A stretch of DNA of 58,993 nt from positions 1 to 58,993 of IMG/VR virus record IMGVR_UViG_3300025276_000003. One strand, 5' to 3'. The notes beneath the pieces are model-generated. The model saw nothing but the letters and a program-made list of their open reading frames with translations. It was not told where the DNA came from and searched no databases. The stretch is from a virus (taxonomy: Duplodnaviria; Caudoviricetes). The stretch's first letter is position 1. The number at the start of each line of letters is the position of its first letter. The position numbers were made by a program, and so were the translations under genes. This document shows, piece by piece, positions 1 through 58,993 of the stretch.

Positions 1-626
1 GTGTCAGGGTTGTGTCCAATATTGTAGATGTCGGCGCAACGGCTTGGTCCCTCTTCACTAACTCCACAGACGTAAAGTTAGGCAACAACTTTAACCAAGA
101 CGGTGGTGACTTCCTTTCGTTCTATGATCCAACTGGATCGTTAGTCGTAGATACGACAGAAGGTAATAGAGAGATATTGCTTGACAACACAGACACTGTT
201 CTTTCATCTAATGAAACAATAGCAAAGATATCTTCAAAGCAGAACGACAACAGCACAGGCGCAGTATACAGCTCAATTCGTTTTGTGGCTGAAGGATCAA
301 GCGGCAATACAGCCTTAGCATTTCACACGGGCAGTGCAGGCACACCTGATACAGAAAAGGCGAGAATTAGCAACAGCGGAAGGTTTATACCCGGTGCGGA
401 TAACACTTACCCTTTAGGGTGGACAACAAGCCGATGGTCTTCAGCTTTTGTTGAGACACTTAGACCCGGAGTTGGTACATCTTTGTGGACTTCAGGTGCA
501 GGTACACCGGAGGGTTCAAAGACAGCACCCGTAGGGAGTATGTACACGGACACATCTGGTGGAGCAGGTACTACTTTATATATTAAAGAATCTGGCACCA
601 GTAATACAGGATGGGTAGCTAAATGA
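1..626 (+). CDS. 3' part of tailspike 1 (full copy at 54204..56051)
   Basis: Translation matches the C-terminal ~204 aa of 54204..56051. Confidence 0.9.
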   Translation, partial: VRVVSNIVDVGATAWSLFTNSTDVKLGNNFNQDGGDFLSFYDPTGSLVVDTTEGNREILLDNTDTVLSSNETIAKISSKQNDNSTGAVYSSIRFVAEGSSGNTALAFHTGSAGTPDTEKARISNSGRFIPGADNTYPLGWTTSRWSSAFVETLRPGVGTSLWTSGAGTPEGSKTAPVGSMYTDTSGGAGTTLYIKESGTSNTGWVAK

Positions 627-2611
627 TATTTGAAACAGTAGGACAATTAAAACTTTCTAAACTTAACATTGGTCAGATCACCAGCACCAAAGGTTACTAC
701 GTAGCTGGTGATGGTGGTGGGGCAAACTACCTAGTGGCAGCTACTCAAGCTGTAGACGGATATGGAGATCATGCGTTAGCTGGCGGGACTGTAGCTTTAT
801 TACAGGCTAAAGGTAGCGTAGATATTCGTAAGTACGGGGCTGTCGGGAATGGGTCTACAGATGATTCAGTGGCTGCACAAGCTGCTCTTGATTCAGGTAA
901 TCCTATCTTAGTGGGAGGTGGTCAGACATATAAGATCAACACTACACTCACAATGTCTTCTGACACAACCCTACAGGATTGTTTATTTGATTACAGTGCT
1001 GGGACTACCTCAACACCTTGTATTACTTCGGTAGGGACGTTAGCAAGCTCACTAGCATTGACAGGTTCAGTTGTTGCAGGAGCAGCTACCTTGACTGTAG
1101 CCAACAGCTCCTCATTGGCCGAGAATGATTGGATACTTGTTAGCTCTACAGCAGTCTATGACGCATCCTCTACTAGCCAAGCTGTTGGGGAGATTATTCA
1201 AGTCCAAAGTGCAGTAGCTGGTACGGTCACATTTCGTGGCCCCTTAATGGGATCTTACGCCACAGGGGATACAGCAATACTTAATAAGGTGTCTTTTGTA
1301 GAGAACATAACACTACGTAACGTCACTATTACTGGAAGCCAAGTAGACTCAAACGATCTTGTAGGACTAAAGTCATTCTACTCAAACAACGTACTTGTAG
1401 ATGGATGCAGCTTCTTAGATCTAACAAGAGCAGGTATTCAACTAGTCAGCTGTATTAACAGTAAGTGTACTAGCAGTTTGTTTGAAAGCTCAGTACAGCC
1501 AAACACTACGGGGTATGGGTTCTCTGTTGCAGATGCCACGCAGGACACTCGTTGCGAGAACAGTACGTTTAACTATGTACGGCACAGTTGGTCTACTAAC
1601 AACCTTTCAGGTTATCCGGGTATTCCTCGTCGTTGTATTTTTGATGGCAACACTATTACAAACTCTTCTTACGCTTTAGGTGGTTCAATGGGAGGGGGAG
1701 ATGCTATTGACACCCATAGTGCTGCCGAAGATATACATATCCTTAACAACACTTGCTACGGCTCTTCAGGACAAGGCATTAACTTTGAGTGCCGATCAGG
1801 TTCTGTTATCAACAATGCCGTTTACGATTCTCTTGATAATGGTATTGCCTACCATAACGAGTCAGACTATGACGGACAGATAATCATTTCCGGTAACACA
1901 GTTGAGGGATGCGGCGGTAAGGGAATAGCTGTGTATCAGGGAAGCAGAGGTACTGTAGCTAAAGCGACCGCTGTTGTAGTAAGTAACAACGTCATCAGGA
2001 ATAGTGCAGAGGAGGGTATAAGCTTCTTGAAAAATACAGTAAGCGGCCATTGCCGCAATGTTGTAATTACGGGTAACACGATAGAAGATTCCCTGCTGCA
2101 AGGTATAGAGGTGTCAGACGTTATTGGTGGCACAGTCTCAGATAATAGTATCTCAGGTTGTGTAGGGCAGGGGACAGACATTCGGCGCTCAGAATCTATT
2201 GTAGTTTCTGGTAATCAGATCACAGCACCATCCGGTAGCTTGGCTGCTATGTACTTTCTCGATTGCACAGGGCTCTCTGTAACAGGCAATAATCTGTACA
2301 TTCCTTTAGGTACTCGAAGGGGTGCGGAACTTCGTGGGGATTGCGCTAAGTACTCTTTTACGGGCAACACAATCCGATCTGACTCTGCGGGCATTATTAT
2401 GTACATAGATTCAACTACAGTCGGGCTGGATACCGGAGGGGTAGTCAGCGGTAATACGTTTGCTCCTGTAGGCGCATCTACCACAGAGAGAGGGCTTCAG
2501 ATTTCCAACGATGTTCACTACATCCTTGTTACTTCCAACACAGCTAGAGGTACTGGCGGTTTCTCGTTAGGCGCAGGCACAGGTAACGTAGCCGCAAACA
2601 ACATGTCATAA
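623..2611 (+). CDS. Tailspike 2, right-handed beta-helix (pectin-lyase-like) depolymerase
   Basis: Shared N-terminal module MIFETV..KGYY..GDGGGA.Y; YGAVGNGSTDD motif typical of the start of tailspike beta-helices; many (V/I)xxN(T/V)(I/V) rungs. Confidence 0.85.
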   Translation: MIFETVGQLKLSKLNIGQITSTKGYYVAGDGGGANYLVAATQAVDGYGDHALAGGTVALLQAKGSVDIRKYGAVGNGSTDDSVAAQAALDSGNPILVGGGQTYKINTTLTMSSDTTLQDCLFDYSAGTTSTPCITSVGTLASSLALTGSVVAGAATLTVANSSSLAENDWILVSSTAVYDASSTSQAVGEIIQVQSAVAGTVTFRGPLMGSYATGDTAILNKVSFVENITLRNVTITGSQVDSNDLVGLKSFYSNNVLVDGCSFLDLTRAGIQLVSCINSKCTSSLFESSVQPNTTGYGFSVADATQDTRCENSTFNYVRHSWSTNNLSGYPGIPRRCIFDGNTITNSSYALGGSMGGGDAIDTHSAAEDIHILNNTCYGSSGQGINFECRSGSVINNAVYDSLDNGIAYHNESDYDGQIIISGNTVEGCGGKGIAVYQGSRGTVAKATAVVVSNNVIRNSAEEGISFLKNTVSGHCRNVVITGNTIEDSLLQGIEVSDVIGGTVSDNSISGCVGQGTDIRRSESIVVSGNQITAPSGSLAAMYFLDCTGLSVTGNNLYIPLGTRRGAELRGDCAKYSFTGNTIRSDSAGIIMYIDSTTVGLDTGGVVSGNTFAPVGASTTERGLQISNDVHYILVTSNTARGTGGFSLGAGTGNVAANNMS

Positions 2612-2622
2612 AGGAATCAAAA

Positions 2623-4158
2623 ATGTTATTTGAAACAGTAGCACAATTAAAACTTGCTACACTTACCGCAGGGCAGCTAGTATCCACTAAAGGGTACTAC
2701 GCTTCCGGTGACGGAGGTGCAGCAGATTACATAGTGGCAGCTACTCAAGCTGTAGACGGATATGGAGACCATGCGTTAGCGGGCAGTACAGTCGCTTTAT
2801 TACAGGAGGGATCTTTGGCAGACGTTAAACAGTACGGTGCTAAAGGTGATGGAACAGCAGATGACCTACCTTCCCTTCTAGCTGCTTGTGCTGTAGGTAA
2901 AGCACTGTACTTTGGCGGTGTAGCAAACAACTACCGTATCACGGATTCCATTGCAGTCACGCTAACAGCAGACTTGCACTGGGTAGCAGATGGGGCAACC
3001 ATAACAGTAGACTCAGGCGCATCAATACGGCGGGCTGTAGATGTAACGGGTGCTGGCTTTGATGTAAACATCCAAGGTAAGCTAACAATTGATTGTGACA
3101 GGAAAGCATTTACTGGTGTATACATCTACAACAACACTTCCTTTGCCGATGTAAATATCAGCCAACTCTATGTAAGAGATTGCTTCAGAGCCTCCACAAC
3201 CTTTTCAGGAGGAGATGGTATTTGGGTTAGGGGTGCTTGGGATAAAGTGGCGTTAATTGATGTAGATATACGTAACGTCACTATGGCAACAGGGGCAGGG
3301 GTATTTGGTTCGCAAGGTGTTTCTGGTATTACCGTATCGTCAGCTGGAATAGGTCTTGCGCCGCAGCGAGTAAACATTACACGAGTACATATTGATGGAG
3401 TGTATTCAGAAGATGCTACATACCAAGCTGACCAAGATGGCATCCGAATCTTCACCGAGGAAGATATAGTAGGGGATCCAAAGTTATTTGAAGGGAGCTT
3501 CCTTATTAGTGGTGGTGCCATTAACAATTGCGGTGGTAGAAGCATTAAGTCACAGATGGAACACGGTGTCATTGACGGGGTTAAGTTCTCGCGCAATTCT
3601 GTAGAAGTACCGGAGATTGTAGGTGATCGCGGTTACCCAGATATTGACTTTCAAGTAGGCGGTGGTATCGCTACAAATACAGAGTATCGGTATCTTAGTT
3701 CTGTACCTACACAGGTTGTACAGTTTAACGGTACACGACAGGCAGGTAAGTACGCTCACGGTGGAAGAGTTAATAACGCCAATGTTTCAGTAAGTGGTTC
3801 AGGTAACCTGACTCGCTTTTGTGCTGTTTCAGTGTATGAGCAAGATCCCATGTCTGTGTCTATAGCCAATGTAGAGATTACAGGATCAGACTCTTTAACC
3901 TACTTTGTTACTTGCTCTTTAAGCACAGTTGTTACAGGTGTTGAGTGCTACATTAACATAGAAAATGTACAAACAGCTATTAGTAACGCAAATACGTCCG
4001 CTTTTGTGTGGAGACTTGGAGCGGGTGATCTTGAGGTACACACAAGCGGTAGGAATCTTGTTAAGACCACAGGGTCAGCAACAGCTAACTTCTCTGGTTC
4101 TACAACAGCAGGTAACTTTACATCAGTCCTTGAGGGTAATAACGTCAGGGTGGCATAA
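2623..4158 (+). CDS. Tailspike 3, beta-helix receptor-binding protein
   Basis: Same N-terminal module, VKQYGAKGDGTADD motif, beta-rich body. Confidence 0.8.
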   Translation: MLFETVAQLKLATLTAGQLVSTKGYYASGDGGAADYIVAATQAVDGYGDHALAGSTVALLQEGSLADVKQYGAKGDGTADDLPSLLAACAVGKALYFGGVANNYRITDSIAVTLTADLHWVADGATITVDSGASIRRAVDVTGAGFDVNIQGKLTIDCDRKAFTGVYIYNNTSFADVNISQLYVRDCFRASTTFSGGDGIWVRGAWDKVALIDVDIRNVTMATGAGVFGSQGVSGITVSSAGIGLAPQRVNITRVHIDGVYSEDATYQADQDGIRIFTEEDIVGDPKLFEGSFLISGGAINNCGGRSIKSQMEHGVIDGVKFSRNSVEVPEIVGDRGYPDIDFQVGGGIATNTEYRYLSSVPTQVVQFNGTRQAGKYAHGGRVNNANVSVSGSGNLTRFCAVSVYEQDPMSVSIANVEITGSDSLTYFVTCSLSTVVTGVECYINIENVQTAISNANTSAFVWRLGAGDLEVHTSGRNLVKTTGSATANFSGSTTAGNFTSVLEGNNVRVA

Positions 4159-4220
4159 GGAATAACAATGTTTAAAGACAGGCTAGCTTACATAGTAGTT
4201 TAACTAACACAGGAGATAGC

Positions 4221-4844
4221 ATGGCTATTAACTTTCCAAACAGTCCAGTGGGCGGCACTACTTACTCTTATTTGGGTGTAACTTACACCTACAAGAATAC
4301 TGGTAGTGGCACAGGCTTCTGGCAAATAACTGGTCCGGGAACTTACGGACTGGCAACAACAGCAGAGATAGATACAGGTACTGACGAGCTAAAGTATGTT
4401 AGTCCTGCTGGCTTAGAAGGCTCTAAGTATCAGACTCAAGCTGAAGTACAGGCAGCTATACTTGCGACAACTACTCTCTACTTTGGTGGATCTCAGAAGC
4501 TAGCAGTAACTACTAGTGGTTTAAGTGTCACTGGTGCTATTATAGCATCTGGCAACATAACTGCTTACTCTGATGAGAGACTTAAGAAGGACATCGAGCT
4601 AATACCTGATGCACTTAGTAAAGTATCTCAGCTAAGAGGAGTTACATTCACTGACATAGCTACCGAAGAAGAACGTACTGGTCTAATTGCTCAAGACTTG
4701 CAGAAGGTATTACCTGAAGCTGTCATGGTGCACGAAGGTCAGGAACACTTGTCCGTAGCTTATGGCAACACAGTAGGATTACTCGTTGAAGCTATCAAGG
4801 AATTGACAGCCAAGGTTGAGGCTCTAGAAGGAGGTGTCAAATGA
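4221..4844 (+). CDS. Short tail-fibre protein with C-terminal peptidase S74 intramolecular chaperone
   Basis: YSDERLKKDI, GLIAQDLQKVLPEAV and terminal coiled coil LLVEAIKELTAKVEALE are S74 signatures; AGGAG RBS. Confidence 0.85.
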   Translation: MAINFPNSPVGGTTYSYLGVTYTYKNTGSGTGFWQITGPGTYGLATTAEIDTGTDELKYVSPAGLEGSKYQTQAEVQAAILATTTLYFGGSQKLAVTTSGLSVTGAIIASGNITAYSDERLKKDIELIPDALSKVSQLRGVTFTDIATEEERTGLIAQDLQKVLPEAVMVHEGQEHLSVAYGNTVGLLVEAIKELTAKVEALEGGVK

Positions 4845-5428
4845 CACTTCCAACTACTGGGCCAATTAGCTTTAGCATGGTCAATGTGGAGCTAGACAAG
4901 GCAGCCACTGCTAGTGGTACTTTCAATGATGCAGACTTTAGGGGGCTAGCTGGCATACCAACTGGTGCTATATCTATGTCTGACCAGTATGGCAAGTCTA
5001 GTGCAATCGTTGGTGGCAATGACTACACTAGCTCTACTGAGAATCTTGCAGGAGGCTCTACAAGTGCCTATTTAAGGTTTGATGAAGATGGCAAAGTATG
5101 GTCTTCACCAGTATTCTCTGGAGCATCAGACTATGCACAACTAGACTGGATTGATCCAGCATCTGTTAACATAGGAGATGACTACGAGATAAAGTACAGC
5201 AGCTTGATAGACAACACAGGCTCAAATGGCTCCTACTCAGGATTCAGCACAGTCTGGCAAAGCCTTAGTTCGGCAAGCTATCCTACAGTAACTTGCAATC
5301 CAGAAGTTGTTGCAAGTATAACTTATGACTTTTCTATACGCAAAGTTGGGACCACAACTGTACTGTCTACTGACACAGCTCTTGTAAGGGCATCCTCCCT
5401 TGACACTGGAGGAGATGTAGGACCTTAG
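4841..5428 (+). CDS. Putative fibre-tip/adhesin protein
   Basis: N-terminal MTLPTTGPISFSMVNVEL..ISMSDQYGKS motif typical of small adhesins encoded after S74-bearing fibres; overlaps the upstream stop. Confidence 0.55.
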   Translation: MTLPTTGPISFSMVNVELDKAATASGTFNDADFRGLAGIPTGAISMSDQYGKSSAIVGGNDYTSSTENLAGGSTSAYLRFDEDGKVWSSPVFSGASDYAQLDWIDPASVNIGDDYEIKYSSLIDNTGSNGSYSGFSTVWQSLSSASYPTVTCNPEVVASITYDFSIRKVGTTTVLSTDTALVRASSLDTGGDVGP

Positions 5429-5434
5429 TAAACT

Positions 5435-5503
5435 TGCTCAATTCTTAGCCGGATTGAGCACTTATTTTAGCTTTTTAGAGGGTTTAGAGGGCTAAAATAA
5501 GTG
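5435..5503 (+). other. Two overlapping hairpins ending the late operon (possible terminator/processing site near the presumed physical genome end)
   Basis: TGCTCAAT/ATTGAGCA (5435..5460); perfect 13-bp CACTTATTTTAGC/GCTAAAATAAGTG (5459..5503), extendable by G:U pairs. Confidence 0.6.
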
Positions 5504-5755
5504 ATATAGACTCAACAGAATGATCAAAATATGTACAAGAACACTACCCTAAAGGCAAGTAGCTGGTTCGGATTTGACCCAAAATGGTGCAATCTGGCCA
5601 CTGAGTAAGGCAAAATAATAAAAAATTTTATATATATTTGAGATATTGACATCTCCTCGCAGTGCCGTGTGTATATATATGTAAAGGAGTCTCTTCTTCT
5701 AAACGTATTTACGTGTACATATATACAAACTAAACTAAGCTAAATGGAGTATGAC

Positions 5756-6088
5756 ATGAGAACAATCAAACTTTACCATGGCACAAATGCAAGCAACTTA
5801 CTCAGCGTTATGGACTATCCGAAGGCAAGCAAGTCAATCAATGGCTTAGGCTTTTACTTGTCAACTGAGTATGATACAGCTAAGCAATACGGCAGAGATG
5901 TCATTTGTTACGTTATCTCAGTTGTAGAGTTTGACAAGCTTAGTTCAATAGTTCGTCCAATTGATCAAAGTTACATTGAGGGGATTAGGACATACGAGCA
6001 GTGCTTGGTATGTGGTGTTGAGGTAGTACTTACCCAGCACAGTGCAGACCAGCTGGCTATCAACTCAGAAGAGGTGTATGCTATATGA
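5756..6088 (+). CDS. Putative ADP-ribosyltransferase-fold protein (H-Y-E/PARP-like, DUF3990-like)
   Basis: LYHGT, GLGFYLST, AKQYG and a later E in GVEVVL; start set at ATG 5756 after GGAG. Confidence 0.6.
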   Translation: MRTIKLYHGTNASNLLSVMDYPKASKSINGLGFYLSTEYDTAKQYGRDVICYVISVVEFDKLSSIVRPIDQSYIEGIRTYEQCLVCGVEVVLTQHSADQLAINSEEVYAI

Positions 6089-8277
6089 TCAGTACTAGCT
6101 TAACTGTAGAGAGTAACACTAACTTAACTAAAGAGAGTAACACTATGAGCAACTTAACTGTAGAACAAGCACTAGTAATTGAATTCGCACGTTTGAACTT
6201 AACTAAAGAGAATACTACTATGACAATCAATGAAATCATGCAGACTATCAACTCTATCAGCTACAACGAGCAAGCAGTAGCATCACGTATTGCATCTGAC
6301 CTGTACATCAACACTGACCTAGACCTTAGTGTACAGCAGTGCTTGCTAGTAGCTACAGCATTCACCGAGAACTTGGAGAGTGTTGATGACATGGAGCACT
6401 TCATGATCCTACTCAACAGCTCATTCCAGTCACTTGACCTGACTATTATGCAGGATGGCAAGCCTGTTGCACACGCTGATGTACTTGACCGTGATGCTGA
6501 CTTCATGTCTGCACTAGTCATTGCTGACCTAGTCACTGAGGCTGGTGAGTTGGGTGACAAGCTGGGTGAGATACTGTCACTTCAGAAGACTTCATACGCT
6601 CCTGTAGCACCTGGCAGCATTGACAGACGTAAGAACTACTCACCTGTCAAGCAGAGTGCATACTTCGAGAAAGCAGTACATGTTCTTGAGTCTACTGAGT
6701 TCACAGTTGACACTATGATGATGGACATAGCTCACCAAGTAATTGGCAAGGCTAAGTACATCAACAGTGTTGAGCTTAACATGCTAGTCAATGATGACTC
6801 ATACGTGCTAGATGGCTGTGCTAAGTTAGGTGATCGTGTGTCAGTTAGTGAGTTCCATGGTGATCGTCGTGGTCGTTTGTACCAAGCTGCATGTCATGGG
6901 CCAAATGGTCAGTCATCTGATCGTTCACGCGCACTCATGAACTTAGCTGGTGTACATTACACTGAAGCTCAGATCCCTGAGATCAAAGAAGCTATCAAGG
7001 CTGAGATGCTTGACATGATATCAATCTCTGACACAGCTGACAACAACAAGCAGATAGTTGGCTTGATCAAAGCAGCAGCAGCTAACCCTGTTGACTTCAT
7101 CATAGCTGTTATGCAGTCTGACTTAGCTGGTGAGAAATCAGAGGTTAAGAAGCCTTGGTCATTCGTTAAGGCAGCCATGATCTGGGTTGACTTGGCTCGT
7201 GGTAACATGCCTTACATTGGCATGGCTGTTGGACTTGATGCTAAGTGTTCAGGACCACAGCTAGCTGCACTTATGGTTGGTGATACTAACATGGCTGTAG
7301 CAACTGGGTTCAACTTGACAGGTGAGGACAACAACAAGGATGCATACGAGCTAGCTATCGTTGAGCTTGACAAGCATCGTGAGTTCTCAGGTCTTACCAG
7401 AGCTGACATCAAGACAGCATTCATGGCTATCTTCTATGGTCAAGGTTGGGGAGCATTCACTCAGTACAATGCTGACATGAATAAGAACTTGGCCTCAATG
7501 CTTAACTTGTCTAATCCTGGAGATGCTATTGAGGATGATGTAGCTAAGAAGTTCCACAAGGTAGTATGCTCTAGCTTTGGCAAGAAGATGAATACTCTGC
7601 GTGATAACATGAAGGGATACATGGGTAAAGTATCTGGCAAGGTCAAGCACTTCATGCCTGATGGCTTCGAGGTTGCTATGAACTACAAAGTCAAGTTCAA
7701 TGCTCTTGATCAAGCTATGGAGTATGGTGTAGAAGAGACTGATGCACAAGTTGGTCACCTCAAGTTCATCAACGTCAAGCTTAACTCACACGTTGTTGAC
7801 AGTGATACATTCGCTCGCAATGGCTTCGTTAACATGATTCAAGCAACTGATGCACAGCTGGCTAGACTGATCATAGTCAACTTAAATGAGTTAGGTGCTC
7901 AGCATGTCATAGCTGTACATGACTGTTTCCGAGTCAATGTTACTGAGATGCCATTGCTTAAAGAAGCTATCAAGCTTGCATACACTCAGCTGTTCGGTGC
8001 ATCACGTAATAAGATCACCCCCGATCTTGTTAAAGGCACTGACATCTTAGGTATGTACTTCGATGGCATCAATAAGAATGTTGATCAGATGATCATCAAG
8101 CAGCAGGATGTAGACTTCAGCCAGACTGAGGAAGTGCCAGTAGCTGAGTCTAACAAGCGTACAGTATCACAGTTCACAGTTGGTGACGTGCAAGTACGTA
8201 AGCTGTCTAAGATCAAGGGTGTTAAGTTCACTGACATCGTAGACCAGCTTGGTGTTAGCTACTACTTCGCTAAGTAG
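6085..8277 (+). CDS. Single-subunit T7-type RNA polymerase 1 (early); true start may be 6145 or 6220
   Basis: DRRGRLY, motif A GLDAKCSGPQ, motif B RADIKTAFMAIFYG, FMPDGF, NMIQATDA, motif C VHDCF, C-terminus YYFAK. Confidence 0.9.
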   Translation: MISTSLTVESNTNLTKESNTMSNLTVEQALVIEFARLNLTKENTTMTINEIMQTINSISYNEQAVASRIASDLYINTDLDLSVQQCLLVATAFTENLESVDDMEHFMILLNSSFQSLDLTIMQDGKPVAHADVLDRDADFMSALVIADLVTEAGELGDKLGEILSLQKTSYAPVAPGSIDRRKNYSPVKQSAYFEKAVHVLESTEFTVDTMMMDIAHQVIGKAKYINSVELNMLVNDDSYVLDGCAKLGDRVSVSEFHGDRRGRLYQAACHGPNGQSSDRSRALMNLAGVHYTEAQIPEIKEAIKAEMLDMISISDTADNNKQIVGLIKAAAANPVDFIIAVMQSDLAGEKSEVKKPWSFVKAAMIWVDLARGNMPYIGMAVGLDAKCSGPQLAALMVGDTNMAVATGFNLTGEDNNKDAYELAIVELDKHREFSGLTRADIKTAFMAIFYGQGWGAFTQYNADMNKNLASMLNLSNPGDAIEDDVAKKFHKVVCSSFGKKMNTLRDNMKGYMGKVSGKVKHFMPDGFEVAMNYKVKFNALDQAMEYGVEETDAQVGHLKFINVKLNSHVVDSDTFARNGFVNMIQATDAQLARLIIVNLNELGAQHVIAVHDCFRVNVTEMPLLKEAIKLAYTQLFGASRNKITPDLVKGTDILGMYFDGINKNVDQMIIKQQDVDFSQTEEVPVAESNKRTVSQFTVGDVQVRKLSKIKGVKFTDIVDQLGVSYYFAK
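6099..6220 (+). repeat. Four imperfect ~23-bp repeats CTTAACT(GT/AA)AGA...ACTA at the RNAP1 5' end
   Basis: Copies at 6099, 6123, 6153 and 6198; two end in in-frame ATGs (6145, 6220) preceded by AGAG. Confidence 0.8.
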
Positions 8278-8431
8278 TTATTATAAGTAAGCTGTCAGTA
8301 TCTTGACAGGCTAGTCATAATAGCTAGAACGGGAGAAGTCTGATGCGTTCCGGTGAGTCTGGGTAGTTCAAGTTCATTAAGGGTAAAGTACAACTCACTA
8401 CGTTCGACGGGCAACACCCACAACGTATCCA

Positions 8432-8581
8432 AACCTTAATAGCTTTCATCTAGGATAGGTATGTTAGTGATGTGATGACGAGATACAACCTTAATGACTT
8501 TCATCTAGGATAGATATGAGAGTACAAAACAACGTGCTGATATGGTGGCATGAACAACCTTAATAGCTTTCATCTAGGTAG
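8432..8581 (+). promoter_or_regulatory. Three 26-27-bp direct repeats AACCTTAAT(AG/GA)CTTTCATCTAGG(A)TAG; candidate phage-RNAP promoters/origin
   Basis: Copies at 8432..8458, 8487..8513 and 8556..8581 with 28- and 42-nt gaps. TAAT...TCA..TAGG layout resembles T7-type promoters; located directly after RNAP1. The repeats are certain, the function is inferred. Confidence 0.6.
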
Positions 8582-8814
8582 ACTAGTAGGTCTAGCATGA
8601 TGGGGCAAGATATGACCTAGCTTGTTAGTAGTGAGTACAAGCTACAGCTCTGTCAAGGTAGTTAGCAAGGTTCAGCGCTGGCAAGGTGTGTAGAGCATTG
8701 CACGTTTGTGTGAGTCAGTGGTAAGTTAGTGTCAATGGCATGTCATGTTAGGCTTAGGTCTGGCATGTTATGGTAAGATGTGTGAGGTAATGGGGATGAT
8801 CTGGGGTTGTCAGG

Positions 8815-8901
8815 CGTCAAAGCTCTGGCATGTACTGTCAAGGTTCTGGCATGTACTGCTAAAGTTCTGGCACTTACTGGCAATATTGCTATATACTGCT
8901 A
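8815..8901 (+). repeat. Iteron-like tandem repeats: 3 x 21 bp plus ~10.5-bp phased TGGCA/TGTCA/TGCTA boxes
   Basis: TCAAAGCTCTGGCATGTACTG (8817), TCAAGGTTCTGGCATGTACTG (8838), CTAAAGTTCTGGCACTTACTG (8859); boxes at 8826, 8836, 8847, 8857, 8868, 8878, 8887 and 8897. Confidence 0.8.
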
Positions 8902-9179
8902 CTCCCAATAGATCTTCTCCTTAAATATGACAGCCTGTATAGATCAGGTGATATCTGTCAGTACTAGTCAGTCTTTATCCTCTGGCTATGTATATCTGTA
9001 GTAAAGTGGTCATACCTTGACCTGTTAGACATGCACTTGGTTGTGTATGCTGTCACAGTTGTGGCAAGTGCTAGCCATCGCACTTTAAGATTAATTGGTG
9101 TAGCTCGTGTGATCCGAGCACTTATTCAAAACTAAACCTGTGTCAAGAATGGCACTTTATAACTATAGAGAGAAATACT

Positions 9180-9635
9180 ATGTCCTTATTAAACAAAATG
9201 TCTAACCTTCGTTCAATCGCTTCTGCTACTCCTGCTGTTACTCGTACTGAGATGACTCCTGTCCAAGTAGAGCAGTGTCGTGAAGCTATCAAGCGTGACA
9301 ACCGTGGTTACAATGTTCAGCCTAACCGCTTTGATGTTGCAGTGCCTTACCGTGTTGCTATCAACTTCAACAAGCCTGCACTGGGTAAAGAAGCTGGCTG
9401 GCATAACTTTGGTAACTTCAAGTCTGTTGACGTTGCTGCTGCTATTGGCTCTATTGTCAGTGCTGCATTCTTTGGTGAGAAAGCTATTGGTGGTGAGTAT
9501 GATGCTACTGTAGTTGAGACTCACCCTGAATACACTGCATGGTTGGCTGATATCCGCAATGTTGATATTATTGCCTGTGCTATGGGTGAGTCAGTTGTAG
9601 ACTCTATGCGCGGTACTGACCAAGTACCATTCTAG
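9180..9635 (+). CDS. Stand-alone AP2-like DNA-binding protein
   Basis: YRVAI...GK...NFGNFKSVDVAAAI...SAAFFGEKA fits the phage AP2 pattern; strong GCT/CGT codon bias; own terminator. Confidence 0.55.
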   Translation: MSLLNKMSNLRSIASATPAVTRTEMTPVQVEQCREAIKRDNRGYNVQPNRFDVAVPYRVAINFNKPALGKEAGWHNFGNFKSVDVAAAIGSIVSAAFFGEKAIGGEYDATVVETHPEYTAWLADIRNVDIIACAMGESVVDSMRGTDQVPF

Positions 9636-9640
9636 TGAAC

Positions 9641-9671
9641 AGCCCTGTCCTTAATTGGATAGGGCTTTTTT
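9641..9671 (+). terminator. Rho-independent terminator
   Basis: AGCCCTGTCC-TTAATT-GGATAGGGCT followed by a T run. Confidence 0.85.
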
Positions 9672-9688
9672 GGTTCTTAGGAGTGATT

Positions 9689-9808
9689 ATGTATATATTA
9701 ATACTACCTTTAGCTATACTGTTCGCTGTCTCGTTCTGTGTGGCTATGTCAATTATAGTAGGAATCAAGACAGTGCAGATAGCTTGCAATTCAATATTCA
9801 GGAAATGA
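9689..9808 (+). CDS. Small membrane peptide (39 aa)
   Basis: AGGAG RBS; MYILILPLAILFAVSFCVAMSIIVGIK... hydrophobic; below the ORF-track cutoff. Confidence 0.55.
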   Translation: MYILILPLAILFAVSFCVAMSIIVGIKTVQIACNSIFRK

Positions 9809-9912
9809 CTATGGTTCTGCAAAAGTATAAGTATTACAGAGCAATTGGTGTTGAGCCACTTGAAGCTCTGTTATGGGCTGGCGAAGATAGGTTATATGCT
9901 AGCAGATTGTGA
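9805..9912 (+). CDS. Small hypothetical protein (35 aa)
   Basis: ATGA overlap with the upstream peptide; 3' part of track ORF 9655..9912. Confidence 0.45.
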   Translation: MTMVLQKYKYYRAIGVEPLEALLWAGEDRLYASRL

Positions 9913-10012
9913 AGTCCGTAGGATTTCGCGTACCGTTTTGAGTTGTTAGCCCCTACTAAGCCAGACATGTTCTGCACCTGAAGACTGGCAACTCACTTTA
10001 TTGGAGAACAGC

Positions 10013-10363
10013 ATGAACTATACCGAATATCATAACGAGGTAAGACTAATCGCAGAGGATGTCTACAAACTGGCACTGGAAGCGCACCCAGAAGATAGGG
10101 ACGAACAAGATGAGTTTGTTTATGAGCGGGTAAACGAGGTCGTAGATGGCCATATGTGGGTAATATACTACTCGTATAACTTGTCAGTACTTCAGCACAC
10201 TGCCAATCCAGAAGCCTATCAGGACATCTACAGCAACGAGGACTTAGGTTCCATAGTATCTGAGCATGGGCTTGGAGGATTGCACAGTACAATAGTGTAT
10301 TTCGCAATGGTGGCAGATATTAACGAAGCTATCTACGACACCGCAAACAAAATGGAGATGTAA
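10013..10363 (+). CDS. Ocr (T7 gp0.3)-like acidic DNA mimic, putative antirestriction protein
   Basis: 116 aa, 23 D/E vs 5 K/R by my count; NEVVDGHMWVIYYSYNLSVL and EDLG..STIVYFAMVADINE parallel Ocr segments as I recall them; early location; GGAG RBS. Confidence 0.55.
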   Translation: MNYTEYHNEVRLIAEDVYKLALEAHPEDRDEQDEFVYERVNEVVDGHMWVIYYSYNLSVLQHTANPEAYQDIYSNEDLGSIVSEHGLGGLHSTIVYFAMVADINEAIYDTANKMEM

Positions 10364-10365
10364 AA

Positions 10366-10743
10366 ATGATAGGACTTAAAGAGTTTATCATAGCAGCTGT
10401 TATGAATGTAGGGGTGGCAGATATTAACCCTCAGATAGTTGTAGCTGACCTAACAAGCGGTGTACATGGAGCAACACACTGTGCAGCATCAAAGGAGCAT
10501 GGACTTCGATGCAAGGTATGGATAGACAAGGATAGGCTAGCAGACAAAAGAAACCTGCGTGGATCTCAGTGGACAAGAGTACAGAACACAATACTTCACG
10601 AGATTTGCCACATTAAAGCTTACAAAGTAGCACGTGAAAGAGATGGCACAATCGAAAAGATAAAACCACATGGAATAGACTTTAGAAAATGTGCAAGAAA
10701 GAACAAAGTATGGCTTAGGCACAACTTAGGCATGGGACATTGA
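10366..10743 (+). CDS. SprT-like zinc metalloprotease-domain protein
   Basis: TILHEICH (HExxH) followed by PHGIDF. Confidence 0.7.
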   Translation: MIGLKEFIIAAVMNVGVADINPQIVVADLTSGVHGATHCAASKEHGLRCKVWIDKDRLADKRNLRGSQWTRVQNTILHEICHIKAYKVARERDGTIEKIKPHGIDFRKCARKNKVWLRHNLGMGH

Positions 10744-10913
10744 ACGTTGCAGTGGTAGTACTAGTACTGTCACTAGCAACAGGGTGTTCATTCATAGAAC
10801 TTACTCCCGGAAACAGCAATAGCAAGCCAAAGATAGACCTAAGAGTGGCTGAAGAGTGCAAGATACGTGTAAAAGTAAGTAAACAAGAACTTAAATGTAA
10901 GTGGAGATTCTAA
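10740..10913 (+). CDS. Small putative lipoprotein (57 aa)
   Basis: TTG start overlapping the upstream TGA; MNVAVVVLVLSLATGC hydrophobic leader plus lipobox-like Cys; TAATG coupling to the next ORF. Confidence 0.5.
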   Translation: MNVAVVVLVLSLATGCSFIELTPGNSNSKPKIDLRVAEECKIRVKVSKQELKCKWRF

Positions 10914-11014
10914 TGAAAGATAGTATAATGTCAGCAATAACTTTAGAGCACGTAGCAGTGATTGCATCAATATACATTGTTTGCTACTGTGTTGCACATT
11001 TAAGGGGTGATTAA
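10913..11014 (+). CDS. Small hydrophobic peptide (33 aa)
   Basis: GGAG RBS; TAATG coupling at both ends. Confidence 0.45.
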   Translation: MKDSIMSAITLEHVAVIASIYIVCYCVAHLRGD

Positions 11015-11184
11015 TGGGAATTAACGAGATTGATGTAAGGTTCTTCTTCGACGGACGCAACGGTTTCTTCGAGGTTCAAGAGTACGTATTTGTCACAGCA
11101 GTAGGTGAGATCACTTACGATAGACACACAGTGTTTACTAACGGTGTTAGGCAGATATGTATAACTAAGGTAATAGAAGATTAG
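11014..11184 (+). CDS. Hypothetical protein (56 aa)
   Basis: GGGGTG RBS, coupled start, fills the gap up to the helicase. Confidence 0.5.
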   Translation: MGINEIDVRFFFDGRNGFFEVQEYVFVTAVGEITYDRHTVFTNGVRQICITKVIED

Positions 11185-11192
11185 GAGTTAAC

Positions 11193-12578
11193 ATGGGTAC
11201 AACAAACGCACAAGGCTTGTACCCTGATCAGGTACTCGTAGCTGAACAATTTGAGGCTTGGCTCAACGGTAAGCCAGAACTTTCAGCAGGTCTGTGGGCT
11301 AGTGCAGGGTTTGGCAAGTCTTACTCTGCCAAGTTTCTAATAGATGAGGTAATAATCAGGCAATCTAACTACAACCCAATCATAACTTCCATGACTCACT
11401 CAGCAGTTGAAGTTCTCGAAGGCTTCATTGGCAGACCTGTCACTACCTTACACGCTCTGATGGGCTGGGTTCCACAGATTAATAAGGAAACTGGAGAAGA
11501 GTACGTAAGTACACCAAAGATGCGAGACAAGTCTGCTAAGCCTAAGCTAAACAATGGCATGGTTGTGATAGTAGACGAAGCAGGATTAATGGGTCACGAA
11601 GAGTGCAGGTTACTTGAGCAAGAAGCTAGTGAAGCTAATGCAAGAATCCTGTACATAGGTGATAACAAGCAATGCTTCCCTGTAATTAAAGAAGGTGAGG
11701 AGATGTGCATACCAGCTTACAGATCTACTGGTACGTACCTAGAACTCACAATTCCTAAGCGTGTAAACACTGGCGATGCCATCTACGCACTGTCCATGGC
11801 TTACCGCAAGACTGTTGATGGTTTCAGGCAGCCTAAGCTACGCACAGTACTCAGTCCGGGATCAAGAAAAGGGGTAATAGTGTCAGATGATATCGAAGAG
11901 AATGCAATCAAAGCGTTTAAATCAGCGATCAAGGATGGCACAAGCAAGCAGGTCAAAGTGCTGGCATTCACAAACAAAAGATGCCTCAACCTCAACAGAA
12001 AAATCAGAAAGAAAGTGCTCGGACTATCCACCTCAACCCCGTTAGTAGGCGAGGAGATGGTAGCCAATGCAGGTGTGTCTAACATGCTGGGGGACAATGT
12101 ACTACTCAAGAACAACCAGAAGGTTACTGTAAAAGAGGTCGAACCTACAGAGACTCACGGCCTAAAGGGAGCTTACGTGCTGTTCATAGATGAGCTAGGT
12201 AAGACACTGCCAGAACGTGTCTTTGTTCCTGAAAGCCCTCAAAAGCTAACTGACCGACTAAAGATGATAGCCAACATTGCCAAAGAGTATGCCCAAACTG
12301 CCACAGCCACCAAAGATCAGGGTGAGGCCGAGCAGTTTAGGTTAGCAGCTAAGCAAGAATGGAGATCCTTCTTCGCACTAAAAGAAGCCTGTGCAGATAT
12401 CAGGTTTACCTACGCAATGACAGTTAACAAGTCACAGGGAACTACACTCAAACATGTGTTAGTAGATTTGTATGACATTAACAGCTGCCGTGACAAGGAA
12501 CAAGCTGCTAGGTTAGCTTACACTGCAATTACCAGAGCAACTGACAATGTAACCATTGAAGGTGAGCTGGATGGGTAA
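11193..12578 (+). CDS. dda: Dda/RecD-like SF1B DNA helicase
   Basis: Walker A SAGFGKS, VDEAG, GDNKQ, YAMTVNKSQG, YTAITRA. Confidence 0.85.
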   Translation: MGTTNAQGLYPDQVLVAEQFEAWLNGKPELSAGLWASAGFGKSYSAKFLIDEVIIRQSNYNPIITSMTHSAVEVLEGFIGRPVTTLHALMGWVPQINKETGEEYVSTPKMRDKSAKPKLNNGMVVIVDEAGLMGHEECRLLEQEASEANARILYIGDNKQCFPVIKEGEEMCIPAYRSTGTYLELTIPKRVNTGDAIYALSMAYRKTVDGFRQPKLRTVLSPGSRKGVIVSDDIEENAIKAFKSAIKDGTSKQVKVLAFTNKRCLNLNRKIRKKVLGLSTSTPLVGEEMVANAGVSNMLGDNVLLKNNQKVTVKEVEPTETHGLKGAYVLFIDELGKTLPERVFVPESPQKLTDRLKMIANIAKEYAQTATATKDQGEAEQFRLAAKQEWRSFFALKEACADIRFTYAMTVNKSQGTTLKHVLVDLYDINSCRDKEQAARLAYTAITRATDNVTIEGELDG

Positions 12579-12622
12579 TAACAACATTTGAAAAACCCCT
12601 TTGGGATTAATCTAGGTGACTT

Positions 12623-12751
12623 ATGGATGAATTTATAGTAAAAGTGTTGCAAAAGGTTGTGTGGTCCTCAATTACAGTAATAGTAGTGTTGACTTTAATA
12701 GGGTATTTACTAGTAAGATTTGTTCAAGAAAGCATTCCCCGACAAGGATAG
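12623..12751 (+). CDS. Small single-TM peptide (42 aa)
   Basis: AGGTG RBS; VVWSSITVIVVLTLIGYLLV hydrophobic stretch. Confidence 0.5.
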   Translation: MDEFIVKVLQKVVWSSITVIVVLTLIGYLLVRFVQESIPRQG

Positions 12752-12862
12752 CTGAAGAGCTGTAACCTAGTCCTGCATGCCCTGTTGGGAGTGTAGGCAC
12801 TAACACTGTTGACAAACAAGTAAGTAATGTAAACATAAATGTAAACAAATAGAGAAACTATT

Positions 12863-13174
12863 ATGACAAATGAAGTAATTGAAGTATTCGGACAGTACGC
12901 AGTTCAAATCAACGGTGAGCCAGCACTTTTCCCTACACAAGCAGATGCTCAAGTTGCACTAGCTGTACACAATAACGGCGCTGAGAACCTAAAGTTAGCC
13001 AAGCAGTACTGTGAGTATTTGGGATTAGATGCTTATAGCAAGAACGCTGTAGGCAAGATCAATGTAATCACAGCCTTCCTAAGCTACTGTGATGCGGGCA
13101 GTCCTAAAGCTGAGCCTGTTGCTGAATTAGAACCAATTGAGTATACATCACCAGAAGAAGAGATTGTGTTTTAG
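12863..13174 (+). CDS. Hypothetical protein with acidic tail
   Basis: ORF with AGAG RBS; ends EEEIVF. Confidence 0.7.
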   Translation: MTNEVIEVFGQYAVQINGEPALFPTQADAQVALAVHNNGAENLKLAKQYCEYLGLDAYSKNAVGKINVITAFLSYCDAGSPKAEPVAELEPIEYTSPEEEIVF

Positions 13175-13197
13175 TAATTTGAGAGGAGTGTATTGTA

Positions 13198-13377
13198 ATG
13201 GACCGAGATAGTATAAAAGTACTTACATCACTGCTGGAAGAGAGCTATGCCTACGAAGATTATATAGTAGGCAAGCTTGAAGAAGCACTGATCTATATAG
13301 ACAACATCGAGTCTGAACTAAGACGAGCGCAAGAGACATGCATGCCATTAAATCTTAGGGAGGACTACAACCCATAA
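13198..13377 (+). CDS. Hypothetical protein (59 aa)
   Basis: GAGGAG RBS; MDRDSIKVLTSLLEE...; fills the gap. Confidence 0.55.
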   Translation: MDRDSIKVLTSLLEESYAYEDYIVGKLEEALIYIDNIESELRRAQETCMPLNLREDYNP

Positions 13378-13386
13378 GGAATTAAC

Positions 13387-13779
13387 ATGTTATCACTAGT
13401 ATTACCATTTCTATCATCATTGGTTAGTCCTATCACTACTGTGATAAAAGGCAAGCAAGCTGTAAGAGCTGCTGTGACAAAGGCAAAGATAGATTCAATT
13501 GAGCGAGGTGAGCTATCAGAGATTCAAGCAGATACAGAAGCACGAGCAAATGCTGGTCTAATGGACGATATATCATTCTATGTATTCTTATCACCAGCAA
13601 TATTTGCATTCTGGCCACCGGCATTGCCACATATCAAGGCTGGTTTTCAAGCATTGGAAGGGATGCCACAGTGGTATCAAGCAGCCCTCGGCCTGATGCT
13701 GGCGTCAGTGTGGGGTTACCGCAAGCTTCTTTCACCTATTATACAAATGTTAGCAAAAGCCTACCTTGGAAAGAAATAA
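13387..13779 (+). CDS. Putative holin (3TM-holin-like)
   Basis: Hydrophobic segments with GFQALEGMPQWYQAALGLMLASVWGYR; basic C-terminus; directly upstream of the lysozyme. Confidence 0.65.
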   Translation: MLSLVLPFLSSLVSPITTVIKGKQAVRAAVTKAKIDSIERGELSEIQADTEARANAGLMDDISFYVFLSPAIFAFWPPALPHIKAGFQALEGMPQWYQAALGLMLASVWGYRKLLSPIIQMLAKAYLGKK

Positions 13780-13799
13780 CAAATTGGAGTAAAGACGCT

Positions 13800-14273
13800 A
13801 TGAGAATAGAAGCAATATTAAAGCGTGAAGAGGGATTCAGAAGCCGACCCTATTTATGCTCAGAAGGGTATGTAACAGTTGGTTTAGGTACTAAACTACA
13901 CAGCAAGCTAGGTCAGAACCCGATGGACTTCCCCATTACTGTAACACTAGAGACAGCTGAAGAATGGCTACGCTCTAAAGTAGCAGTTATTGACATGAGA
14001 CTAAGCAACAGTGAGTACGGATTTGCATACGACCAGCTTGAGGACCAGCAGCGGGTAATAGTACTGTCAATGGCTTATCAGATGGGTACAGAAGGGGTAC
14101 TGAAGTTCAAAAATATGTGGGCAGCACTAATATCTGGTGACAACCACTTAGCAGCACGAGAAGCAATGGATAGTAAATGGGCAAGGCAGACCCCTGAACG
14201 TGCAGAGCGCCATGCACGAGTGCTCCGAGGAGAATCTTTTGAGTCAGTCTACTTCCCACCAACTAATCGATGA
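13800..14273 (+). CDS. Endolysin, T4-lysozyme-like (GH24)
   Basis: EEGFRSRPYLCSEGYVTVGLG, MAYQMG, FKNM, SKWARQTPERA; ATG 13800 after GGAG. Confidence 0.9.
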   Translation: MRIEAILKREEGFRSRPYLCSEGYVTVGLGTKLHSKLGQNPMDFPITVTLETAEEWLRSKVAVIDMRLSNSEYGFAYDQLEDQQRVIVLSMAYQMGTEGVLKFKNMWAALISGDNHLAAREAMDSKWARQTPERAERHARVLRGESFESVYFPPTNR

Positions 14274-14901
14274 GTGTATAAGCTACATAAACAACAAGGA
14301 TTGCAGTTACCTCGCCAAGGAAGGCATCATAGTGTTCTACTATAGCGACACTGGTAGACCACAAGACTGTAAGTGGCACAAGCAAACTATAACTGAGACA
14401 CTGCGTATTATCCAAGCACTGTACCTCGACCATGAGTCTGCTGCTAACTTAAAGTATGGGCATTTGATATCCGCATTCCAAGAAGCTGACAGAGTGTACG
14501 AGTACGGTGCAAATTACAACAGGCATAACGTCAAAGGCAGGGTGTTCAACTATATAGAACATGCTGAGTATGACATGACCGAGATTATCATACAGCGAGT
14601 AGTTGTTGAGGTAGTACAGAGACAGTTTCCAGTACTTCTGTTAGGTGAGATTGAGAGCATCATAACAGATCTGGAGATTGCACTGGATGCCGAAAGCCTG
14701 TTCGTTGATCGTAGGGCTAAAATAGAGAACCACTTTGAGAATAATGGCTACCAAGTAAAGACAGGTTCTATGCGACCACTATTTGGTAACAGGAAACTGG
14801 GAGCTGTTGTTAGGATAGGATCATACCCAAGCGAGTTAATTGAAATAACACCAATCATGCACACAGATATTGTAAACCGGATTAAAAAGGAATTGAAATA
14901 A
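14200..14901 (+). CDS. Hypothetical protein (probable start TTG 14239)
   Basis: Long ORF in the operon; GAGGAG precedes TTG 14239. Confidence 0.7.
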   Translation: MQSAMHECSEENLLSQSTSHQLIDECISYINNKDCSYLAKEGIIVFYYSDTGRPQDCKWHKQTITETLRIIQALYLDHESAANLKYGHLISAFQEADRVYEYGANYNRHNVKGRVFNYIEHAEYDMTEIIIQRVVVEVVQRQFPVLLLGEIESIITDLEIALDAESLFVDRRAKIENHFENNGYQVKTGSMRPLFGNRKLGAVVRIGSYPSELIEITPIMHTDIVNRIKKELK

Positions 14902-15233
14902 TGTTAGAAGAATTTAACGAAGAAAGAAGTAAAACAGAAGCTAAGGTTAGTGAACCCCACAAGGCAGCTACAATAAAAGTAGACGGTGAAGTGTATATCA
15001 GTGCAAGTACTGTCAAGTCTTGTCTTGAAGGCCTATACTGTGGCTTATTTGCTACAAGAAGTACGTTAGGCGAAGCATATGATTATGCAAACCTCTTAAT
15101 GAGGGATTCAACAGACACAAATGGTGTAGACTATTCACTAGCAATCGCTGTTGGGGTGTATCAGAACACTATATACAGAGCCATGATGGAAAACCTAGAA
15201 CTACCACTAAATGAAGATGCATCGGAGTACTAA
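14901..15233 (+). CDS. Hypothetical protein
   Basis: TAATG-coupled ORF. Confidence 0.7.
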   Translation: MLEEFNEERSKTEAKVSEPHKAATIKVDGEVYISASTVKSCLEGLYCGLFATRSTLGEAYDYANLLMRDSTDTNGVDYSLAIAVGVYQNTIYRAMMENLELPLNEDASEY

Positions 15234-16060
15234 TGGCAACCGCAGTCGAGAAGCTACCATGCCCCGACTGCAATAGTAGACAATCACTTCAGGTATTTCT
15301 CAACAGAGATGAGGCACTTGGGCTAGACTTCTATAGCTCATTCTGCTTCTCAGAGTGTTGGGAAGCTAAGGGAGATCCGTACAACGGTGGACCTGCCCCT
15401 GAAGTGTATGTCAAAACCAAGGAAGACATAGCAGATGAACTAAAGACTGCAAAGAGCTGTCCCATCTTCAGCCTCAGAAGTAACTACAGGGGAATACCCA
15501 TTGAGTACTTCAAGAGTTGGGGGTGTAGGCAGTTTTTGTCAGAGTTTGACGGAGTTACTCCCTATGCTATTGGTTTTCCTCTTAGTGTTGAGGGGGAATT
15601 GGTAGGTTGGAAAGCCAGACCACTAAGAAAGAAAGACTTCTTTGGTATTGGCAAAACATCTGGTGTAGATCCTTTCGGACTAGAGAGAGCTTGGCCCTTA
15701 GCTACAGATACATTGTGGATAACAGAGGGTGAGTTTGATGCTATTGCCCTTGACTATTGCATGACACTGACTGGTAAGAGTAAGATGTACCCCGTTATAT
15801 CACTGTCACATGGTGGTGGTAGTATAAACAAAAACCTAGAGCTAATTAGAGATAGGTTAATTGAGCGCAAGATTAAAAACCTTGTATTAGTACTAGACGA
15901 CGATGAGGTTGGAAAGCTAGCTGAAAGAGCTGCTCAAAGACTTTGGGATAACGTGTACATTGTTAGCAAACCCGGCTTAGCCAAGGATGCAAACGATGCC
16001 GTATTGTTTGGTTATGAAACAGAGATGGGCAAACTAGCCCTTGGATTTAAGAATGACTGA
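15233..16060 (+). CDS. T7-type DNA primase (Zn ribbon + TOPRIM) without a helicase domain
   Basis: PCPDC...CFSEC, WITEGEFDAIAL, LDDDEVG, KDAND; only 275 aa. Confidence 0.85.
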   Translation: MATAVEKLPCPDCNSRQSLQVFLNRDEALGLDFYSSFCFSECWEAKGDPYNGGPAPEVYVKTKEDIADELKTAKSCPIFSLRSNYRGIPIEYFKSWGCRQFLSEFDGVTPYAIGFPLSVEGELVGWKARPLRKKDFFGIGKTSGVDPFGLERAWPLATDTLWITEGEFDAIALDYCMTLTGKSKMYPVISLSHGGGSINKNLELIRDRLIERKIKNLVLVLDDDEVGKLAERAAQRLWDNVYIVSKPGLAKDANDAVLFGYETEMGKLALGFKND

Positions 16061-16232
16061 TGAATTTATTTATAAAAGTATCTCAGAAGAGCTTGCAAAC
16101 AACTCGGAAGAGGATTTTAAGCCATTAACTGGCAAACTAAGCTTTAATGTAGCAGAAGGCTATATCCGTGATGGAATCTATGTCGGAGATGACATGTACA
16201 TCGAAGGGGATGACTACGAAGATTTGTTTTAG
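16053..16232 (+). CDS. Small acidic hypothetical protein
   Basis: Overlaps the primase stop; ends EGDDYEDLF. Confidence 0.55.
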   Translation: MTDEFIYKSISEELANNSEEDFKPLTGKLSFNVAEGYIRDGIYVGDDMYIEGDDYEDLF

Positions 16233-16241
16233 GAGAAACCA

Positions 16242-18194
16242 ATGAAATTATATGCAGCTGACACAGAATCGGATGGCCTATTGCCTACAATAACTAAGTT
16301 TTGGTGTGGGACATTTGCTGAACTAGATCATGGTATGGTCGAGAAAGGCATGGTCACGTACACAGACTACCACAATATTGGTAAAATGTTTACAAACCCT
16401 GACAACATCTTAGTAATGCACAACGGAATGGACTTTGACGCACCTGCTATAGAGAAAATAATGGGAGTTAAGGTGTTAGCCAAGGTAGTTGACACACTGT
16501 TACTGTCTTGGTACTTGTATCCACTACGCACTAGGCATGGTTTGGAGTCGTGGGGAGAAGAGTTTAACATACCAAAAGTAGAGGTTAGTGGACACGAGTG
16601 GGTTGACGGAAGTAAGGTTAAGCTATTTGTTCACCGATGTGAAGAAGATGTTAAGATACAGACATCACTGTGGCAGAAGATCTGGACAGATCTAAACAAA
16701 CTGTACAACAATGATGTAAAGGCTATCTGGCACCTTATAGATCACCTCAACTTTAAGGCTAAATGTGCTCAGTTGCAGGAGCGTACTAAGTGGAAGCTTG
16801 ACGTACCTAAAGCAGAAACTATGGAAGAGCTACTGTCTAACAAGTTTGATAAAGCTAAGGCAGAGTTAGAAGTAAACATGCCAGATGTCCCACAGTTTGC
16901 CAAAAAGAATTTCCCAAAGAAACCATTTAAGATAAACGGGGAATTGTCAGCAACTGGCTCTAAGTGGATATCTTGTGTTAAAGAGAACATTGCACCTACA
17001 GCCTACCCTTCTGGTGATCCTTTAGATTATAAAGAAGAGATAAGAGTACTGTCTGGGTACAAAAGTCCTAACGCTGGCTCACATGCACAGATCAAGTCGT
17101 GGCTTTTCAAGCTGGGATGGGTTCCAGAAAGCTTTAAGCATGAAAGGGATAAGGATACAAGAGAAGTTCGTAAGATTCCTCAAATTAAGAACCAAGAAAC
17201 GGAGGAGCTTTGCGAAAGTATTGTTCAACTTATTAGCAGTGAACCAGCACTTGAGCACTTGCGAGAGATGTCTATCGTAAAGCACAGGCTAGGAGTTGTA
17301 AAAGGCTTCCTTAGCAACGTCAACGAGGAGGGATTTGTATATGCGGCTATACAGGGACTTACCAACACGCTAAGATTTAAGCATAAGGTTTGCGTAAATC
17401 TTCCTAGTGTACGTAAGCCATATGGAGCTGACATCAGAGGGCTGCTTATTGCACGATCAGACGCAACAGAGCTGTGTGGGTCTGACATGTCTAGTGTTGA
17501 GGACAGAACCAAACAGCACTACATGTGGAAATACGATCCACAATACGTAAAAGACATGATGACTCCGGGATTTGATCCGCACTTAGATATGTGTGTATCT
17601 GCCGGCCTGATGTCTAAAGAGGATGCACAGTGGTACAAGGACTACAACCCTGACACAGACTGTCACAACAAGCACGCTAGTCTTGCTCTGATACGACATG
17701 GTGGTAAGACTACTAACTATGCTGCTACTTACGGTGCTGCACCTGACACAATTGCAAGGGCTGCTAACGTAGACTTAGCTACTGGTCAAGCACTGTGGGA
17801 TGGTTATTGGGATCGTAACAACAGTATAGCCAAGATTGCGGACAACTGTGTAGTCAAGGAGGAGTGGCTAGATAAGACTAAGACTAAGTGGCTCTGGAAT
17901 GAGGTTGCAAATATCTGGTACTATCTAAAAGCTGAGAAAGACAGGTTTAGTACACTTAACCAGAGCACTGCTACTTATGCTTTTGACCGATGGATGTTCT
18001 ACGTATTAGAAAAGAGACCCCAAATTACTGCTCAGTTTCATGATGAGGGTATTTGGGAATTGAGGGTAGGTAACAGAGAAGCAATGACTAAGATACTCAA
18101 GACTGCTATTGGACAAGTAAATGATGAGCTAAAACTCAACAGAGAGCTTGACTGTGATGTTGACTACGGAGTGTCCTATGCGGAGATTCACTAA
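16242..18194 (+). CDS. polA: Family A (T7-like) DNA polymerase with 3'-5' exonuclease
   Basis: Exonuclease motifs ADTES, HNGMDFD, CEEDV; polymerase motifs GSDMSSVEDR, RHGGKTTNYAATYGA (Tyr at the 762-equivalent position), QFHDEG. Confidence 0.95.
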   Translation: MKLYAADTESDGLLPTITKFWCGTFAELDHGMVEKGMVTYTDYHNIGKMFTNPDNILVMHNGMDFDAPAIEKIMGVKVLAKVVDTLLLSWYLYPLRTRHGLESWGEEFNIPKVEVSGHEWVDGSKVKLFVHRCEEDVKIQTSLWQKIWTDLNKLYNNDVKAIWHLIDHLNFKAKCAQLQERTKWKLDVPKAETMEELLSNKFDKAKAELEVNMPDVPQFAKKNFPKKPFKINGELSATGSKWISCVKENIAPTAYPSGDPLDYKEEIRVLSGYKSPNAGSHAQIKSWLFKLGWVPESFKHERDKDTREVRKIPQIKNQETEELCESIVQLISSEPALEHLREMSIVKHRLGVVKGFLSNVNEEGFVYAAIQGLTNTLRFKHKVCVNLPSVRKPYGADIRGLLIARSDATELCGSDMSSVEDRTKQHYMWKYDPQYVKDMMTPGFDPHLDMCVSAGLMSKEDAQWYKDYNPDTDCHNKHASLALIRHGGKTTNYAATYGAAPDTIARAANVDLATGQALWDGYWDRNNSIAKIADNCVVKEEWLDKTKTKWLWNEVANIWYYLKAEKDRFSTLNQSTATYAFDRWMFYVLEKRPQITAQFHDEGIWELRVGNREAMTKILKTAIGQVNDELKLNRELDCDVDYGVSYAEIH

Positions 18195-18472
18195 TGTCAA
18201 TTATAATGGGTGGGCTAGTATTTACAGCTGCATTCTTCTCAGTATTCTTACTGGGATTAAATAGTAAAGTGTTGAGGGATGACCGCATCATGTTTGGTGC
18301 GGTCATTTCTTGGTTTATAACAGTAGCACAGTACGTTATGACTTGGGCTGTAATCCATGCAGGACTTTCACCAGTAGAGTATATCTTCTGGGCTGGTTGT
18401 GGTGGTTGTTTTGGAATAACAATTGCACAGTATTTTTACAAGTGGATGGAAACCAAGTTTAACAAGGAGTAG
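18194..18472 (+). CDS. Multi-TM membrane protein
   Basis: Three hydrophobic segments in 92 aa. Confidence 0.7.
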   Translation: MSIIMGGLVFTAAFFSVFLLGLNSKVLRDDRIMFGAVISWFITVAQYVMTWAVIHAGLSPVEYIFWAGCGGCFGITIAQYFYKWMETKFNKE

Positions 18473-18477
18473 AGAAA

Positions 18478-18651
18478 ATGAATAAGAGAAACTTTAAAGT
18501 ACTAAAACAAACCTTTCCACATGTATCGGAAGTTTTAGACTACCTAAAAGAAAGAAACTTCCCCGTTTTGCCAGCTGTGACAGAAGAGCGCATACTGACA
18601 GCACTTTTACGTGACCTAAATGTTAAGGATGAAGGAAATGATTACTTGTAG
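18478..18651 (+). CDS. Hypothetical protein (57 aa)
   Basis: AGAG RBS; MNKRNFKVLKQTFPH...; fills the gap. Confidence 0.5.
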   Translation: MNKRNFKVLKQTFPHVSEVLDYLKERNFPVLPAVTEERILTALLRDLNVKDEGNDYL

Positions 18652-18967
18652 CGTACCTAAAACTGGAAAAGATATGAGGACAACTGAGGCAGGTACTCGC
18701 CACAATAGTGGCAAAACCCAGCTTAGCTACATACTAGATGCTGACATAGCTATGAAAGGCATGTGCGATGTATTCGAGTTTGGCGCAAAGAAGTATGAAC
18801 GTAACAACTGGAAGAAAGGTTTAAACACTAAAGAGGTTATGGATAGCCTGCTACGTCACCTTACTTCCTATGCTAGTGGAGAAGTGCTAGATCCAGAATC
18901 AGGGCTGCCGCACATTGACCATATCACCTGTAATGCAGTGTTTCTGGCAACATTTGGAGAAAGATAG
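18620..18967 (+). CDS. DUF5664 (dATP/dGTP diphosphohydrolase-like) protein; start uncertain
   Basis: FGAKKYERNNWKKG, SLLRHL, DPESGLPHIDH..CNA.FL. Confidence 0.8.
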   Translation: MLRMKEMITCSVPKTGKDMRTTEAGTRHNSGKTQLSYILDADIAMKGMCDVFEFGAKKYERNNWKKGLNTKEVMDSLLRHLTSYASGEVLDPESGLPHIDHITCNAVFLATFGER

Positions 18968-19206
18968 TGATCAAGCACTTAGTTGGAAAGATGCTTGAAC
19001 ACAAGGAGTGGTCAAGGACTAAGGGATTAGTTACCTTGACAATAGATACCTACGGTGACGTTGAGATGGAGAACTCTACTGGCAAGTGGTTATGTATATC
19101 ACTTTCCACCGAGGAATTGATAGGACTGAACGCAACACTTTCAGAGTTTATAGAGATGCGTAAAGAGGTAAAAGAACACGACATAAGAATTGGTATTCCA
19201 CAATAG
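18967..19206 (+). CDS. Hypothetical protein
   Basis: GTG start overlapping the upstream stop. Confidence 0.6.
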   Translation: MIKHLVGKMLEHKEWSRTKGLVTLTIDTYGDVEMENSTGKWLCISLSTEELIGLNATLSEFIEMRKEVKEHDIRIGIPQ

Positions 19207-19214
19207 GATTAAAC

Positions 19215-21230
19215 ATGACACAAAGTTTTAGAAGTAAAGTAATAACAAGACGGACATATAACCGTCCTTTGAACGATGAAGGTACTGTGTTTGAGACATG
19301 GCCACAAACTGTTGACCGTGTTATTGGTCACCAGAAGTGGTTGTGGGAGAGAGCACTAGGTCAATCCCTAAGCTTTGGGCAACTAGAGGAACTAGAAGAA
19401 CTGCGAGATTTGATGCTGGCTAGGAAGACTTCAGTCTCTGGCCGAACTTTGTGGCTTGGCGGAACAGAAGTGTCCAAGACCTGTGAAGCATCTCAGTTCA
19501 ACTGTTCAGGTACTCGCGTAGAAGTTGTTTATGATGTAGTCGATACTATCTGGCTACTTATGCAAGGTTGTGGGGTTGGCCTAGAAGCGGTGACAGGTAA
19601 CTTAACTGGGTTCCGTAAGAAGCACAAAGTATCAGTTGTTAGGTCTACTCGTGAGTCTAAGGGCAATCCAGACAATGCTGAATATATTAATGATGGTGTA
19701 TGGACTATTAAAGTGGGTGACTCTGCTCAAGCATGGGCCAAAGCTGTTGGTAAGATTATAGTAGGCAAGAACAACGTCAGTGAGATTGTGTTGGACTTTA
19801 CTGAAATTAGACCTGCTGGATCAAGGCTGAAAGGTTATGGCTGGATATGCTCTGGTGATGAACAAGTTAGCAAAGCATTTGTAGCCATTTGTGAGTTACT
19901 GAACAACAGAGCTGACCAACTACTCAGTGATATGGACATACATGACATAGAAAATTGGCTGGGTACAATACTTTCATCACGTAGAAGTGCTGAGATCATC
20001 ACTAAGAAGTATGGTAGTGAGGATTGGGAGGGATTTGTAGCTCGTAAAACTAACTATTGGTCTTGTAACTCTTGCGGATCACACAACACTACATTAGGAG
20101 TATGTAATGATTGTGGAGCAAAAGATACCAACGATTTTAGAACCCAATCAAATAACAGCTTACTGTTTGAGTCCAAACCTAGCTACCCAGAGCTTAGAGA
20201 CATCTTTAACAGGATGGAGAGTGCTGGCGGGTCTGAACCGGGCTTTATTAATGTTGCTGCTGCAAGACTACGTGCGCCTTGGTTCGCTACACTAAACCCC
20301 TGTGCTGAGATACTGTTGCCCAACAAAGGTTTCTGTAATTTAGTAGAAATTAACTTGGCTGCATTTAGTGACAAGGAACACGGTGAGTTAGACCGCGCTA
20401 TAGAAGTTATGGCTCGTGCTAACTACAGACAAACTTGTGTGAACTTACGTGACGGAATCTTGCAAGAAGCTTGGCATACTAACAATGAGTTTCTACGCTT
20501 GTGCGGTGTTGGACTTACTGGTGTAGCTCAGCGTCCTGACATCAAAAGTCAAGAACTTGGCTCTATGAGGCAGATAGCACACAACTCTGCTAACTCTATG
20601 GCAGACGAGCTTGGGACACCTAGACCTAAGAATGTCACAACCATTAAACCCTCTGGAACTCTCAGCAAGATTATGGACTGTACTGAGGGGTTACATATAC
20701 CTTTAGGCAAGTACATCTTCAACTGGGTTGGGTTCTCATCCCACGATCCTATCGTACTAAAGCTTGTAGAAGCTGGTTACGAGTGGATGCAAAAGCCGGG
20801 TGATTCATCGACATACTTGATAAAGCTACCAGCAAGTTATGAAGGATGTAACTTTACAGATGTCAATGGCACAGAGGTAAACCTAGAATCAGCAATAGAT
20901 CAACTAGAGCGTTACAAGATGTATCAGATCAATTGGACTGATCAAAACACTTCTGTAACCATCTCCTATGACTTAACAGAAGTAGAAGATATTATTGCTT
21001 GGCTTCTAGAAAACTGGGATCACTACGTAGGCGTATCATTTATCTACAGAAATGACCCAACTAAGACAGCAAAAGACCTTGGTTACGAGTACCTTCCACA
21101 AGAAGTTACCACCAAGGAAGAGTTTGAAGCATATGTAGCAATACTAAAAGATGTAGACCTCGATGCTGTAAACTCTCACGACCAAATTGAAGGGGATGAG
21201 TGCGCCACTGGCGTCTGTCCAACTCGATAA
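19215..21230 (+). CDS. nrdJ: Class II (adenosylcobalamin-dependent, monomeric RTPR-like) ribonucleotide reductase
   Basis: RTYNR, SQFNC, LNPCAEI, FCNLVE, TTIKPSGT, C-terminal CATGVCP; no R2 (NrdB) gene seen. Confidence 0.9.
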   Translation: MTQSFRSKVITRRTYNRPLNDEGTVFETWPQTVDRVIGHQKWLWERALGQSLSFGQLEELEELRDLMLARKTSVSGRTLWLGGTEVSKTCEASQFNCSGTRVEVVYDVVDTIWLLMQGCGVGLEAVTGNLTGFRKKHKVSVVRSTRESKGNPDNAEYINDGVWTIKVGDSAQAWAKAVGKIIVGKNNVSEIVLDFTEIRPAGSRLKGYGWICSGDEQVSKAFVAICELLNNRADQLLSDMDIHDIENWLGTILSSRRSAEIITKKYGSEDWEGFVARKTNYWSCNSCGSHNTTLGVCNDCGAKDTNDFRTQSNNSLLFESKPSYPELRDIFNRMESAGGSEPGFINVAAARLRAPWFATLNPCAEILLPNKGFCNLVEINLAAFSDKEHGELDRAIEVMARANYRQTCVNLRDGILQEAWHTNNEFLRLCGVGLTGVAQRPDIKSQELGSMRQIAHNSANSMADELGTPRPKNVTTIKPSGTLSKIMDCTEGLHIPLGKYIFNWVGFSSHDPIVLKLVEAGYEWMQKPGDSSTYLIKLPASYEGCNFTDVNGTEVNLESAIDQLERYKMYQINWTDQNTSVTISYDLTEVEDIIAWLLENWDHYVGVSFIYRNDPTKTAKDLGYEYLPQEVTTKEEFEAYVAILKDVDLDAVNSHDQIEGDECATGVCPTR

Positions 21231-21256
21231 TTAAATTAACCTTACGGAGAATCAAA

Positions 21257-21904
21257 ATGGCTAATGCCCAAAAGAAAGAAACCTCAATTGTAACAGTAAA
21301 AGACGTTTACTTTGTATACAGTTCAGTGAGTGAGCCTCGTTCACAACTAAACCCTGATAACAAGGCTATGATGTCGGATCACGAATTGGAGGGTCATTCC
21401 TACCAAATCAGCATCCTCATGCCTGAAGATCGTTTCAAGTCTGAGCTAAAGCGCGAGTTCAAGGGCGCTAAGAACTTTCCTAACGCTAAGGAATATAGTC
21501 CTGAAGAGTGTGAAGAGTTGTTTGGAGTCTTTGTTGAAGATGACATGGTTTCAATCAAATTCTCTCAGACCTGTCTTACTGGCAAGGCAAGCAATCGTGT
21601 ACCTACTCGTCCTATCACACAGATCGGTATTAAGGGTAAAGTACAGGACATTAACGGTGTTACTATTAGCCAAGATACTAACCTGGGCTATGGCACTAAG
21701 GGTCACTTCCAATTCAATCCTTATCACAACGAGAAGAATGGATTGTACCTGTACCCACACCTAGTTTGTGTTACTGAACTAGTTGAGTACGCTGGTGGTG
21801 GTAGTGCTGAAGACTTAGATTCACTAGGTTTGGAGGAGCTTGACACTGTAGACGTAACTGAAGCTGTGGTCACTAAAGAAGAATTTGAAGATCCCAACTT
21901 TTAA
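21257..21904 (+). CDS. Single-stranded DNA-binding protein (T7 gp2.5-like)
   Basis: Position in the replication module; LVEYAGG followed by a long acidic tail ending in Phe; followed by a terminator. Confidence 0.7.
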   Translation: MANAQKKETSIVTVKDVYFVYSSVSEPRSQLNPDNKAMMSDHELEGHSYQISILMPEDRFKSELKREFKGAKNFPNAKEYSPEECEELFGVFVEDDMVSIKFSQTCLTGKASNRVPTRPITQIGIKGKVQDINGVTISQDTNLGYGTKGHFQFNPYHNEKNGLYLYPHLVCVTELVEYAGGGSAEDLDSLGLEELDTVDVTEAVVTKEEFEDPNF

Positions 21905-21911
21905 CATGAGT

Positions 21912-21944
21912 AGCCCACCTTAAATAACTAGGGTGGGCTTTTTT
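21912..21944 (+). terminator. Rho-independent terminator
   Basis: AGCCCACCTTA-AATAAC-TAGGGTGGGCT plus T run. Confidence 0.85.
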
Positions 21945-21960
21945 GTTTTTGGAGAAACAT

Positions 21961-22092
21961 ATGACAACATACATGGCAGTAACAAAATCCGGGCAGACTA
22001 GCTACTTTTCTGCACGAACAGAATCAGACGCATTTCAGCAAGCAACCAGCTGGGCAGGAGATGACTTATTGGAGAGTTTCAATGTCGCTTGA
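21961..22092 (+). CDS. Hypothetical protein (43 aa)
   Basis: GGAG RBS; MTTYMAVTKSGQTSYF... Confidence 0.5.
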   Translation: MTTYMAVTKSGQTSYFSARTESDAFQQATSWAGDDLLESFNVA

Positions 22093-23017
22093 TGACTTAG
22101 GTTTGACAGACTACGAAGCAGAAGAAGAGAAAACCCTACTAATTGACGGAGATATACTAATATACAAGCCTTGTTGCATTTATAACGAGGACGATGACTA
22201 TGATCGTAAACAGATTGAGAAGAACATCAATCACAAAATAGATCAGCTAATGGAGTTATCAGGTTGTGGCAGTTACATCATGTTTGTCACTACTAAGACA
22301 AACTTCAGAGACTTCTTAGTTGACGACTACAAAGCTAACAGAATTGACACAGTACGACCAGTCAACTTGGCGTGGGCTAAGCGGTGGGCTGTAGATACTT
22401 TCAACACACATTACCGATCAGGACTTGAAGCAGATGACCTGTTAGGCATTCACCAGACTAAAGACACAGTTATCTGGAGCTTGGACAAGGACTTGCGACA
22501 GATCTCTGGACTTCACTTGGACGATGCAACAAGCAAGGTCATTACTGTCACCGAAAATGGTGTACTGAGGAAAAAGTTAGGAGCACTAAAGAATCCTGAC
22601 ACTAATAGTAAGGCGCGCAAGGCAACCAAATATTACTTCGACGGTCTGGTAGGGCTCTACTTCCAGATGCTGACAGGTGATGATACGGATTGGATTGTTG
22701 GCTGTGGAGAACGTAAAGAGTACACTGTTAAGTCAGGTGCCAGTGCTGGACAAGTTAGATTAAAACGCTTTGGAATAGGGCCGGGTAAAGCATACGAAAT
22801 GCTTTCAGAAGCTAGAACTATTGAAGATGCGTTTGATGTAGTTTGTGAAGAGTACCGTAAGCAATACGGTGATAACTGGATAAAACACCTTGAAATACAG
22901 TCTAACTTATTGTTCATGGTGCGAGAACACAATGAAAATCTCGTGAGGCAGTGGACTTATGATGACAGAGAGCAGTGGCTTGACATAGATACTGGAGAGA
23001 CTCATGAGGTTACTTAA
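22082..23017 (+). CDS. 5'-3' exonuclease (T7 gp6/FEN-like)
   Basis: LLIDGDIL, YKANR, LEADDLLGI, SLDKDLRQI, LTGDDTD, GIGPGKA. Confidence 0.9.
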   Translation: MSLDDLGLTDYEAEEEKTLLIDGDILIYKPCCIYNEDDDYDRKQIEKNINHKIDQLMELSGCGSYIMFVTTKTNFRDFLVDDYKANRIDTVRPVNLAWAKRWAVDTFNTHYRSGLEADDLLGIHQTKDTVIWSLDKDLRQISGLHLDDATSKVITVTENGVLRKKLGALKNPDTNSKARKATKYYFDGLVGLYFQMLTGDDTDWIVGCGERKEYTVKSGASAGQVRLKRFGIGPGKAYEMLSEARTIEDAFDVVCEEYRKQYGDNWIKHLEIQSNLLFMVREHNENLVRQWTYDDREQWLDIDTGETHEVT

Positions 23018-23369
23018 ATCATCTGACTTAGCCAACATACGAAAGAAGTACACTGCTAAGCAGCGTTACTTGTGTGCTCTGTGTGATGGTACATTGGCCG
23101 GTGGTGTTCCTATGTTGGACCACTGCCACAAGACTGGACATGTAAGGTCAACCTTATGTCGTTCATGTAACGAAGGAGAGGGTAGAGTGTTGTCAGGAAT
23201 GATGATACGCACACCCGTAACTAATTTAGCTAAGAAAGATCCTGTCAAGTGGCTGCGAAGACTCGCAGACTACTGGGAGTATCATGCTGAAAACCCGTCA
23301 GGCTTCATTCATCCAACATTTGATGTAAAGACTGGCAAACAAAAACCTGTAAAGCGGAGAAAGAAATGA
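23004..23369 (+). CDS. Recombination endonuclease VII (Holliday junction resolvase)
   Basis: CALC...LDHCHKTGHVRSTLCRSCN. Confidence 0.85.
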   Translation: MRLLKSSDLANIRKKYTAKQRYLCALCDGTLAGGVPMLDHCHKTGHVRSTLCRSCNEGEGRVLSGMMIRTPVTNLAKKDPVKWLRRLADYWEYHAENPSGFIHPTFDVKTGKQKPVKRRKK

Positions 23370-24253
23370 CATTATCAATAGATATGCCCAATTTCGAACC
23401 TAACGTAGACCGTCCTCATGTACAAGAAGTCATGAAGAAGACAGTCTTCCTAGATATAGAGACATCACTGTTAGAAATCTATTCATTTCGTCTAGGTATG
23501 CAGCGTCCAAACATTGACTCGTTGAAAGAAGGTTCACAGACTAAGCTACTTACAGCTGCTTGGGGTACATGGTACGACCTGTACAACAAGGGAGAGGCTG
23601 GAGTCAAGTCTGTTGGCAACCACCACCGTAAGGGTGCATTTAAGAAAGATCCCTTAGACGACACTTACGTGCTCCGTAAGATGTGGGATGTACTTGACGG
23701 TGCTGACATTATTGTAGCACACAACGCTGCATTTGACCGTGGCTGGATCGAAGGTCGGTTCATGGACTTAGGATGGAAACAACCTTCCAAGTACTACGTC
23801 TACTGTACTTACCAAACTCTTCACGGACTTAACGGTGTTAGCAAGAAGCTAGACTACTTGTCACAGAAGCTGATTGGTACTGAGAAAGTCAAGCACGAGG
23901 GTCTACCACTGTGGATAGGTTGCCAGAACGGTGACGTTGAAAGCTTTGAAAAGATGGAAGACTATAACATAGGTGACATCTATGACACTTTGTACAAGGT
24001 GTTCATGCGTACTGCACTGTATGTTAATCGAAATAAGTGTATTGACTTGGCTGGCGAAGGTATCTACTGTAACGTAACTGGTGATAGACTGGTTAAACAG
24101 GATGAAGTGTACCGTAATCGTACTACTGGCCTTAAGTACTACACCTACATCAATGAGAAGTATAACTTAGAGTACAGAGATCGTTACAACATACGCTCTA
24201 AGAAAGCCGGGGCTGGGTTTATTACTCCACTAATCGCAAATGGGTTGAAATAG
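23366..24253 (+). CDS. DEDD/RNase H-like 3'-5' exonuclease
   Basis: FLDIET, VAHNAAFD, KLDYL, YNIGDI. Confidence 0.8.
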   Translation: MTLSIDMPNFEPNVDRPHVQEVMKKTVFLDIETSLLEIYSFRLGMQRPNIDSLKEGSQTKLLTAAWGTWYDLYNKGEAGVKSVGNHHRKGAFKKDPLDDTYVLRKMWDVLDGADIIVAHNAAFDRGWIEGRFMDLGWKQPSKYYVYCTYQTLHGLNGVSKKLDYLSQKLIGTEKVKHEGLPLWIGCQNGDVESFEKMEDYNIGDIYDTLYKVFMRTALYVNRNKCIDLAGEGIYCNVTGDRLVKQDEVYRNRTTGLKYYTYINEKYNLEYRDRYNIRSKKAGAGFITPLIANGLK

Positions 24254-24254
24254 T

Positions 24255-24443
24255 ATGTCAATGTCTGATGAGCAAGTGTTAGATGATGCACAAGAACTAG
24301 TACTAGAACTTGTAGCAGACTTTAGTAGCAAAAATCCTTCTCAGCAGGCCATGTTAGAGAACCTTGATGATGCACAGCGTATCTTCAAGGTCGCTATACA
24401 GGTCTTGGAGGGTATGTTAGAACCCGAACCAACTATTCACTAG
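24255..24443 (+). CDS. Hypothetical protein
   Basis: Short in-operon ORF. Confidence 0.55.
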   Translation: MSMSDEQVLDDAQELVLELVADFSSKNPSQQAMLENLDDAQRIFKVAIQVLEGMLEPEPTIH

Positions 24444-24455
24444 TAGGGAGGCAGT

Positions 24456-26318
24456 ATGATTGAGTTAGATGGTGGCGTTGTGCTGCCAGTTCCAAAGAGA
24501 AGCAAGGGATTTACACAGCCTGATACAATCAAGAGGTTTAGGTGGGATAGTGACAAGGAGGGTAGGTGGTACAGGGCTTACATGCACTGCTTATACTCCT
24601 TAACTATACACTTGGGGCTGCCGCTACACTCAGTAGTTCCAAGACTTGCAAAAAAGATGAAGGAGGCAGACGATCCCTTTAACGTAGCTCTTAGATTTAT
24701 GGGTGAGATGGAGTTGCAAGGGTATGTTAGGTTTGATGTTAGAAGAAAGACTAACAGTGACCAAGAAGAGAGGCTGGTAATAGCAACTAAGAAGCTGCTA
24801 GCACTAGACTTAAACTTCGAGGAAGCACCATCGTCTGCTATTAAGTATCCTATACTTCCCGGATCTAGGATACCTGTATCACCCATAAGGAATGGTGTTG
24901 CATCAAATAAAAATAAACAGGTTTCTTCTATAGCTTATGAGATGGCTATGGAGAAATTCAAAATTAATAGGTATGTACTTCGTTTGCTAGAGGATTTTCC
25001 ACCAGAGTTTACAGAAGCTGGTTCGGATTACATGTATAAAAGAACTATGCACTGTGCAAACGAGATGGTTGAGGACAACTTTAGGTTTCCCTACTTCTTG
25101 GATAGTAGATCAAGAATGTATGAGGACACGACCTGCGGATTTAGCCCACAAGGTGCTGATCACGAGAAGGCGCTATGCCAACCAACTTACAAGGAAATAC
25201 TTAATGAAAGTGGATACAAAGCCCTGCTTGAAACAGCGTATGGATACTCTGAGATCAAGTGGACAGAAGATACTATTATTGACATGGCGAAGAACCCTAG
25301 GAGAACGGAGAAGGAGTGGAAGAAGGCTGACAAACCCTACTGCTTTATGGCTTGTGCTGATCTTATCCGTCAATATAGCGATAGTCCCCTATCACCTCTG
25401 TCTGGATTCATCCCACTGGACGGTAGATGTAGCGGCCTACAACACTGGTCTGCTCTTACTAAATCTCCTGCTATCACTGCTCACTTGGGCATGGAGGTAC
25501 AGGAAGCAGATTTGGATATCTATGAGAAAGTAGCAGAGGACTGGAAAGAAACACTTGAACCTGAGTGGCAGTTCATGGCTACTAGAAAGGCAGCTAAGAT
25601 CCCTGTCATGACTTGGGGTTATAATGCTACAGTAACTACATCAATGGAGTGGATGGAGAAACTGTTCGGCTCCAAGAAGAAGTGGAGTCCAGAATTAAAC
25701 GAGTACGTAATGGCTGAGGGAGGACTAGAAAAGATAGCTGCAAGGCGCAAGGGTGCTGACCTGTACAAGAACCTAAATGCTACGCTAGGCCCACTAAGGG
25801 CAGCAGTAGACTGGGTTAGTGGCTGTGCTACAAAGATTGCCACCGCTGGTAATGTCGAGATACATTGGATAACACCTGATGGGTTCGAGGCAATGCAGCG
25901 CAAGGTAAAGGGAAAGCAAAGGGACATAACTTGCACACTGAGCAACAATTCTAGAATTGACTTGGAGATACAGGACTTCTCTGTTGAGACTCCACACACA
26001 GCTAAGCACAGATCTGCTATTGCACCTAACATAATACATAGTCTTGATGCTACACATCTTAGGATGGTGGCAAGAAGACTAAATGAGTTAGGCTTGCCAA
26101 TGATATTCATTCACGACTCGTTTGCTACTCACTGCAATCATCGTGACACTTTGTACGAGATAATTGTAGACACTTTTATCGAGCTATACAGTGGTGACTA
26201 CATGAAAGAACTGTATAATTATTGGAAAGAAATGTACAACGTAGACATACCAGAACCACCTAAAGCGGGTATTTGGGAGGCCACGTCCTTAAAGGGCTGT
26301 AGCAGGTTTTTCCTCTAA
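24456..26318 (+). CDS. Single-subunit T7-type RNA polymerase 2 (probably late)
   Basis: LDSRSRMY, motif A LDGRCSGLQH, motif B RKAAKIPVMTWGY, WITPDGF, APNIIHSLDATH, motif C IHDSF, ends RFFL. Confidence 0.92.
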   Translation: MIELDGGVVLPVPKRSKGFTQPDTIKRFRWDSDKEGRWYRAYMHCLYSLTIHLGLPLHSVVPRLAKKMKEADDPFNVALRFMGEMELQGYVRFDVRRKTNSDQEERLVIATKKLLALDLNFEEAPSSAIKYPILPGSRIPVSPIRNGVASNKNKQVSSIAYEMAMEKFKINRYVLRLLEDFPPEFTEAGSDYMYKRTMHCANEMVEDNFRFPYFLDSRSRMYEDTTCGFSPQGADHEKALCQPTYKEILNESGYKALLETAYGYSEIKWTEDTIIDMAKNPRRTEKEWKKADKPYCFMACADLIRQYSDSPLSPLSGFIPLDGRCSGLQHWSALTKSPAITAHLGMEVQEADLDIYEKVAEDWKETLEPEWQFMATRKAAKIPVMTWGYNATVTTSMEWMEKLFGSKKKWSPELNEYVMAEGGLEKIAARRKGADLYKNLNATLGPLRAAVDWVSGCATKIATAGNVEIHWITPDGFEAMQRKVKGKQRDITCTLSNNSRIDLEIQDFSVETPHTAKHRSAIAPNIIHSLDATHLRMVARRLNELGLPMIFIHDSFATHCNHRDTLYEIIVDTFIELYSGDYMKELYNYWKEMYNVDIPEPPKAGIWEATSLKGCSRFFL

Positions 26319-26345
26319 AAACAGCGTACATCACGGGGTAAAGGA

Positions 26346-26415
26346 AAGACAGGCCCAACCATAGCGTTACCATCCCGCATATATAGGGTGAGTTATGGTA
26401 TTGGTAACCTGTCTT
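26346..26415 (+). other. Long imperfect hairpin between RNAP2 and the terminase genes (RNase III-like site or promoter-associated structure)
   Basis: AAGACAGG/CCTGTCTT outer stem; CCAA/TTGG, CCATAGC/GTTATGG and CATCC/GGGTG inner stems. Confidence 0.55.
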
Positions 26416-26440
26416 AACCACTAATAACTAGGAGAACACC

Positions 26441-26887
26441 ATGACTGAGGTAGTAATCTCGAATGAGTTTGAGCTTATTGCTCAGGCTATGTTACAAACT
26501 CGCGGCAACTTAGCTAAGGCTTCACGCTACGACACTGTAGAATATAATGCTATGAGTCTTAGGGCTGTAGTAAAAGATAACCCAGAGATTCGTCAACGCT
26601 ACCATGAACTACTTGCTGAAGAAATGCAAGAAAAGGGATTGCACATAGCAGAACGAATCCTGAAGATGGCGGAGATGCAAGAAGAGTCCTTCGGAGGTAC
26701 TATCATTGATGGTAACGGTGAAGAACAGCATATCCCAGCAGATCCAGCTACGGCTATAAGGATCTCACAAGAAATTTCAAGGTTAATAGCTGAAGGTAAG
26801 GGTCAACCAATGTCTGGTTCGGCCACACTTATCTTAGCTGCGACCATAGATGGGAAAGAGTTACTCAAATCTTTCCTTGATGACTAG
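26441..26887 (+). CDS. terS: Putative terminase small subunit
   Basis: Helical 148-aa protein immediately upstream of TerL. Confidence 0.6.
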   Translation: MTEVVISNEFELIAQAMLQTRGNLAKASRYDTVEYNAMSLRAVVKDNPEIRQRYHELLAEEMQEKGLHIAERILKMAEMQEESFGGTIIDGNGEEQHIPADPATAIRISQEISRLIAEGKGQPMSGSATLILAATIDGKELLKSFLDD

Positions 26888-26896
26888 GAGCTGACC

Positions 26897-28489
26897 ATGA
26901 GCAAGATTTCAAAGATGTCAGACCTAGAAGTAGAAGCAATAAATACCATACTAATCAATGACTTCGAGCTGTTTTCTCAGTTCTGTTTTAAGATTATGAC
27001 AGGTCAAAAGTTGCTACATGTTGATTACTACGTGATACTCTTCGAGGCAATACAACGCCTGATAGATCAAGACTGTAACCGTATGATAATCAACATACCA
27101 CCAAGAGCAGGTAAGACGCTATTAATTAGTATATTCTTACCGCTATTTGCTTGGTGTAGAAATCCCAGTGGGCAGTCAATACTTACGGGATTTAACTCTG
27201 ACGTACTAGCAGAGTGCTCTGGATACATTAGGACGATTATGTCTGATCCAGACTTCCAACGTGTGTTCCCTAATGTTGTCATAGATAACAATAAGAAATC
27301 CGTTGAGCGGCTAGGTACAATGAGTGCTGGAGTCCTCCACGCGATCCCCACTACTGGTAAGATGACAGGTAAAGGTGCAGGAGCGTTAGTGGAGGGCTTT
27401 GCAGGGATTATGGCTATCGATGATGTCATAAAACCTGACGATGCTAACTCTCCAACAGAGAGAGATAAGATTAACAGAAGGTTTAGTAACACACTTCTGT
27501 CTAGACTTGCAACAGAAACTACACCATTAGCAATCATAATGCAGAGGCTTCATGCCGATGATCTATGTGGCTTCCTTATGAAAGGTGGCTCCAACGATAC
27601 ATATGAATGGCTAAACATACCGGGTATCATTACTAAGGATACCGGCAGCAAAGAGTGGTACGACAAACAAATTGACCAGTTCGGATACACTAACGTAACT
27701 CCTATATACTATTCACTAGCTGACAGCAAGACTAGAGATTTTGAAGAGAGGGAGTTTGAGGGTGAGATGAAGCTTGTCAGTTCATTTTGGTCTGTAAGAA
27801 AGAACATTGACACACTGTTAGGTTTGCTAACTAAAGATCCATACACCTTTTACTCTCAGTACATGGGAGCACCAGTTGGTAAGGGTAGGTCAGCACTATC
27901 AATGGAGTCAATACACTCTTACACAGACCTTGAGAACTATAGAATAAGATATACCTTTATCACAGCTGACACTGCATCAACTAAGCAGTCATACTCAGAC
28001 TATACTGTAGCGTGCCATTGGGGCGTTACGACATGCAAGAAACTTATCTTGCTGGATATGGTTCGTGATAAATGGGAAGTACCTGAGCTAATCATAGCTA
28101 TGAGAGATTTCTGGAGAGAGAAGAACACATTCGATATGGATGCGCCTACTATGAAACCAGTAGCTTTCTACATGGAAGATAAGTCTTCAGGTCAGTTCTT
28201 GAATCAACAATTTTTAAAGGATGGCACTGTAAACGTGCGACCTGTTCCCAGAGATGGTACAGCAGGCAACGACAAGTTTACAAGATTCCTTAATACGGTC
28301 AGCTACTTCGATGAAGGTCGAGTACTGATCCCACGTTCACACGAACATACACATGCAATTAAGCTTGAACTGTTAGGCCAATCCGAACTAGGACCATCCA
28401 CAGGACACGATGACATTGCTGACAATTTCTCCGATGCTGTAGTAATAGCCTTTTCACAAGGGACTATGAGCTATGAAGCTTGGAGCTAG
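26897..28489 (+). CDS. terL: Terminase large subunit
   Basis: NIPPRAGKT, IDDVIKP, IIMQRLH, TADTA, EDKSSG, HDDIADN. Confidence 0.95.
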   Translation: MSKISKMSDLEVEAINTILINDFELFSQFCFKIMTGQKLLHVDYYVILFEAIQRLIDQDCNRMIINIPPRAGKTLLISIFLPLFAWCRNPSGQSILTGFNSDVLAECSGYIRTIMSDPDFQRVFPNVVIDNNKKSVERLGTMSAGVLHAIPTTGKMTGKGAGALVEGFAGIMAIDDVIKPDDANSPTERDKINRRFSNTLLSRLATETTPLAIIMQRLHADDLCGFLMKGGSNDTYEWLNIPGIITKDTGSKEWYDKQIDQFGYTNVTPIYYSLADSKTRDFEEREFEGEMKLVSSFWSVRKNIDTLLGLLTKDPYTFYSQYMGAPVGKGRSALSMESIHSYTDLENYRIRYTFITADTASTKQSYSDYTVACHWGVTTCKKLILLDMVRDKWEVPELIIAMRDFWREKNTFDMDAPTMKPVAFYMEDKSSGQFLNQQFLKDGTVNVRPVPRDGTAGNDKFTRFLNTVSYFDEGRVLIPRSHEHTHAIKLELLGQSELGPSTGHDDIADNFSDAVVIAFSQGTMSYEAWS

Positions 28490-28498
28490 GAGAACACC

Positions 28499-28681
28499 AT
28501 GTTAAAGACTCGGCTTGATGGCCGTTCAGAAGAAAACAGTTCATTTGAATTAAAAGATAAGGACGGGACATTGCTTGCCACTATTAAATTAGCTAGTGGC
28601 AGCAGTGCTACTTTAGAAGTATCAACCGCAGAAGGTTTGTACATTGAAAAGCCAAGTGGTTGGAGTTCACAACGTAAATAG
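28499..28681 (+). CDS. Hypothetical protein
   Basis: AGGAG RBS. Confidence 0.55.
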   Translation: MLKTRLDGRSEENSSFELKDKDGTLLATIKLASGSSATLEVSTAEGLYIEKPSGWSSQRK

Positions 28682-28690
28682 GAGTTTAAT

Positions 28691-29029
28691 ATGTCTTGCT
28701 CAGATCTTCCTGAATATGATATAGAGTTATACAGTGGTGATGACAAGACGCTGAAGTTTAGATACAAGACAAGTGGTGCTGCAATTGATATCACAAGTTA
28801 CGAAATAGAGCTTGAGTGCTCTTCACCAGAGCTAGCTAAGATGGCCGTGATAGCTGACCAGACTACTAACACAGGGGAGTATTCTTTTGTGTATGTACCT
28901 GCTGATACCATTGGCCTTGAGGTTCGTCGTGTTAAATATGAAGTAGTTTTCTGGCCAACAGGGTTGACAGGAACTAAACAAACTATGTACCGTGGATCTA
29001 TACTAATAACACCGGAGCGAGTATTATGA
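28691..29029 (+). CDS. Putative structural adaptor (BppU-N-like Ig fold)
   Basis: GDDKTLKF..G.AIDITSY...GEY.F...DT...YEV..G.I pattern; coupled to the collagen-fibre gene. Confidence 0.5.
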   Translation: MSCSDLPEYDIELYSGDDKTLKFRYKTSGAAIDITSYEIELECSSPELAKMAVIADQTTNTGEYSFVYVPADTIGLEVRRVKYEVVFWPTGLTGTKQTMYRGSILITPERVL

Positions 29030-31137
29030 CAACTACATTAGAAATACTTGTGGATAGTGAAAGTGTTGTAGAGGTTGTTGAGTCAGGCCCATCAGGCCCG
29101 GCAGGTGCTGACTCTACTGTACCCGGCCCTCAAGGAGAGGATGGCACAGATGGCACAGATGGAATAGATGGCCAAGATGGACAAGACGGTGAAGATGGAC
29201 AAGATGGACAAGACGGTGAAGATGGACAAGATGGCCAAGATGGACAAGATGGTGAAGACGGCGAAGATGGTGAAGACGCACTATCTGAGGTGCTGGATTA
29301 CGTAGATATCTTGGGTGCGCTGGGAGAAGGTGTTTCCCCCTCTTGGGATAAGTCTACTTTCAATGCAGCAATAGCAGCTCAAGCTTGTACAGTCACTATA
29401 GTTGGGACTTCAATTGCGGTGGGTACAGCAGAGGCTGAAAACTCTAACACTTGGACAAACAAACTTAAAGAATACATTCAGTATAAGTACCCTGACGTTG
29501 TATTTACTTTTAATAACCTAGCACTGGGCGGAAGGTCTATCGTTAATTATAACAACTCAGGGTATGTAGGCTCATCAGACCCGGCAGTTGACAGCAGTGT
29601 TGGGTATTACGTCGAAGCTAACCCTGATACATGGCCTGCCGGTTCAACAGTAGGTCAATCTTGGAAGGACGCAGCACAAGCAACAGCTCCTGATTTATTT
29701 ATTATGGCTCATGGTCAGAATGATAGAGCCTATGCCTACACATATCAAAGTTACCTAAATACGGCAATCAATGACGCTTTAAGCTGGACTAAGGCACCCT
29801 CTATTGCGCTGGTATCAGAACTCTTACCTCGGTCAAATGTAGTAGGATTTGATAGGATAAGTGATATAGCAAACTACTTGCGCTGGTATGCAATGTACAA
29901 CAGCTATGGTCTTATAGATGTAAACAGAGCATGGAGAGCAGTTAGACAGAATATTGATTGCTTTAGAACAGTGGCTCAACGCCAAGACTCAGTAGCAGGT
30001 TGGACTCAGTCGGGTGCGACGGCAACTCTAACAGCTGACTCACTTACAAATACAAGTAGCACAAACGCTTTTATTACTAAGGTTGGTGACTATGGTGGGC
30101 TAAGACTTAGTTTTGATTTTACACCTACGACAAACCAAGCAGACTGGGAAATTGCAGCAAACATAGTGTCTACAGGAGACACGGACAATGGTTGTGTCTG
30201 GATACAGCGTTCTGGTTCTCTTATAAAGATAAAGAAAAGACCTATAGCAGGCAATGAACAGTCGTTCGCTATAGTGGCTCCCGTTGCTGGGACTGTGGAA
30301 AAGTGGGATGTCCGGGTAAAACGAGGAGCAATACAGATTCACCTCAATGGTCTTTTTGTTGGTAGCTTCTTTCATAAACAAACTTCTGGTAGTGGCTCTG
30401 TCCAATTTGGATTAAACACAGGTTCAGCAACAAATATAGTTTGTGACTTGGAGAACCAACCTAGAGTGTTTGCGGAAGATGTAGCAACCGACGACGAACT
30501 GTTAGGAATAACACAAGGTGCCTGGCAATCAGGTGACTACACAGTTGGTGGAAATTCAATCAACCACCCAAGTAGACTAGGTTTGAGTAGAGTTTTCGAT
30601 GTGGTTATTAGACAGTTTGTTAATGAACTACCTCTACTAGACTACAAATCTTCGGTGGCTTCTTCCAGCAGTGTAGTTCCAGTGATGTTAAACTGCTTAG
30701 CTAGATCTCCTTTAAGCATACCTTCAAACCAAGGCTGGACTGGATTACACAAGGTTGCGTACAGTACACCTGTTGTTGGTGGCACTCCTTCATGGTTTAC
30801 TCTCTCATCAGATGGGTTCTCAATTACCTTGAGTGAAGATGGAGTATACGAGCTTAGTCACAATACATTTGTTGAGACTACGCTTGGAGAACGTTCAAGT
30901 CCTAGTGCAAGGTTTTCTATTGGTGGAGTATTACAGGCAATAAGGCCAGCCACAGGATACATACGTGCATCAGCAGATCACTTTGAGTCGTCAACACACA
31001 TAGCTAACTACCTTGTAGAGCGAAGTGGAAGTGACTTAGTATTGACTGTGCCGTTAGGTAACGAATCTTTTCCCATAGCAACAAATGCCAGCATGTTAGC
31101 AGGTGAGAGTACGCTAACAATTAAGAAGATAACATAA
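29026..31137 (+). CDS. Collagen-stalk fibre with SGNH/GDSL esterase domain, inserted beta-sandwich and C-terminal C1q/BclA-like domain
   Basis: G-X-D collagen repeats; SGNH blocks VGTSI, LGGRS, HGQND, NHPS. Confidence 0.7.
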   Translation: MTTTLEILVDSESVVEVVESGPSGPAGADSTVPGPQGEDGTDGTDGIDGQDGQDGEDGQDGQDGEDGQDGQDGQDGEDGEDGEDALSEVLDYVDILGALGEGVSPSWDKSTFNAAIAAQACTVTIVGTSIAVGTAEAENSNTWTNKLKEYIQYKYPDVVFTFNNLALGGRSIVNYNNSGYVGSSDPAVDSSVGYYVEANPDTWPAGSTVGQSWKDAAQATAPDLFIMAHGQNDRAYAYTYQSYLNTAINDALSWTKAPSIALVSELLPRSNVVGFDRISDIANYLRWYAMYNSYGLIDVNRAWRAVRQNIDCFRTVAQRQDSVAGWTQSGATATLTADSLTNTSSTNAFITKVGDYGGLRLSFDFTPTTNQADWEIAANIVSTGDTDNGCVWIQRSGSLIKIKKRPIAGNEQSFAIVAPVAGTVEKWDVRVKRGAIQIHLNGLFVGSFFHKQTSGSGSVQFGLNTGSATNIVCDLENQPRVFAEDVATDDELLGITQGAWQSGDYTVGGNSINHPSRLGLSRVFDVVIRQFVNELPLLDYKSSVASSSSVVPVMLNCLARSPLSIPSNQGWTGLHKVAYSTPVVGGTPSWFTLSSDGFSITLSEDGVYELSHNTFVETTLGERSSPSARFSIGGVLQAIRPATGYIRASADHFESSTHIANYLVERSGSDLVLTVPLGNESFPIATNASMLAGESTLTIKKIT
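29134..29277 (+). repeat. 9-bp coding tandem repeat (16 G-X-D collagen triplets)
   Basis: GGACAAGAT/GGTGAAGAT-type units. Confidence 0.9.
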
Positions 31138-31149
31138 ACAGAGGCTAAT

Positions 31150-32463
31150 ATGATTGAAAAGAATGACAAGACTATGGCTTCCGTAACAATGGACGCTGTG
31201 CAAACTACTGATGGGTTGCAGAATTTAGCAACAGGTTTAGGCACTGTAAAAGACAAAGCTTTCCACAACGCTTGGAATCACTCTGGCAGAAACTATGATC
31301 ACGTATCATTGTCTGCCAGATTCCGAGAAGACTGGGTAAGCCAGAAAGTAATAAAGATAGTACCACAAGATATGACACGAGAGTGGCGTAAGCTTGAAAC
31401 TGAAGAAGCACAAGAAGCAGATGATGAGTTTGAGGTAGCACGACTGTACCGTGAAGCTTACCAGTGGGCTAGGTTGTATGGTACAAGCTTTATCATACTT
31501 GATATAGACGATGGACGAGTGACTGACAAGCCTGTAAACTGGGCCAAGCTAAAGCCCGGATGCCTGAGATCTATGCATGTAGTTGACAGAACTCGAATTA
31601 CCGTTATTGGTGACATAGACCAAGAGCCTATGAGTCCTACTTTCGGTATGCCAACACACTATCAGTTTGTAAACAGTCCTACTCCTATTCACAAGGACAG
31701 GATCATACGCTTTGAAGGAACAGAGCTGCCTATTTATGAAAGGCAACGTAACTTGTGGTACAGTGATAGTATATTGATACCACTAACCTCCCAAATAGAT
31801 AACTTTCACACTACGTCAATGGCTGCTGCACAGATGGTGCAAGAAGCTAATACTGACGTTATCTCTATTGAGGGATTGCAAAACATCCTAGCTACCGATC
31901 AAGGTACAAATGCAATGCTCAATAGGTTTACTGCTTGGAAGCAGATTAAATCTGTATTCGGCGTTTCAATACTTGATAAGAACGAAGAGTTTGACCAGAA
32001 GAAGATCCAACTCTCAGGAGTTAAGGATCTGATATGGGAATACTTAAAGACTGTTGCTGCCTCTGTAGGTATACCAGCTACAAGATTCCTATCAGCATCT
32101 CCAGATGGCATGAACGCTACTGGCGAATCTGATTTGATAAACTATGTAGAGTTCTTACAAGGGTTACAGAAAGATGTATTTGTTCCACGACTAAAAACTG
32201 TTGACTTTCTATTGGCCAAGCACTTTGCTCTGCCTGAAGAAGACTTTAAGTACGAGTGGAATTGTATATTTCCTGAATCTGCTAGTCAGAAACAGGATAG
32301 ATTAAATGTTCAAGTTGAATGGTTAGTTGCACTGACTACTGCTGGTATTATGTCCAGAGAGTCTGCCTTGCAGCAAGCAATAGATGAGGGCATTGTAACT
32401 GGGGAAGCTAAGTTGGGTGATGACCCTGCCCCGCCTCCCACTGCAATAGGAACAACTAAATGA
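31150..32463 (+). CDS. Portal protein (DUF1073 type)
   Basis: DGLQNLATGLGT.KDK, WARLYG, IHKDRIIRF, GIPATRF..SPDGMNATGESD. Confidence 0.9.
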   Translation: MIEKNDKTMASVTMDAVQTTDGLQNLATGLGTVKDKAFHNAWNHSGRNYDHVSLSARFREDWVSQKVIKIVPQDMTREWRKLETEEAQEADDEFEVARLYREAYQWARLYGTSFIILDIDDGRVTDKPVNWAKLKPGCLRSMHVVDRTRITVIGDIDQEPMSPTFGMPTHYQFVNSPTPIHKDRIIRFEGTELPIYERQRNLWYSDSILIPLTSQIDNFHTTSMAAAQMVQEANTDVISIEGLQNILATDQGTNAMLNRFTAWKQIKSVFGVSILDKNEEFDQKKIQLSGVKDLIWEYLKTVAASVGIPATRFLSASPDGMNATGESDLINYVEFLQGLQKDVFVPRLKTVDFLLAKHFALPEEDFKYEWNCIFPESASQKQDRLNVQVEWLVALTTAGIMSRESALQQAIDEGIVTGEAKLGDDPAPPPTAIGTTK

Positions 32464-33569
32464 TAAAGTCAATCAGTGTAAATCTGGTAGACAGGATCGA
32501 AGTACCAACTAAGCGTGAGTTTACAGATGCGGGACAGATGATTGTTCCGTGTGCTTTTGCCCGCACTGGATCTCAACAGTACTCTGCTGGTAGCCTTGGG
32601 CTTATTGGCAAGGATGCTTCTGAGATGATTACAGTATTTCGAGATGAAGCTGACGTATTTGATTCAAAGTCAATGTCAAGCTTTCGGTCTGCACCAGTAA
32701 CAATTGGTCACCCACGCTTTGCAGATGGTAGTCCCAAGAACGTAACATCCGAGAATGCTCAAGAGCTACAGGTTGGTACACTCGAAGGAACTCCCGTCCG
32801 TGATGAAGACACACTTACAGGTACACTGGTGATAGCTAGACAAGATGCAATCGACATGATCGATGGCGGTACTGTTGAACTATCTGCTGGCTACACTTGT
32901 GACCTAATAGTAAATGACGAAGGTGAAATTTACCAACGTAACATTCGCGCTAATCACATAGCAATCGTAGACAAGGGCCGAGCTGGTTCTAGCTGTCGAA
33001 TAGCTGATGAGGAAGAAATGGATAAAGTAAATTTAGAAGATAAAGTTGAAGAGCTTGTTGAAGTTGAGGCTATCGTAGCTGACGTTGAAGAAGTTAAAGA
33101 AGAAGTTGTTGTAGTTGATGAGTTGGAAGTTTCTAAACTTGCTGTCGCTACCCTAACTGACGAGCTTGCTGTAGCACAATCTGCTGCTGCTAAGATGGAA
33201 GCTGAGCGTGATGCTTCTGTTGCTCAAGTTACCAAATTACAAGATGAGCTAGATGCCTCTGTTGGAGCATTAGTTGATGTAATCGTTATCGCTAAAGACC
33301 TGACTGACATGAAAGACTTTTCAGGTAAGACTTCTAGTGAAATCAAGATGGCCGTTGTCGTTGACAAGATGCCTGAAATGGACCTAGAATCTAAAAGTGA
33401 TGCATACGTTGAAGCCATGTTCGACATCATTGTTGATGCTGAAGGCGCTGAGACTCCAATGAGCAAGTTACTAAAGAAGGAAGCTACTGCTGTCGTTGTC
33501 GATAGTAAGCCTGTTGACTTAGTAAAAGAAGCTCGCCAAAAAATGATTGCTCGACAATCTCGCAAGTAA
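32460..33569 (+). CDS. Prohead protease/scaffold (DUF2213)
   Basis: ARTG.Q.Y, PVTIGHP, ELSAGY, NHIAIVDKGRAG, acidic coiled-coil tail. Confidence 0.9.
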   Translation: MIKSISVNLVDRIEVPTKREFTDAGQMIVPCAFARTGSQQYSAGSLGLIGKDASEMITVFRDEADVFDSKSMSSFRSAPVTIGHPRFADGSPKNVTSENAQELQVGTLEGTPVRDEDTLTGTLVIARQDAIDMIDGGTVELSAGYTCDLIVNDEGEIYQRNIRANHIAIVDKGRAGSSCRIADEEEMDKVNLEDKVEELVEVEAIVADVEEVKEEVVVVDELEVSKLAVATLTDELAVAQSAAAKMEAERDASVAQVTKLQDELDASVGALVDVIVIAKDLTDMKDFSGKTSSEIKMAVVVDKMPEMDLESKSDAYVEAMFDIIVDAEGAETPMSKLLKKEATAVVVDSKPVDLVKEARQKMIARQSRK

Positions 33570-33599
33570 TCAAACCCTAATATAAAGGAAATATTTCTA

Positions 33600-34055
33600 A
33601 TGGTCGCACAAGTTTTTAATATCTACACTGCTAAGGGTTACGCTGGTGACCTTCCCGATTCTACTTCTGCTTTAGTATCTCAGTCTGTTGTTGCAGCTGT
33701 TGAGCTAGGCTTTGGTCGTGCTGTAACTGGTACTGGCGCAATTTCTTCTGGCGGTTACGTACACGGAATCACTCGTCGTGAACTGAATCACGAAGCTGCT
33801 AACCGTCCTTCCGATGGTACTACTAACTACATCGTTGGATCTTCTGTATCTGTCCTTCGTCAAGGTTATATCTACGTTGAAGTCACTGGTCGTGCTGCTG
33901 TATCTGGTGCTGTTGCTAATGTTGTAACTGCTACTGGCGCATTCGCTGGTGGAGCTGCTGGAGCTGGCGAATCTGCTTCTACTAATGTTGTCTTCCAAGA
34001 AGCTGGCATAGTCGGATCTGTTGTTAAAGCATGGATTGAGCATCAGCCAATTTAA
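33600..34055 (+). CDS. Head decoration/cement protein
   Basis: Lies between scaffold and capsid; FGRAV, VSVLRQGYIYV motifs; high-expression codon usage. Confidence 0.75.
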   Translation: MVAQVFNIYTAKGYAGDLPDSTSALVSQSVVAAVELGFGRAVTGTGAISSGGYVHGITRRELNHEAANRPSDGTTNYIVGSSVSVLRQGYIYVEVTGRAAVSGAVANVVTATGAFAGGAAGAGESASTNVVFQEAGIVGSVVKAWIEHQPI

Positions 34056-34086
34056 GCTGTTTCTCTGACCTAGTAATCAAATATAA

Positions 34087-34105
34087 GGGAGTCTAGAAGG
34101 CTCCC
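34087..34105 (+). other. Short hairpin upstream of the capsid RBS
   Basis: GGGAGTCT-AGA-AGGCTCCC. Confidence 0.4.
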
Positions 34106-34123
34106 CTTTAAGGAATTTAATAA

Positions 34124-35203
34124 ATGAAGACTGTAAATATTGCACTGTTTGACGAAGCTGGATTGCCAAGCGGAACTGAAGAAGTCGTACTGACTGACGC
34201 CGTTGAGATGCTTGTTGCTCAAGGCGCACTTACTACTGATAGCGAAGGTGTTTTCTTCCAACGTCAGCTCGAATACATTCAAGCTCAAAGCTTTGACGTA
34301 CTTTACCCAGATCTAATGGGTCGTGAGATCTTTGCTTTGAACACTGAAGGCGGAGAAGGGATCAACCAGATCACTTACCGTAGCTATGACAAGCGCGGCG
34401 AGACTGCGATCATTGCTGGTAAAGCAACTAACTTGCCACGTGGTGACATCGATGGTAAGGAATACACCATTGACGTTCGTACTCTTGGTAACGCTTTCGG
34501 TTACTCTCGTCAAGAATTGGCTGCTAGCCGTTTGACTGGTATGCCTCTGGAGCAGCGTAAAGCTGAAGCCACTCGTCGTTCATACGAAGAGAAAATCAAC
34601 CAGATCATCTTCTTCGGTGCTGAAGAAAACCGTATCAATGGTTTGTTCGGTGGTGTTGCTGCTGGTCCTTGGTCACAAGCTACTCGTACTGTTGTTGCTG
34701 CTGCTGCTGGTGGTGGTAACTCAACTGTCTGGGGCGTAGATAAAACTCCTGATGAAGTTATTGCTGACTTGACTGGTGCTTGTGCTCAGATGTATGCCGA
34801 CACCAAGAAATTGTTCCGTCCTAACAAGGTACTTATCTCTGTTGAGAAGAAGCAATACTTGATGAACACTCCACGTTCTATCCACAGTGATGTTAGCATC
34901 ATGGACTGGTTCATTGGTAACAACATGTTCATTACTTCTAAAGAATCTTTCATGGACATCAACGAGCTGGAAGGCATCTACACTACTGATGGTACTTCTG
35001 CATTCGATCCAGCTGGCGCTTCTGCTAATGGGTTTACTTTGTTGGCGGAGTCTGGTGAAAACATGCGTGTTCGTGAGCCATTCCCATACGTCCACTTGCC
35101 CGTACAGTACGAAGGACTTGAATTTGTAATCAACTGCTATGGCCGTTTCGCTGGTCTTGAGTTGGTTCGTCCCGGTGCTGTTCAGCATTTCGAAAACTGC
35201 TAA
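34124..35203 (+). CDS. Major capsid protein (DUF2184-type HK97 fold)
   Basis: FFQRQLEYI, FGYSRQEL.A, NQIIFFG, KTPDEVIADL; strongest codon bias. Confidence 0.9.
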   Translation: MKTVNIALFDEAGLPSGTEEVVLTDAVEMLVAQGALTTDSEGVFFQRQLEYIQAQSFDVLYPDLMGREIFALNTEGGEGINQITYRSYDKRGETAIIAGKATNLPRGDIDGKEYTIDVRTLGNAFGYSRQELAASRLTGMPLEQRKAEATRRSYEEKINQIIFFGAEENRINGLFGGVAAGPWSQATRTVVAAAAGGGNSTVWGVDKTPDEVIADLTGACAQMYADTKKLFRPNKVLISVEKKQYLMNTPRSIHSDVSIMDWFIGNNMFITSKESFMDINELEGIYTTDGTSAFDPAGASANGFTLLAESGENMRVREPFPYVHLPVQYEGLEFVINCYGRFAGLELVRPGAVQHFENC

Positions 35204-35209
35204 CTCTTA

Positions 35210-35238
35210 TGGCCCTGCTTGTGTGGGGCCAGCTTTTT
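35210..35238 (+). terminator. Terminator after the major capsid gene
   Basis: TGGCCCTGC-TTGT-GTGGGGCCA followed by GCTTTTT. Confidence 0.7.
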
Positions 35239-35250
35239 GGAGCAAGACAA

Positions 35251-35589
35251 ATGTCTCAGGCGGAAACTGTCCTTTCAGAAGTTCCTAAATGGATTACAAT
35301 GTTCATATCTGTATTTGCCGTAATTGCTACTATGGCTGTCGGGTACGGAACAACTCAGACTCGTATAGATGCTGTTGCAACTAGACAATCTGAACACTCA
35401 ACTACTATCAATACTATAGAAAGAAAAATAGTACTTGTTGAAAAAGAATTGCTACGAGATAGGATTACAATAGAATTTATACAGGGTACAATGGTTGAAT
35501 TAACTAACCAATCCTCAGAAGCTCTAGAAATTAATCGTAAAATTGTAGAATTTATTAAAAAAATTGATAACAGAGAGAATCAAAAATGA
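35251..35589 (+). CDS. Single-TM coiled-coil protein (possible lysis accessory)
   Basis: N-proximal TM WITMFISVFAVIATMAVGY, then a coiled coil; ATG after GGAG. Confidence 0.5.
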   Translation: MSQAETVLSEVPKWITMFISVFAVIATMAVGYGTTQTRIDAVATRQSEHSTTINTIERKIVLVEKELLRDRITIEFIQGTMVELTNQSSEALEINRKIVEFIKKIDNRENQK

Positions 35590-35879
35590 AAATTAAATCA
35601 ACTGTAGGTCATAACTTAGGTTTGTTTGCAACTTATGTAGAAGGAAAAGGTGTAGCTCAGCGAATTCAAATTGTTTCTGGATCAACTTTGGAGTTAGAAG
35701 ATTCTGTTTGGGCGATGTATGCCAAGGCAGCCTCTGGTCCTTTAGAGTCCGGTGCTCTTGTTATTGTTGAAGCTGTTAAAAAGACTGATGCTGAAGTTAA
35801 AGCTGAGAAAGATGCTGCTGTTAAAGCTGCTAAAGCTCTTATAGCTGAAGACAGTAAGCCAACTGATAAGGGAAAGTAA
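35586..35879 (+). CDS. Hypothetical virion-associated protein
   Basis: Located in the head-tail region; Ala/Lys-rich C-terminus. Confidence 0.6.
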   Translation: MKIKSTVGHNLGLFATYVEGKGVAQRIQIVSGSTLELEDSVWAMYAKAASGPLESGALVIVEAVKKTDAEVKAEKDAAVKAAKALIAEDSKPTDKGK

Positions 35880-35880
35880 T

Positions 35881-36246
35881 ATGACTGCTACAGTTGTAAG
35901 CTTTGGAACACGCTTCCCAGAATTCTGTGATGTAGATGACGATAGAGTACAACTGTTCTTGGATGATGCCGCTTTACTAATGGGTACAGACGATGGGCGA
36001 TGGTTAGACTTTTATAGTGTCGCTCATGCGTATCATGCAGCTCACTTGCTTACTGCGGGTGAAGCTTCTGAGTCTGGAGACTATGGCATTTTAGCTCCTG
36101 TCAAGAGGCAGGAAGTTGATGATGTTGTTATAGAAAGTGCTATTGGAAATATATCGGCTACTGCTGATGACTATTTCTCCACTACCTATGGTAAGCGTTA
36201 CATTCACTATCGTAAGATCTGTTTTATGGGTCCAGTGGGAGTTTAA
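35881..36246 (+). CDS. Head-tail adaptor (DUF4054)
   Basis: F..RFPEF, AAHLL, TTYGKRY. Confidence 0.85.
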   Translation: MTATVVSFGTRFPEFCDVDDDRVQLFLDDAALLMGTDDGRWLDFYSVAHAYHAAHLLTAGEASESGDYGILAPVKRQEVDDVVIESAIGNISATADDYFSTTYGKRYIHYRKICFMGPVGV

Positions 36247-36250
36247 CATT

Positions 36251-36634
36251 ATGGCTAGTATGAATATGCGTAGGGCCTTTAATAGTAAGATGCTAACAAA
36301 GATCAAAAAGTATTCTATTACTGGCGGAGCTTATGATGTAGACAACAATTGGATTCAAGGGCAGGCTTCAGTATCTAATATTTATGGTGTGATAAAAGCA
36401 GGTAATAAGTTTTCTCAATTTGATGAAGGTATATCCAAACACTTAGATGAGGGTGGCATACGTAATAGTGACTATTGGTCTTTGTACGTAGTCAATAAAT
36501 ACTCCTTAGAAATGAATGATAAGGTATACTTTCACGGCAGGTACTACAACGTTATGCAACAGTCAGATGAAAGAGAGTTCGGATTTCATTCTTACCTAGT
36601 AGAACGTGTACACAATTGGGAGCCGCCATCATGA
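36251..36634 (+). CDS. Head-closure protein
   Basis: Synteny; G.YD..NNWI.G and D.V.F.G..Y.V pattern. Confidence 0.65.
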   Translation: MASMNMRRAFNSKMLTKIKKYSITGGAYDVDNNWIQGQASVSNIYGVIKAGNKFSQFDEGISKHLDEGGIRNSDYWSLYVVNKYSLEMNDKVYFHGRYYNVMQQSDEREFGFHSYLVERVHNWEPPS

Positions 36635-37161
36635 GGTCTGACGTAAAAGCTCTACAAGTTATGATAGATTCGATGGTCGGTATTGAAAAGTTCTCCTATC
36701 CATCAAGACAGAATGAAGCTCCAAAACCACAGGACGAGTTTGCACACATAACTCTTCTTGAGGAATATCAAATAGGTTTGCCAGTTAATGGCATACTAGA
36801 ACAAACAGATGAGATTACTACATACAGGACTATCAGTCCAGCTCGGCTTAGGCTTAGAGTTGGAGTAGTAGATACTGACGGTGTAGCCTCCTCAAAGATC
36901 ATGCATGGTTGGACATCGGAAGCTATGAAAGCTTTAATGATTTCAACTGGCTACGGTTTTATCAGCTGTCACCCACTGTCAAATGAAGATGCCAAACTTG
37001 AAAAGGAATGGGATTTTAGGCAAGGGTTTTCAGTTGAGTTGTATACTACCAGAGTCTATGATCAGACTGTAGACAACATACTACAGTTAGAGATATCTGG
37101 AGAGTTTGTCACACCGCAACTGGACACAATCCTTTTGCAAATCAATATAAACGAAAATTAA
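36631..37161 (+). CDS. Neck/tail terminator protein
   Basis: Immediately upstream of the sheath; RQNEAPKP motif. Confidence 0.6.
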   Translation: MRSDVKALQVMIDSMVGIEKFSYPSRQNEAPKPQDEFAHITLLEEYQIGLPVNGILEQTDEITTYRTISPARLRLRVGVVDTDGVASSKIMHGWTSEAMKALMISTGYGFISCHPLSNEDAKLEKEWDFRQGFSVELYTTRVYDQTVDNILQLEISGEFVTPQLDTILLQININEN

Positions 37162-37173
37162 CAAGGAACAATT

Positions 37174-38652
37174 ATGGCGATTGAAATTACTGAATTTGCC
37201 AATGTCTCTATCTCTGTATCTCCTGTTGGAGTTGGTGCTGGAAACTTTGGTATCTTAGGTTTTCTAACCTCAGATTCAGACCTTAACATTGCTGGTAAAG
37301 GTATCCTCCCAGCTGAACGTGCTAGATCTTATACTAGCTTAGCAAGTGTTGGTGGTGATTGGCAGGCTTCTTCAGAAGTCTACAAAGCTGCTACTGCCTT
37401 CTTTTCTCAGACCCCTACCCCAACTGACTTTCTAGTTAAAGTATGTTACGAAACTGCTCAGCCTTCTACTTTGGTTGGTGGCGGTTCTGACACTGCTGCT
37501 GAGTTGATTGCTGCCACTTGGAATGGTTCCGGTGAGCTTTCCATGAATATCGAAGGAGTTGATGTTGTCATCACTGACTTAGATGTATCTGGTGCTGCAA
37601 CTTCTGACTACGCTGGTGTTGCTGGCGAGCTAGAAGCTATTATCTCTGCTATTGTTGTTGGCACAACTGTTACTCACAATGGCTACCAGTTTGTAGTAAC
37701 TGCACCCACTTCTGGTGTATCTTCTACAATGACTGCTCCTGCTTCTACTGAAGCTACTGTTGCATTGGGGTTAGCTGTTCAGCTTGCTTCTGTTTCTCCT
37801 GGCATTGCCGTTGAAACTCCTGTTGATGCATTGGCTGCTACTCTTGCAAAAGGAATAGTAGATGTTGGTCTAGTTACTAACAAGAAGTGGCGTGACGTTG
37901 TTGGTGTTGCTACTGGCAGCTCAACTACTGACATTGCTATGTGGGCTGAAGGCGCTAAGCGTATCTTCTGTAACACTACTAATGATCTCACTACCCTTAC
38001 TTCTGGCACTAGTCACATTGCTGCTGACCTTAAAAGTAGAGCTTTGCGTTTTAGCTTGACTACTTTCTCTAAGGATGCTACTGCATATCCTTCAGCGTCT
38101 GTCTTTGGTCGTGCTGCATCTGTAAACTTCTCTGCGATCGGTTCAACTATCACTCTTAACCTCAAGCAGATGCCGGGTATAGCTGCTGAAAACTTGACTC
38201 CATCTGAGTTTGCTAGCATGAAGTCACACTTCTGTTCAGCTGTTGTACAGATTGGTTCAAGTGTTAGTGCATATACTGACAGCCGAATGGCTTCAGGTTC
38301 ATGGCTAGACACTACTCACGGAATATTGTGGTTAGAGAACCGTTGTGAAGCTGACATGTTTAACCTTCTGTATGTGTCTGGAACTAAGCTTCCTTATACT
38401 CAGGTAGGTATTAACACTGCTGCTGCAACTCTTGAGCGTAGCTTACAAGCTGCTGTTCGTAATGGTTTGGCTGGTCCCGGAACTTTAGCTGACGGAACAT
38501 ACTTGTCAGAGGGTTTCATTGTTGAGTCCGTATCATTGGCCAACACTCCAGTGAGCGACAAAGGTAACCGCATGTATAAGGGCTTGTCCTTTAAGATGGT
38601 TGGTGCTGGCGCAATGCATGAAGTCGAAGTTTCAGGTCAATTCTCAGAGTAA
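37174..38652 (+). CDS. Contractile tail sheath protein (DUF3383 type)
   Basis: ANVSISVSP, YKAATAFFSQTP, TITLNLKQMPG, GSWLD..HG..WL, KLPYTQ.G. Confidence 0.9.
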   Translation: MAIEITEFANVSISVSPVGVGAGNFGILGFLTSDSDLNIAGKGILPAERARSYTSLASVGGDWQASSEVYKAATAFFSQTPTPTDFLVKVCYETAQPSTLVGGGSDTAAELIAATWNGSGELSMNIEGVDVVITDLDVSGAATSDYAGVAGELEAIISAIVVGTTVTHNGYQFVVTAPTSGVSSTMTAPASTEATVALGLAVQLASVSPGIAVETPVDALAATLAKGIVDVGLVTNKKWRDVVGVATGSSTTDIAMWAEGAKRIFCNTTNDLTTLTSGTSHIAADLKSRALRFSLTTFSKDATAYPSASVFGRAASVNFSAIGSTITLNLKQMPGIAAENLTPSEFASMKSHFCSAVVQIGSSVSAYTDSRMASGSWLDTTHGILWLENRCEADMFNLLYVSGTKLPYTQVGINTAAATLERSLQAAVRNGLAGPGTLADGTYLSEGFIVESVSLANTPVSDKGNRMYKGLSFKMVGAGAMHEVEVSGQFSE

Positions 38653-38668
38653 CTAATAGGAAAACATT

Positions 38669-39166
38669 ATGTACCAATATAGTTTCGCCAATGTTGACCT
38701 CATTATTGAGGCTAACTATCCAGACATGCCAGCAGGAAGCCCCTCTTCGTTTAAGATTCAGGGATTCGCAACTGGTGAAAACCTAATAAGTATTGCACGA
38801 AGAGCACCGATTGCTACACAAACTTTCGGAGCTTATGGTGATATGGTTGTTAACATGCAACGTATCCGAGCTGGTGATCTGGCTTTTCCAGTACTTCAAA
38901 ATGCTTTAGAAAACAAGTACTTGCAGGACTACGCAAACTACTTCCAACAGCAAGCTGATGACAATGGTCAGCTGGTCTTCCCTATTCAAGCTAAGTTAGT
39001 TGATAACATGGGTAAGGACACTTGCAAAATGGAAAATGGAGTTATACTTGCTATGCCTCCTATGATGCGTGGACAGACTATGTCTACTGTAAACTGGGTA
39101 CTAACATTTGAAACCGTGACTTTCAACAGAGAGCATGGCGGAGATTTAGCCCAACTGGGTGCCTAG
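38669..39166 (+). CDS. Tail tube protein
   Basis: Follows the sheath; YSF..V...I.GF..G...GAYG; followed by a terminator. Confidence 0.8.
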   Translation: MYQYSFANVDLIIEANYPDMPAGSPSSFKIQGFATGENLISIARRAPIATQTFGAYGDMVVNMQRIRAGDLAFPVLQNALENKYLQDYANYFQQQADDNGQLVFPIQAKLVDNMGKDTCKMENGVILAMPPMMRGQTMSTVNWVLTFETVTFNREHGGDLAQLGA

Positions 39167-39186
39167 CACTTAGCTGTACAAGAATT

Positions 39187-39214
39187 GCCCAACCATCCTC
39201 GGTTGGGCTTTTTT
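39187..39214 (+). terminator. Rho-independent terminator
   Basis: GCCCAACC-ATCCTC-GGTTGGGC followed by TTTTTT. Confidence 0.85.
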
Positions 39215-39233
39215 ATTTACCAAGGAGAAAACT

Positions 39234-39608
39234 ATGTCAGAAGATTATCACGCTACCTTAAGAGGTGGACAAGAGATTTACATACCAAGCTGGTCTGCAA
39301 AGGTCCAGTACAAGAACATGATGCAAGTTTGCAAGTACTTAGGTCAAGCAAATGTTGTTGCAATATCAGCCCTAGATGTACCAGCTACCGTAGTAGCTTT
39401 AATGGGTTCTGATGAACCAGATGTCACAACTGATCTGGTACTACACTTTATTCAACAGGCCCGTATTGACGGATCTAAGATTGATACAAACAAAGCTGAA
39501 GAGCTTGGCATGACACTCATAGCTGAACTATTCACACACGTAATACATTCACAGTACGCTGATTTTTTCGAATCAGGTCTAGCAAGGGACACCTCCCAGA
39601 GCACTTAG
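39234..39608 (+). CDS. Tail assembly chaperone (G)
   Basis: Between tube and tape-measure position; slippery heptamer near its 3' end. Confidence 0.75.
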   Translation: MSEDYHATLRGGQEIYIPSWSAKVQYKNMMQVCKYLGQANVVAISALDVPATVVALMGSDEPDVTTDLVLHFIQQARIDGSKIDTNKAEELGMTLIAELFTHVIHSQYADFFESGLARDTSQST

Positions 39609-39826
39609 CATCTGGAGGGAGTCAAGTGTTGCCGGTAGATTATAATAGTATCTACCCAGAACTGAATGGCTACTTGATAAAACCCTTACTAGTAAATCCT
39701 CCAATGTGTACGCTTAAGGAGTTGTCTGACGGAACGTATAACCTGTACGACTTAGAGGTTATGCACCAGATCATAGAGATCAAACAGTACAACCCTATAG
39801 TACTCGAACAAATCAAACCACAGTAA
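39563..39826 (+). CDS. Tail assembly chaperone extension (GT) reached by -1 frameshift at T TTT TTC (39563..39569)
   Basis: The -1 frame is open from the heptamer into track ORF 39626..39826 (TLKELSDGTYNLYDL motif). Confidence 0.75.
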   Translation, partial: FFRIRSSKGHLPEHLASGGSQVLPVDYNSIYPELNGYLIKPLLVNPPMCTLKELSDGTYNLYDLEVMHQIIEIKQYNPIVLEQIKPQ

Positions 39827-39841
39827 ATAAGGAATAGAGCT

Positions 39842-42800
39842 ATGGCTGACAAAGATAATGTAGATGGAAAGTATCCTAGCTCTAAACCTAAAAGAACATT
39901 AAGCCTTAAGGGGGGAGCAAAGAGGAAGAAGTCTGCTTACTCTGTATCACCGGGATCAATAGACGGACAGAGAGAAAGAGCACCTAAGAGTATGTCCGAA
40001 ACTATGGGCGGAAACTACGGCAAGATTAAAAAGGTTCAGCACATGCTGGACACTATGGAAATGACTGGCGGAAAACGCCAAGAGCTGTACGACATTATAG
40101 CTCACTTAGAAGAAGATGATTATGTAGATGAAATAAGCAACTCAGGTCTGGGAGACACTGGACTGACTGCAGTGGCAAGCTCAAACTACAGTGGAGATGA
40201 TGCAGTAGAGGAAGAGACATACCAAGGAATGTCAGAGTATGGCGAGACTGACACTAGTAATATACTAGCCCAAAGAGTTATGTCAATGAGCTACGGAGTG
40301 CAGGCTGCTACCTTGGGCATCATAGACGGCTCGTACAGCCCGTCAGGGAAAGATGAAATTGAGCTTACTGCTGCCATAGAGGACTTCACTAAAAGCCTAG
40401 GAGGGTCCACTACTGAGTTCGTGAGAGCTGTTAAGTCTCAGCTGCCCAGTGGTGTAAAGCCGACAAGGAGTAAACAGGACGTAAACCTTACTCTGTCGAT
40501 GATGGGAAGCAGTGCTGAGGACTACATCAAAGCTGGTGGTACTAGGCTTGATGGCCAGACAATGAGTGCAGAGGCCGAGATAATCCAAAGGTATCAGCAA
40601 GAGAAGCTCTACAATAGGATTGAGAGTCTTGCTGATACCTACTACCTCACAGATGCTACTAAGGCATCGGACATATATGGCGTAAGAAAAGCACAGGTTG
40701 TTCAGGGCTTAGCCAAACACTTTATGGATACTGATATATCTGGAATAGGAGTGAGAGGTAGTTCAGCTCTTCCACTACCCAACCAGCTTGGTATACCCGG
40801 ACTGAAGTGGACAAAATCAGTTGGCTATGACAGAGTTGGTTCCGCCTTTACTCCAATGGAACATGCTCAAGAGATTGAGAGGGTTAAGGCCAGAGGTGGG
40901 TCAGTTACTTTAAAAGAACAATGGGAGCTAATCAATAGAGGCCCAAGCGCAAAGGATACCTTCTCACCCTATGACGAATCACTGTCAAAGTTTGGGAAGA
41001 CTTCCGAAGAGATAAGAGCCATACAGAAGAGTAGGTTTGATGCAATCAACGATGATGCACTTGAGCTTCGTGACCTTCTCAGATCACAGACTGCTACCAT
41101 TGCTGATGGAAACAATGGCTTCAGATCTCGTGTCATAGGCCAATGGAATCCTAACGGGGACCAAGCTGCTGCAACAGAGTTCAGAAACTTTCATAGCGCA
41201 CAGCTTGGGATGACTGGATTGAATGAGTGGTCTGGCAGCGACGACAGTGAAACAAGACAGATGGACACTGACGCCCCAATGCACCAAGGTGGATCTAGGA
41301 AAGGTCAGGAAAGTGGTGGCATGTATGGAGCTAAGGGTATGTCTGAGCAGGAAGAAGCTGTACAGTCAGACATGGCTAGATACCAAGAGCTGATAGAGGC
41401 ATCTGGATTTAAGATGAGTTCTGATGATGCTATTGCAAGAGTGATGGAAGAGAAAGATCCTACAGCAACAAAGCCTGTCCTAAGTACTGATGGCTACTCA
41501 GCCTATGACTATTACAAGCGAAATGTAGCTGGATCTGTAACTCCTGCCCAAGGTAGTGACGAGTGGAAGTCTCAACGAACTGGTAACGTAACAGGTTCTG
41601 TTGCTAAAAAGTTGTTGCAGAAGAATGGACACGTTGCGATGGCAGTAGAAGTTGCCTCTGGTGTACTTGGTCTTGGTGGGTTTGCAGGCAATGCAGCATC
41701 TAAGCAAGGTAATGACTTTGAGGATAAGGTAAGGGATACATTCCTTGCCAGTCCTGAAGGTAAAGACATACACTGGGAAGAAGCCTTTTATGAAAGTCAT
41801 AAGGATAACTCAAGGTTTGGCGCAACTCCTGATGGAAGACTCTTTCACAAAGATGGCTCAAGTGCTGGTCTAGCTGAATTCAAGTTCTTTGGTGACAAGC
41901 ACATGAGCATAGGGAAGGCTCGTCTGGAAAAGGAAATCAACCCCCAAGTGCAGTGGCAGATGTATGTCTCTGGCGAAAGAGAGACAAGGGTAACTTGGCT
42001 CAACAGTGAAACTAACAAGTACATTCACAGCGTGATAAAAGCTGATCCTGAATTACAAAACAAGATGGCGGCTACTGCTAGAGCTTCAATTAAGATTGCA
42101 GATGAGTTGCATAGTGCATCGGAGGTACAAAAGATGAGGTTAAAATACGGAGGTGCAAAACAAGCTTCAGCAGGAGGAGGTGGTCAGGATAAGGAATTCG
42201 TTCCCAGTGATGTAGAAGCAGAAGTTCCAATGGCTGCGTTTGTAGCTGGTGATGATGTATCTTACGGAGAGGATGTATCTGACGTAGGTCCGGGTGGTCC
42301 CAAGGCACAAGCTGCAAGAGCTGAAAAAGCTAAGCTACTTGAAGAGACGATAGCTAAACCAAAAGCAGGATCACCAGAAGCTATTAAGGCAGACAAGGAA
42401 GCGGCTGATGCTGCCAAGAAGTCTGCTGCTGCACTGAATGCACTGGCTTCAACTGTCAGGAAAACTGGCGCAGTGATGGAGCAGCTGGGAAATTTGGTTC
42501 AGAAAGCTACGGACAGTGTTCTCGATGAAGACAGGTCTGCTAGACTCAATGCAATGGACACTGGAGAGCAGCGTGGCATAGCAAGGGCAATGGCGAATGC
42601 AAACGTAAGCGACTCTGCTATTTCCCAAACCCTGACTCAAGCAGGTAGTATTCAGGCTCAGTTGGGTATGGACCCAAACAATGCGCCTAACAAGTTGATG
42701 GCTATGAATGCAGGCTTGAGAGGTCCGGGTGCTACACCTGAGATGCGAGCTATAAAACTTCCTAGCAATGATGACTACTTGAGGATGGGGACTAAAGAGC

Positions 42801-43585
42801 GAATGGCTCAGGCAATGGATGCCATAAACTCTGTAGATTCTCGTGAAGAGAAACAGAGGGTGGCCAATGCTATGGGGTTTCCTCAGCTTGCTACAGCTAA
42901 CGACCTAACTGGGAATATGATACGAGAGGCTAGTAACGATCTTGTAGATGGTAGGGTTAAGGCTGCACAAGATACTGGCACAGGTTTAGCCAAGTATGAC
43001 CAAACGAAGAAGGATATTCTCGAACAAGGTTCTCAAGTGGGAGAGGAAGCGGGATTCCTTGCGGGTGGAGCTAGTGATCTTGGTGGGCTCTTACAGAAAC
43101 CTGCTGGTGGACTGGCAACAGCGAAAGCTCTTGGTGGTGCAGCTGTTGCTGCTGGTACTGTTAAGGCAGCTGCTATTGCTGCGGGAACTACTACAATGGG
43201 AGTTATCACAGCTCCTGTTACTGGTATCGCGGTCACTGGTGCTGCTGCTTCCTATGCAGCTTACAAAGCTTCTGAGGCAAATCCATTAGCTAAGGGTACT
43301 GGCGACTTCATAGGACAGGGTATTGATCAGGTAGCTTCATTCTTTGGTAGCGACGATGCTACGAAAAGGATAGAGGACATGAAGATCTTTAGGGAACAGC
43401 AAGCATTTCCCAGCATGAAGATTAGCGGTCCTGCTGTTTTAGAAGATAGGTACTACGGAGTTGGTGGCAAGCCTACTATAGAAAACATGGACATAACTTT
43501 AACCCAGAACAACGATGACATCAGTGCTCAAATTAAGTTAGATGGAGAAACGTATCAGGGTGACAACAGAGTGAGGACTAGGTAA
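39842..43585 (+). CDS. Tape-measure protein with an internal YqaJ/lambda-exonuclease domain
   Basis: Position after the G/GT chaperones; Ala/Gly-rich helical C-terminal third; QGSDEW..R...TGS, G..FE, GATPDG, EFK, Q.QWQM motifs at ~41549..42080. Confidence 0.75.
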   Translation: MADKDNVDGKYPSSKPKRTLSLKGGAKRKKSAYSVSPGSIDGQRERAPKSMSETMGGNYGKIKKVQHMLDTMEMTGGKRQELYDIIAHLEEDDYVDEISNSGLGDTGLTAVASSNYSGDDAVEEETYQGMSEYGETDTSNILAQRVMSMSYGVQAATLGIIDGSYSPSGKDEIELTAAIEDFTKSLGGSTTEFVRAVKSQLPSGVKPTRSKQDVNLTLSMMGSSAEDYIKAGGTRLDGQTMSAEAEIIQRYQQEKLYNRIESLADTYYLTDATKASDIYGVRKAQVVQGLAKHFMDTDISGIGVRGSSALPLPNQLGIPGLKWTKSVGYDRVGSAFTPMEHAQEIERVKARGGSVTLKEQWELINRGPSAKDTFSPYDESLSKFGKTSEEIRAIQKSRFDAINDDALELRDLLRSQTATIADGNNGFRSRVIGQWNPNGDQAAATEFRNFHSAQLGMTGLNEWSGSDDSETRQMDTDAPMHQGGSRKGQESGGMYGAKGMSEQEEAVQSDMARYQELIEASGFKMSSDDAIARVMEEKDPTATKPVLSTDGYSAYDYYKRNVAGSVTPAQGSDEWKSQRTGNVTGSVAKKLLQKNGHVAMAVEVASGVLGLGGFAGNAASKQGNDFEDKVRDTFLASPEGKDIHWEEAFYESHKDNSRFGATPDGRLFHKDGSSAGLAEFKFFGDKHMSIGKARLEKEINPQVQWQMYVSGERETRVTWLNSETNKYIHSVIKADPELQNKMAATARASIKIADELHSASEVQKMRLKYGGAKQASAGGGGQDKEFVPSDVEAEVPMAAFVAGDDVSYGEDVSDVGPGGPKAQAARAEKAKLLEETIAKPKAGSPEAIKADKEAADAAKKSAAALNALASTVRKTGAVMEQLGNLVQKATDSVLDEDRSARLNAMDTGEQRGIARAMANANVSDSAISQTLTQAGSIQAQLGMDPNNAPNKLMAMNAGLRGPGATPEMRAIKLPSNDDYLRMGTKERMAQAMDAINSVDSREEKQRVANAMGFPQLATANDLTGNMIREASNDLVDGRVKAAQDTGTGLAKYDQTKKDILEQGSQVGEEAGFLAGGASDLGGLLQKPAGGLATAKALGGAAVAAGTVKAAAIAAGTTTMGVITAPVTGIAVTGAAASYAAYKASEANPLAKGTGDFIGQGIDQVASFFGSDDATKRIEDMKIFREQQAFPSMKISGPAVLEDRYYGVGGKPTIENMDITLTQNNDDISAQIKLDGETYQGDNRVRTR

Positions 43586-44553
43586 TGACAATTAAGAAGT
43601 TCGGACAGGAGGTATACTTAGAAGTTAGGGGCAAAGAAAAAGAAATGATTCTGGATGCCTCTGGACTTCGTATTGACTTTGATATAAGACAGACCAATGG
43701 TTACAACTTAGCAACCTTTACTATCTACAACTTGACACAAGAGTCAGTGAATAGCCTACTAAGCGACAGCTACAAAACTGTGTCGCTTGGAGTCTCTTTG
43801 CATGATAGCCCAATACAGTTCTTAGCTACTGAGTATTTTGTAAGTAATGTAGTGGACGAGATTGTAGTGCCAAACAGGATAGTAAAGTTGTATTGTCAAG
43901 ACAAGCTACTGCTAGATTATCTTGAGAAGCCAGTCGAGTTTGTTTCAAAGTCAAAGACTCTAAAGAGTTTAGTCAACAGCGTAACATCTCATGTTAAGTT
44001 TAAGGGAAGTGTGGAGTACAATACCTTTCCATATAACCTAGAGAACCAAGCACTGTCTGGAAGAAGTAAGAGGCCTTTTACAGGAAATATGCTGTCATGT
44101 TTAAATGAACTTGGAAATGAGTATAACTTCAATCTGTATACTAAGGATGGTAACTTGGAACTTTTGTACAAGCCCAACCTAGATAATGTGAATGGAACTA
44201 GTCTATACAAAGATCCAGTCATAAGGCTACAGTCAAACAACATGAGAACTAACCCGTCAATAGGACTGGGAAGTATGACAGTTGTGTCTAACCTTGACCC
44301 AAGGATGAGGACAGGAGCCATACTAGAGACAAGAGACTTGCTAACTGCATCTACAACTACTAGTGAAGTTGCACTTCAGACTCAAGAGAGGCTTATCTCA
44401 GAAAGTATAAATGGGTACAGCAGATACCAAATCTGGAACGTACAGCATAAAGGAAGTAACTACACAGGTGATTGGCACTCAATAGTGAATGCCTACACCC
44501 CAACTCGCGGAAAACAAATGATGACAGGAACCTCAACTTGGTTTAGGTCGTAG
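43585..44553 (+). CDS. Baseplate hub protein
   Basis: GLRIDFDI, ATFTIYNL, HKGSNYTGDW; synteny. Confidence 0.7.
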   Translation: MTIKKFGQEVYLEVRGKEKEMILDASGLRIDFDIRQTNGYNLATFTIYNLTQESVNSLLSDSYKTVSLGVSLHDSPIQFLATEYFVSNVVDEIVVPNRIVKLYCQDKLLLDYLEKPVEFVSKSKTLKSLVNSVTSHVKFKGSVEYNTFPYNLENQALSGRSKRPFTGNMLSCLNELGNEYNFNLYTKDGNLELLYKPNLDNVNGTSLYKDPVIRLQSNNMRTNPSIGLGSMTVVSNLDPRMRTGAILETRDLLTASTTTSEVALQTQERLISESINGYSRYQIWNVQHKGSNYTGDWHSIVNAYTPTRGKQMMTGTSTWFRS

Positions 44554-44561
44554 GAGTTATA

Positions 44562-45734
44562 ATGGCGAAAGTAACGCCCGCAGCCATTACCTACACTCCA
44601 GTAGGTCAGGCTAAGACAGTACTAAAGTTTCACACTGTAGTATCGGAAGCACACCAAGCTGTATCGGAAATTACAAAGTTTCCTGTACAGTCTGGGTATG
44701 AAATAAGTAATAATGTAATACGTAAGAATAGGATACTGACAATCGAGGGAGTGATTTCTAACTTGCAGATGGCATCATCTAAAACCTATTACAAATATTC
44801 GGAGACAGATAATGCAAAAGCTGTCTTTGAGGCACTGGAGTCTTTGGTTAGTAATGGCACACCTTGTGAGGTTGTTACTAACCTAGGAAGATACAACCCA
44901 GTAGTGTTTAACAGTTTCAACACTAAGCAAGCAGCTGGCCTTATAGACTCAATGCACTTCACTATATCTGGTGAGGAGTTGCAGATAGCAAGTAACCTAA
45001 ACACTTCTGGAGCTAAGTCTCTACCATTCATAGAGTTGACAGGTGCAGAATACGAGCTTAGGGTGGAGGCACTAAAAGAAGCTAAGTTTGAGGTTTGTGG
45101 TGATGCAACCATATCTGAAGCCAGTTTTGAGTTAGGTACAGACTTCGTACTAGACGGAGTTAATGATCTTGGATTGCCAACAAAGACTTCATACATAAGC
45201 AACGGACTTGACACTGTTACTGGAGGGTATAGCTACTCAGTACATACGTCAGATGTTGACATGTACATACCAGAGGCTGACAAAGTTCTGCCAACTGGTG
45301 GCGACCTTGATGACATATCTTCTTCTGGAGGTTTTGCTCAAGTAAGTAGTTGCATGACAGATTCGGGTGCTGAGATAATAGAAGAGGCAGCCGTAGATTA
45401 TATAGACACAGCTATGGGACAGCTTGCAGAAAGTGCAAGAGGAGCACTGTACGACACAATGAACCTAAGTGGGGATGAGGTTGGGCAGTCTTTAATACAT
45501 GCTGGTGTTGGGTGCATGGCAAGGGGTTTAAATGATGTGGTGTCAGAAGCTTGGTTCTTGCCCGGAGAAGGATTGCCGACTGCCCAAGACATAGTGGACG
45601 GAGCCGTAAACTTTGGCGCAAGCTTGTTTAGCAATGATGGCGAGATACCCACAACTGATAACGAAAAGATTGTAGCAGAGATTGCAGAAAAAGCAGCTCC
45701 AGCAACAACAACTATAACTCAAGTTCAATGCTAA
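44562..45734 (+). CDS. Tail tube initiator/Dit-like protein
   Basis: SE.H...SEIT.FPVQSG..ISN....LTIEG.ISN. Confidence 0.7.
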   Translation: MAKVTPAAITYTPVGQAKTVLKFHTVVSEAHQAVSEITKFPVQSGYEISNNVIRKNRILTIEGVISNLQMASSKTYYKYSETDNAKAVFEALESLVSNGTPCEVVTNLGRYNPVVFNSFNTKQAAGLIDSMHFTISGEELQIASNLNTSGAKSLPFIELTGAEYELRVEALKEAKFEVCGDATISEASFELGTDFVLDGVNDLGLPTKTSYISNGLDTVTGGYSYSVHTSDVDMYIPEADKVLPTGGDLDDISSSGGFAQVSSCMTDSGAEIIEEAAVDYIDTAMGQLAESARGALYDTMNLSGDEVGQSLIHAGVGCMARGLNDVVSEAWFLPGEGLPTAQDIVDGAVNFGASLFSNDGEIPTTDNEKIVAEIAEKAAPATTTITQVQC

Positions 45735-45744
45735 TGGAGGCACT

Positions 45745-46404
45745 ATGGATATTGAAGACTACAGCATAATGATGCCCGGACGTATCCTAGAGTACTTTCC
45801 AGACACACAGACAGCTACAGTTAGGATAAGTGTTGAGAGGGTTTACAGTACTTCTGTATCTCTCGACAACACTATAGCTAGAACCTTGTTAGAGGATGTG
45901 CCAGTACATACCCCAAGTGGTGGTGGCTGGTCACTAACATTTCCTATTAAAGCAGGAGATACTTGCCTGATAATGTTCAGTCAGTTTGGGTACGATCACT
46001 GGATGTTCGACAACAAGGATGAGGCTGGCCTTAGAATAGATGGCGAACCAATGCCTTGGGTAAATCGAAGATTCTCCAGTTCAGATGGTTTTGCACTTGT
46101 TGGGTTTAACCCAATGCCAGTATCTATACAGAGCTACAGTGATGTCAATTCAGAGTGGCGCAACGTAGATGCTTTACAAAAGATATCCCTTAAAGAAAAT
46201 GGGGACATAGCAATAGACACACCAACCAAGGTTACAATCACAGCTCCTTTGACAGAGATCGTAGGAAACTTAACTGTTTCTGGAACTACTGTAGGTACTG
46301 GCGAGATTACTGGTATAGGTGTAGACTTATCAACACACACACACGGTCAACCAAACACAGGAGCTGACGCAACTGTACAAGGTGACACCTTAGTACCTAA
46401 CTAA
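45745..46404 (+). CDS. Baseplate spike (Gp138/gpV-like)
   Basis: MPGRI..Y, DVPV..P.GGG..LTFPIK.GD.C, terminal THTH metal-binding motif. Confidence 0.85.
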   Translation: MDIEDYSIMMPGRILEYFPDTQTATVRISVERVYSTSVSLDNTIARTLLEDVPVHTPSGGGWSLTFPIKAGDTCLIMFSQFGYDHWMFDNKDEAGLRIDGEPMPWVNRRFSSSDGFALVGFNPMPVSIQSYSDVNSEWRNVDALQKISLKENGDIAIDTPTKVTITAPLTEIVGNLTVSGTTVGTGEITGIGVDLSTHTHGQPNTGADATVQGDTLVPN

Positions 46405-46416
46405 TAGGGAACTTAG

Positions 46417-46767
46417 ATGCAACTAGCATTAGACAAAAGCACTGGCGATCTTATTAAGGGTGCCAGTGGTGGAGTTGAAAGAGTCACAGAAGGTAGGTTC
46501 GTAGTCCAGCAAGTACAAAGTAGGCTCCGTACTTGGCTGGGCGAGTGGGCTTTAAACCCAACAATAGGTTGGGTTAACTTCTCAGACTTTGAAAAGAACT
46601 TCGATCAATTCGATATAGAAACCCGCGCACGTAGAATCATCTTGGGAACTCAGGATGTTCTTGCCATAAACAACTTAGAGATTACTTACAGTAAACGTAA
46701 GCTAACACTCCAGTTCGAGGCATCAACAACATACGGCGCGATCTCATTAACTGTCCCTTGGGAGTAA
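46417..46767 (+). CDS. Baseplate wedge/sheath initiator (gp25-like)
   Basis: QQV..RL.TW.GEW.L...IG, STTYG. Confidence 0.75.
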   Translation: MQLALDKSTGDLIKGASGGVERVTEGRFVVQQVQSRLRTWLGEWALNPTIGWVNFSDFEKNFDQFDIETRARRIILGTQDVLAINNLEITYSKRKLTLQFEASTTYGAISLTVPWE

Positions 46768-46771
46768 AGCA

Positions 46772-47926
46772 ATGGCAGGTTTAACTAACTCAGGATTTGT
46801 TCCTGAGACACTTTTGAATATAACAAGCCGCATTCAAGGTAAGCTAGAAGCTTTCAGTCCGGGGTTTGATTTCTCTCCAGAGTCTCCTGATGGACAGCTT
46901 GTAAGCATAATGTCTTACGAGCTATACACAGCATGGACACAGCTAGATCTGGTATACAATAGCTACAATCCAAACGCTGCAACTGGTGCGGCACTTCGTA
47001 ACTTAGGATTAATTACTGGCATACCTTACGGTGCTGCACAAAGATCTACAGCAACTATAGAGCTGCAAGGAGTTTCTGGAACCATAGTACCAAGGAACTC
47101 ACTAGTGTCTGACAATGATGGCAACCTGTTTCATGTAGTGTTCGACACTACCATACCAAGCAATGCTCAGGTAATGTCAGAGGTAGCAGGAGCTTTACCA
47201 GTAGTCAGTGGATCACTTACCACTATTGTAACAGCCCTAGTTGGTTGGACAGGAATTACTCAGACAACTAATGGAACTCTTGGAAGCAAGGCACAAACTT
47301 CGACACAGTACAGAAACCTAAGACAGGCAACTGTTGTTAGGAACTACACTTCCGTAGTTGACACACTGACTGCAAGAGTTGTCGAGCTTGGCATAGAGCA
47401 AGTCTCTGTTGTAAATAACGATGACCCGGCAGTCACTCACCCTGATGGGACTCCACCTAACACTATACATGTAACTATAGGTGAGGTTGGTAGTGTGACA
47501 GACGCAGACATTGCTCAGGTAATACTTAACACTAAGCCACTAGGATGTCCTACATACTTGCACCCAACTACTGGTGTGTCTGAAACAGTGCTAGACAGCC
47601 AAGGCGTGTCACACACAATCAATTTTAGTAAGGCAGTAGAAGTGCCAATCGACATCTCTGTTAACATTACTTATCTTTCTCTTGATAATGCTGGTGCAGA
47701 AACTGAGATTAAGAACGCACTGGTCGCGCATATTAACAGCCTACTAGCAGGTGAAGATGTTATATGGTCAAGACTGTTCAGCCTAGTCACACCTTACGGT
47801 AAGGCTCAGATCAATAGCTTAACTGTAGGAAGGGTTGGAGGTAGTTTAACTGCTGGCAACGTAGTACTTACAGATGGTGAGTTTGCTTCTCAGTCTCTAG
47901 TTGACGTTGAAGTAGTGGTGGTGTAG
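46772..47926 (+). CDS. Baseplate J-like wedge protein
   Basis: GLT..GF, SPDGQL, P..ATG.AL; size and synteny. Confidence 0.85.
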   Translation: MAGLTNSGFVPETLLNITSRIQGKLEAFSPGFDFSPESPDGQLVSIMSYELYTAWTQLDLVYNSYNPNAATGAALRNLGLITGIPYGAAQRSTATIELQGVSGTIVPRNSLVSDNDGNLFHVVFDTTIPSNAQVMSEVAGALPVVSGSLTTIVTALVGWTGITQTTNGTLGSKAQTSTQYRNLRQATVVRNYTSVVDTLTARVVELGIEQVSVVNNDDPAVTHPDGTPPNTIHVTIGEVGSVTDADIAQVILNTKPLGCPTYLHPTTGVSETVLDSQGVSHTINFSKAVEVPIDISVNITYLSLDNAGAETEIKNALVAHINSLLAGEDVIWSRLFSLVTPYGKAQINSLTVGRVGGSLTAGNVVLTDGEFASQSLVDVEVVVV

Positions 47927-48568
47927 ATGAGTTTAATATACCCACCAATAGCAGACCCTGCTAGTAGCAGCAAGGGTACTGACACAATGGACAGTATGCT
48001 GCTGATGCAATACAGAAACAAGCCAAACTTGCGAGAGTATATGCTAGCCTACATAAGTGAGATGGATCTACTGTTGAATCAGGTTGAGGAAGTGTACACT
48101 GGCAGGTTTATACACAATGCTGTAGGTGCTCAACTGGATGTTATAGGAGTAATACTAGATCAATTAAGAAACGTAGAGTTAGACAAAAATTGGTTTGGTT
48201 TTGAATATGCACTTAATGTAAAAAAGATGGCAGATGAAGCAACACCAGAAGACGGAGGTTACTTCAGAGGTGAAGAGCTAGATGGGTTTATAACTTTCCC
48301 ACTAGATGACGTTGTCTACAGGAGGCTTCTACTTGCTAAGGCTCAACTTCTGTGCAGGAGTTCTGTGGATATAAATACAGCCTACTTCGTAACCTCAATC
48401 ATACTTGGAAAAGTACCGGAGACAATGACTATAGAACTGGTAAATCCAAGGCACATGCAATTAGAGGTGTCTGCTTCTGATGTGGCAGCAATAGACCTAG
48501 CCCTTGTAAACTACTTGGGACAATACTTTGTTCCAATGGGAACTACATTCTCCACAGTGAGAGTTTAA
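47927..48568 (+). CDS. Baseplate wedge protein (DUF2612-like)
   Basis: QY...P.L, AVGAQLDVIG, LDD..YR.LL.AK. Confidence 0.8.
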   Translation: MSLIYPPIADPASSSKGTDTMDSMLLMQYRNKPNLREYMLAYISEMDLLLNQVEEVYTGRFIHNAVGAQLDVIGVILDQLRNVELDKNWFGFEYALNVKKMADEATPEDGGYFRGEELDGFITFPLDDVVYRRLLLAKAQLLCRSSVDINTAYFVTSIILGKVPETMTIELVNPRHMQLEVSASDVAAIDLALVNYLGQYFVPMGTTFSTVRV

Positions 48569-48578
48569 GGAATTAAAA

Positions 48579-50315
48579 ATGACAGATCAAACTAATTTAG
48601 ATTTAATCTGGGCATCATCCGGAGGCGTAACCGATCCGGGAGATACTAAGTATGCAACTGGTTGGGTATCTGAAATACCTTCGTACCAGAACTTTAACTT
48701 TGTATTGCAAGCCATGTCCAGCAACATCCTATCTCTTGCTGAGAAAGGAACTTACAACTGGGAAGCTGGCATAGATTACGAAGTGGGAGCAAGCGTAACT
48801 GAGTCCGGCGAGAAATTTTACTGCATAACAAGCAACCTAGGAAACGCCCCAAGTACTGACACAACTTCGTCGTACTGGATCAAAACCCCATTCTATGGAG
48901 TTCCTTCTGGAGCACCCAAGAAAGAACAGGGACTGGCATTAAGACAAGTAAACTCAAGGACTGGGACTAGTTGGACATCCTCTGACATAACCATAGACAA
49001 CGAGCAAGCTTTGATTCAACTGAACACAGCTAATGCAGGTCAGACTAACTGGCTTCTTGGTAACGTGTCTGGATCACTAGTAGCTGTAGATGCTGGAACT
49101 AGTGTTACTGCTGACGGCAGGTCTCTTGTACCTAGCACAACTTATAGCCACAAAATATTTCATGAAGGTAATTTACCAACAGCAAGTCAGATAAGTGGAG
49201 TTGTGGAAGAGGCTCCAATTGATGGCATGATCTATGGCAGAAATAATGAGCAGTGGATTGCAGTAGTAACAACTTCTGTAAGTAATGAACCACCTCCCGC
49301 TAGCGTTGGTGCTGGTACTGGTTGGTACAACCTAGCTGATGGTCACATGTACATTGACATAAATGATGGTGACAGCTCACAGTGGGTTCCTGCTAATCCT
49401 CCACAAGTTGTTGAGGGTACTGGATCTGGTGGAAGTGTTGGTCCAATACAGACAGAAGAAATTATTCTTACTGCTGGACAGACCAGCGTAGTGTTTTCAG
49501 AGTACTCAACTGAGAATTCATCTTTCTACATTAGTGGTGTGAATGTAGATTCTGGAAGACTTCCAAGCTCAGCCTTTACAGTAGTTGATGCAAGCGAGAT
49601 AACACTTACTGAGTCTTATCCAGCGGGTACTGAATTAAAGCTAGTACGCAATGAAGTGGTAGGTGAGCAGCCCGGTGTTGCATCAGAAGTAGTATCACTT
49701 ACTTCAGGTCAAAGTACTGTAGTGTTTACTAATCAGACTACAAACGGTGCTGGCTTCTACTTAAGCGGCCTAAGCGTAGACTCTGGCAGACTGTCTAGTA
49801 TAGACTACTATGTTATAGATGAAAATTCTATAGAGTTGTACCAGTCATATCCAGCAGGTACTACTGTTACCTTGCTTCGTGATACTGCTGTTGGTTCTCC
49901 CGTTCCTTCTTCAACAATGTATCAAGACAGATACCTGTTTACTGATACAGACGTAACAGTGGGTGGTGGCTCTACAGTAATAACACTTAGGAATCAAAAT
50001 TATCCGGGTACAAACCTACTTAGCTTGTATCTCAATGGTGTTAGGCAGGCAGTCAATTATGACTACACAGAGACAAGCACTCAAGTAACTATACCTGTTG
50101 AGATAGTGTCAGTAGATGTTGTAGATATTAGTACAGGCATACTTGCAGGAACTGGTGAGGTTACTGTATCCCTACTATCTTCGGGAGTTGGTAGTCCAGA
50201 GGGAGTTGTTACTGCCATAGTTGGTAGTATGTACACTGATACAACTGGTGGTGTTGGTACTACTTTGTATATAAAAGAAACAGGTTCAAGCAGTACTGGA
50301 TGGTCTGCCAAATAA
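48579..50315 (+). CDS. Baseplate-anchored tail fibre/receptor-binding hub
   Basis: N-terminal WA.SG...PG..KY..GW..P.YQNFN anchor; two ~75-aa internal repeats; C-terminal GSPEG..GSMYTD..GTTLYIKE..GW.AK module. Confidence 0.75.
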   Translation: MTDQTNLDLIWASSGGVTDPGDTKYATGWVSEIPSYQNFNFVLQAMSSNILSLAEKGTYNWEAGIDYEVGASVTESGEKFYCITSNLGNAPSTDTTSSYWIKTPFYGVPSGAPKKEQGLALRQVNSRTGTSWTSSDITIDNEQALIQLNTANAGQTNWLLGNVSGSLVAVDAGTSVTADGRSLVPSTTYSHKIFHEGNLPTASQISGVVEEAPIDGMIYGRNNEQWIAVVTTSVSNEPPPASVGAGTGWYNLADGHMYIDINDGDSSQWVPANPPQVVEGTGSGGSVGPIQTEEIILTAGQTSVVFSEYSTENSSFYISGVNVDSGRLPSSAFTVVDASEITLTESYPAGTELKLVRNEVVGEQPGVASEVVSLTSGQSTVVFTNQTTNGAGFYLSGLSVDSGRLSSIDYYVIDENSIELYQSYPAGTTVTLLRDTAVGSPVPSSTMYQDRYLFTDTDVTVGGGSTVITLRNQNYPGTNLLSLYLNGVRQAVNYDYTETSTQVTIPVEIVSVDVVDISTGILAGTGEVTVSLLSSGVGSPEGVVTAIVGSMYTDTTGGVGTTLYIKETGSSSTGWSAK

Positions 50316-50330
50316 TTAGGAGTAAGTACA

Positions 50331-53300
50331 ATGGTTACAAAAGTAAGAGGATCAGTGGTACTTCCGGGTTCCGCAGTAACAGAGGTCCAAGAAGAAGTTC
50401 TGTCTCATTGGACGTATGATGACAGCAGTCGTAGGCTAGTGTCTGACAAAGCAATAGAAACAACACTAAACTCCCTGTACTTGGGGGAGCAACATAAGAT
50501 GTCTTCTGGCTCAGAGAACATCTACTTCACTAACTTAACTAGCGACATTAACTTCTTCCCTATGTGGGGCGGGTTAAAAGACCAAAGCATTACAGCTAAC
50601 AGAGACGGTTCAGGATTTATACCTCCCAGCGGGCGTGTGTATTCGGATATGTTTTCACTGCCTCTTGGTGGTTCTCCTGATCCACTTACTTCTGTAGGCT
50701 ATGCAGGTAATAACTACTTCGGTATTAACATCTCTGGTTTAGGTATTACTACAGTTGCGGCTGAAGAAGTTGGCACAGACGTTAGGCTTGAGTACCGCAT
50801 TACTATTTCGGGTCGTCAGGTGTATATGCAAGAGCTACCTCGAAGTGGAAGTCGATCCTCTGCTGGGTCGGTGATTTACCCAAATGACACTATTGAGTGG
50901 TTCTTTGATCATCCTGTAGATGTACACGCAGGTACTACACTGTTTGCTGAAATTCATAAAGTACGTAACTCTGATGATGTTGACTTAGGTGTATTCCAAG
51001 TTCGTCAAGGTGATACTGTTGATCCCAACACGGGTCTGCTACGTTACCAAGCAACAGTCCACAACCGACTGTACGAAGACAAAGACTTGGAGCTTATCTC
51101 TCCTTATGTAAAATACAAAGCTATGGACTTTGGTCTGGACTCTACTGGATCTACAATACTCTTAAGAGATTTATCTTTAGGAGCTGAAAGCCTGTTAGTA
51201 CCTCATGCAGTAAACACACTAGAGGCAATTGCAAACGGCACGGAGATAAAAATTAAAATCAAAGGCGGAGCTAAGATAATAGTTGAGTCTTTGCCAGTAA
51301 ACGCTGTGAGCATAAACGGATCTTTTGTAAACGCAGTGTTGAACCAAGCTGTAACTCAGCTGAATGAAATATTTACAAACACTTCGGGCTTTGCCTCAGA
51401 TGACACTTTTGTAAATTCTTTTACTTTAAGCGGCAATGACTTAACTTTGGGACTGAATGATGGGACATCATACACAACAGATATAACTAGCTTAGGGGTA
51501 GACGAAAACAACTTTGTGGCTTCAGGATCTTTGAATGGTTCTGACTTAACACTCACAATGGCAGATGCTACCACGGTTACTATTGATGCTTCAAGTCTGG
51601 CCTTAGATACAAACGACATAGTAGAGAGCGGAGTAATTAACGGAAGTGACTTAGAGCTTACACTTAGCAATGCCTCTGTAATTACTATAGATGTTTCATC
51701 TTTATCTGTAGACACTACTCTGTATGTTGAGAGTGGTGCCTTAAGCGGCAGTGACTTGATACTTACTATGAGTGATGCTTCAACTGTAACGATAGACGCT
51801 TCAAGTTTATCAGTAGACACAGACACCACAATAACAGGTGGTGAAGTCAGTGGAACTAATATACTACTAGATGTTAGTGATGGGTCAACTCTAACCATAG
51901 ACGCATCTACTTTAGGTGGTTCGGGCAGTTCAGGCAATCCTGTAGTAAGTGGCTCAGTAGTAGGTACTGACTTAGTGCTAGTTTTAGATGATGCTACTCA
52001 GATTACTATAGACGCTTCAAATATGATTAACGGCTCTACAAACTTTTCTAGTCCTGATTGGTACTACAGTTATGGAGATAGAGCTAATGAGAGCGTGAAC
52101 AATACCATTAGTGATTCAAGTTTAGGTATAGCACCAAGAGCTCCCTTTTACTTTGGTACATCTTTAGAAAGAGGTACAGAGTTTAGATGGAACTTCAACA
52201 ATAACAAAGCCTTTGTATTGGGTATATGGGATGGGGCGACACACAATCACTCAGGTACTCACAACTCTAAACAGCAAGTAAACTGGTCTACGGGCTTCTG
52301 GCGTGATACTAGTGGATTTAGAGTGGGTAGCAACACAACACTTACAAACACTACAACTTCTAGTAGATACGTACCTAGCTTTGGTGCTGCTCTAGCGCTT
52401 AGATTCCTAAATAACGGACACCTAGTACTCGTGGACTTAAGCGGAACTGCTGAGGTAGAGATAGCTAAAACAACTAATGCCTTAGTAGCTGATTCTTTTC
52501 AGTTACAATTAGGGTGTGACGCTCAGTTTATATTTCCGCAATTTGTAAGCTCAGAGTCTGAAAACCTTTGGGAGATTGTACACGACTACAACAATGTTGA
52601 AAACGGTATTCTTAACGGTGTGTTAGATCATACAGTTATAAAGAGCGGTATATCTATTGTGAAGGGTGAGAAGATGTTATTTATGTTGGACTACGTAGGT
52701 AACGGAGACAACTTCGGTACAGGGTATACCAACGCAGCTACGGGAGTTGTTACAGCAGAAGACCAACTATTAAATCATTTTAAATATCAAACTAACGAAG
52801 CTATGGTGTTTACTCAAGGTGGTGCAAATGATTGGGTAATGAGCACAGGAGCTGACGGCTATTTCTTTGCAGCTAACTTAGACCAATATCGTAATGGTGG
52901 GGGTTCAGGAACTGTACAAGGTATGTTTTCTTTAAGGTTTAACAATGACGGTAAACTTACTATCTATGACGAAGACGCAGGCCAAAAAGTAGCAACGGCT
53001 AAGTCAGACCCTGCAGAAGGTAGTTCGGTGCATTTGTATATGGGTGTAAGAGGTAATAGAACGTATTCTAAAATTCCTGTCATATCTAAACAATCACTAA
53101 GTCAAAGTAATCAGCCTAACATAAACTACGTTCCTGTGGTGGCAGATCAAACAGCTTCAGTAGAAGAGGCAGGTGTACTGAACTTTCAGGTTATAAGTTC
53201 TGATAACATAGTAAATCAGTTTGTTGAGGTTGATGCTCCTAGTTGGCTAACAATGAATCAAAACAGTGGTGTACTTAGTGGTACTGCTCCTGCATTCTTA

Positions 53301-54155
53301 GGCACAAGTGCTGACACTGTAGTAGTTACTTGTAAGGCAGGTAATGCTATTGGTGGTACTGTAGACTTTACTGTGACTGTATCTATTACTGAAGAGGCTG
53401 GTAGTTATACAAATGCCAAGTCTTTACAGTTTAATGGATCTAGTACCTTTCTGCAAGGCAACGCTACTGTTATGAATGCTATGGATAGGTCTTCAAATGG
53501 AGATGGAAATGCCTGGACTCTTAGTATGTGGTTCAAGCCTTCATCTAGTACGGCCACACAGACCCTGTTTAACTACGGTCAAGGTAGTGGTACGTCTACT
53601 GGTGCAATTACTTTGCATCAAACTGGAGGCAATCACATTACACTTCAATATGGTACGGTACACAATAAGATAGTTATTGCAGCTCTAAGCTGCTTGACTG
53701 TTGGATCTTGGAATCACTTGGTTGTTACTTTTGACGGAGGAACAACTGGGTCATCTCAGTCTGACCTTTCCGACTACTACAGTAGGTTTTCTATTGCGGT
53801 TGATGGTGCTCTTGTATCTCAGGCTGGCTCACATAGCAACTACGGATACGTTGGAGTGTTAAATGGTAATGACACAAGTGACAACATATTCAGAGTAGGT
53901 AAAGATAACAATGTTTATAACAACTATTCTGATAGTGTGATTAACCAAGTAGCTATCTGGAACAGTGATGAGACTTCTAACTTGGCTGCCATATATAATG
54001 GCGGAGCAACTCAAGACTTAAGCTTACTAAGTTCAGCTCCTACTCACTATTACGAAATAGAAAACAGTGTAACAACTATTTCTGATGTGTCAGGTAATGC
54101 TCATCTTACGGGCTACAACTTTACTAGTTCAGACTTAGTTACGGATACACCTTAA
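50331..54155 (+). CDS. Giant virion adhesin: six ~35-aa repeats, Ig/cadherin-like domain and LamG/ConA lectin domain
   Basis: Repeats of type V.SG.L.GSDL.LT.SDA.T.TIDASSL; APSWLT.NQNSGVLSGTAP; WTLSMWFKP, WNHLVVTFDG, INQVAIWN. Confidence 0.7.
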   Translation: MVTKVRGSVVLPGSAVTEVQEEVLSHWTYDDSSRRLVSDKAIETTLNSLYLGEQHKMSSGSENIYFTNLTSDINFFPMWGGLKDQSITANRDGSGFIPPSGRVYSDMFSLPLGGSPDPLTSVGYAGNNYFGINISGLGITTVAAEEVGTDVRLEYRITISGRQVYMQELPRSGSRSSAGSVIYPNDTIEWFFDHPVDVHAGTTLFAEIHKVRNSDDVDLGVFQVRQGDTVDPNTGLLRYQATVHNRLYEDKDLELISPYVKYKAMDFGLDSTGSTILLRDLSLGAESLLVPHAVNTLEAIANGTEIKIKIKGGAKIIVESLPVNAVSINGSFVNAVLNQAVTQLNEIFTNTSGFASDDTFVNSFTLSGNDLTLGLNDGTSYTTDITSLGVDENNFVASGSLNGSDLTLTMADATTVTIDASSLALDTNDIVESGVINGSDLELTLSNASVITIDVSSLSVDTTLYVESGALSGSDLILTMSDASTVTIDASSLSVDTDTTITGGEVSGTNILLDVSDGSTLTIDASTLGGSGSSGNPVVSGSVVGTDLVLVLDDATQITIDASNMINGSTNFSSPDWYYSYGDRANESVNNTISDSSLGIAPRAPFYFGTSLERGTEFRWNFNNNKAFVLGIWDGATHNHSGTHNSKQQVNWSTGFWRDTSGFRVGSNTTLTNTTTSSRYVPSFGAALALRFLNNGHLVLVDLSGTAEVEIAKTTNALVADSFQLQLGCDAQFIFPQFVSSESENLWEIVHDYNNVENGILNGVLDHTVIKSGISIVKGEKMLFMLDYVGNGDNFGTGYTNAATGVVTAEDQLLNHFKYQTNEAMVFTQGGANDWVMSTGADGYFFAANLDQYRNGGGSGTVQGMFSLRFNNDGKLTIYDEDAGQKVATAKSDPAEGSSVHLYMGVRGNRTYSKIPVISKQSLSQSNQPNINYVPVVADQTASVEEAGVLNFQVISSDNIVNQFVEVDAPSWLTMNQNSGVLSGTAPAFLGTSADTVVVTCKAGNAIGGTVDFTVTVSITEEAGSYTNAKSLQFNGSSTFLQGNATVMNAMDRSSNGDGNAWTLSMWFKPSSSTATQTLFNYGQGSGTSTGAITLHQTGGNHITLQYGTVHNKIVIAALSCLTVGSWNHLVVTFDGGTTGSSQSDLSDYYSRFSIAVDGALVSQAGSHSNYGYVGVLNGNDTSDNIFRVGKDNNVYNNYSDSVINQVAIWNSDETSNLAAIYNGGATQDLSLLSSAPTHYYEIENSVTTISDVSGNAHLTGYNFTSSDLVTDTP

Positions 54156-54162
54156 AAACATC

Positions 54163-54183
54163 CCCCGCTACGGCGGGGTTTTT
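54163..54183 (+). terminator. Rho-independent terminator with a UACG tetraloop
   Basis: CCCCGC-TACG-GCGGGG followed by TTTTT. Confidence 0.85.
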
Positions 54184-54203
54184 AAAATATTTGGAGTTAC
54201 TAA

Positions 54204-56051
54204 ATGATATTTGAAACAGTAGCAAAAATGAAACTGGCTAAGCTAACCGCTGGCCAGATCATCAGAACCAAAGGTTACTATGTGACTGGTGATGGTGGTG
54301 GGGCAAGCTACTTAGTGGCGGCTTCACAGGCGGTTGATGGCTACGGAGATCACGTTCTAGCTGGTGGCACAGTTGCCCTATTACAGACTGGAGGTCTCGC
54401 CAACGTTAAACAGTATGGTGCTAAGAGTGATGGTACTACTGACGCTACTACTGCTATACAGGCAGCACTGGACACAACCTCTACGGAAATACACTTACCT
54501 GATGGCACTTACCGCATAGCTAGTGCCACAACATCCCCAGCTCTGACTAGCTCTGTTGCTGATCGTCGTATATACGGGACAGGTGTTATTACCGCTACAG
54601 ACCAAGTCAAGAAAGCCATACAAGTAACTGGTGCAAACACCGTTATAGATGGTCTTCACATTGACGGAAATAACTTTATAGGGTACGCCATCGAGATGGC
54701 TTCCTTAAACCCCACGGTTAGGGACTGCTACATTCACGACCTCAACGGTTTTAATAACTGGGGTGGTATCGCTATTCGACTGGACTTTGACGGCTTAGAT
54801 ACGTCAGCACTTGTCTGCAACAATGTTATCAAGAATCTGCAAGGTGTTGGTGACAGTACTGGTGGTAACGGTGTCGGAATGCAGAGGGCTATTGCCCACG
54901 AAACTGACCAAGATTGTACAAAGCAGATCTTCATCACAGGTAACGTGATTGAAGATGTTATGGGAGAAGAAGGAGATTCAATTGTTATCGCGGGTGGTAC
55001 TGCTGCTGATACAAAGTTTGTCCCCGCTGTTATTTCTAACAACACAATTAACGGCTGGTCACGAAGAGGGATTAAGATTGCGGCTAATGGAGTGACCATT
55101 TCCGGAAACTTTATGACTAACCCACTGTTGGTTACTCTTGCTTCACTGCAACGAGCTATTGACTGTACTTCAGCGTCTAATCTTGTTATTAAAGATAACG
55201 TACTAAAAGAGTGTAGGTTCCAGCTTCAGATCGCTGTCTACTTAAACTCTCCACAAGTTGGTAACGACATTGTTGTCAGCGGCAATGTAATCGAAGGAAC
55301 AGGGGCTACAGGGTCTTCCGGTCTTATTGCCATAAGAACTTACGGAACAGATGTTGTTGTTGAAGGGAATACGATTAGTTGGCCTGACCACGGTACTCGC
55401 GGAATAGAAGTACGAGAAACAGTAGGTGTCAGGGTTGTGTCCAATATTGTAGATGTCGGCGCAACGGCTTGGTCCCTCTTCACTAACTCCACAGACGTAA
55501 AGTTAGGCAACAACTTTAACCAAGACGGTGGTGACTTCCTTTCGTTCTATGATCCAACTGGATCGTTAGTCGTAGATACGACAGAAGGTAATAGAGAGAT
55601 ATTGCTTGACAACACAGACACTGTTCTTTCATCTAATGAAACAATAGCAAAGATATCTTCAAAGCAGAACGACAACAGCACAGGCGCAGTATACAGCTCA
55701 ATTCGTTTTGTGGCTGAAGGATCAAGCGGCAATACAGCCTTAGCATTTCACACGGGCAGTGCAGGCACACCTGATACAGAAAAGGCGAGAATTAGCAACA
55801 GCGGAAGGTTTATACCCGGTGCGGATAACACTTACCCTTTAGGGTGGACAACAAGCCGATGGTCTTCAGCTTTTGTTGAGACACTTAGACCCGGAGTTGG
55901 TACATCTTTGTGGACTTCAGGTGCAGGTACACCGGAGGGTTCAAAGACAGCACCCGTAGGGAGTATGTACACGGACACATCTGGTGGAGCAGGTACTACT
56001 TTATATATTAAAGAATCTGGCACCAGTAATACAGGATGGGTAGCTAAATGA
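54204..56051 (+). CDS. Tailspike 1, beta-helix depolymerase (complete copy)
   Basis: Shared N-terminal module, VKQYGAKSDGTTD, LPDGTYRI, beta-helix rungs, C-terminal GTPEG..GWVAK module. Confidence 0.85.
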   Translation: MIFETVAKMKLAKLTAGQIIRTKGYYVTGDGGGASYLVAASQAVDGYGDHVLAGGTVALLQTGGLANVKQYGAKSDGTTDATTAIQAALDTTSTEIHLPDGTYRIASATTSPALTSSVADRRIYGTGVITATDQVKKAIQVTGANTVIDGLHIDGNNFIGYAIEMASLNPTVRDCYIHDLNGFNNWGGIAIRLDFDGLDTSALVCNNVIKNLQGVGDSTGGNGVGMQRAIAHETDQDCTKQIFITGNVIEDVMGEEGDSIVIAGGTAADTKFVPAVISNNTINGWSRRGIKIAANGVTISGNFMTNPLLVTLASLQRAIDCTSASNLVIKDNVLKECRFQLQIAVYLNSPQVGNDIVVSGNVIEGTGATGSSGLIAIRTYGTDVVVEGNTISWPDHGTRGIEVRETVGVRVVSNIVDVGATAWSLFTNSTDVKLGNNFNQDGGDFLSFYDPTGSLVVDTTEGNREILLDNTDTVLSSNETIAKISSKQNDNSTGAVYSSIRFVAEGSSGNTALAFHTGSAGTPDTEKARISNSGRFIPGADNTYPLGWTTSRWSSAFVETLRPGVGTSLWTSGAGTPEGSKTAPVGSMYTDTSGGAGTTLYIKESGTSNTGWVAK

Positions 56052-58036
56052 TATTTGAAACAGTAGGACAATTAAAACTTTCTAAACTTAACATTGGTCA
56101 GATCACCAGCACCAAAGGTTACTACGTAGCTGGTGATGGTGGTGGGGCAAACTACCTAGTGGCAGCTACTCAAGCTGTAGACGGATATGGAGATCATGCG
56201 TTAGCTGGCGGGACTGTAGCTTTATTACAGGCTAAAGGTAGCGTAGATATTCGTAAGTACGGGGCTGTCGGGAATGGGTCTACAGATGATTCAGTGGCTG
56301 CACAAGCTGCTCTTGATTCAGGTAATCCTATCTTAGTGGGAGGTGGTCAGACATATAAGATCAACACTACACTCACAATGTCTTCTGACACAACCCTACA
56401 GGATTGTTTATTTGATTACAGTGCTGGGACTACCTCAACACCTTGTATTACTTCGGTAGGGACGTTAGCAAGCTCACTAGCATTGACAGGTTCAGTTGTT
56501 GCAGGAGCAGCTACCTTGACTGTAGCCAACAGCTCCTCATTGGCCGAGAATGATTGGATACTTGTTAGCTCTACAGCAGTCTATGACGCATCCTCTACTA
56601 GCCAAGCTGTTGGGGAGATTATTCAAGTCCAAAGTGCAGTAGCTGGTACGGTCACATTTCGTGGCCCCTTAATGGGATCTTACGCCACAGGGGATACAGC
56701 AATACTTAATAAGGTGTCTTTTGTAGAGAACATAACACTACGTAACGTCACTATTACTGGAAGCCAAGTAGACTCAAACGATCTTGTAGGACTAAAGTCA
56801 TTCTACTCAAACAACGTACTTGTAGATGGATGCAGCTTCTTAGATCTAACAAGAGCAGGTATTCAACTAGTCAGCTGTATTAACAGTAAGTGTACTAGCA
56901 GTTTGTTTGAAAGCTCAGTACAGCCAAACACTACGGGGTATGGGTTCTCTGTTGCAGATGCCACGCAGGACACTCGTTGCGAGAACAGTACGTTTAACTA
57001 TGTACGGCACAGTTGGTCTACTAACAACCTTTCAGGTTATCCGGGTATTCCTCGTCGTTGTATTTTTGATGGCAACACTATTACAAACTCTTCTTACGCT
57101 TTAGGTGGTTCAATGGGAGGGGGAGATGCTATTGACACCCATAGTGCTGCCGAAGATATACATATCCTTAACAACACTTGCTACGGCTCTTCAGGACAAG
57201 GCATTAACTTTGAGTGCCGATCAGGTTCTGTTATCAACAATGCCGTTTACGATTCTCTTGATAATGGTATTGCCTACCATAACGAGTCAGACTATGACGG
57301 ACAGATAATCATTTCCGGTAACACAGTTGAGGGATGCGGCGGTAAGGGAATAGCTGTGTATCAGGGAAGCAGAGGTACTGTAGCTAAAGCGACCGCTGTT
57401 GTAGTAAGTAACAACGTCATCAGGAATAGTGCAGAGGAGGGTATAAGCTTCTTGAAAAATACAGTAAGCGGCCATTGCCGCAATGTTGTAATTACGGGTA
57501 ACACGATAGAAGATTCCCTGCTGCAAGGTATAGAGGTGTCAGACGTTATTGGTGGCACAGTCTCAGATAATAGTATCTCAGGTTGTGTAGGGCAGGGGAC
57601 AGACATTCGGCGCTCAGAATCTATTGTAGTTTCTGGTAATCAGATCACAGCACCATCCGGTAGCTTGGCTGCTATGTACTTTCTCGATTGCACAGGGCTC
57701 TCTGTAACAGGCAATAATCTGTACATTCCTTTAGGTACTCGAAGGGGTGCGGAACTTCGTGGGGATTGCGCTAAGTACTCTTTTACGGGCAACACAATCC
57801 GATCTGACTCTGCGGGCATTATTATGTACATAGATTCAACTACAGTCGGGCTGGATACCGGAGGGGTAGTCAGCGGTAATACGTTTGCTCCTGTAGGCGC
57901 ATCTACCACAGAGAGAGGGCTTCAGATTTCCAACGATGTTCACTACATCCTTGTTACTTCCAACACAGCTAGAGGTACTGGCGGTTTCTCGTTAGGCGCA
58001 GGCACAGGTAACGTAGCCGCAAACAACATGTCATAA
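56048..58036 (+). CDS. Tailspike 2 (duplicate copy)
   Basis: Identical translation to 623..2611. Confidence 0.85.
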   Translation: MIFETVGQLKLSKLNIGQITSTKGYYVAGDGGGANYLVAATQAVDGYGDHALAGGTVALLQAKGSVDIRKYGAVGNGSTDDSVAAQAALDSGNPILVGGGQTYKINTTLTMSSDTTLQDCLFDYSAGTTSTPCITSVGTLASSLALTGSVVAGAATLTVANSSSLAENDWILVSSTAVYDASSTSQAVGEIIQVQSAVAGTVTFRGPLMGSYATGDTAILNKVSFVENITLRNVTITGSQVDSNDLVGLKSFYSNNVLVDGCSFLDLTRAGIQLVSCINSKCTSSLFESSVQPNTTGYGFSVADATQDTRCENSTFNYVRHSWSTNNLSGYPGIPRRCIFDGNTITNSSYALGGSMGGGDAIDTHSAAEDIHILNNTCYGSSGQGINFECRSGSVINNAVYDSLDNGIAYHNESDYDGQIIISGNTVEGCGGKGIAVYQGSRGTVAKATAVVVSNNVIRNSAEEGISFLKNTVSGHCRNVVITGNTIEDSLLQGIEVSDVIGGTVSDNSISGCVGQGTDIRRSESIVVSGNQITAPSGSLAAMYFLDCTGLSVTGNNLYIPLGTRRGAELRGDCAKYSFTGNTIRSDSAGIIMYIDSTTVGLDTGGVVSGNTFAPVGASTTERGLQISNDVHYILVTSNTARGTGGFSLGAGTGNVAANNMS

Positions 58037-58047
58037 AGGAATCAAAA

Positions 58048-58993
58048 ATGTTATTTGAAACAGTAGCACAATTAAAACTTGCTACACTTACCGCAGGGCA
58101 GCTAGTATCCACTAAAGGGTACTACGCTTCCGGTGACGGAGGTGCAGCAGATTACATAGTGGCAGCTACTCAAGCTGTAGACGGATATGGAGACCATGCG
58201 TTAGCGGGCAGTACAGTCGCTTTATTACAGGAGGGATCTTTGGCAGACGTTAAACAGTACGGTGCTAAAGGTGATGGAACAGCAGATGACCTACCTTCCC
58301 TTCTAGCTGCTTGTGCTGTAGGTAAAGCACTGTACTTTGGCGGTGTAGCAAACAACTACCGTATCACGGATTCCATTGCAGTCACGCTAACAGCAGACTT
58401 GCACTGGGTAGCAGATGGGGCAACCATAACAGTAGACTCAGGCGCATCAATACGGCGGGCTGTAGATGTAACGGGTGCTGGCTTTGATGTAAACATCCAA
58501 GGTAAGCTAACAATTGATTGTGACAGGAAAGCATTTACTGGTGTATACATCTACAACAACACTTCCTTTGCCGATGTAAATATCAGCCAACTCTATGTAA
58601 GAGATTGCTTCAGAGCCTCCACAACCTTTTCAGGAGGAGATGGTATTTGGGTTAGGGGTGCTTGGGATAAAGTGGCGTTAATTGATGTAGATATACGTAA
58701 CGTCACTATGGCAACAGGGGCAGGGGTATTTGGTTCGCAAGGTGTTTCTGGTATTACCGTATCGTCAGCTGGAATAGGTCTTGCGCCGCAGCGAGTAAAC
58801 ATTACACGAGTACATATTGATGGAGTGTATTCAGAAGATGCTACATACCAAGCTGACCAAGATGGCATCCGAATCTTCACCGAGGAAGATATAGTAGGGG
58901 ATCCAAAGTTATTTGAAGGGAGCTTCCTTATTAGTGGTGGTGCCATTAACAATTGCGGTGGTAGAAGCATTAAGTCACAGATGGAACACGGTG
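58048..58993 (+). CDS. Tailspike 3, 5' part (duplicate, cut off by the window end)
   Basis: Matches 2623..3568. Confidence 0.85.
   Translation, partial: MLFETVAQLKLATLTAGQLVSTKGYYASGDGGAADYIVAATQAVDGYGDHALAGSTVALLQEGSLADVKQYGAKGDGTADDLPSLLAACAVGKALYFGGVANNYRITDSIAVTLTADLHWVADGATITVDSGASIRRAVDVTGAGFDVNIQGKLTIDCDRKAFTGVYIYNNTSFADVNISQLYVRDCFRASTTFSGGDGIWVRGAWDKVALIDVDIRNVTMATGAGVFGSQGVSGITVSSAGIGLAPQRVNITRVHIDGVYSEDATYQADQDGIRIFTEEDIVGDPKLFEGSFLISGGAINNCGGRSIKSQMEHG

What the first reader, a model, noticed from the sequence alone, without database searches (positions are those of the whole stretch)
6085..26318. Two separate, short T7-type RNA polymerases in one myovirus genome: a candidate two-polymerase transcription cascade
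Seen: RNAP1 (6085..8277) and RNAP2 (24456..26318) each carry a complete set of catalytic motifs (DxRxRxY, A, B, C), so they are not split halves like N4 RNAPII. They are highly divergent from each other and both are much shorter than T7 RNAP (883 aa). Known: T7 places its RNAP early, phiKMV-like phages place it after the replication genes, and Chaseviridae myoviruses carry one. Inference: this genome uses both placements, host RNAP then RNAP1 (middle genes, origin priming, possibly DNA entry) then RNAP2 (virion genes), with two orthogonal promoter specificities. The enzymes may also be useful as compact in vitro transcription tools.
Basis: partly seen in the sequence, partly recalled or inferred. 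Interest (0 to 1): 0.85.

Follow-up and report, generated by a model that had tools for sequence, protein, structure and literature searches.

The report
Marine myovirus with two RNA polymerases
An uncultured marine phage related to the Chaseviridae carries two different, apparently intact T7-type RNA polymerase genes. One heads its early genes and one sits just before its virion genes, as in all its sampled relatives, which suggests a stepwise transcription programme run by the phage itself.

Summary
ORF 6085-8277 (RNAP1) and ORF 24456-26318 (RNAP2) are both single-chain T7-type RNA polymerases. Their catalytic residues align with T7 D421/R423/R425/Y427, D537, R627/K631/Y639 and H811/D812. 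Both have confident T7-RNAP-like models. They share only 21% identity.

The window is a whole IMG/VR virus record. It has 55,425 unique bases plus a 3,568-base end duplication. It is a marine myovirus whose nearest cultured relatives are Chaseviridae.

RNAP1 is the counterpart of the single Chaseviridae polymerase. RNAP2 belongs to a separate family and sits where phiKMV and Xp10 keep their polymerase: after the exonuclease genes, before the virion genes. All 10 related records examined carry both genes in the same order. All 7 cultured Chaseviridae examined carry only the RNAP1 type.

Each polymerase gene is followed by its own conserved non-coding element. RNAP1 is followed by three tandem repeats. 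RNAP2 is followed by a single motif inside a hairpin, found in 10 of 29 related loci. These are candidate promoters of two classes.

A host-to-RNAP1-to-RNAP2 cascade is the best reading but is inferred, not shown. No RNA data exist. I found no description in print. Verdict: a new variant of a known kind, of moderate to high interest.

The parts
5435..5460 (+). Terminator-like hairpin that closes the tail-fibre (late) genes. It lies at the left edge of the 315-nt gap before the early genes.
   Evidence: 10-pair stem followed by a T-rich tail; gap shown.
5744..6088 (+). First early ORF (114 aa). Its stop overlaps the annotated RNAP1 start (ATGA). It is a possible small ADP-ribosyltransferase-fold protein; this is a lead only.
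   Evidence: Pfam ART-PolyVal 24.2 bits, below the 31.2 cut-off, E 6.2e-5. Atlas feature hits of 0.92-0.95 to RNA 2'-phosphotransferase, PARP, Arr and Tox-ART clusters. No PHROG match. A homologue lies upstream of RNAP1 only in G003 among 8 relatives.
6085..8277 (+). RNAP1: a Chaseviridae-type single-subunit RNA polymerase. The ORF is 730 aa; the likely true start is 6220 (M46), giving 685 aa.
6101..6212 (+). Three tandem copies of TAACT[AG][AT]AGAGA[GA] (6101, 6125, 6200). The last two each end in an in-frame ATG (6145, 6220). A fourth copy at 9160 precedes the ATG of ORF 9180. Read as ribosome-binding regions, not promoters.
   Evidence: The same motif precedes start codons in G001 and G002.
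8432..8592 (+). Class E element: three tandem 37-nt repeats (8432, 8487, 8556) in the 900-nt non-coding region behind RNAP1. They are a candidate early/middle phage-polymerase promoter cluster and/or replication origin.
   Evidence: family D10; 3 matches, 0 in 100 shuffles. Like elements lie behind RNAP1 in G001, G002 and G005, and behind the polymerase gene of Vibrio phage VPs20. Copy number varies between marine samples (joint 8480 to 8556).
8816..8878 (+). Second tandem repeat family (21 nt, three copies, plus looser copies at 8759 and 9052) in the same non-coding region. Its role is unknown; iterons are one guess.
   Evidence: (family D8).
9180..9666 (+). First gene after the repeats (151 aa, no family match), closed by a strong terminator at 9641-9666. 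It looks like a short, self-contained early transcription unit.
   Evidence: Homologues lie in G001-G005 at 35-53% identity.
11193..24253 (+). Replication module: Dda-like helicase, lysozyme, primase, DNA polymerase, ribonucleotide reductase, gp2.5-like SSB, a terminator at 21912-21939, exonuclease, and DNA polymerase exonuclease subunit.
24456..26318 (+). RNAP2: a 620-aa single-subunit RNA polymerase of a separate family. It is the last gene of the exonuclease operon and lies directly before the virion genes.
26343..26419 (+). Long hairpin in the 122-nt gap behind RNAP2. It encloses the class L motif (26365-26393): CGTTACCATCCCG, a 7-nt A/T-rich spacer, then AGGGTGAG. It is a candidate late promoter, possibly combined with a terminator or processing site.
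   Evidence: once per genome in G000, G001, G003, G005; z-scores -2.0, -2.4 and -3.0 in three genomes; 10 of 29 distinct related loci.
26441..38652 (+). Start of the virion genes: a 148-aa ORF (small terminase is a guess), large terminase 26897-28489, portal 31150-32463, protease 32460-33569 and tail sheath 37174-38652.

Best explanation
The window is the whole genome of an uncultured marine myovirus from a sister lineage of the Chaseviridae. It encodes two catalytically intact single-subunit RNA polymerases of different families.

Shown:
- Both genes are complete.
- Both are conserved with their active-site residues.
- They are kept together, in fixed positions, in every relative examined.

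Inferred working model:
1. The early end enters first. The ART-like ORF and RNAP1 are expressed there; the host polymerase is assumed to do this, because no virion polymerase gene is present.
2. RNAP1 is the counterpart of the single Chaseviridae enzyme. It starts at the tandem class E repeats directly behind its own gene and drives the early/middle (replication) genes. As with the tandem T7 promoters behind T7 gene 1, it may also prime replication or help pull in the DNA.
3. RNAP2 is made as the last gene of the replication block, as in phiKMV and Xp10.
4. RNAP2 starts at the single class L motif directly behind its gene and transcribes the roughly 29-kb virion gene block.

My odds: both enzymes are active polymerases, about 0.9. 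The full three-step cascade with two promoter specificities, about 0.5.
For: Identity and integrity:
- Pfam and PHROG matches.
- Active-site residues align to T7 and are conserved across 29 and 38 family members.
- AlphaFold models reach pLDDT 81.9 and 89.9.
- T7 RNAP is the top Foldseek match for both: E 3.6e-16 and 6.7e-24.
- RNAP2 keeps beta-hairpins where T7 has its intercalating hairpin and specificity loop.

The pair is conserved:
- 10 of 10 related IMG/VR records carry both genes, 8 of them at least 96% complete.
- The order RNAP1, early genes, replication genes, RNAP2, terminase holds in the 8 near-complete genomes laid out.
- The RNAP1 and RNAP2 trees show the same split between G006-G008 and the window's group.

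Placement:
- RNAP2 follows an exonuclease, a DNA-polymerase exonuclease subunit and a small ORF, then comes before the virion genes. phiKMV and Xp10 have the same layout.
- For Xp10, a paper passage says its polymerase promoters are two tandem repeats in the gap before the structural genes (PMC4331800).
- T7 carries two annotated phage promoters directly behind gene 1.

Two element classes:
- Class E: three tandem copies behind RNAP1, against 0 in 100 shuffles. Related tandem elements lie at the same place in G001, G002, G005 and VPs20.
- Class L: one copy behind RNAP2, also present in 10 of 29 distinct related loci. All 10 are among the 15 loci whose RNAP2 is at least 54% identical; none of the 14 more distant loci has it. 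The spacing is fixed at mostly 7 nt of A/T-rich spacer.

Unit boundaries: terminators at 5435, 9641 and 21912 bound the proposed units. Sigma-70-like sites are no more frequent than in shuffles: 33 against 39.0 expected, and 36 against 33.3.
Against: - No transcript data exist; no RNA run holds the stretch.
- Neither element class is spread through the genome. Class E occurs only behind RNAP1 and class L only once, so most operon heads have no recognised phage promoter.
- De novo motif searches stayed at shuffle level.
- The class E repeats could be origin iterons or terminal-repeat boundary signals. The class L hairpin could be a terminator, a processing site or a packaging signal.
- Which enzyme reads which element is only guessed from adjacency.
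- Cultured Chaseviridae manage with the RNAP1 type alone (7 of 7), so RNAP2 is not a necessity of this genome design.
- No canonical sigma-70 promoter was scored in front of RNAP1. A TTGACA box at 5646 has a 20-nt spacer by eye.
- According to the ICTV profile, promoters of the Chaseviridae enzyme are still unidentified (PMC12842549).
Confidence: 0.5

Rival explanations
1. Division of labour rather than a temporal relay. RNAP2 is the general phage transcriptase for middle and late genes, as the single enzyme is in phiKMV or Xp10. RNAP1 lies in or next to the terminal repeat. It mainly pulls the genome in and primes replication at the tandem repeats behind its gene.
For: - RNAP2 is far closer to the canonical T7, mitochondrial and phiKMV enzymes: Pfam 182.7 against 29.8 bits, and PDB sequence hits at E 1e-21 against none for T7.
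- The class E repeats occur only at one place, as an origin would, and their copy number varies between samples.
- Contig depth is about twofold over roughly 4.2/5.4 to 8.4/8.8 kb in four marine runs. This would fit a terminal repeat that carries RNAP1, as in Chaseviridae (about 3 kb; PMC12842549; Myduc annotation).
- T7 has tandem promoters directly behind gene 1. Their role as primary origin is recalled.
Against: - RNAP2 is encoded after the replication genes, so it cannot transcribe them first.
- In cultured Chaseviridae the RNAP1 type is the only phage polymerase.
- The contig depth is one figure per contig and could also come from strains that share this segment.
Confidence: 0.22
2. Overlapping or redundant specificities. 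Both enzymes read related promoters, and the second copy serves as a back-up or booster, for example against host factors that block one enzyme or in different hosts.
For: Both element classes end in a similar purine-rich TAGG-type start: class E ...TCTAGGATAG and class L ...TAGGGTGAG.
Against: - The upstream recognition parts of the two elements are unrelated.
- The two proteins share 21% identity and differ at the positions aligned with the T7 specificity loop.
- Both genes keep fixed, different positions in all 10 relatives. That argues for distinct roles.
Confidence: 0.1
3. One of the two is not an active polymerase but a regulatory or structural relic.
For: - RNAP1 scores only just above the Pfam cut-off and has Q where T7 has H784.
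- RNAP2 has no counterpart for T7 residues 2-118, 275-307, 344-387 (thumb region) and 586-619.
Against: - All catalytic positions are invariant or nearly so in both families, at 41% and 60% mean column identity.
- Both models are confident.
- The same Q is present in the cultured Chaseviridae enzymes.
Confidence: 0.05

Closest known systems
Chaseviridae (for example Erwinia phage Y2 and Vibrio phage VPs20): myoviruses of 52-56 kb with one large single-subunit RNA polymerase in a terminal repeat of about 3 kb
   Same: - They are the nearest cultured relatives: large terminase 46% and sheath 33-40% identical.
- Gene order is the same.
- RNAP1 groups with their polymerase (SH-aLRT 99).
- Tandem repeats lie behind the polymerase gene in VPs20.
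- Contig depth hints at a terminal repeat over RNAP1.
   Different: - The window has a second polymerase, RNAP2, before the terminase. It is absent from 7 of 7 cultured members examined.
- The window's group sits on a long separate branch in the terminase tree.
- It is marine, and no host is known.
phiKMV-like Autographiviridae and Xanthomonas phage Xp10: polymerase gene placed after the replication genes, before the virion genes
   Same: RNAP2 has the same neighbours (exonuclease, DNA polymerase exonuclease subunit, a small ORF, RNAP, virion genes). Its best cultured matches are such phages (Prado, Xanthomonas, Rhizobium and Alteromonas phages, 28-30% identity). Xp10 uses few, tandem promoters in one gap (PMC4331800 passage).
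   Different: RNAP2 is 620 aa against 746-834 aa. It forms its own clade outside them (SH-aLRT 100). The virion is contractile-tailed. A second polymerase is present.
Coliphage N4 (Schitoviridae): three polymerases acting in turn (virion RNAP, split RNAPII, host RNAP)
   Same: It gives a precedent for more than one T7-type polymerase in one phage acting in sequence (start of the abstract of PMC4496689, in the listing). N4 gp16 is the only PDB sequence match of RNAP1 (E 5e-4) and its nearest outgroup in the tree, on a long branch.
   Different: The window has no giant virion polymerase; a PF00940 search of the genome finds only the two genes. Neither enzyme is split. The phage is a myovirus of 55 kb.
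T7: tandem phage promoters directly behind the polymerase gene
   Same: Two annotated T7 promoters lie within 101 nt after gene 1. The window has three tandem repeats 155-315 nt after RNAP1.
   Different: There is no sequence likeness beyond a purine-rich start. The function of the window's repeats is untested.

Membership tests
Single-subunit (T7-type) DNA-dependent RNA polymerase, Pfam PF00940 | Profile match above the curated cut-off | tested here: met
   RNAP1 29.8 bits and RNAP2 182.7 bits, cut-off 22.
Single-subunit (T7-type) DNA-dependent RNA polymerase, Pfam PF00940 | DxRxRxY motif, motif A Asp, motif B R/K/Y and motif C His-Asp on one chain (the roles of these residues are recalled knowledge) | tested here: met
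   The residues align to T7 D421/R423/R425/Y427, D537, R627/K631/Y639 and H811/D812 in both proteins. They are conserved across both families.
Single-subunit (T7-type) DNA-dependent RNA polymerase, Pfam PF00940 | T7-RNAP-like fold | tested here: met
   Foldseek top matches are T7 RNAP. RNAP2: E 6.7e-24, TMq 0.70-0.73. RNAP1: E 3.6e-16, TMq about 0.5.
Single-subunit (T7-type) DNA-dependent RNA polymerase, Pfam PF00940 | Promoter-recognition elements of T7 RNAP: AT-rich recognition loop, intercalating hairpin and specificity loop (their positions in T7 are recalled) | tested here: inconclusive
   RNAP2 has hairpins at the aligned hairpin and loop positions. It has no counterpart of T7 residues 2-118. 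The N-terminal parts align poorly.
Single-subunit (T7-type) DNA-dependent RNA polymerase, Pfam PF00940 | Template-dependent, promoter-specific RNA synthesis | not testable with these tools
   Needs purified protein.
Chaseviridae | Myovirus with a dsDNA genome of 52-56 kb (PMC12842549) | tested here: met
   Sheath gene; 55,425 unique bases.
Chaseviridae | One large single-subunit RNA polymerase | tested here: not met
   Two polymerase genes. RNAP1 is the counterpart of the family's enzyme.
Chaseviridae | Long terminal repeats of about 3 kb | tested here: inconclusive
   Contig depth is about twofold over roughly 4.2/5.4 to 8.4/8.8 kb in 4 runs. These are contigs only. The record's own 3,568-base end duplication lies in tail-fibre genes and looks like an assembly wrap-around.
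Chaseviridae | Monophyly with the family in core-gene trees | tested here: inconclusive
   In a terminase tree of 11 rows, the window's group is a separate long branch beside Y2, VPs20 and G006-G008. There was no outgroup and the ICTV marker set was not used.
N4-like three-polymerase scheme | Giant virion-packaged polymerase and a split RNAPII | tested here: not met
   Only two PF00940 loci in the genome, both single ORFs of 620-730 aa.
Autographiviridae (phiKMV-like) | Podovirus with its own polymerase gene after the replication genes | tested here: not met
   The placement is met for RNAP2. But the virion module has a sheath and is Chaseviridae-like. RNAP2 lies outside the clade of the eight reference T7-type polymerases, which include Autographiviridae and Xp10.

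The most novel reading that the evidence does not exclude
A widespread marine phage lineage runs a three-tier transcription relay with two orthogonal, unusually small single-chain polymerases. The relay is host (or a host altered by the ART-like early protein), then RNAP1, then RNAP2. Each polymerase uses a few promoters placed directly behind its own gene. RNAP2 family members are 594-622 aa and lack most of the T7 N-terminal region and thumb. RNAP2 was already present in the common ancestor with the Chaseviridae and was later lost in the cultured, enterobacterial branch.
Probability: 0.4. Interest if true: 0.75.

Novelty: new variant of a known kind. Interest (0 to 1): 0.62.

Why it matters
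Phage-encoded single-subunit polymerases are the textbook case of a virus taking over transcription, and they are workhorses of biotechnology. Phages known to use more than one are rare; N4 is the model.

Here two full, unrelated-looking enzymes coexist in a compact 55-kb myovirus and in all its sampled marine relatives. That gives:
- a natural test bed for how two orthogonal polymerase-promoter pairs divide a small genome;
- a handle on the still unknown promoters of the Chaseviridae enzyme, through the conserved tandem element behind the gene;
- a family of very short polymerases (about 600-620 aa) whose minimal architecture could be informative;
- an evolutionary case of loss of a polymerase in the cultured branch.

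Tried and rejected
- Nucleotide searches of the phage collection with either gene found no match.
- The search for related loci with the single proteins found no relative. Alignments were needed.
- Cellular genomes hold no relative of RNAP2, so there is no host lead.
- Genome-wide promoter discovery failed twice. All-against-all 18-mers gave only coding-bias families and the local repeats. A 12-mer search of intergenic regions in four genomes stayed at or near shuffle level.
- A weight matrix of class E found high scores only at the sites it was built from, which is circular. The next best scores were G006 minus strand 21.2, G005 16.9, and the window at 12613 with 14.0.
- I first read the motif TAACTA[AT]AGAGAG as a T7-like promoter. 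I rejected that. In G001 and G002 it sits 6-10 nt before start codons of unrelated genes. The pattern search with 2 mismatches was at chance: 6 found, 4.9 expected.
- Sigma-70 scans were at chance.
- A hairpin fold of a fourth locus (L034) was not better than shuffles, z -0.04. The 3-sequence MAFFT alignment of the class L region was too poor for a covariation count, so none was made.
- Rfam and tRNA scans were empty.
- An AU test did not reject a tree in which RNAP1, the Chaseviridae enzymes and RNAP2 form one clade (p 0.126, lnL difference 15.7). Separate acquisition against ancient duplication therefore stays open. The group was named after the tree was seen.
- In the terminase tree the G002 row was a faulty ORF extraction (309 aa, branch length 10) and must be ignored.
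- No RNA holder was listed among the sequencing runs.
- ORF 9180 has no family or Atlas lead.
- Cluster look-up gave no names.
- The Endozoicomonas phage preprint (passages) concerns unrelated phages.
- Supplementary files were not consulted.

Full report
WHAT THE WINDOW IS

The 58,993-base window is a complete IMG/VR virus record, classed as having direct terminal repeats, with a CheckV completeness of 100%. Its first 3,568 bases are identical to its last 3,568, so the unique genome is 55,425 bases. That duplication lies inside tail-fibre genes and looks like an assembly wrap-around, not the physical ends. All long ORFs are on the + strand.

PHROG scans and tblastn give this order:
- tail spikes and fibres (wrapping over the ends to 5428);
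- a 315-nt gap;
- a 114-aa ORF, then RNAP1 (6085-8277);
- a 900-nt non-coding region;
- small early ORFs;
- a replication block (11193-24253);
- RNAP2 (24456-26318);
- a 122-nt gap;
- a 148-aa ORF, then large terminase, portal, protease, sheath and the remaining virion genes.

Near-identical sequence occurs in marine metagenome runs. None is an RNA run.

THE OBSERVATION

Both ORFs are T7-type single-subunit polymerases. Pfam RNA_pol scores them 29.8 and 182.7 bits against a cut-off of 22. PHROG 414 gives E 7.9e-33 and 1e-83.

I aligned both with T7 gene 1 taken from NC_001604. Both carry the residues that fall on T7 D421/R423/R425/Y427, D537, R627/K631/Y639 and H811/D812. That these are the catalytic and NTP-binding residues is recalled textbook knowledge. 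The alignment itself is computed.

The same positions are invariant in 29 RNAP1-family sequences. In 38 RNAP2-family sequences they are invariant too, except D216, which is nearly invariant. Two side differences stand out:
- RNAP1 and the Chaseviridae enzymes have Q where T7 has H784.
- RNAP2 has N where T7 has G640.

AlphaFold models built on those alignments are confident. RNAP2 reaches pLDDT 89.9 and pTM 0.85. RNAP1 reaches pLDDT 81.9 and pTM 0.80. Both find T7 RNAP first in the PDB, with E 6.7e-24 and TMq 0.70 for RNAP2, and E 3.6e-16 and TMq 0.48 for RNAP1. The two proteins are 21% identical over 406 residues.

One correction concerns the RNAP1 start. ORF codons 1-45 contain three tandem copies of a motif that also precedes the ATG of ORF 9180. 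In G001 and G002 the same motif precedes the start codons of other genes. Homologues begin near M46. Two related records have a TAA inside the matched N-terminal stretch. Residues 1-44 model at pLDDT below 50. RNAP1 most likely starts at 6220 and is 685 aa.

RELATIVES

Against 50,697 phage records, RNAP1 matches 109 records, all below 60% identity. All 40 listed rows are polymerase genes at 24.5-28% identity; the ones I looked up are Chaseviridae, and the other names are of the same kind. RNAP2 matches 2,721 records. The best are at 28-30% identity: Xylella phage Prado and Xanthomonas, Rhizobium, Alteromonas and Agrobacterium podoviruses (40 of 2,721 listed).

The window's terminase and sheath are closest to Chaseviridae, at 46% and 33-40% identity.

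In the large protein collection each polymerase has over a hundred metagenomic relatives: 233 and 157 at E up to 0.001 among the 8,000 candidates scored.

Profile-based scans of IMG/VR gave 38 RNAP2 loci and 19 RNAP1 loci. Seven contig names occur in both lists. From these I took 10 records: the eight of 52-58 kb, plus two partial ones of 36 and 31 kb. I searched each whole record with both profiles, and 10 of 10 carry both genes. In the eight near-complete genomes the order is the same as in the window: RNAP1, early genes, replication genes, RNAP2, terminase, portal.

By contrast, seven cultured Chaseviridae have a single polymerase locus of the RNAP1 type. These are Y2, VPs20, Spp001, Myduc, PVN03, SKA49 and Pel53. 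The RNAP2 profile hits that one locus only weakly, at E 1e-9 to 1e-14. The second Y2 hit is the terminal repeat.

TREES

I built a quick IQ-TREE of 33 polymerases.
- RNAP1 of the window and of G001-G005 falls in one clade with the Chaseviridae enzymes (SH-aLRT 99). N4 gp16 is next to it, on a long branch.
- RNAP2 of all nine genomes forms a clade of its own (100), beside T7, SP6, phiKMV, Prado, Xp10 and others (99).
- G006-G008 group with cultured Chaseviridae by RNAP1 (99).
- In a terminase tree, G006-G008 lie on short branches beside Y2 and VPs20 and do not form a clade of their own there; the window's group (five valid rows) is a separate long branch (the G002 row there is faulty). Yet G006-G008 carry RNAP2.
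- The RNAP2 tree shows the same split between G006-G008 and the window's group.

The simplest reading is that RNAP2 was present in the common ancestor and was lost on the way to the cultured Chaseviridae. This depends on the root lying outside.

An AU test does not reject a tree that joins RNAP1, the Chaseviridae enzymes and RNAP2 into one clade (p 0.126). Whether the two arose by a very old duplication or by separate capture is open.

PLACEMENT

RNAP2 closes an operon that begins after the terminator at 21912-21939. The operon reads: exonuclease, a 121-aa ORF, DNA-polymerase exonuclease subunit, a 62-aa ORF, RNAP2. phiKMV (ORF22 to gp26) and Xp10 (36L to 32L) have the same run of genes ending in their polymerase and followed by virion genes.

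RNAP1 sits where Chaseviridae keep their polymerase, at the head of the early genes. In Myduc and Y2 that position is inside the long terminal repeat (PMC12842549 passages).

When contigs of four marine runs are laid on 3569-23568, contig depth is about twice the rest over a segment that includes RNAP1:
- X3: 146 against 72;
- X2: 13.8 against about 7;
- X6: 32-35 against about 15;
- X1: 518-602 against 218-246.

The right edge lies between 8414 and 8955. This fits a true terminal repeat that carries RNAP1. But the depth is one figure per contig, and strains that share the segment would look the same. I count it as a hint.

NON-CODING ELEMENTS

Behind RNAP1 lie three tandem 37-nt repeats (8432, 8487, 8556). 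A 21-nt core matches three times, against none in 100 shuffles. Other samples carry a two-copy variant.

Elements with the same layout stand in two to five copies behind RNAP1 in G001, G002 and G005. The layout is an A/T-rich box, a pyrimidine-rich spacer, then TAGG plus purines. Two tandem copies ending in CTAGGTACAG stand behind the polymerase gene of Vibrio phage VPs20, which has only the RNAP1-type enzyme.

Behind RNAP2, inside a long hairpin, lies a different motif: CGTTACCATCCCG, a 7-nt A/T-rich spacer, then AGGGTGAG. The hairpin's folding z-scores are -2.0 to -3.0 in three genomes. The motif occurs once per genome, at that same place, in G000, G001, G003 and G005.

Of 36 RNAP2 loci given to the scan, 2 were too short downstream and 5 were duplicates. 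Of the 29 left, 10 have the motif within 450 nt after RNAP2. All 10 are among the 15 loci whose RNAP2 is at least 54% identical to the window's. None of the 14 more distant loci has it.

The outer stems differ in sequence between genomes but still pair. I could not make a formal covariation count.

A conserved upstream block, fixed A/T-rich spacing and a G-rich start are what a T7-type promoter looks like; this comparison is recalled, not tested. Two published or annotated cases show that few, tandem promoters in one gap can serve such enzymes:
- the Xp10 polymerase promoters are two tandem repeats in the gap before the structural genes (PMC4331800 passage);
- T7 has two annotated phage promoters right behind gene 1.

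The ICTV profile states that Chaseviridae promoters are not yet identified.

HOW IT PROBABLY WORKS

Steps 1 to 4 of the working model under Best explanation are inferred from adjacency, from conservation and from the analogies above.

I put the full relay at about 0.5, and the claim that both enzymes are active at about 0.9.

The main rival (0.22) keeps both enzymes active. It gives RNAP2 the general transcriptase role, and gives RNAP1 a role in DNA entry and origin priming at the repeats.

AGAINST THE MODEL

- There are no RNA data.
- No phage-promoter motif is spread over the genome.
- No scored sigma-70 promoter lies ahead of RNAP1.
- The elements could be origin, packaging, terminator or processing signals.
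- Cultured Chaseviridae need no RNAP2.

NOVELTY

I made six full-text searches. They used phrases for two single-subunit or T7-like polymerases in one phage, for Chaseviridae polymerase and promoters, and for surveys of single-subunit polymerases. None returned a description of a myovirus, or of any non-N4 phage, with two separate full-length T7-type polymerases. For most of those papers I saw only listings. Subscription journals are largely outside the library.

N4 is the precedent for several T7-type enzymes acting in turn (abstract start of PMC4496689). I therefore file this as a new variant of a known kind. The components and the idea of a relay are known. This pairing, its conservation across a marine clade, and the very short RNAP2 family (594-622 aa in nine genomes) are not.

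Noticed in passing
window 1-3568 and 55426-58993: There is an exact 3,568-base duplication at the two ends of the record, lying inside tail spike and fibre genes. The unique genome is 55,425 bases. The 'direct terminal repeat' label of the record is probably an assembly wrap-around, not the physical repeat.
   Followed up: partly
window about 4200-8900: Contigs of four marine runs have about twice the depth here compared with the rest of 3569-23568. This could be the true terminal repeat carrying RNAP1, as in Chaseviridae, or a segment shared by co-occurring strains.
   Followed up: partly
window 5744-6088: The first early ORF (114 aa) overlaps the annotated RNAP1 start. It gives ADP-ribosyltransferase-fold leads: Pfam ART-PolyVal below the cut-off, and Atlas scores of 0.92-0.95 to RNA 2'-phosphotransferase, PARP and Arr clusters. 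Phage ADP-ribosyltransferases that modify host RNA polymerase are known from T4 (recalled). Among 8 relatives a homologue was found only in G003.
   Followed up: partly
window 619-891, 2619-2891, 54200-54472 (and the duplicates at 56044 and 58044): Three different tail spike or fibre genes share a 273-nt N-terminal module (71-72% identity), as if interchangeable receptor-binding proteins dock on one adaptor.
   Followed up: no
window 29116-29286, inside ORF 29026-31137: A run of 9-nt (Gly-X-Asp type, collagen-like) repeats lies in a 703-aa protein encoded between the terminase and portal genes. That is an unusual place for a fibre-like protein.
   Followed up: no
window 8759-8883 and 9052-9072: A second family of 21-nt tandem repeats lies in the non-coding region behind RNAP1. 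They are distinct from the class E repeats and their role is unknown.
   Followed up: no
window 10366-10743: An early 125-aa ORF has a SprT-like metalloprotease motif match, just above the Pfam cut-off (26.8 against 25.6 bits).
   Followed up: no
G002 (loci L070-L072), terminase region about 51830-53377: The terminase frame I extracted was only 309 aa and aligned badly. The gene may be interrupted, for example by an intein or intron, or my frame choice was wrong.
   Followed up: no
G006-G008 (loci L082-L090): These uncultured records lie close to Y2 and VPs20 by terminase, which is 670 aa long like theirs, and group with cultured Chaseviridae by RNAP1. Yet they carry an RNAP2 gene. Two-polymerase phages therefore exist very near the named family.
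   Followed up: partly

What the first reader, a model, noticed from the sequence alone, without database searches (positions are those of the whole stretch)
41549..42080. Lambda-exonuclease/YqaJ nuclease domain embedded in the tape-measure protein: a possible injected end-processing enzyme
Seen: QGSDEWKSQRTGNVTGS, QGNDFEDKVR, FGATPDG, LAEFK and PQVQWQMYVSG, i.e. all YqaJ/Red-alpha motifs in order with the PD-(D/E)xK catalytic residues intact, in frame within the 1247-aa gene between the G/GT chaperones and the baseplate hub. Known: these are toroidal 5'-3' dsDNA exonucleases that normally partner an annealase, and tape-measure proteins are ejected into the cell and usually carry only muralytic domains. 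No RecT/Erf/Sak gene was recognised. Inference: the virion delivers a nuclease with the DNA to resect terminal repeats for circularisation, cap the genome end against RecBCD or other defences, or attack host DNA before any gene expression.
Basis: partly seen in the sequence, partly recalled or inferred. Interest (0 to 1): 0.85.

Follow-up and report, generated by a model that had tools for sequence, protein, structure and literature searches.

The report
Exonuclease domain inside phage tape measure
The tail tape-measure protein of this marine phage really does carry an intact lambda-exonuclease-type DNA-cutting domain, but the same fusion is found throughout a known phage family (Chaseviridae and relatives), where nobody seems to have studied what it does.

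Summary
Observation confirmed. ORF 39842-43585 (1247 aa) lies in the tape-measure slot: sheath, tube, G/GT chaperone with a slippery site, this ORF, then hub. It has a YqaJ domain (Pfam E=1.5e-8). A family profile hits LHK-Exo (E=8e-34) and lambda exonuclease (E=5e-13). An AF2 model (pLDDT 88) superposes on both. The catalytic E/D/E/K residues and the 5'-phosphate Arg are kept in 87-89 of 89 family members, and the domain is the best-conserved part of the protein.

It is not a misassembly: independent marine contigs and 15 IMG/VR loci carry the same giant ORF in the same synteny.

It is not unique. phiEcoM-GJ1 gp62, the 4HA13 tape measure protein (found in virions by published MS) and the Aeromonas, Shewanella and Vibrio chaseviruses all have it. 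GenBank calls it anything from "tail fiber" to "exonuclease", and PHROG 149 calls it "exonuclease". My searches found no paper that discusses it.

No RecT/Erf/Sak is present, but the genome does encode a gp2.5-like annealase, a FEN-like exonuclease and endonuclease VII.

Verdict: a new marine member of a catalogued but functionally unexplored family. Interest is moderate to high because the question is testable in E. coli phages.

The parts
37174..38652 (+). tail sheath
   Evidence: phrog_205 E=1.4e-84
38669..39166 (+). tail tube (PHROG name: 'virion structural protein')
   Evidence: phrog_280 E=8.8e-21. 63-73% identical to the gene in the same position, after the sheath, in IMG/VR loci.
39234..39608 (+). 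tail assembly chaperone (G)
   Evidence: Pfam Phage_TAC_15 E=3.8e-7; phrog_11820
39563..39826 (+). slippery heptamer T TTT TTC (39563-39569) and the -1 frame extension (GT product)
   Evidence: Read from the sequence. The -1 frame is open from 39569 to the stop at 39824-39826. The ORF 39626-39826 hits phrog_4364.
39842..43585 (+). tape measure protein with an embedded nuclease, 1247 aa (P0001)
   Evidence: It is the only long ORF between the chaperone and the hub. Its homologues occupy the same slot.
40250..41122 (+). N-terminal helical region, aa 138-427, confidently modelled, no known fold
   Evidence: Full-length AF2 model: 10-residue blocks at pLDDT 62-93. No Foldseek hit outside the nuclease domain. 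The Atlas gave no usable hit.
41216..41341 (+). disordered, indel-rich linker, aa 459-500
   Evidence: pLDDT below 50. Gaps among close homologues. A 90-to-120-nt in-frame swap at 41223-41314 in run X2.
41534..42151 (+). lambda-exonuclease/LHK-Exo-type (YqaJ, PD-(D/E)XK) nuclease domain, aa 565-770
41576..41578 (+). R579, aligned with lambda exonuclease R28 (5'-phosphate pocket)
   Evidence: Printed alignment. R in 87 of 89 family rows.
41720..41722 (+). E627 of the GNDFED motif
   Evidence: E in 89 of 89 rows
41831..41833 (+). D664, aligned with lambda D119
   Evidence: D in 89 of 89 rows
41876..41884 (+). E679-F-K681, aligned with lambda E129 and K131
   Evidence: E in 88 of 89 and K in 88 of 89 rows
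42152..42307 (+). disordered linker, aa 771-822
   Evidence: pLDDT below 50
42374..43009 (+). C-terminal long-helix region, aa 845-1056 (includes one 58-residue helix)
43082..43276 (+). Gly/Ala-rich hydrophobic segment, aa 1081-1145
   Evidence: G+A fraction 0.49; Kyte-Doolittle 19-aa window up to 1.52. 81 of 87 family proteins of 1000 aa or more have a 19-aa window above 1.0; in 8 of the 9 whose position was printed it lies in the last quarter.
43585..44553 (+). baseplate hub
   Evidence: phrog_196 E=2.4e-20
44562..45734 (+). Dit-like baseplate protein
   Evidence: Pfam Dit_like E=5.1e-23
21200..21904 (+). gp2.5-like ssDNA-binding/annealing protein (a possible partner, encoded elsewhere in the genome)
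   Evidence: phrog_112 E=1.5e-9
22061..23017 (+). FEN-like 5'-3' exonuclease
   Evidence: phrog_107 E=2.4e-46. Pfam 5_3_exonuc_N at 29 bits, below the cut-off of 34.3.
23004..23369 (+). endonuclease VII
   Evidence: phrog_423 E=2.4e-30

Best explanation
The gene is the tape measure protein (TMP) of a Chaseviridae-like marine myovirus. Its helical ruler segments are interrupted by an independently folding lambda-exonuclease/LHK-Exo-type nuclease module that is catalytically intact and flanked by flexible linkers. TMPs sit in the tail-tube lumen next to the leading DNA end and leave the tail ahead of the DNA. The enzyme is therefore most likely delivered into the infected cell with the genome, before any phage gene is expressed. 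Once released and folded, it would act as a Mg-dependent 5'-to-3' exonuclease on a 5'-phosphorylated double-stranded end. The most probable substrate is the phage's own leading end, within the terminal repeat. Resection would leave a long 3' single-stranded tail that RecBCD-type enzymes cannot load on. That tail could later pair with the other terminal repeat, helped by the phage's gp2.5-like annealing protein.

Shown here: the identity and fold of the domain, conservation of its active site, conservation and synteny of the fusion, and virion presence of a relative's protein.

Inferred: ejection into the cell, enzymatic activity, the substrate, and the benefit to the phage.
For: Domain identity and fold.

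Selection on catalysis: E627 and D664 are kept in 89 of 89 rows, E679 and K681 in 88 of 89, R579 in 87 of 89, and Q702/Q704/Q706 in 87-89 of 89. All 16 invariant columns of the 36-row full-length alignment lie inside the domain. Against 32 distant rows, the domain is 40% identical while the flanks are 19-23%.

Modular insert: the domain is flanked by segments with pLDDT below 50 that vary by indels.

TMP role: G/GT chaperone with a slippery site upstream and hub downstream; long helices and a C-terminal Gly/Ala-rich hydrophobic segment; no other candidate in the tail module.

Homologues: the 4HA13 and phiEcoM-GJ1 proteins carry YqaJ plus a C-terminal SLT transglycosylase. The 4HA13 protein is listed second in the paper's figure of high-abundance virion peptides by LC-MS/MS (PMC9699118, Fig. 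7 legend).

Synteny: in 15 of 27 IMG/VR loci the domain lies in a giant ORF next to tail genes: both flanks in 7, only the upstream or only the downstream side on the 8 truncated contigs. The other 12 loci hold free YqaJ genes of 199-412 aa with no tail genes nearby.

Terminal repeats: Chaseviridae genomes are linear with repeats of about 3 kb (PMC12842549 passages).

Precedents: DNA and TMP are resolved together inside a phage tail (10.1101/2024.12.10.627806, abstract). The lambda TMP takes part in DNA passage through the inner membrane (10.1101/2025.11.03.685801, abstract).
Against: Nothing shows that this phage's TMP enters the cytoplasm or that the domain is active.

A folded domain of about 25 kDa per chain, and certainly a toroidal trimer, should not fit side by side in a tube lumen of about 4 nm (general knowledge, recalled). 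The domain would therefore have to travel unfolded or stacked in series and fold afterwards.

Only a few copies are present per virion.

The phage already encodes a FEN-like 5'-3' exonuclease, a gp2.5-like annealase and endonuclease VII, so the need for a delivered exonuclease is not obvious.

No Pfam or PHROG tape-measure family matches the protein.

Between the window's clade and the named chaseviruses only the nuclease domain is detectably homologous, so a single ancestral fusion is not proven.

The physical genome ends of this phage are unknown. The 3568-bp terminal repeat of the record has both borders inside tail-spike genes and looks like an assembly overlap.
Confidence: 0.5

Rival explanations
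1. Moonlighting in the producing cell. The nuclease acts late in infection, from the unassembled pool of TMP, as the phage's recombination or concatemer-processing exonuclease together with the gp2.5-like annealase. On this reading its presence in the virion is incidental.
For: The genome has an annealase candidate but no free lambda-exonuclease or RecE gene: the record holds one YqaJ site only (annealase). Free YqaJ genes of 199-412 aa are the usual form elsewhere (12 of 27 loci).
Against: A FEN-like 5'-3' exonuclease and endonuclease VII already cover a T7-style recombination toolkit. Tethering an enzyme inside a chaperone-bound, aggregation-prone 1247-aa ruler is an odd way to express it. 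The fusion has stayed in the same central position across very divergent TMPs, which argues that virion delivery matters.
Confidence: 0.15
2. Delivered weapon against non-self DNA. After ejection the nuclease degrades host, plasmid, co-infecting phage or defence-related DNA rather than processing the phage's own ends.
For: Delivery before gene expression would suit a counter-defence or takeover role. There is a precedent for a nuclease riding on a TMP-like protein of a contractile injection system: Tme of Streptomyces davawensis (PMC11126660, abstract and passages).
Against: The conserved R579 aligns with the 5'-phosphate pocket residue of lambda exonuclease, and the fold is that of end-dependent processive exonucleases. 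A circular chromosome offers no ends. A few molecules per cell are a weak weapon.
Confidence: 0.15
3. Mainly non-catalytic. The domain serves as an oligomerisation or DNA-end-holding module that tethers the leading DNA end to the TMP, and catalysis is dispensable.
For: Lambda exonuclease is a DNA-encircling toroid (title of PDB entry 1avq). TMPs are oligomers that lie next to the DNA end.
Against: The metal-binding and catalytic residues are kept in 88-89 of 89 divergent members. A purely structural role would not require this.
Confidence: 0.08
4. Artefact: a frameshift or chimeric assembly has joined a nuclease gene to a tail gene.
For: None found.
Against: A single open frame with no stops. 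A contig from an independent study spans the gene with in-frame differences only. The same architecture occurs in isolate genomes and in 15 IMG/VR loci.
Confidence: 0.01

Closest known systems
Lambda exonuclease (Red-alpha) and LHK-Exo of Laribacter hongkongensis (PDB 1avq, 3sm4, 3syy, 3sz4)
   Same: Same fold (TMt 0.71-0.80). Same catalytic D/E/K residues and 5'-phosphate Arg by alignment. The family profile is much closer to LHK-Exo (E=8e-34) than to lambda exonuclease (E=5e-13).
   Different: Those enzymes are free proteins of about 200-230 aa made in the cytoplasm; lambda exonuclease is co-crystallised with the C-terminal domain of Red beta (title of PDB entry 6m9k). Here the domain is an insert in a 1247-aa virion tail protein and no RecT/Red-beta gene is present. 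Whether it forms a trimer is unknown.
Chaseviridae tape measure / 'virion structural' proteins (phiEcoM-GJ1 gp62, 4HA13 QEM43042.1, Aeromonas phage vB_AhydM-H1 H1_0030) and PHROG 149 'exonuclease'
   Same: Same gene slot, similar length (1191-1239 aa) and a central YqaJ domain. The window's domain hits PHROG 149 at positions 585-808 of 1242.
   Different: Outside the nuclease domain there is no detectable similarity to the window protein. The two Cleopatravirinae proteins scanned (phiEcoM-GJ1 gp62, 4HA13 TMP) add a C-terminal SLT domain that the window's clade lacks (0 of 34 members). The major capsid protein is only about 44% identical, so this phage is a distant marine relative.
Tape measure proteins with embedded enzymatic domains (lytic transglycosylase or peptidase)
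   Same: Same principle: an enzyme module carried inside the ruler protein and released on ejection. The phiEcoM-GJ1 and 4HA13 homologues carry SLT in the same protein.
   Different: Those domains act on peptidoglycan in the envelope. A DNA exonuclease needs DNA ends, and therefore a different compartment or the DNA while it is in transit.
Tme, the TMP-related effector of the Streptomyces davawensis contractile injection system (PMC11126660)
   Same: A nuclease riding on a TMP-like protein in the gene slot before the baseplate genes of a contractile machine (abstract and passages).
   Different: Tme has a C-terminal EndA-like DRGH/H-N-N endonuclease, not a central PD-(D/E)XK exonuclease. It belongs to a bacterial CIS with no genome to deliver.
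Ejected DNA-end proteins (Mu N, T4 gp2, 80-alpha gp44)
   Same: Virion proteins that enter the cell with the DNA and deal with its ends. This is the function proposed here.
   Different: To my recollection they bind and protect ends without cutting them. The names are recalled; only the title of the 80-alpha gp44 paper was seen, in a reference list. None is a TMP with a nuclease fold.

Membership tests
YqaJ / lambda-exonuclease family (PF09588, PD-(D/E)XK) | Profile match above the curated cut-off | tested here: met
   35.5 bits against a cut-off of 22, E=1.5e-8. All 34 of 34 aligned relatives match.
YqaJ / lambda-exonuclease family (PF09588, PD-(D/E)XK) | Catalytic D...E-x-K triad, upstream acidic residue and 5'-phosphate-binding Arg | tested here: met
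   D664, E679, K681 and R579 align with lambda D119, E129, K131 and R28. They are conserved in 87-89 of 89 rows.
YqaJ / lambda-exonuclease family (PF09588, PD-(D/E)XK) | Three-dimensional fold | tested here: met
   AF2 pLDDT 88. Foldseek: LHK-Exo E=4.5e-11 with TMt 0.78; lambda exonuclease TMt 0.71, rmsd 2.6 A.
YqaJ / lambda-exonuclease family (PF09588, PD-(D/E)XK) | Toroidal homotrimer that encircles DNA | not testable with these tools
   Needs SEC-MALS, a crystal structure or cryo-EM of the isolated domain.
YqaJ / lambda-exonuclease family (PF09588, PD-(D/E)XK) | Processive Mg-dependent 5'-3' dsDNA exonuclease activity | not testable with these tools
   Requires a biochemical assay.
YqaJ / lambda-exonuclease family (PF09588, PD-(D/E)XK) | Adjacent RecT/Red-beta/Erf-type annealase partner gene | tested here: not met
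   No such family was found among the ORFs scanned. Only a gp2.5-like protein is present, 18 kb away.
Phage tail tape measure protein | Gene lies between the G/GT chaperone and the baseplate hub, after the sheath and tube | tested here: met
   The same order is seen in all 7 IMG/VR loci that show both flanks; in the other 8 giant-ORF loci only the upstream or only the downstream tail genes lie on the contig, and in phiEcoM-GJ1, 4HA13 and vB_AhydM-H1.
Phage tail tape measure protein | Long, largely alpha-helical protein with a hydrophobic or Gly-rich segment | tested here: met
   The full-length AF2 model is mostly helical outside the nuclease domain, with one 58-residue helix. The Gly/Ala-rich segment spans aa 1081-1145.
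Phage tail tape measure protein | Match to a curated TMP family profile | tested here: not met
   Pfam and PHROGs return only nuclease families for the whole protein. TMPs are notoriously divergent, so this counts only weakly against membership.
Phage tail tape measure protein | Present in virions; its length sets tail length | not testable with these tools
   This is an uncultured phage. In a relative, the 4HA13 TMP was detected by virion LC-MS/MS (PMC9699118 passages). Supplementary Table S2, which gives peptide coverage, could not be seen.
Chaseviridae (ICTV family) | Myovirus structural module plus a single-subunit T7-like RNA polymerase, with a genome of 52-56 kb | tested here: inconclusive
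   The unique length is 55,425 bp. RNAP-like genes lie at 6085-8277 and 24456-26318. However, the MCP is only about 44% identical to that of chaseviruses, and no formal genome-wide comparison was made.

The most novel reading that the evidence does not exclude
The tail lumen of these phages carries a working recombination-type exonuclease. It is threaded into the cell ahead of the DNA, assembles on the leading genome end and resects it before any gene is expressed. This makes the end invisible to RecBCD-type nucleases and primes terminal-repeat annealing. It may even help to pull the first kilobases of the redundant terminal repeat into the cell, acting as a hydrolysis-driven ratchet anchored in the TMP channel. 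This would be the first virion-delivered DNA end-resection enzyme in a tailed phage.
Probability: 0.3. Interest if true: 0.85.

Novelty: new member of a known kind. Interest (0 to 1): 0.6.

Why it matters
How the leading end of a phage genome survives its first seconds in the cell is known for only a few phages, and those use end-binding proteins. A conserved, catalytically intact lambda-type exonuclease built into the protein that precedes the DNA through the tail suggests a different solution: an enzymatic one.

The fusion is present in easily grown E. coli, Erwinia, Yersinia and Aeromonas phages. The idea can therefore be tested directly with point mutants, virion proteomics and end-mapping.

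There is also a practical annotation point. Public records call this one gene tail fiber, tail tube initiator, endonuclease, exonuclease, yqaJ, tape measure or hypothetical. PHROGs files it under DNA metabolism. As a result, pipelines mislabel the tape measure of a whole phage family.

Tried and rejected
1. tblastn and megablast of the gene against GenBank phages found nothing. Relatives appeared only through the capsid protein and then by Pfam scans of the gene in the same position.

2. Complex prediction on three copies of the domain returned 'no answer'. It says nothing either way about a trimer.

3. phmmer of the single domain against PDB sequences gave only a chance hit. The family profile was needed.

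4. The ESM Atlas search with aa 130-555 gave no usable hit. Foldseek of the full-length model found nothing outside the nuclease domain. The N-terminal helical region remains unassigned.

5. hhalign of the family profile against phiEcoM-GJ1 gp62 and the Aeromonas TMP aligned only the nuclease domain. A single origin of the fusion is therefore not shown.

6. A tree of embedded versus free YqaJ domains was prepared with 128 rows. The script machine was lost, so the tree was not built.

7. Physical genome ends could not be mapped, because all nine runs found are kept as contigs.

9. Literature: nine searches found no paper that discusses a YqaJ or exonuclease domain in a tape measure protein. None of the 16 papers that hold two or more of the six terms searched (YqaJ and five Chaseviridae terms) contains 'YqaJ'. 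Of the 14 listed papers with 'tape measure' and 'YqaJ', I opened one (PMC12629253), where they are separate genes. Subscription journals, including the original phiEcoM-GJ1 and Erwinia Y2 papers, were not searchable.

10. Rejected reading: the 3568-bp terminal repeat of the record as the physical DTR. Both of its borders lie inside tail-spike ORFs.
Full report
**What is in the sequence**

ORF 39842-43585 (+) encodes 1247 aa.
- Pfam YqaJ (PF09588) matches aa 574-711 at E=1.5e-8, 35.5 bits against a cut-off of 22.
- PHROG 434 'RecE-like recombination exonuclease' matches aa 565-855 at E=1.2e-16.
- This is the only YqaJ site in the record. The record is an IMG/VR virus contig of 58,993 bp, rated 100% complete.

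**Identity of the domain**

- A profile built from 34 family members hits the alkaline exonuclease LHK-Exo (3syy) at E=8.4e-34 and lambda exonuclease (1avq, 6m9k) at about 5e-13.
- In the printed alignment, R579, D664, E679 and K681 fall on lambda R28, D119, E129 and K131.
- An AlphaFold2 model of aa 540-800 has mean pLDDT 88.0 and pTM 0.81.
- Foldseek against the PDB returns LHK-Exo (E=4.5e-11, TMt 0.78) and lambda exonuclease (TMt 0.71, rmsd 2.6 A) ahead of Cas4, RecE and MGME1.

**Is the host protein a tape measure protein?**

The tail module reads, in order:
- tail completion protein (36616-37161)
- sheath (37174-38652)
- tube (38669-39166)
- TAC (39234-39608)
- this ORF
- hub (43585-44553)
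- Dit-like protein (44562-45734)
- wedge proteins

Further points in favour:
- The TAC gene ends with a slippery T TTT TTC at 39563-39569. Its -1 frame stays open to 39826. This is the classical G/GT arrangement that precedes tape measure genes.
- A full-length AF2 model (aa 48-1247, mean pLDDT 65.5) is almost entirely helical outside the nuclease domain and includes one 58-residue helix. It shows the nuclease flanked by segments with pLDDT below 50, at aa 459-500 and 771-822.
- A Gly/Ala-rich hydrophobic segment lies at aa 1081-1145. 81 of 87 family proteins of 1000 aa or more have a hydrophobic 19-aa window above 1.0; in 8 of the 9 whose position was printed it lies in the last quarter.
- No other ORF in the tail module could be the tape measure.

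Against: no curated TMP profile matches the protein.

**Not an artefact**

- A 10,248-nt contig from an independent marine study spans 39200-44600. It differs only by substitutions, an in-frame 90-to-120-nt swap at 41223-41314 and a 9-nt insertion at 42315. Both indels lie in the predicted linkers.
- Four close homologues (92-93% and 54-56% identity, 1260-1305 aa) all carry PF09588.

**How widespread is it?**

- An exhaustive HMMER search of 1.84 billion representative proteins found 98 clusters at E<=0.001, 92 of them at E<=1e-10.
- 87 of the 102 stored proteins are 1000 aa or longer. The domain query matches 100 of the 102, nearly always in the middle of the protein.
- In IMG/VR, 15 of 27 confirmed loci hold the domain inside a giant ORF next to tail genes: sheath-tube-TAC upstream and hub-Dit-wedge downstream in the 7 loci that show both flanks, one side only on the 8 truncated contigs. 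Nine of these ORFs are complete, at 1143-1425 codons stop to stop.
- The other 12 loci are free YqaJ genes of 199-412 codons with none of these tail genes nearby.

The capsid protein led to the Chaseviridae at about 44% identity. The gene in the same position was scanned in three named phages:

| Phage | Protein | YqaJ | Other domain |
|---|---|---|---|
| Aeromonas phage vB_AhydM-H1 | 1191 aa | aa 560-700, E=3.4e-9 | none found |
| phiEcoM-GJ1 | gp62, 1239 aa, annotated 'virion structural protein' | aa 459-591 | SLT at aa 1045-1149 |
| 4HA13 | 1204 aa, annotated 'tail tape measure protein' | aa 453-589 | SLT at aa 1025-1117 |

- tblastn finds near-full-length homologues of the Aeromonas protein in 25 of 28 matching GenBank records.
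- It finds near-full-length homologues of GJ1 gp62 in 80 of 133 matching records.
- These records are annotated as tail fiber, tape measure, tail tube initiator, putative endonuclease, exonuclease, yqaJ, virion structural protein or hypothetical.
- PHROG 149 ('exonuclease', 1242 positions) is this family; the window's domain matches its positions 585-808.
- The 4HA13 paper lists the tape measure protein second in its figure of high-abundance peptides from virion LC-MS/MS (PMC9699118, Fig. 7 legend and section 3.3 passages).
- I matched the gi number in that legend to QEM43042.1 by the consecutive numbering of neighbouring entries (an inference).

**Selection**

Among the 89 family rows with at least 150 aligned residues:

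| Residue | Rows conserved (of 89) |
|---|---|
| E627 | 89 |
| D664 | 89 |
| E679 | 88 |
| K681 | 88 |
| W575 | 88 |
| R579 | 87 |
| Q702 / Q704 / Q706 | 89 / 88 / 87 |

- In the 36-row full-length alignment, all 16 invariant columns lie inside the nuclease domain.
- Against 32 distant rows, the domain is 40% identical to the window protein, compared with 19-23% for the flanks.
- The enzyme is thus the most constrained part of a fast-evolving tail protein. This argues for catalysis rather than a relic or a purely structural module.

**Limits on common origin**

Outside the nuclease domain, the window's clade and the named chaseviruses share no detectable similarity. This holds for BLASTP and for hhalign of the family profile against the Aeromonas protein and GJ1 gp62, where only the domain aligns at 94.6% and 96.1% probability. 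The same slot, similar length and central position suggest one old fusion, but the tree that would test this could not be run.

**Genome context relevant to mechanism**

The phage has a T7-like replication and recombination set:
- RNA polymerase-like genes (6085-8277 and 24456-26318)
- Dda-like helicase (11193-12578)
- primase (15233-16060)
- DNA polymerase (16242-18194)
- gp2.5-like SSB/annealing protein (21200-21904)
- FEN-like 5'-3' exonuclease (22061-23017)
- endonuclease VII (23004-23369)
- a 3'-5' exonuclease subunit (23366-24253)

No RecT/Erf/Sak family was found. Chaseviridae genomes are described as linear with terminal repeats of about 3 kb (PMC12842549 passages). Their tails are given as 110-130 nm (PMC8472413 passages) or 116-166 nm. 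At the recalled rule of about 0.15 nm per helical residue, 1200-1250 aa is several hundred residues more than such tails need. That is consistent with non-ruler inserts (an inference).

**Most likely mechanism**

The TMP lines the tube lumen next to the leading DNA end. DNA and TMP have been resolved together inside a tail in 80-alpha (abstract). The TMP leaves first on ejection, and the lambda TMP takes part in DNA passage across the inner membrane (abstract of 10.1101/2025.11.03.685801). I therefore read the insert as a delivered enzyme.

The proposed sequence of events is as follows:
- Once out of the tube, the linker-flanked module folds, probably as an oligomer.
- It engages a 5'-phosphorylated dsDNA end and resects the 5' strand.
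- The nearest end is the phage's own leading terminal repeat.
- A long 3' tail would be a poor substrate for RecBCD loading (general knowledge).
- That tail could later anneal to the other repeat with the gp2.5-like protein.

The steps shown are domain identity, active-site conservation, fusion conservation and virion presence in a relative. The steps inferred are entry into the cytoplasm, activity, substrate and benefit. I put about 0.5 on this reading.

Rivals:
- A late cytoplasmic role of unassembled TMP (0.15).
- Attack on foreign or host DNA (0.15). This is disfavoured by the end- and 5'-phosphate-dependent architecture.
- A mainly structural or tethering role (0.08). This is disfavoured by the conserved catalytic residues.
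- An artefact (0.01), which is refuted.

A physical difficulty applies to all delivery models. Folded domains of about 25 kDa from several chains should not fit side by side in a lumen of about 4 nm (recalled), so the module must travel unfolded or stacked in series.

**Comparison with what is known**

- The domain is a member of the YqaJ/lambda-exonuclease family by profile, residues and fold. It lacks that family's usual neighbouring annealase.
- The host protein behaves as a TMP by position, chaperone, architecture and a relative's proteomics.
- TMPs with muralytic inserts are well known.
- A TMP-related effector with an EndA-like endonuclease has been described for a Streptomyces contractile injection system (PMC11126660).
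- Ejected end-binding proteins (Mu N, T4 gp2, 80-alpha gp44) are recalled examples of end protection without cutting.
- In nine literature searches I found no paper that discusses a lambda-exonuclease-type domain in a phage TMP. Subscription journals were not covered.

**Verdict**

- The feature is not a peculiarity of this window. It is a hallmark of a catalogued phage family that is inconsistently annotated and functionally unexplored.
- Novelty: a new (marine, distant) member of a known kind.
- Interest: 0.6, mainly because the question is directly testable in E. coli phages.

Noticed in passing
window 1-3568 and 55426-58993: The record's terminal repeat (offset 55,425) begins inside tail-spike ORF 54204-56051 and ends inside ORF 2623-4158. 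It therefore looks like an assembly overlap of a 55,425-bp genome rather than the physical terminal repeat of about 3 kb described for Chaseviridae.
   Followed up: partly
window 54200-54472, 56044-56316 (=619-891), 58044-58316 (=2619-2891): A module of about 273 nt, 71-72% identical between copies, opens three successive tail-spike genes. It is presumably a shared N-terminal anchor domain on exchangeable spikes.
   Followed up: no
window 6085-8277 and 24456-26318: Two separate genes for single-subunit RNA polymerase-like proteins (phrog_414 E=7.9e-33 and 1e-83; Pfam RNA_pol E=1.5e-53 for the second). The ICTV profile mentions one such polymerase for chaseviruses.
   Followed up: no
window 29026-31137: A 703-aa ORF with collagen-like and tail-fibre PHROG hits sits between the large terminase and the portal. 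This is an unusual place for a fibre-like gene.
   Followed up: no
window 50331-54155: A 1274-aa ORF in the fibre/spike region has only one marginal PHROG hit, to a family of unknown function (E=7.9e-4).
   Followed up: no
window 40250-41122 (aa 138-427 of the tape measure protein): A confidently modelled helical region (10-residue blocks at pLDDT 62-93) is conserved in the marine clade (motifs LPLPN, ADGNNG). It has no structural or sequence match in PDB, BFVD or the Atlas.
   Followed up: partly
window 41223-41314 and 42315: In an independent marine run, the gene carries an in-frame 90-to-120-nt replacement and a 9-nt insertion. Both fall in the predicted disordered linkers on either side of the nuclease domain.
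   Followed up: partly
GenBank records listed: The same gene is annotated as tail fiber, tape measure, tail tube initiator, putative endonuclease, exonuclease, yqaJ, virion structural protein or hypothetical. One near-identical homologue (87.7%) sits in a record named Staphylococcus phage Pel53, an odd host label for a phiEcoM-GJ1-like genome.
   Followed up: no
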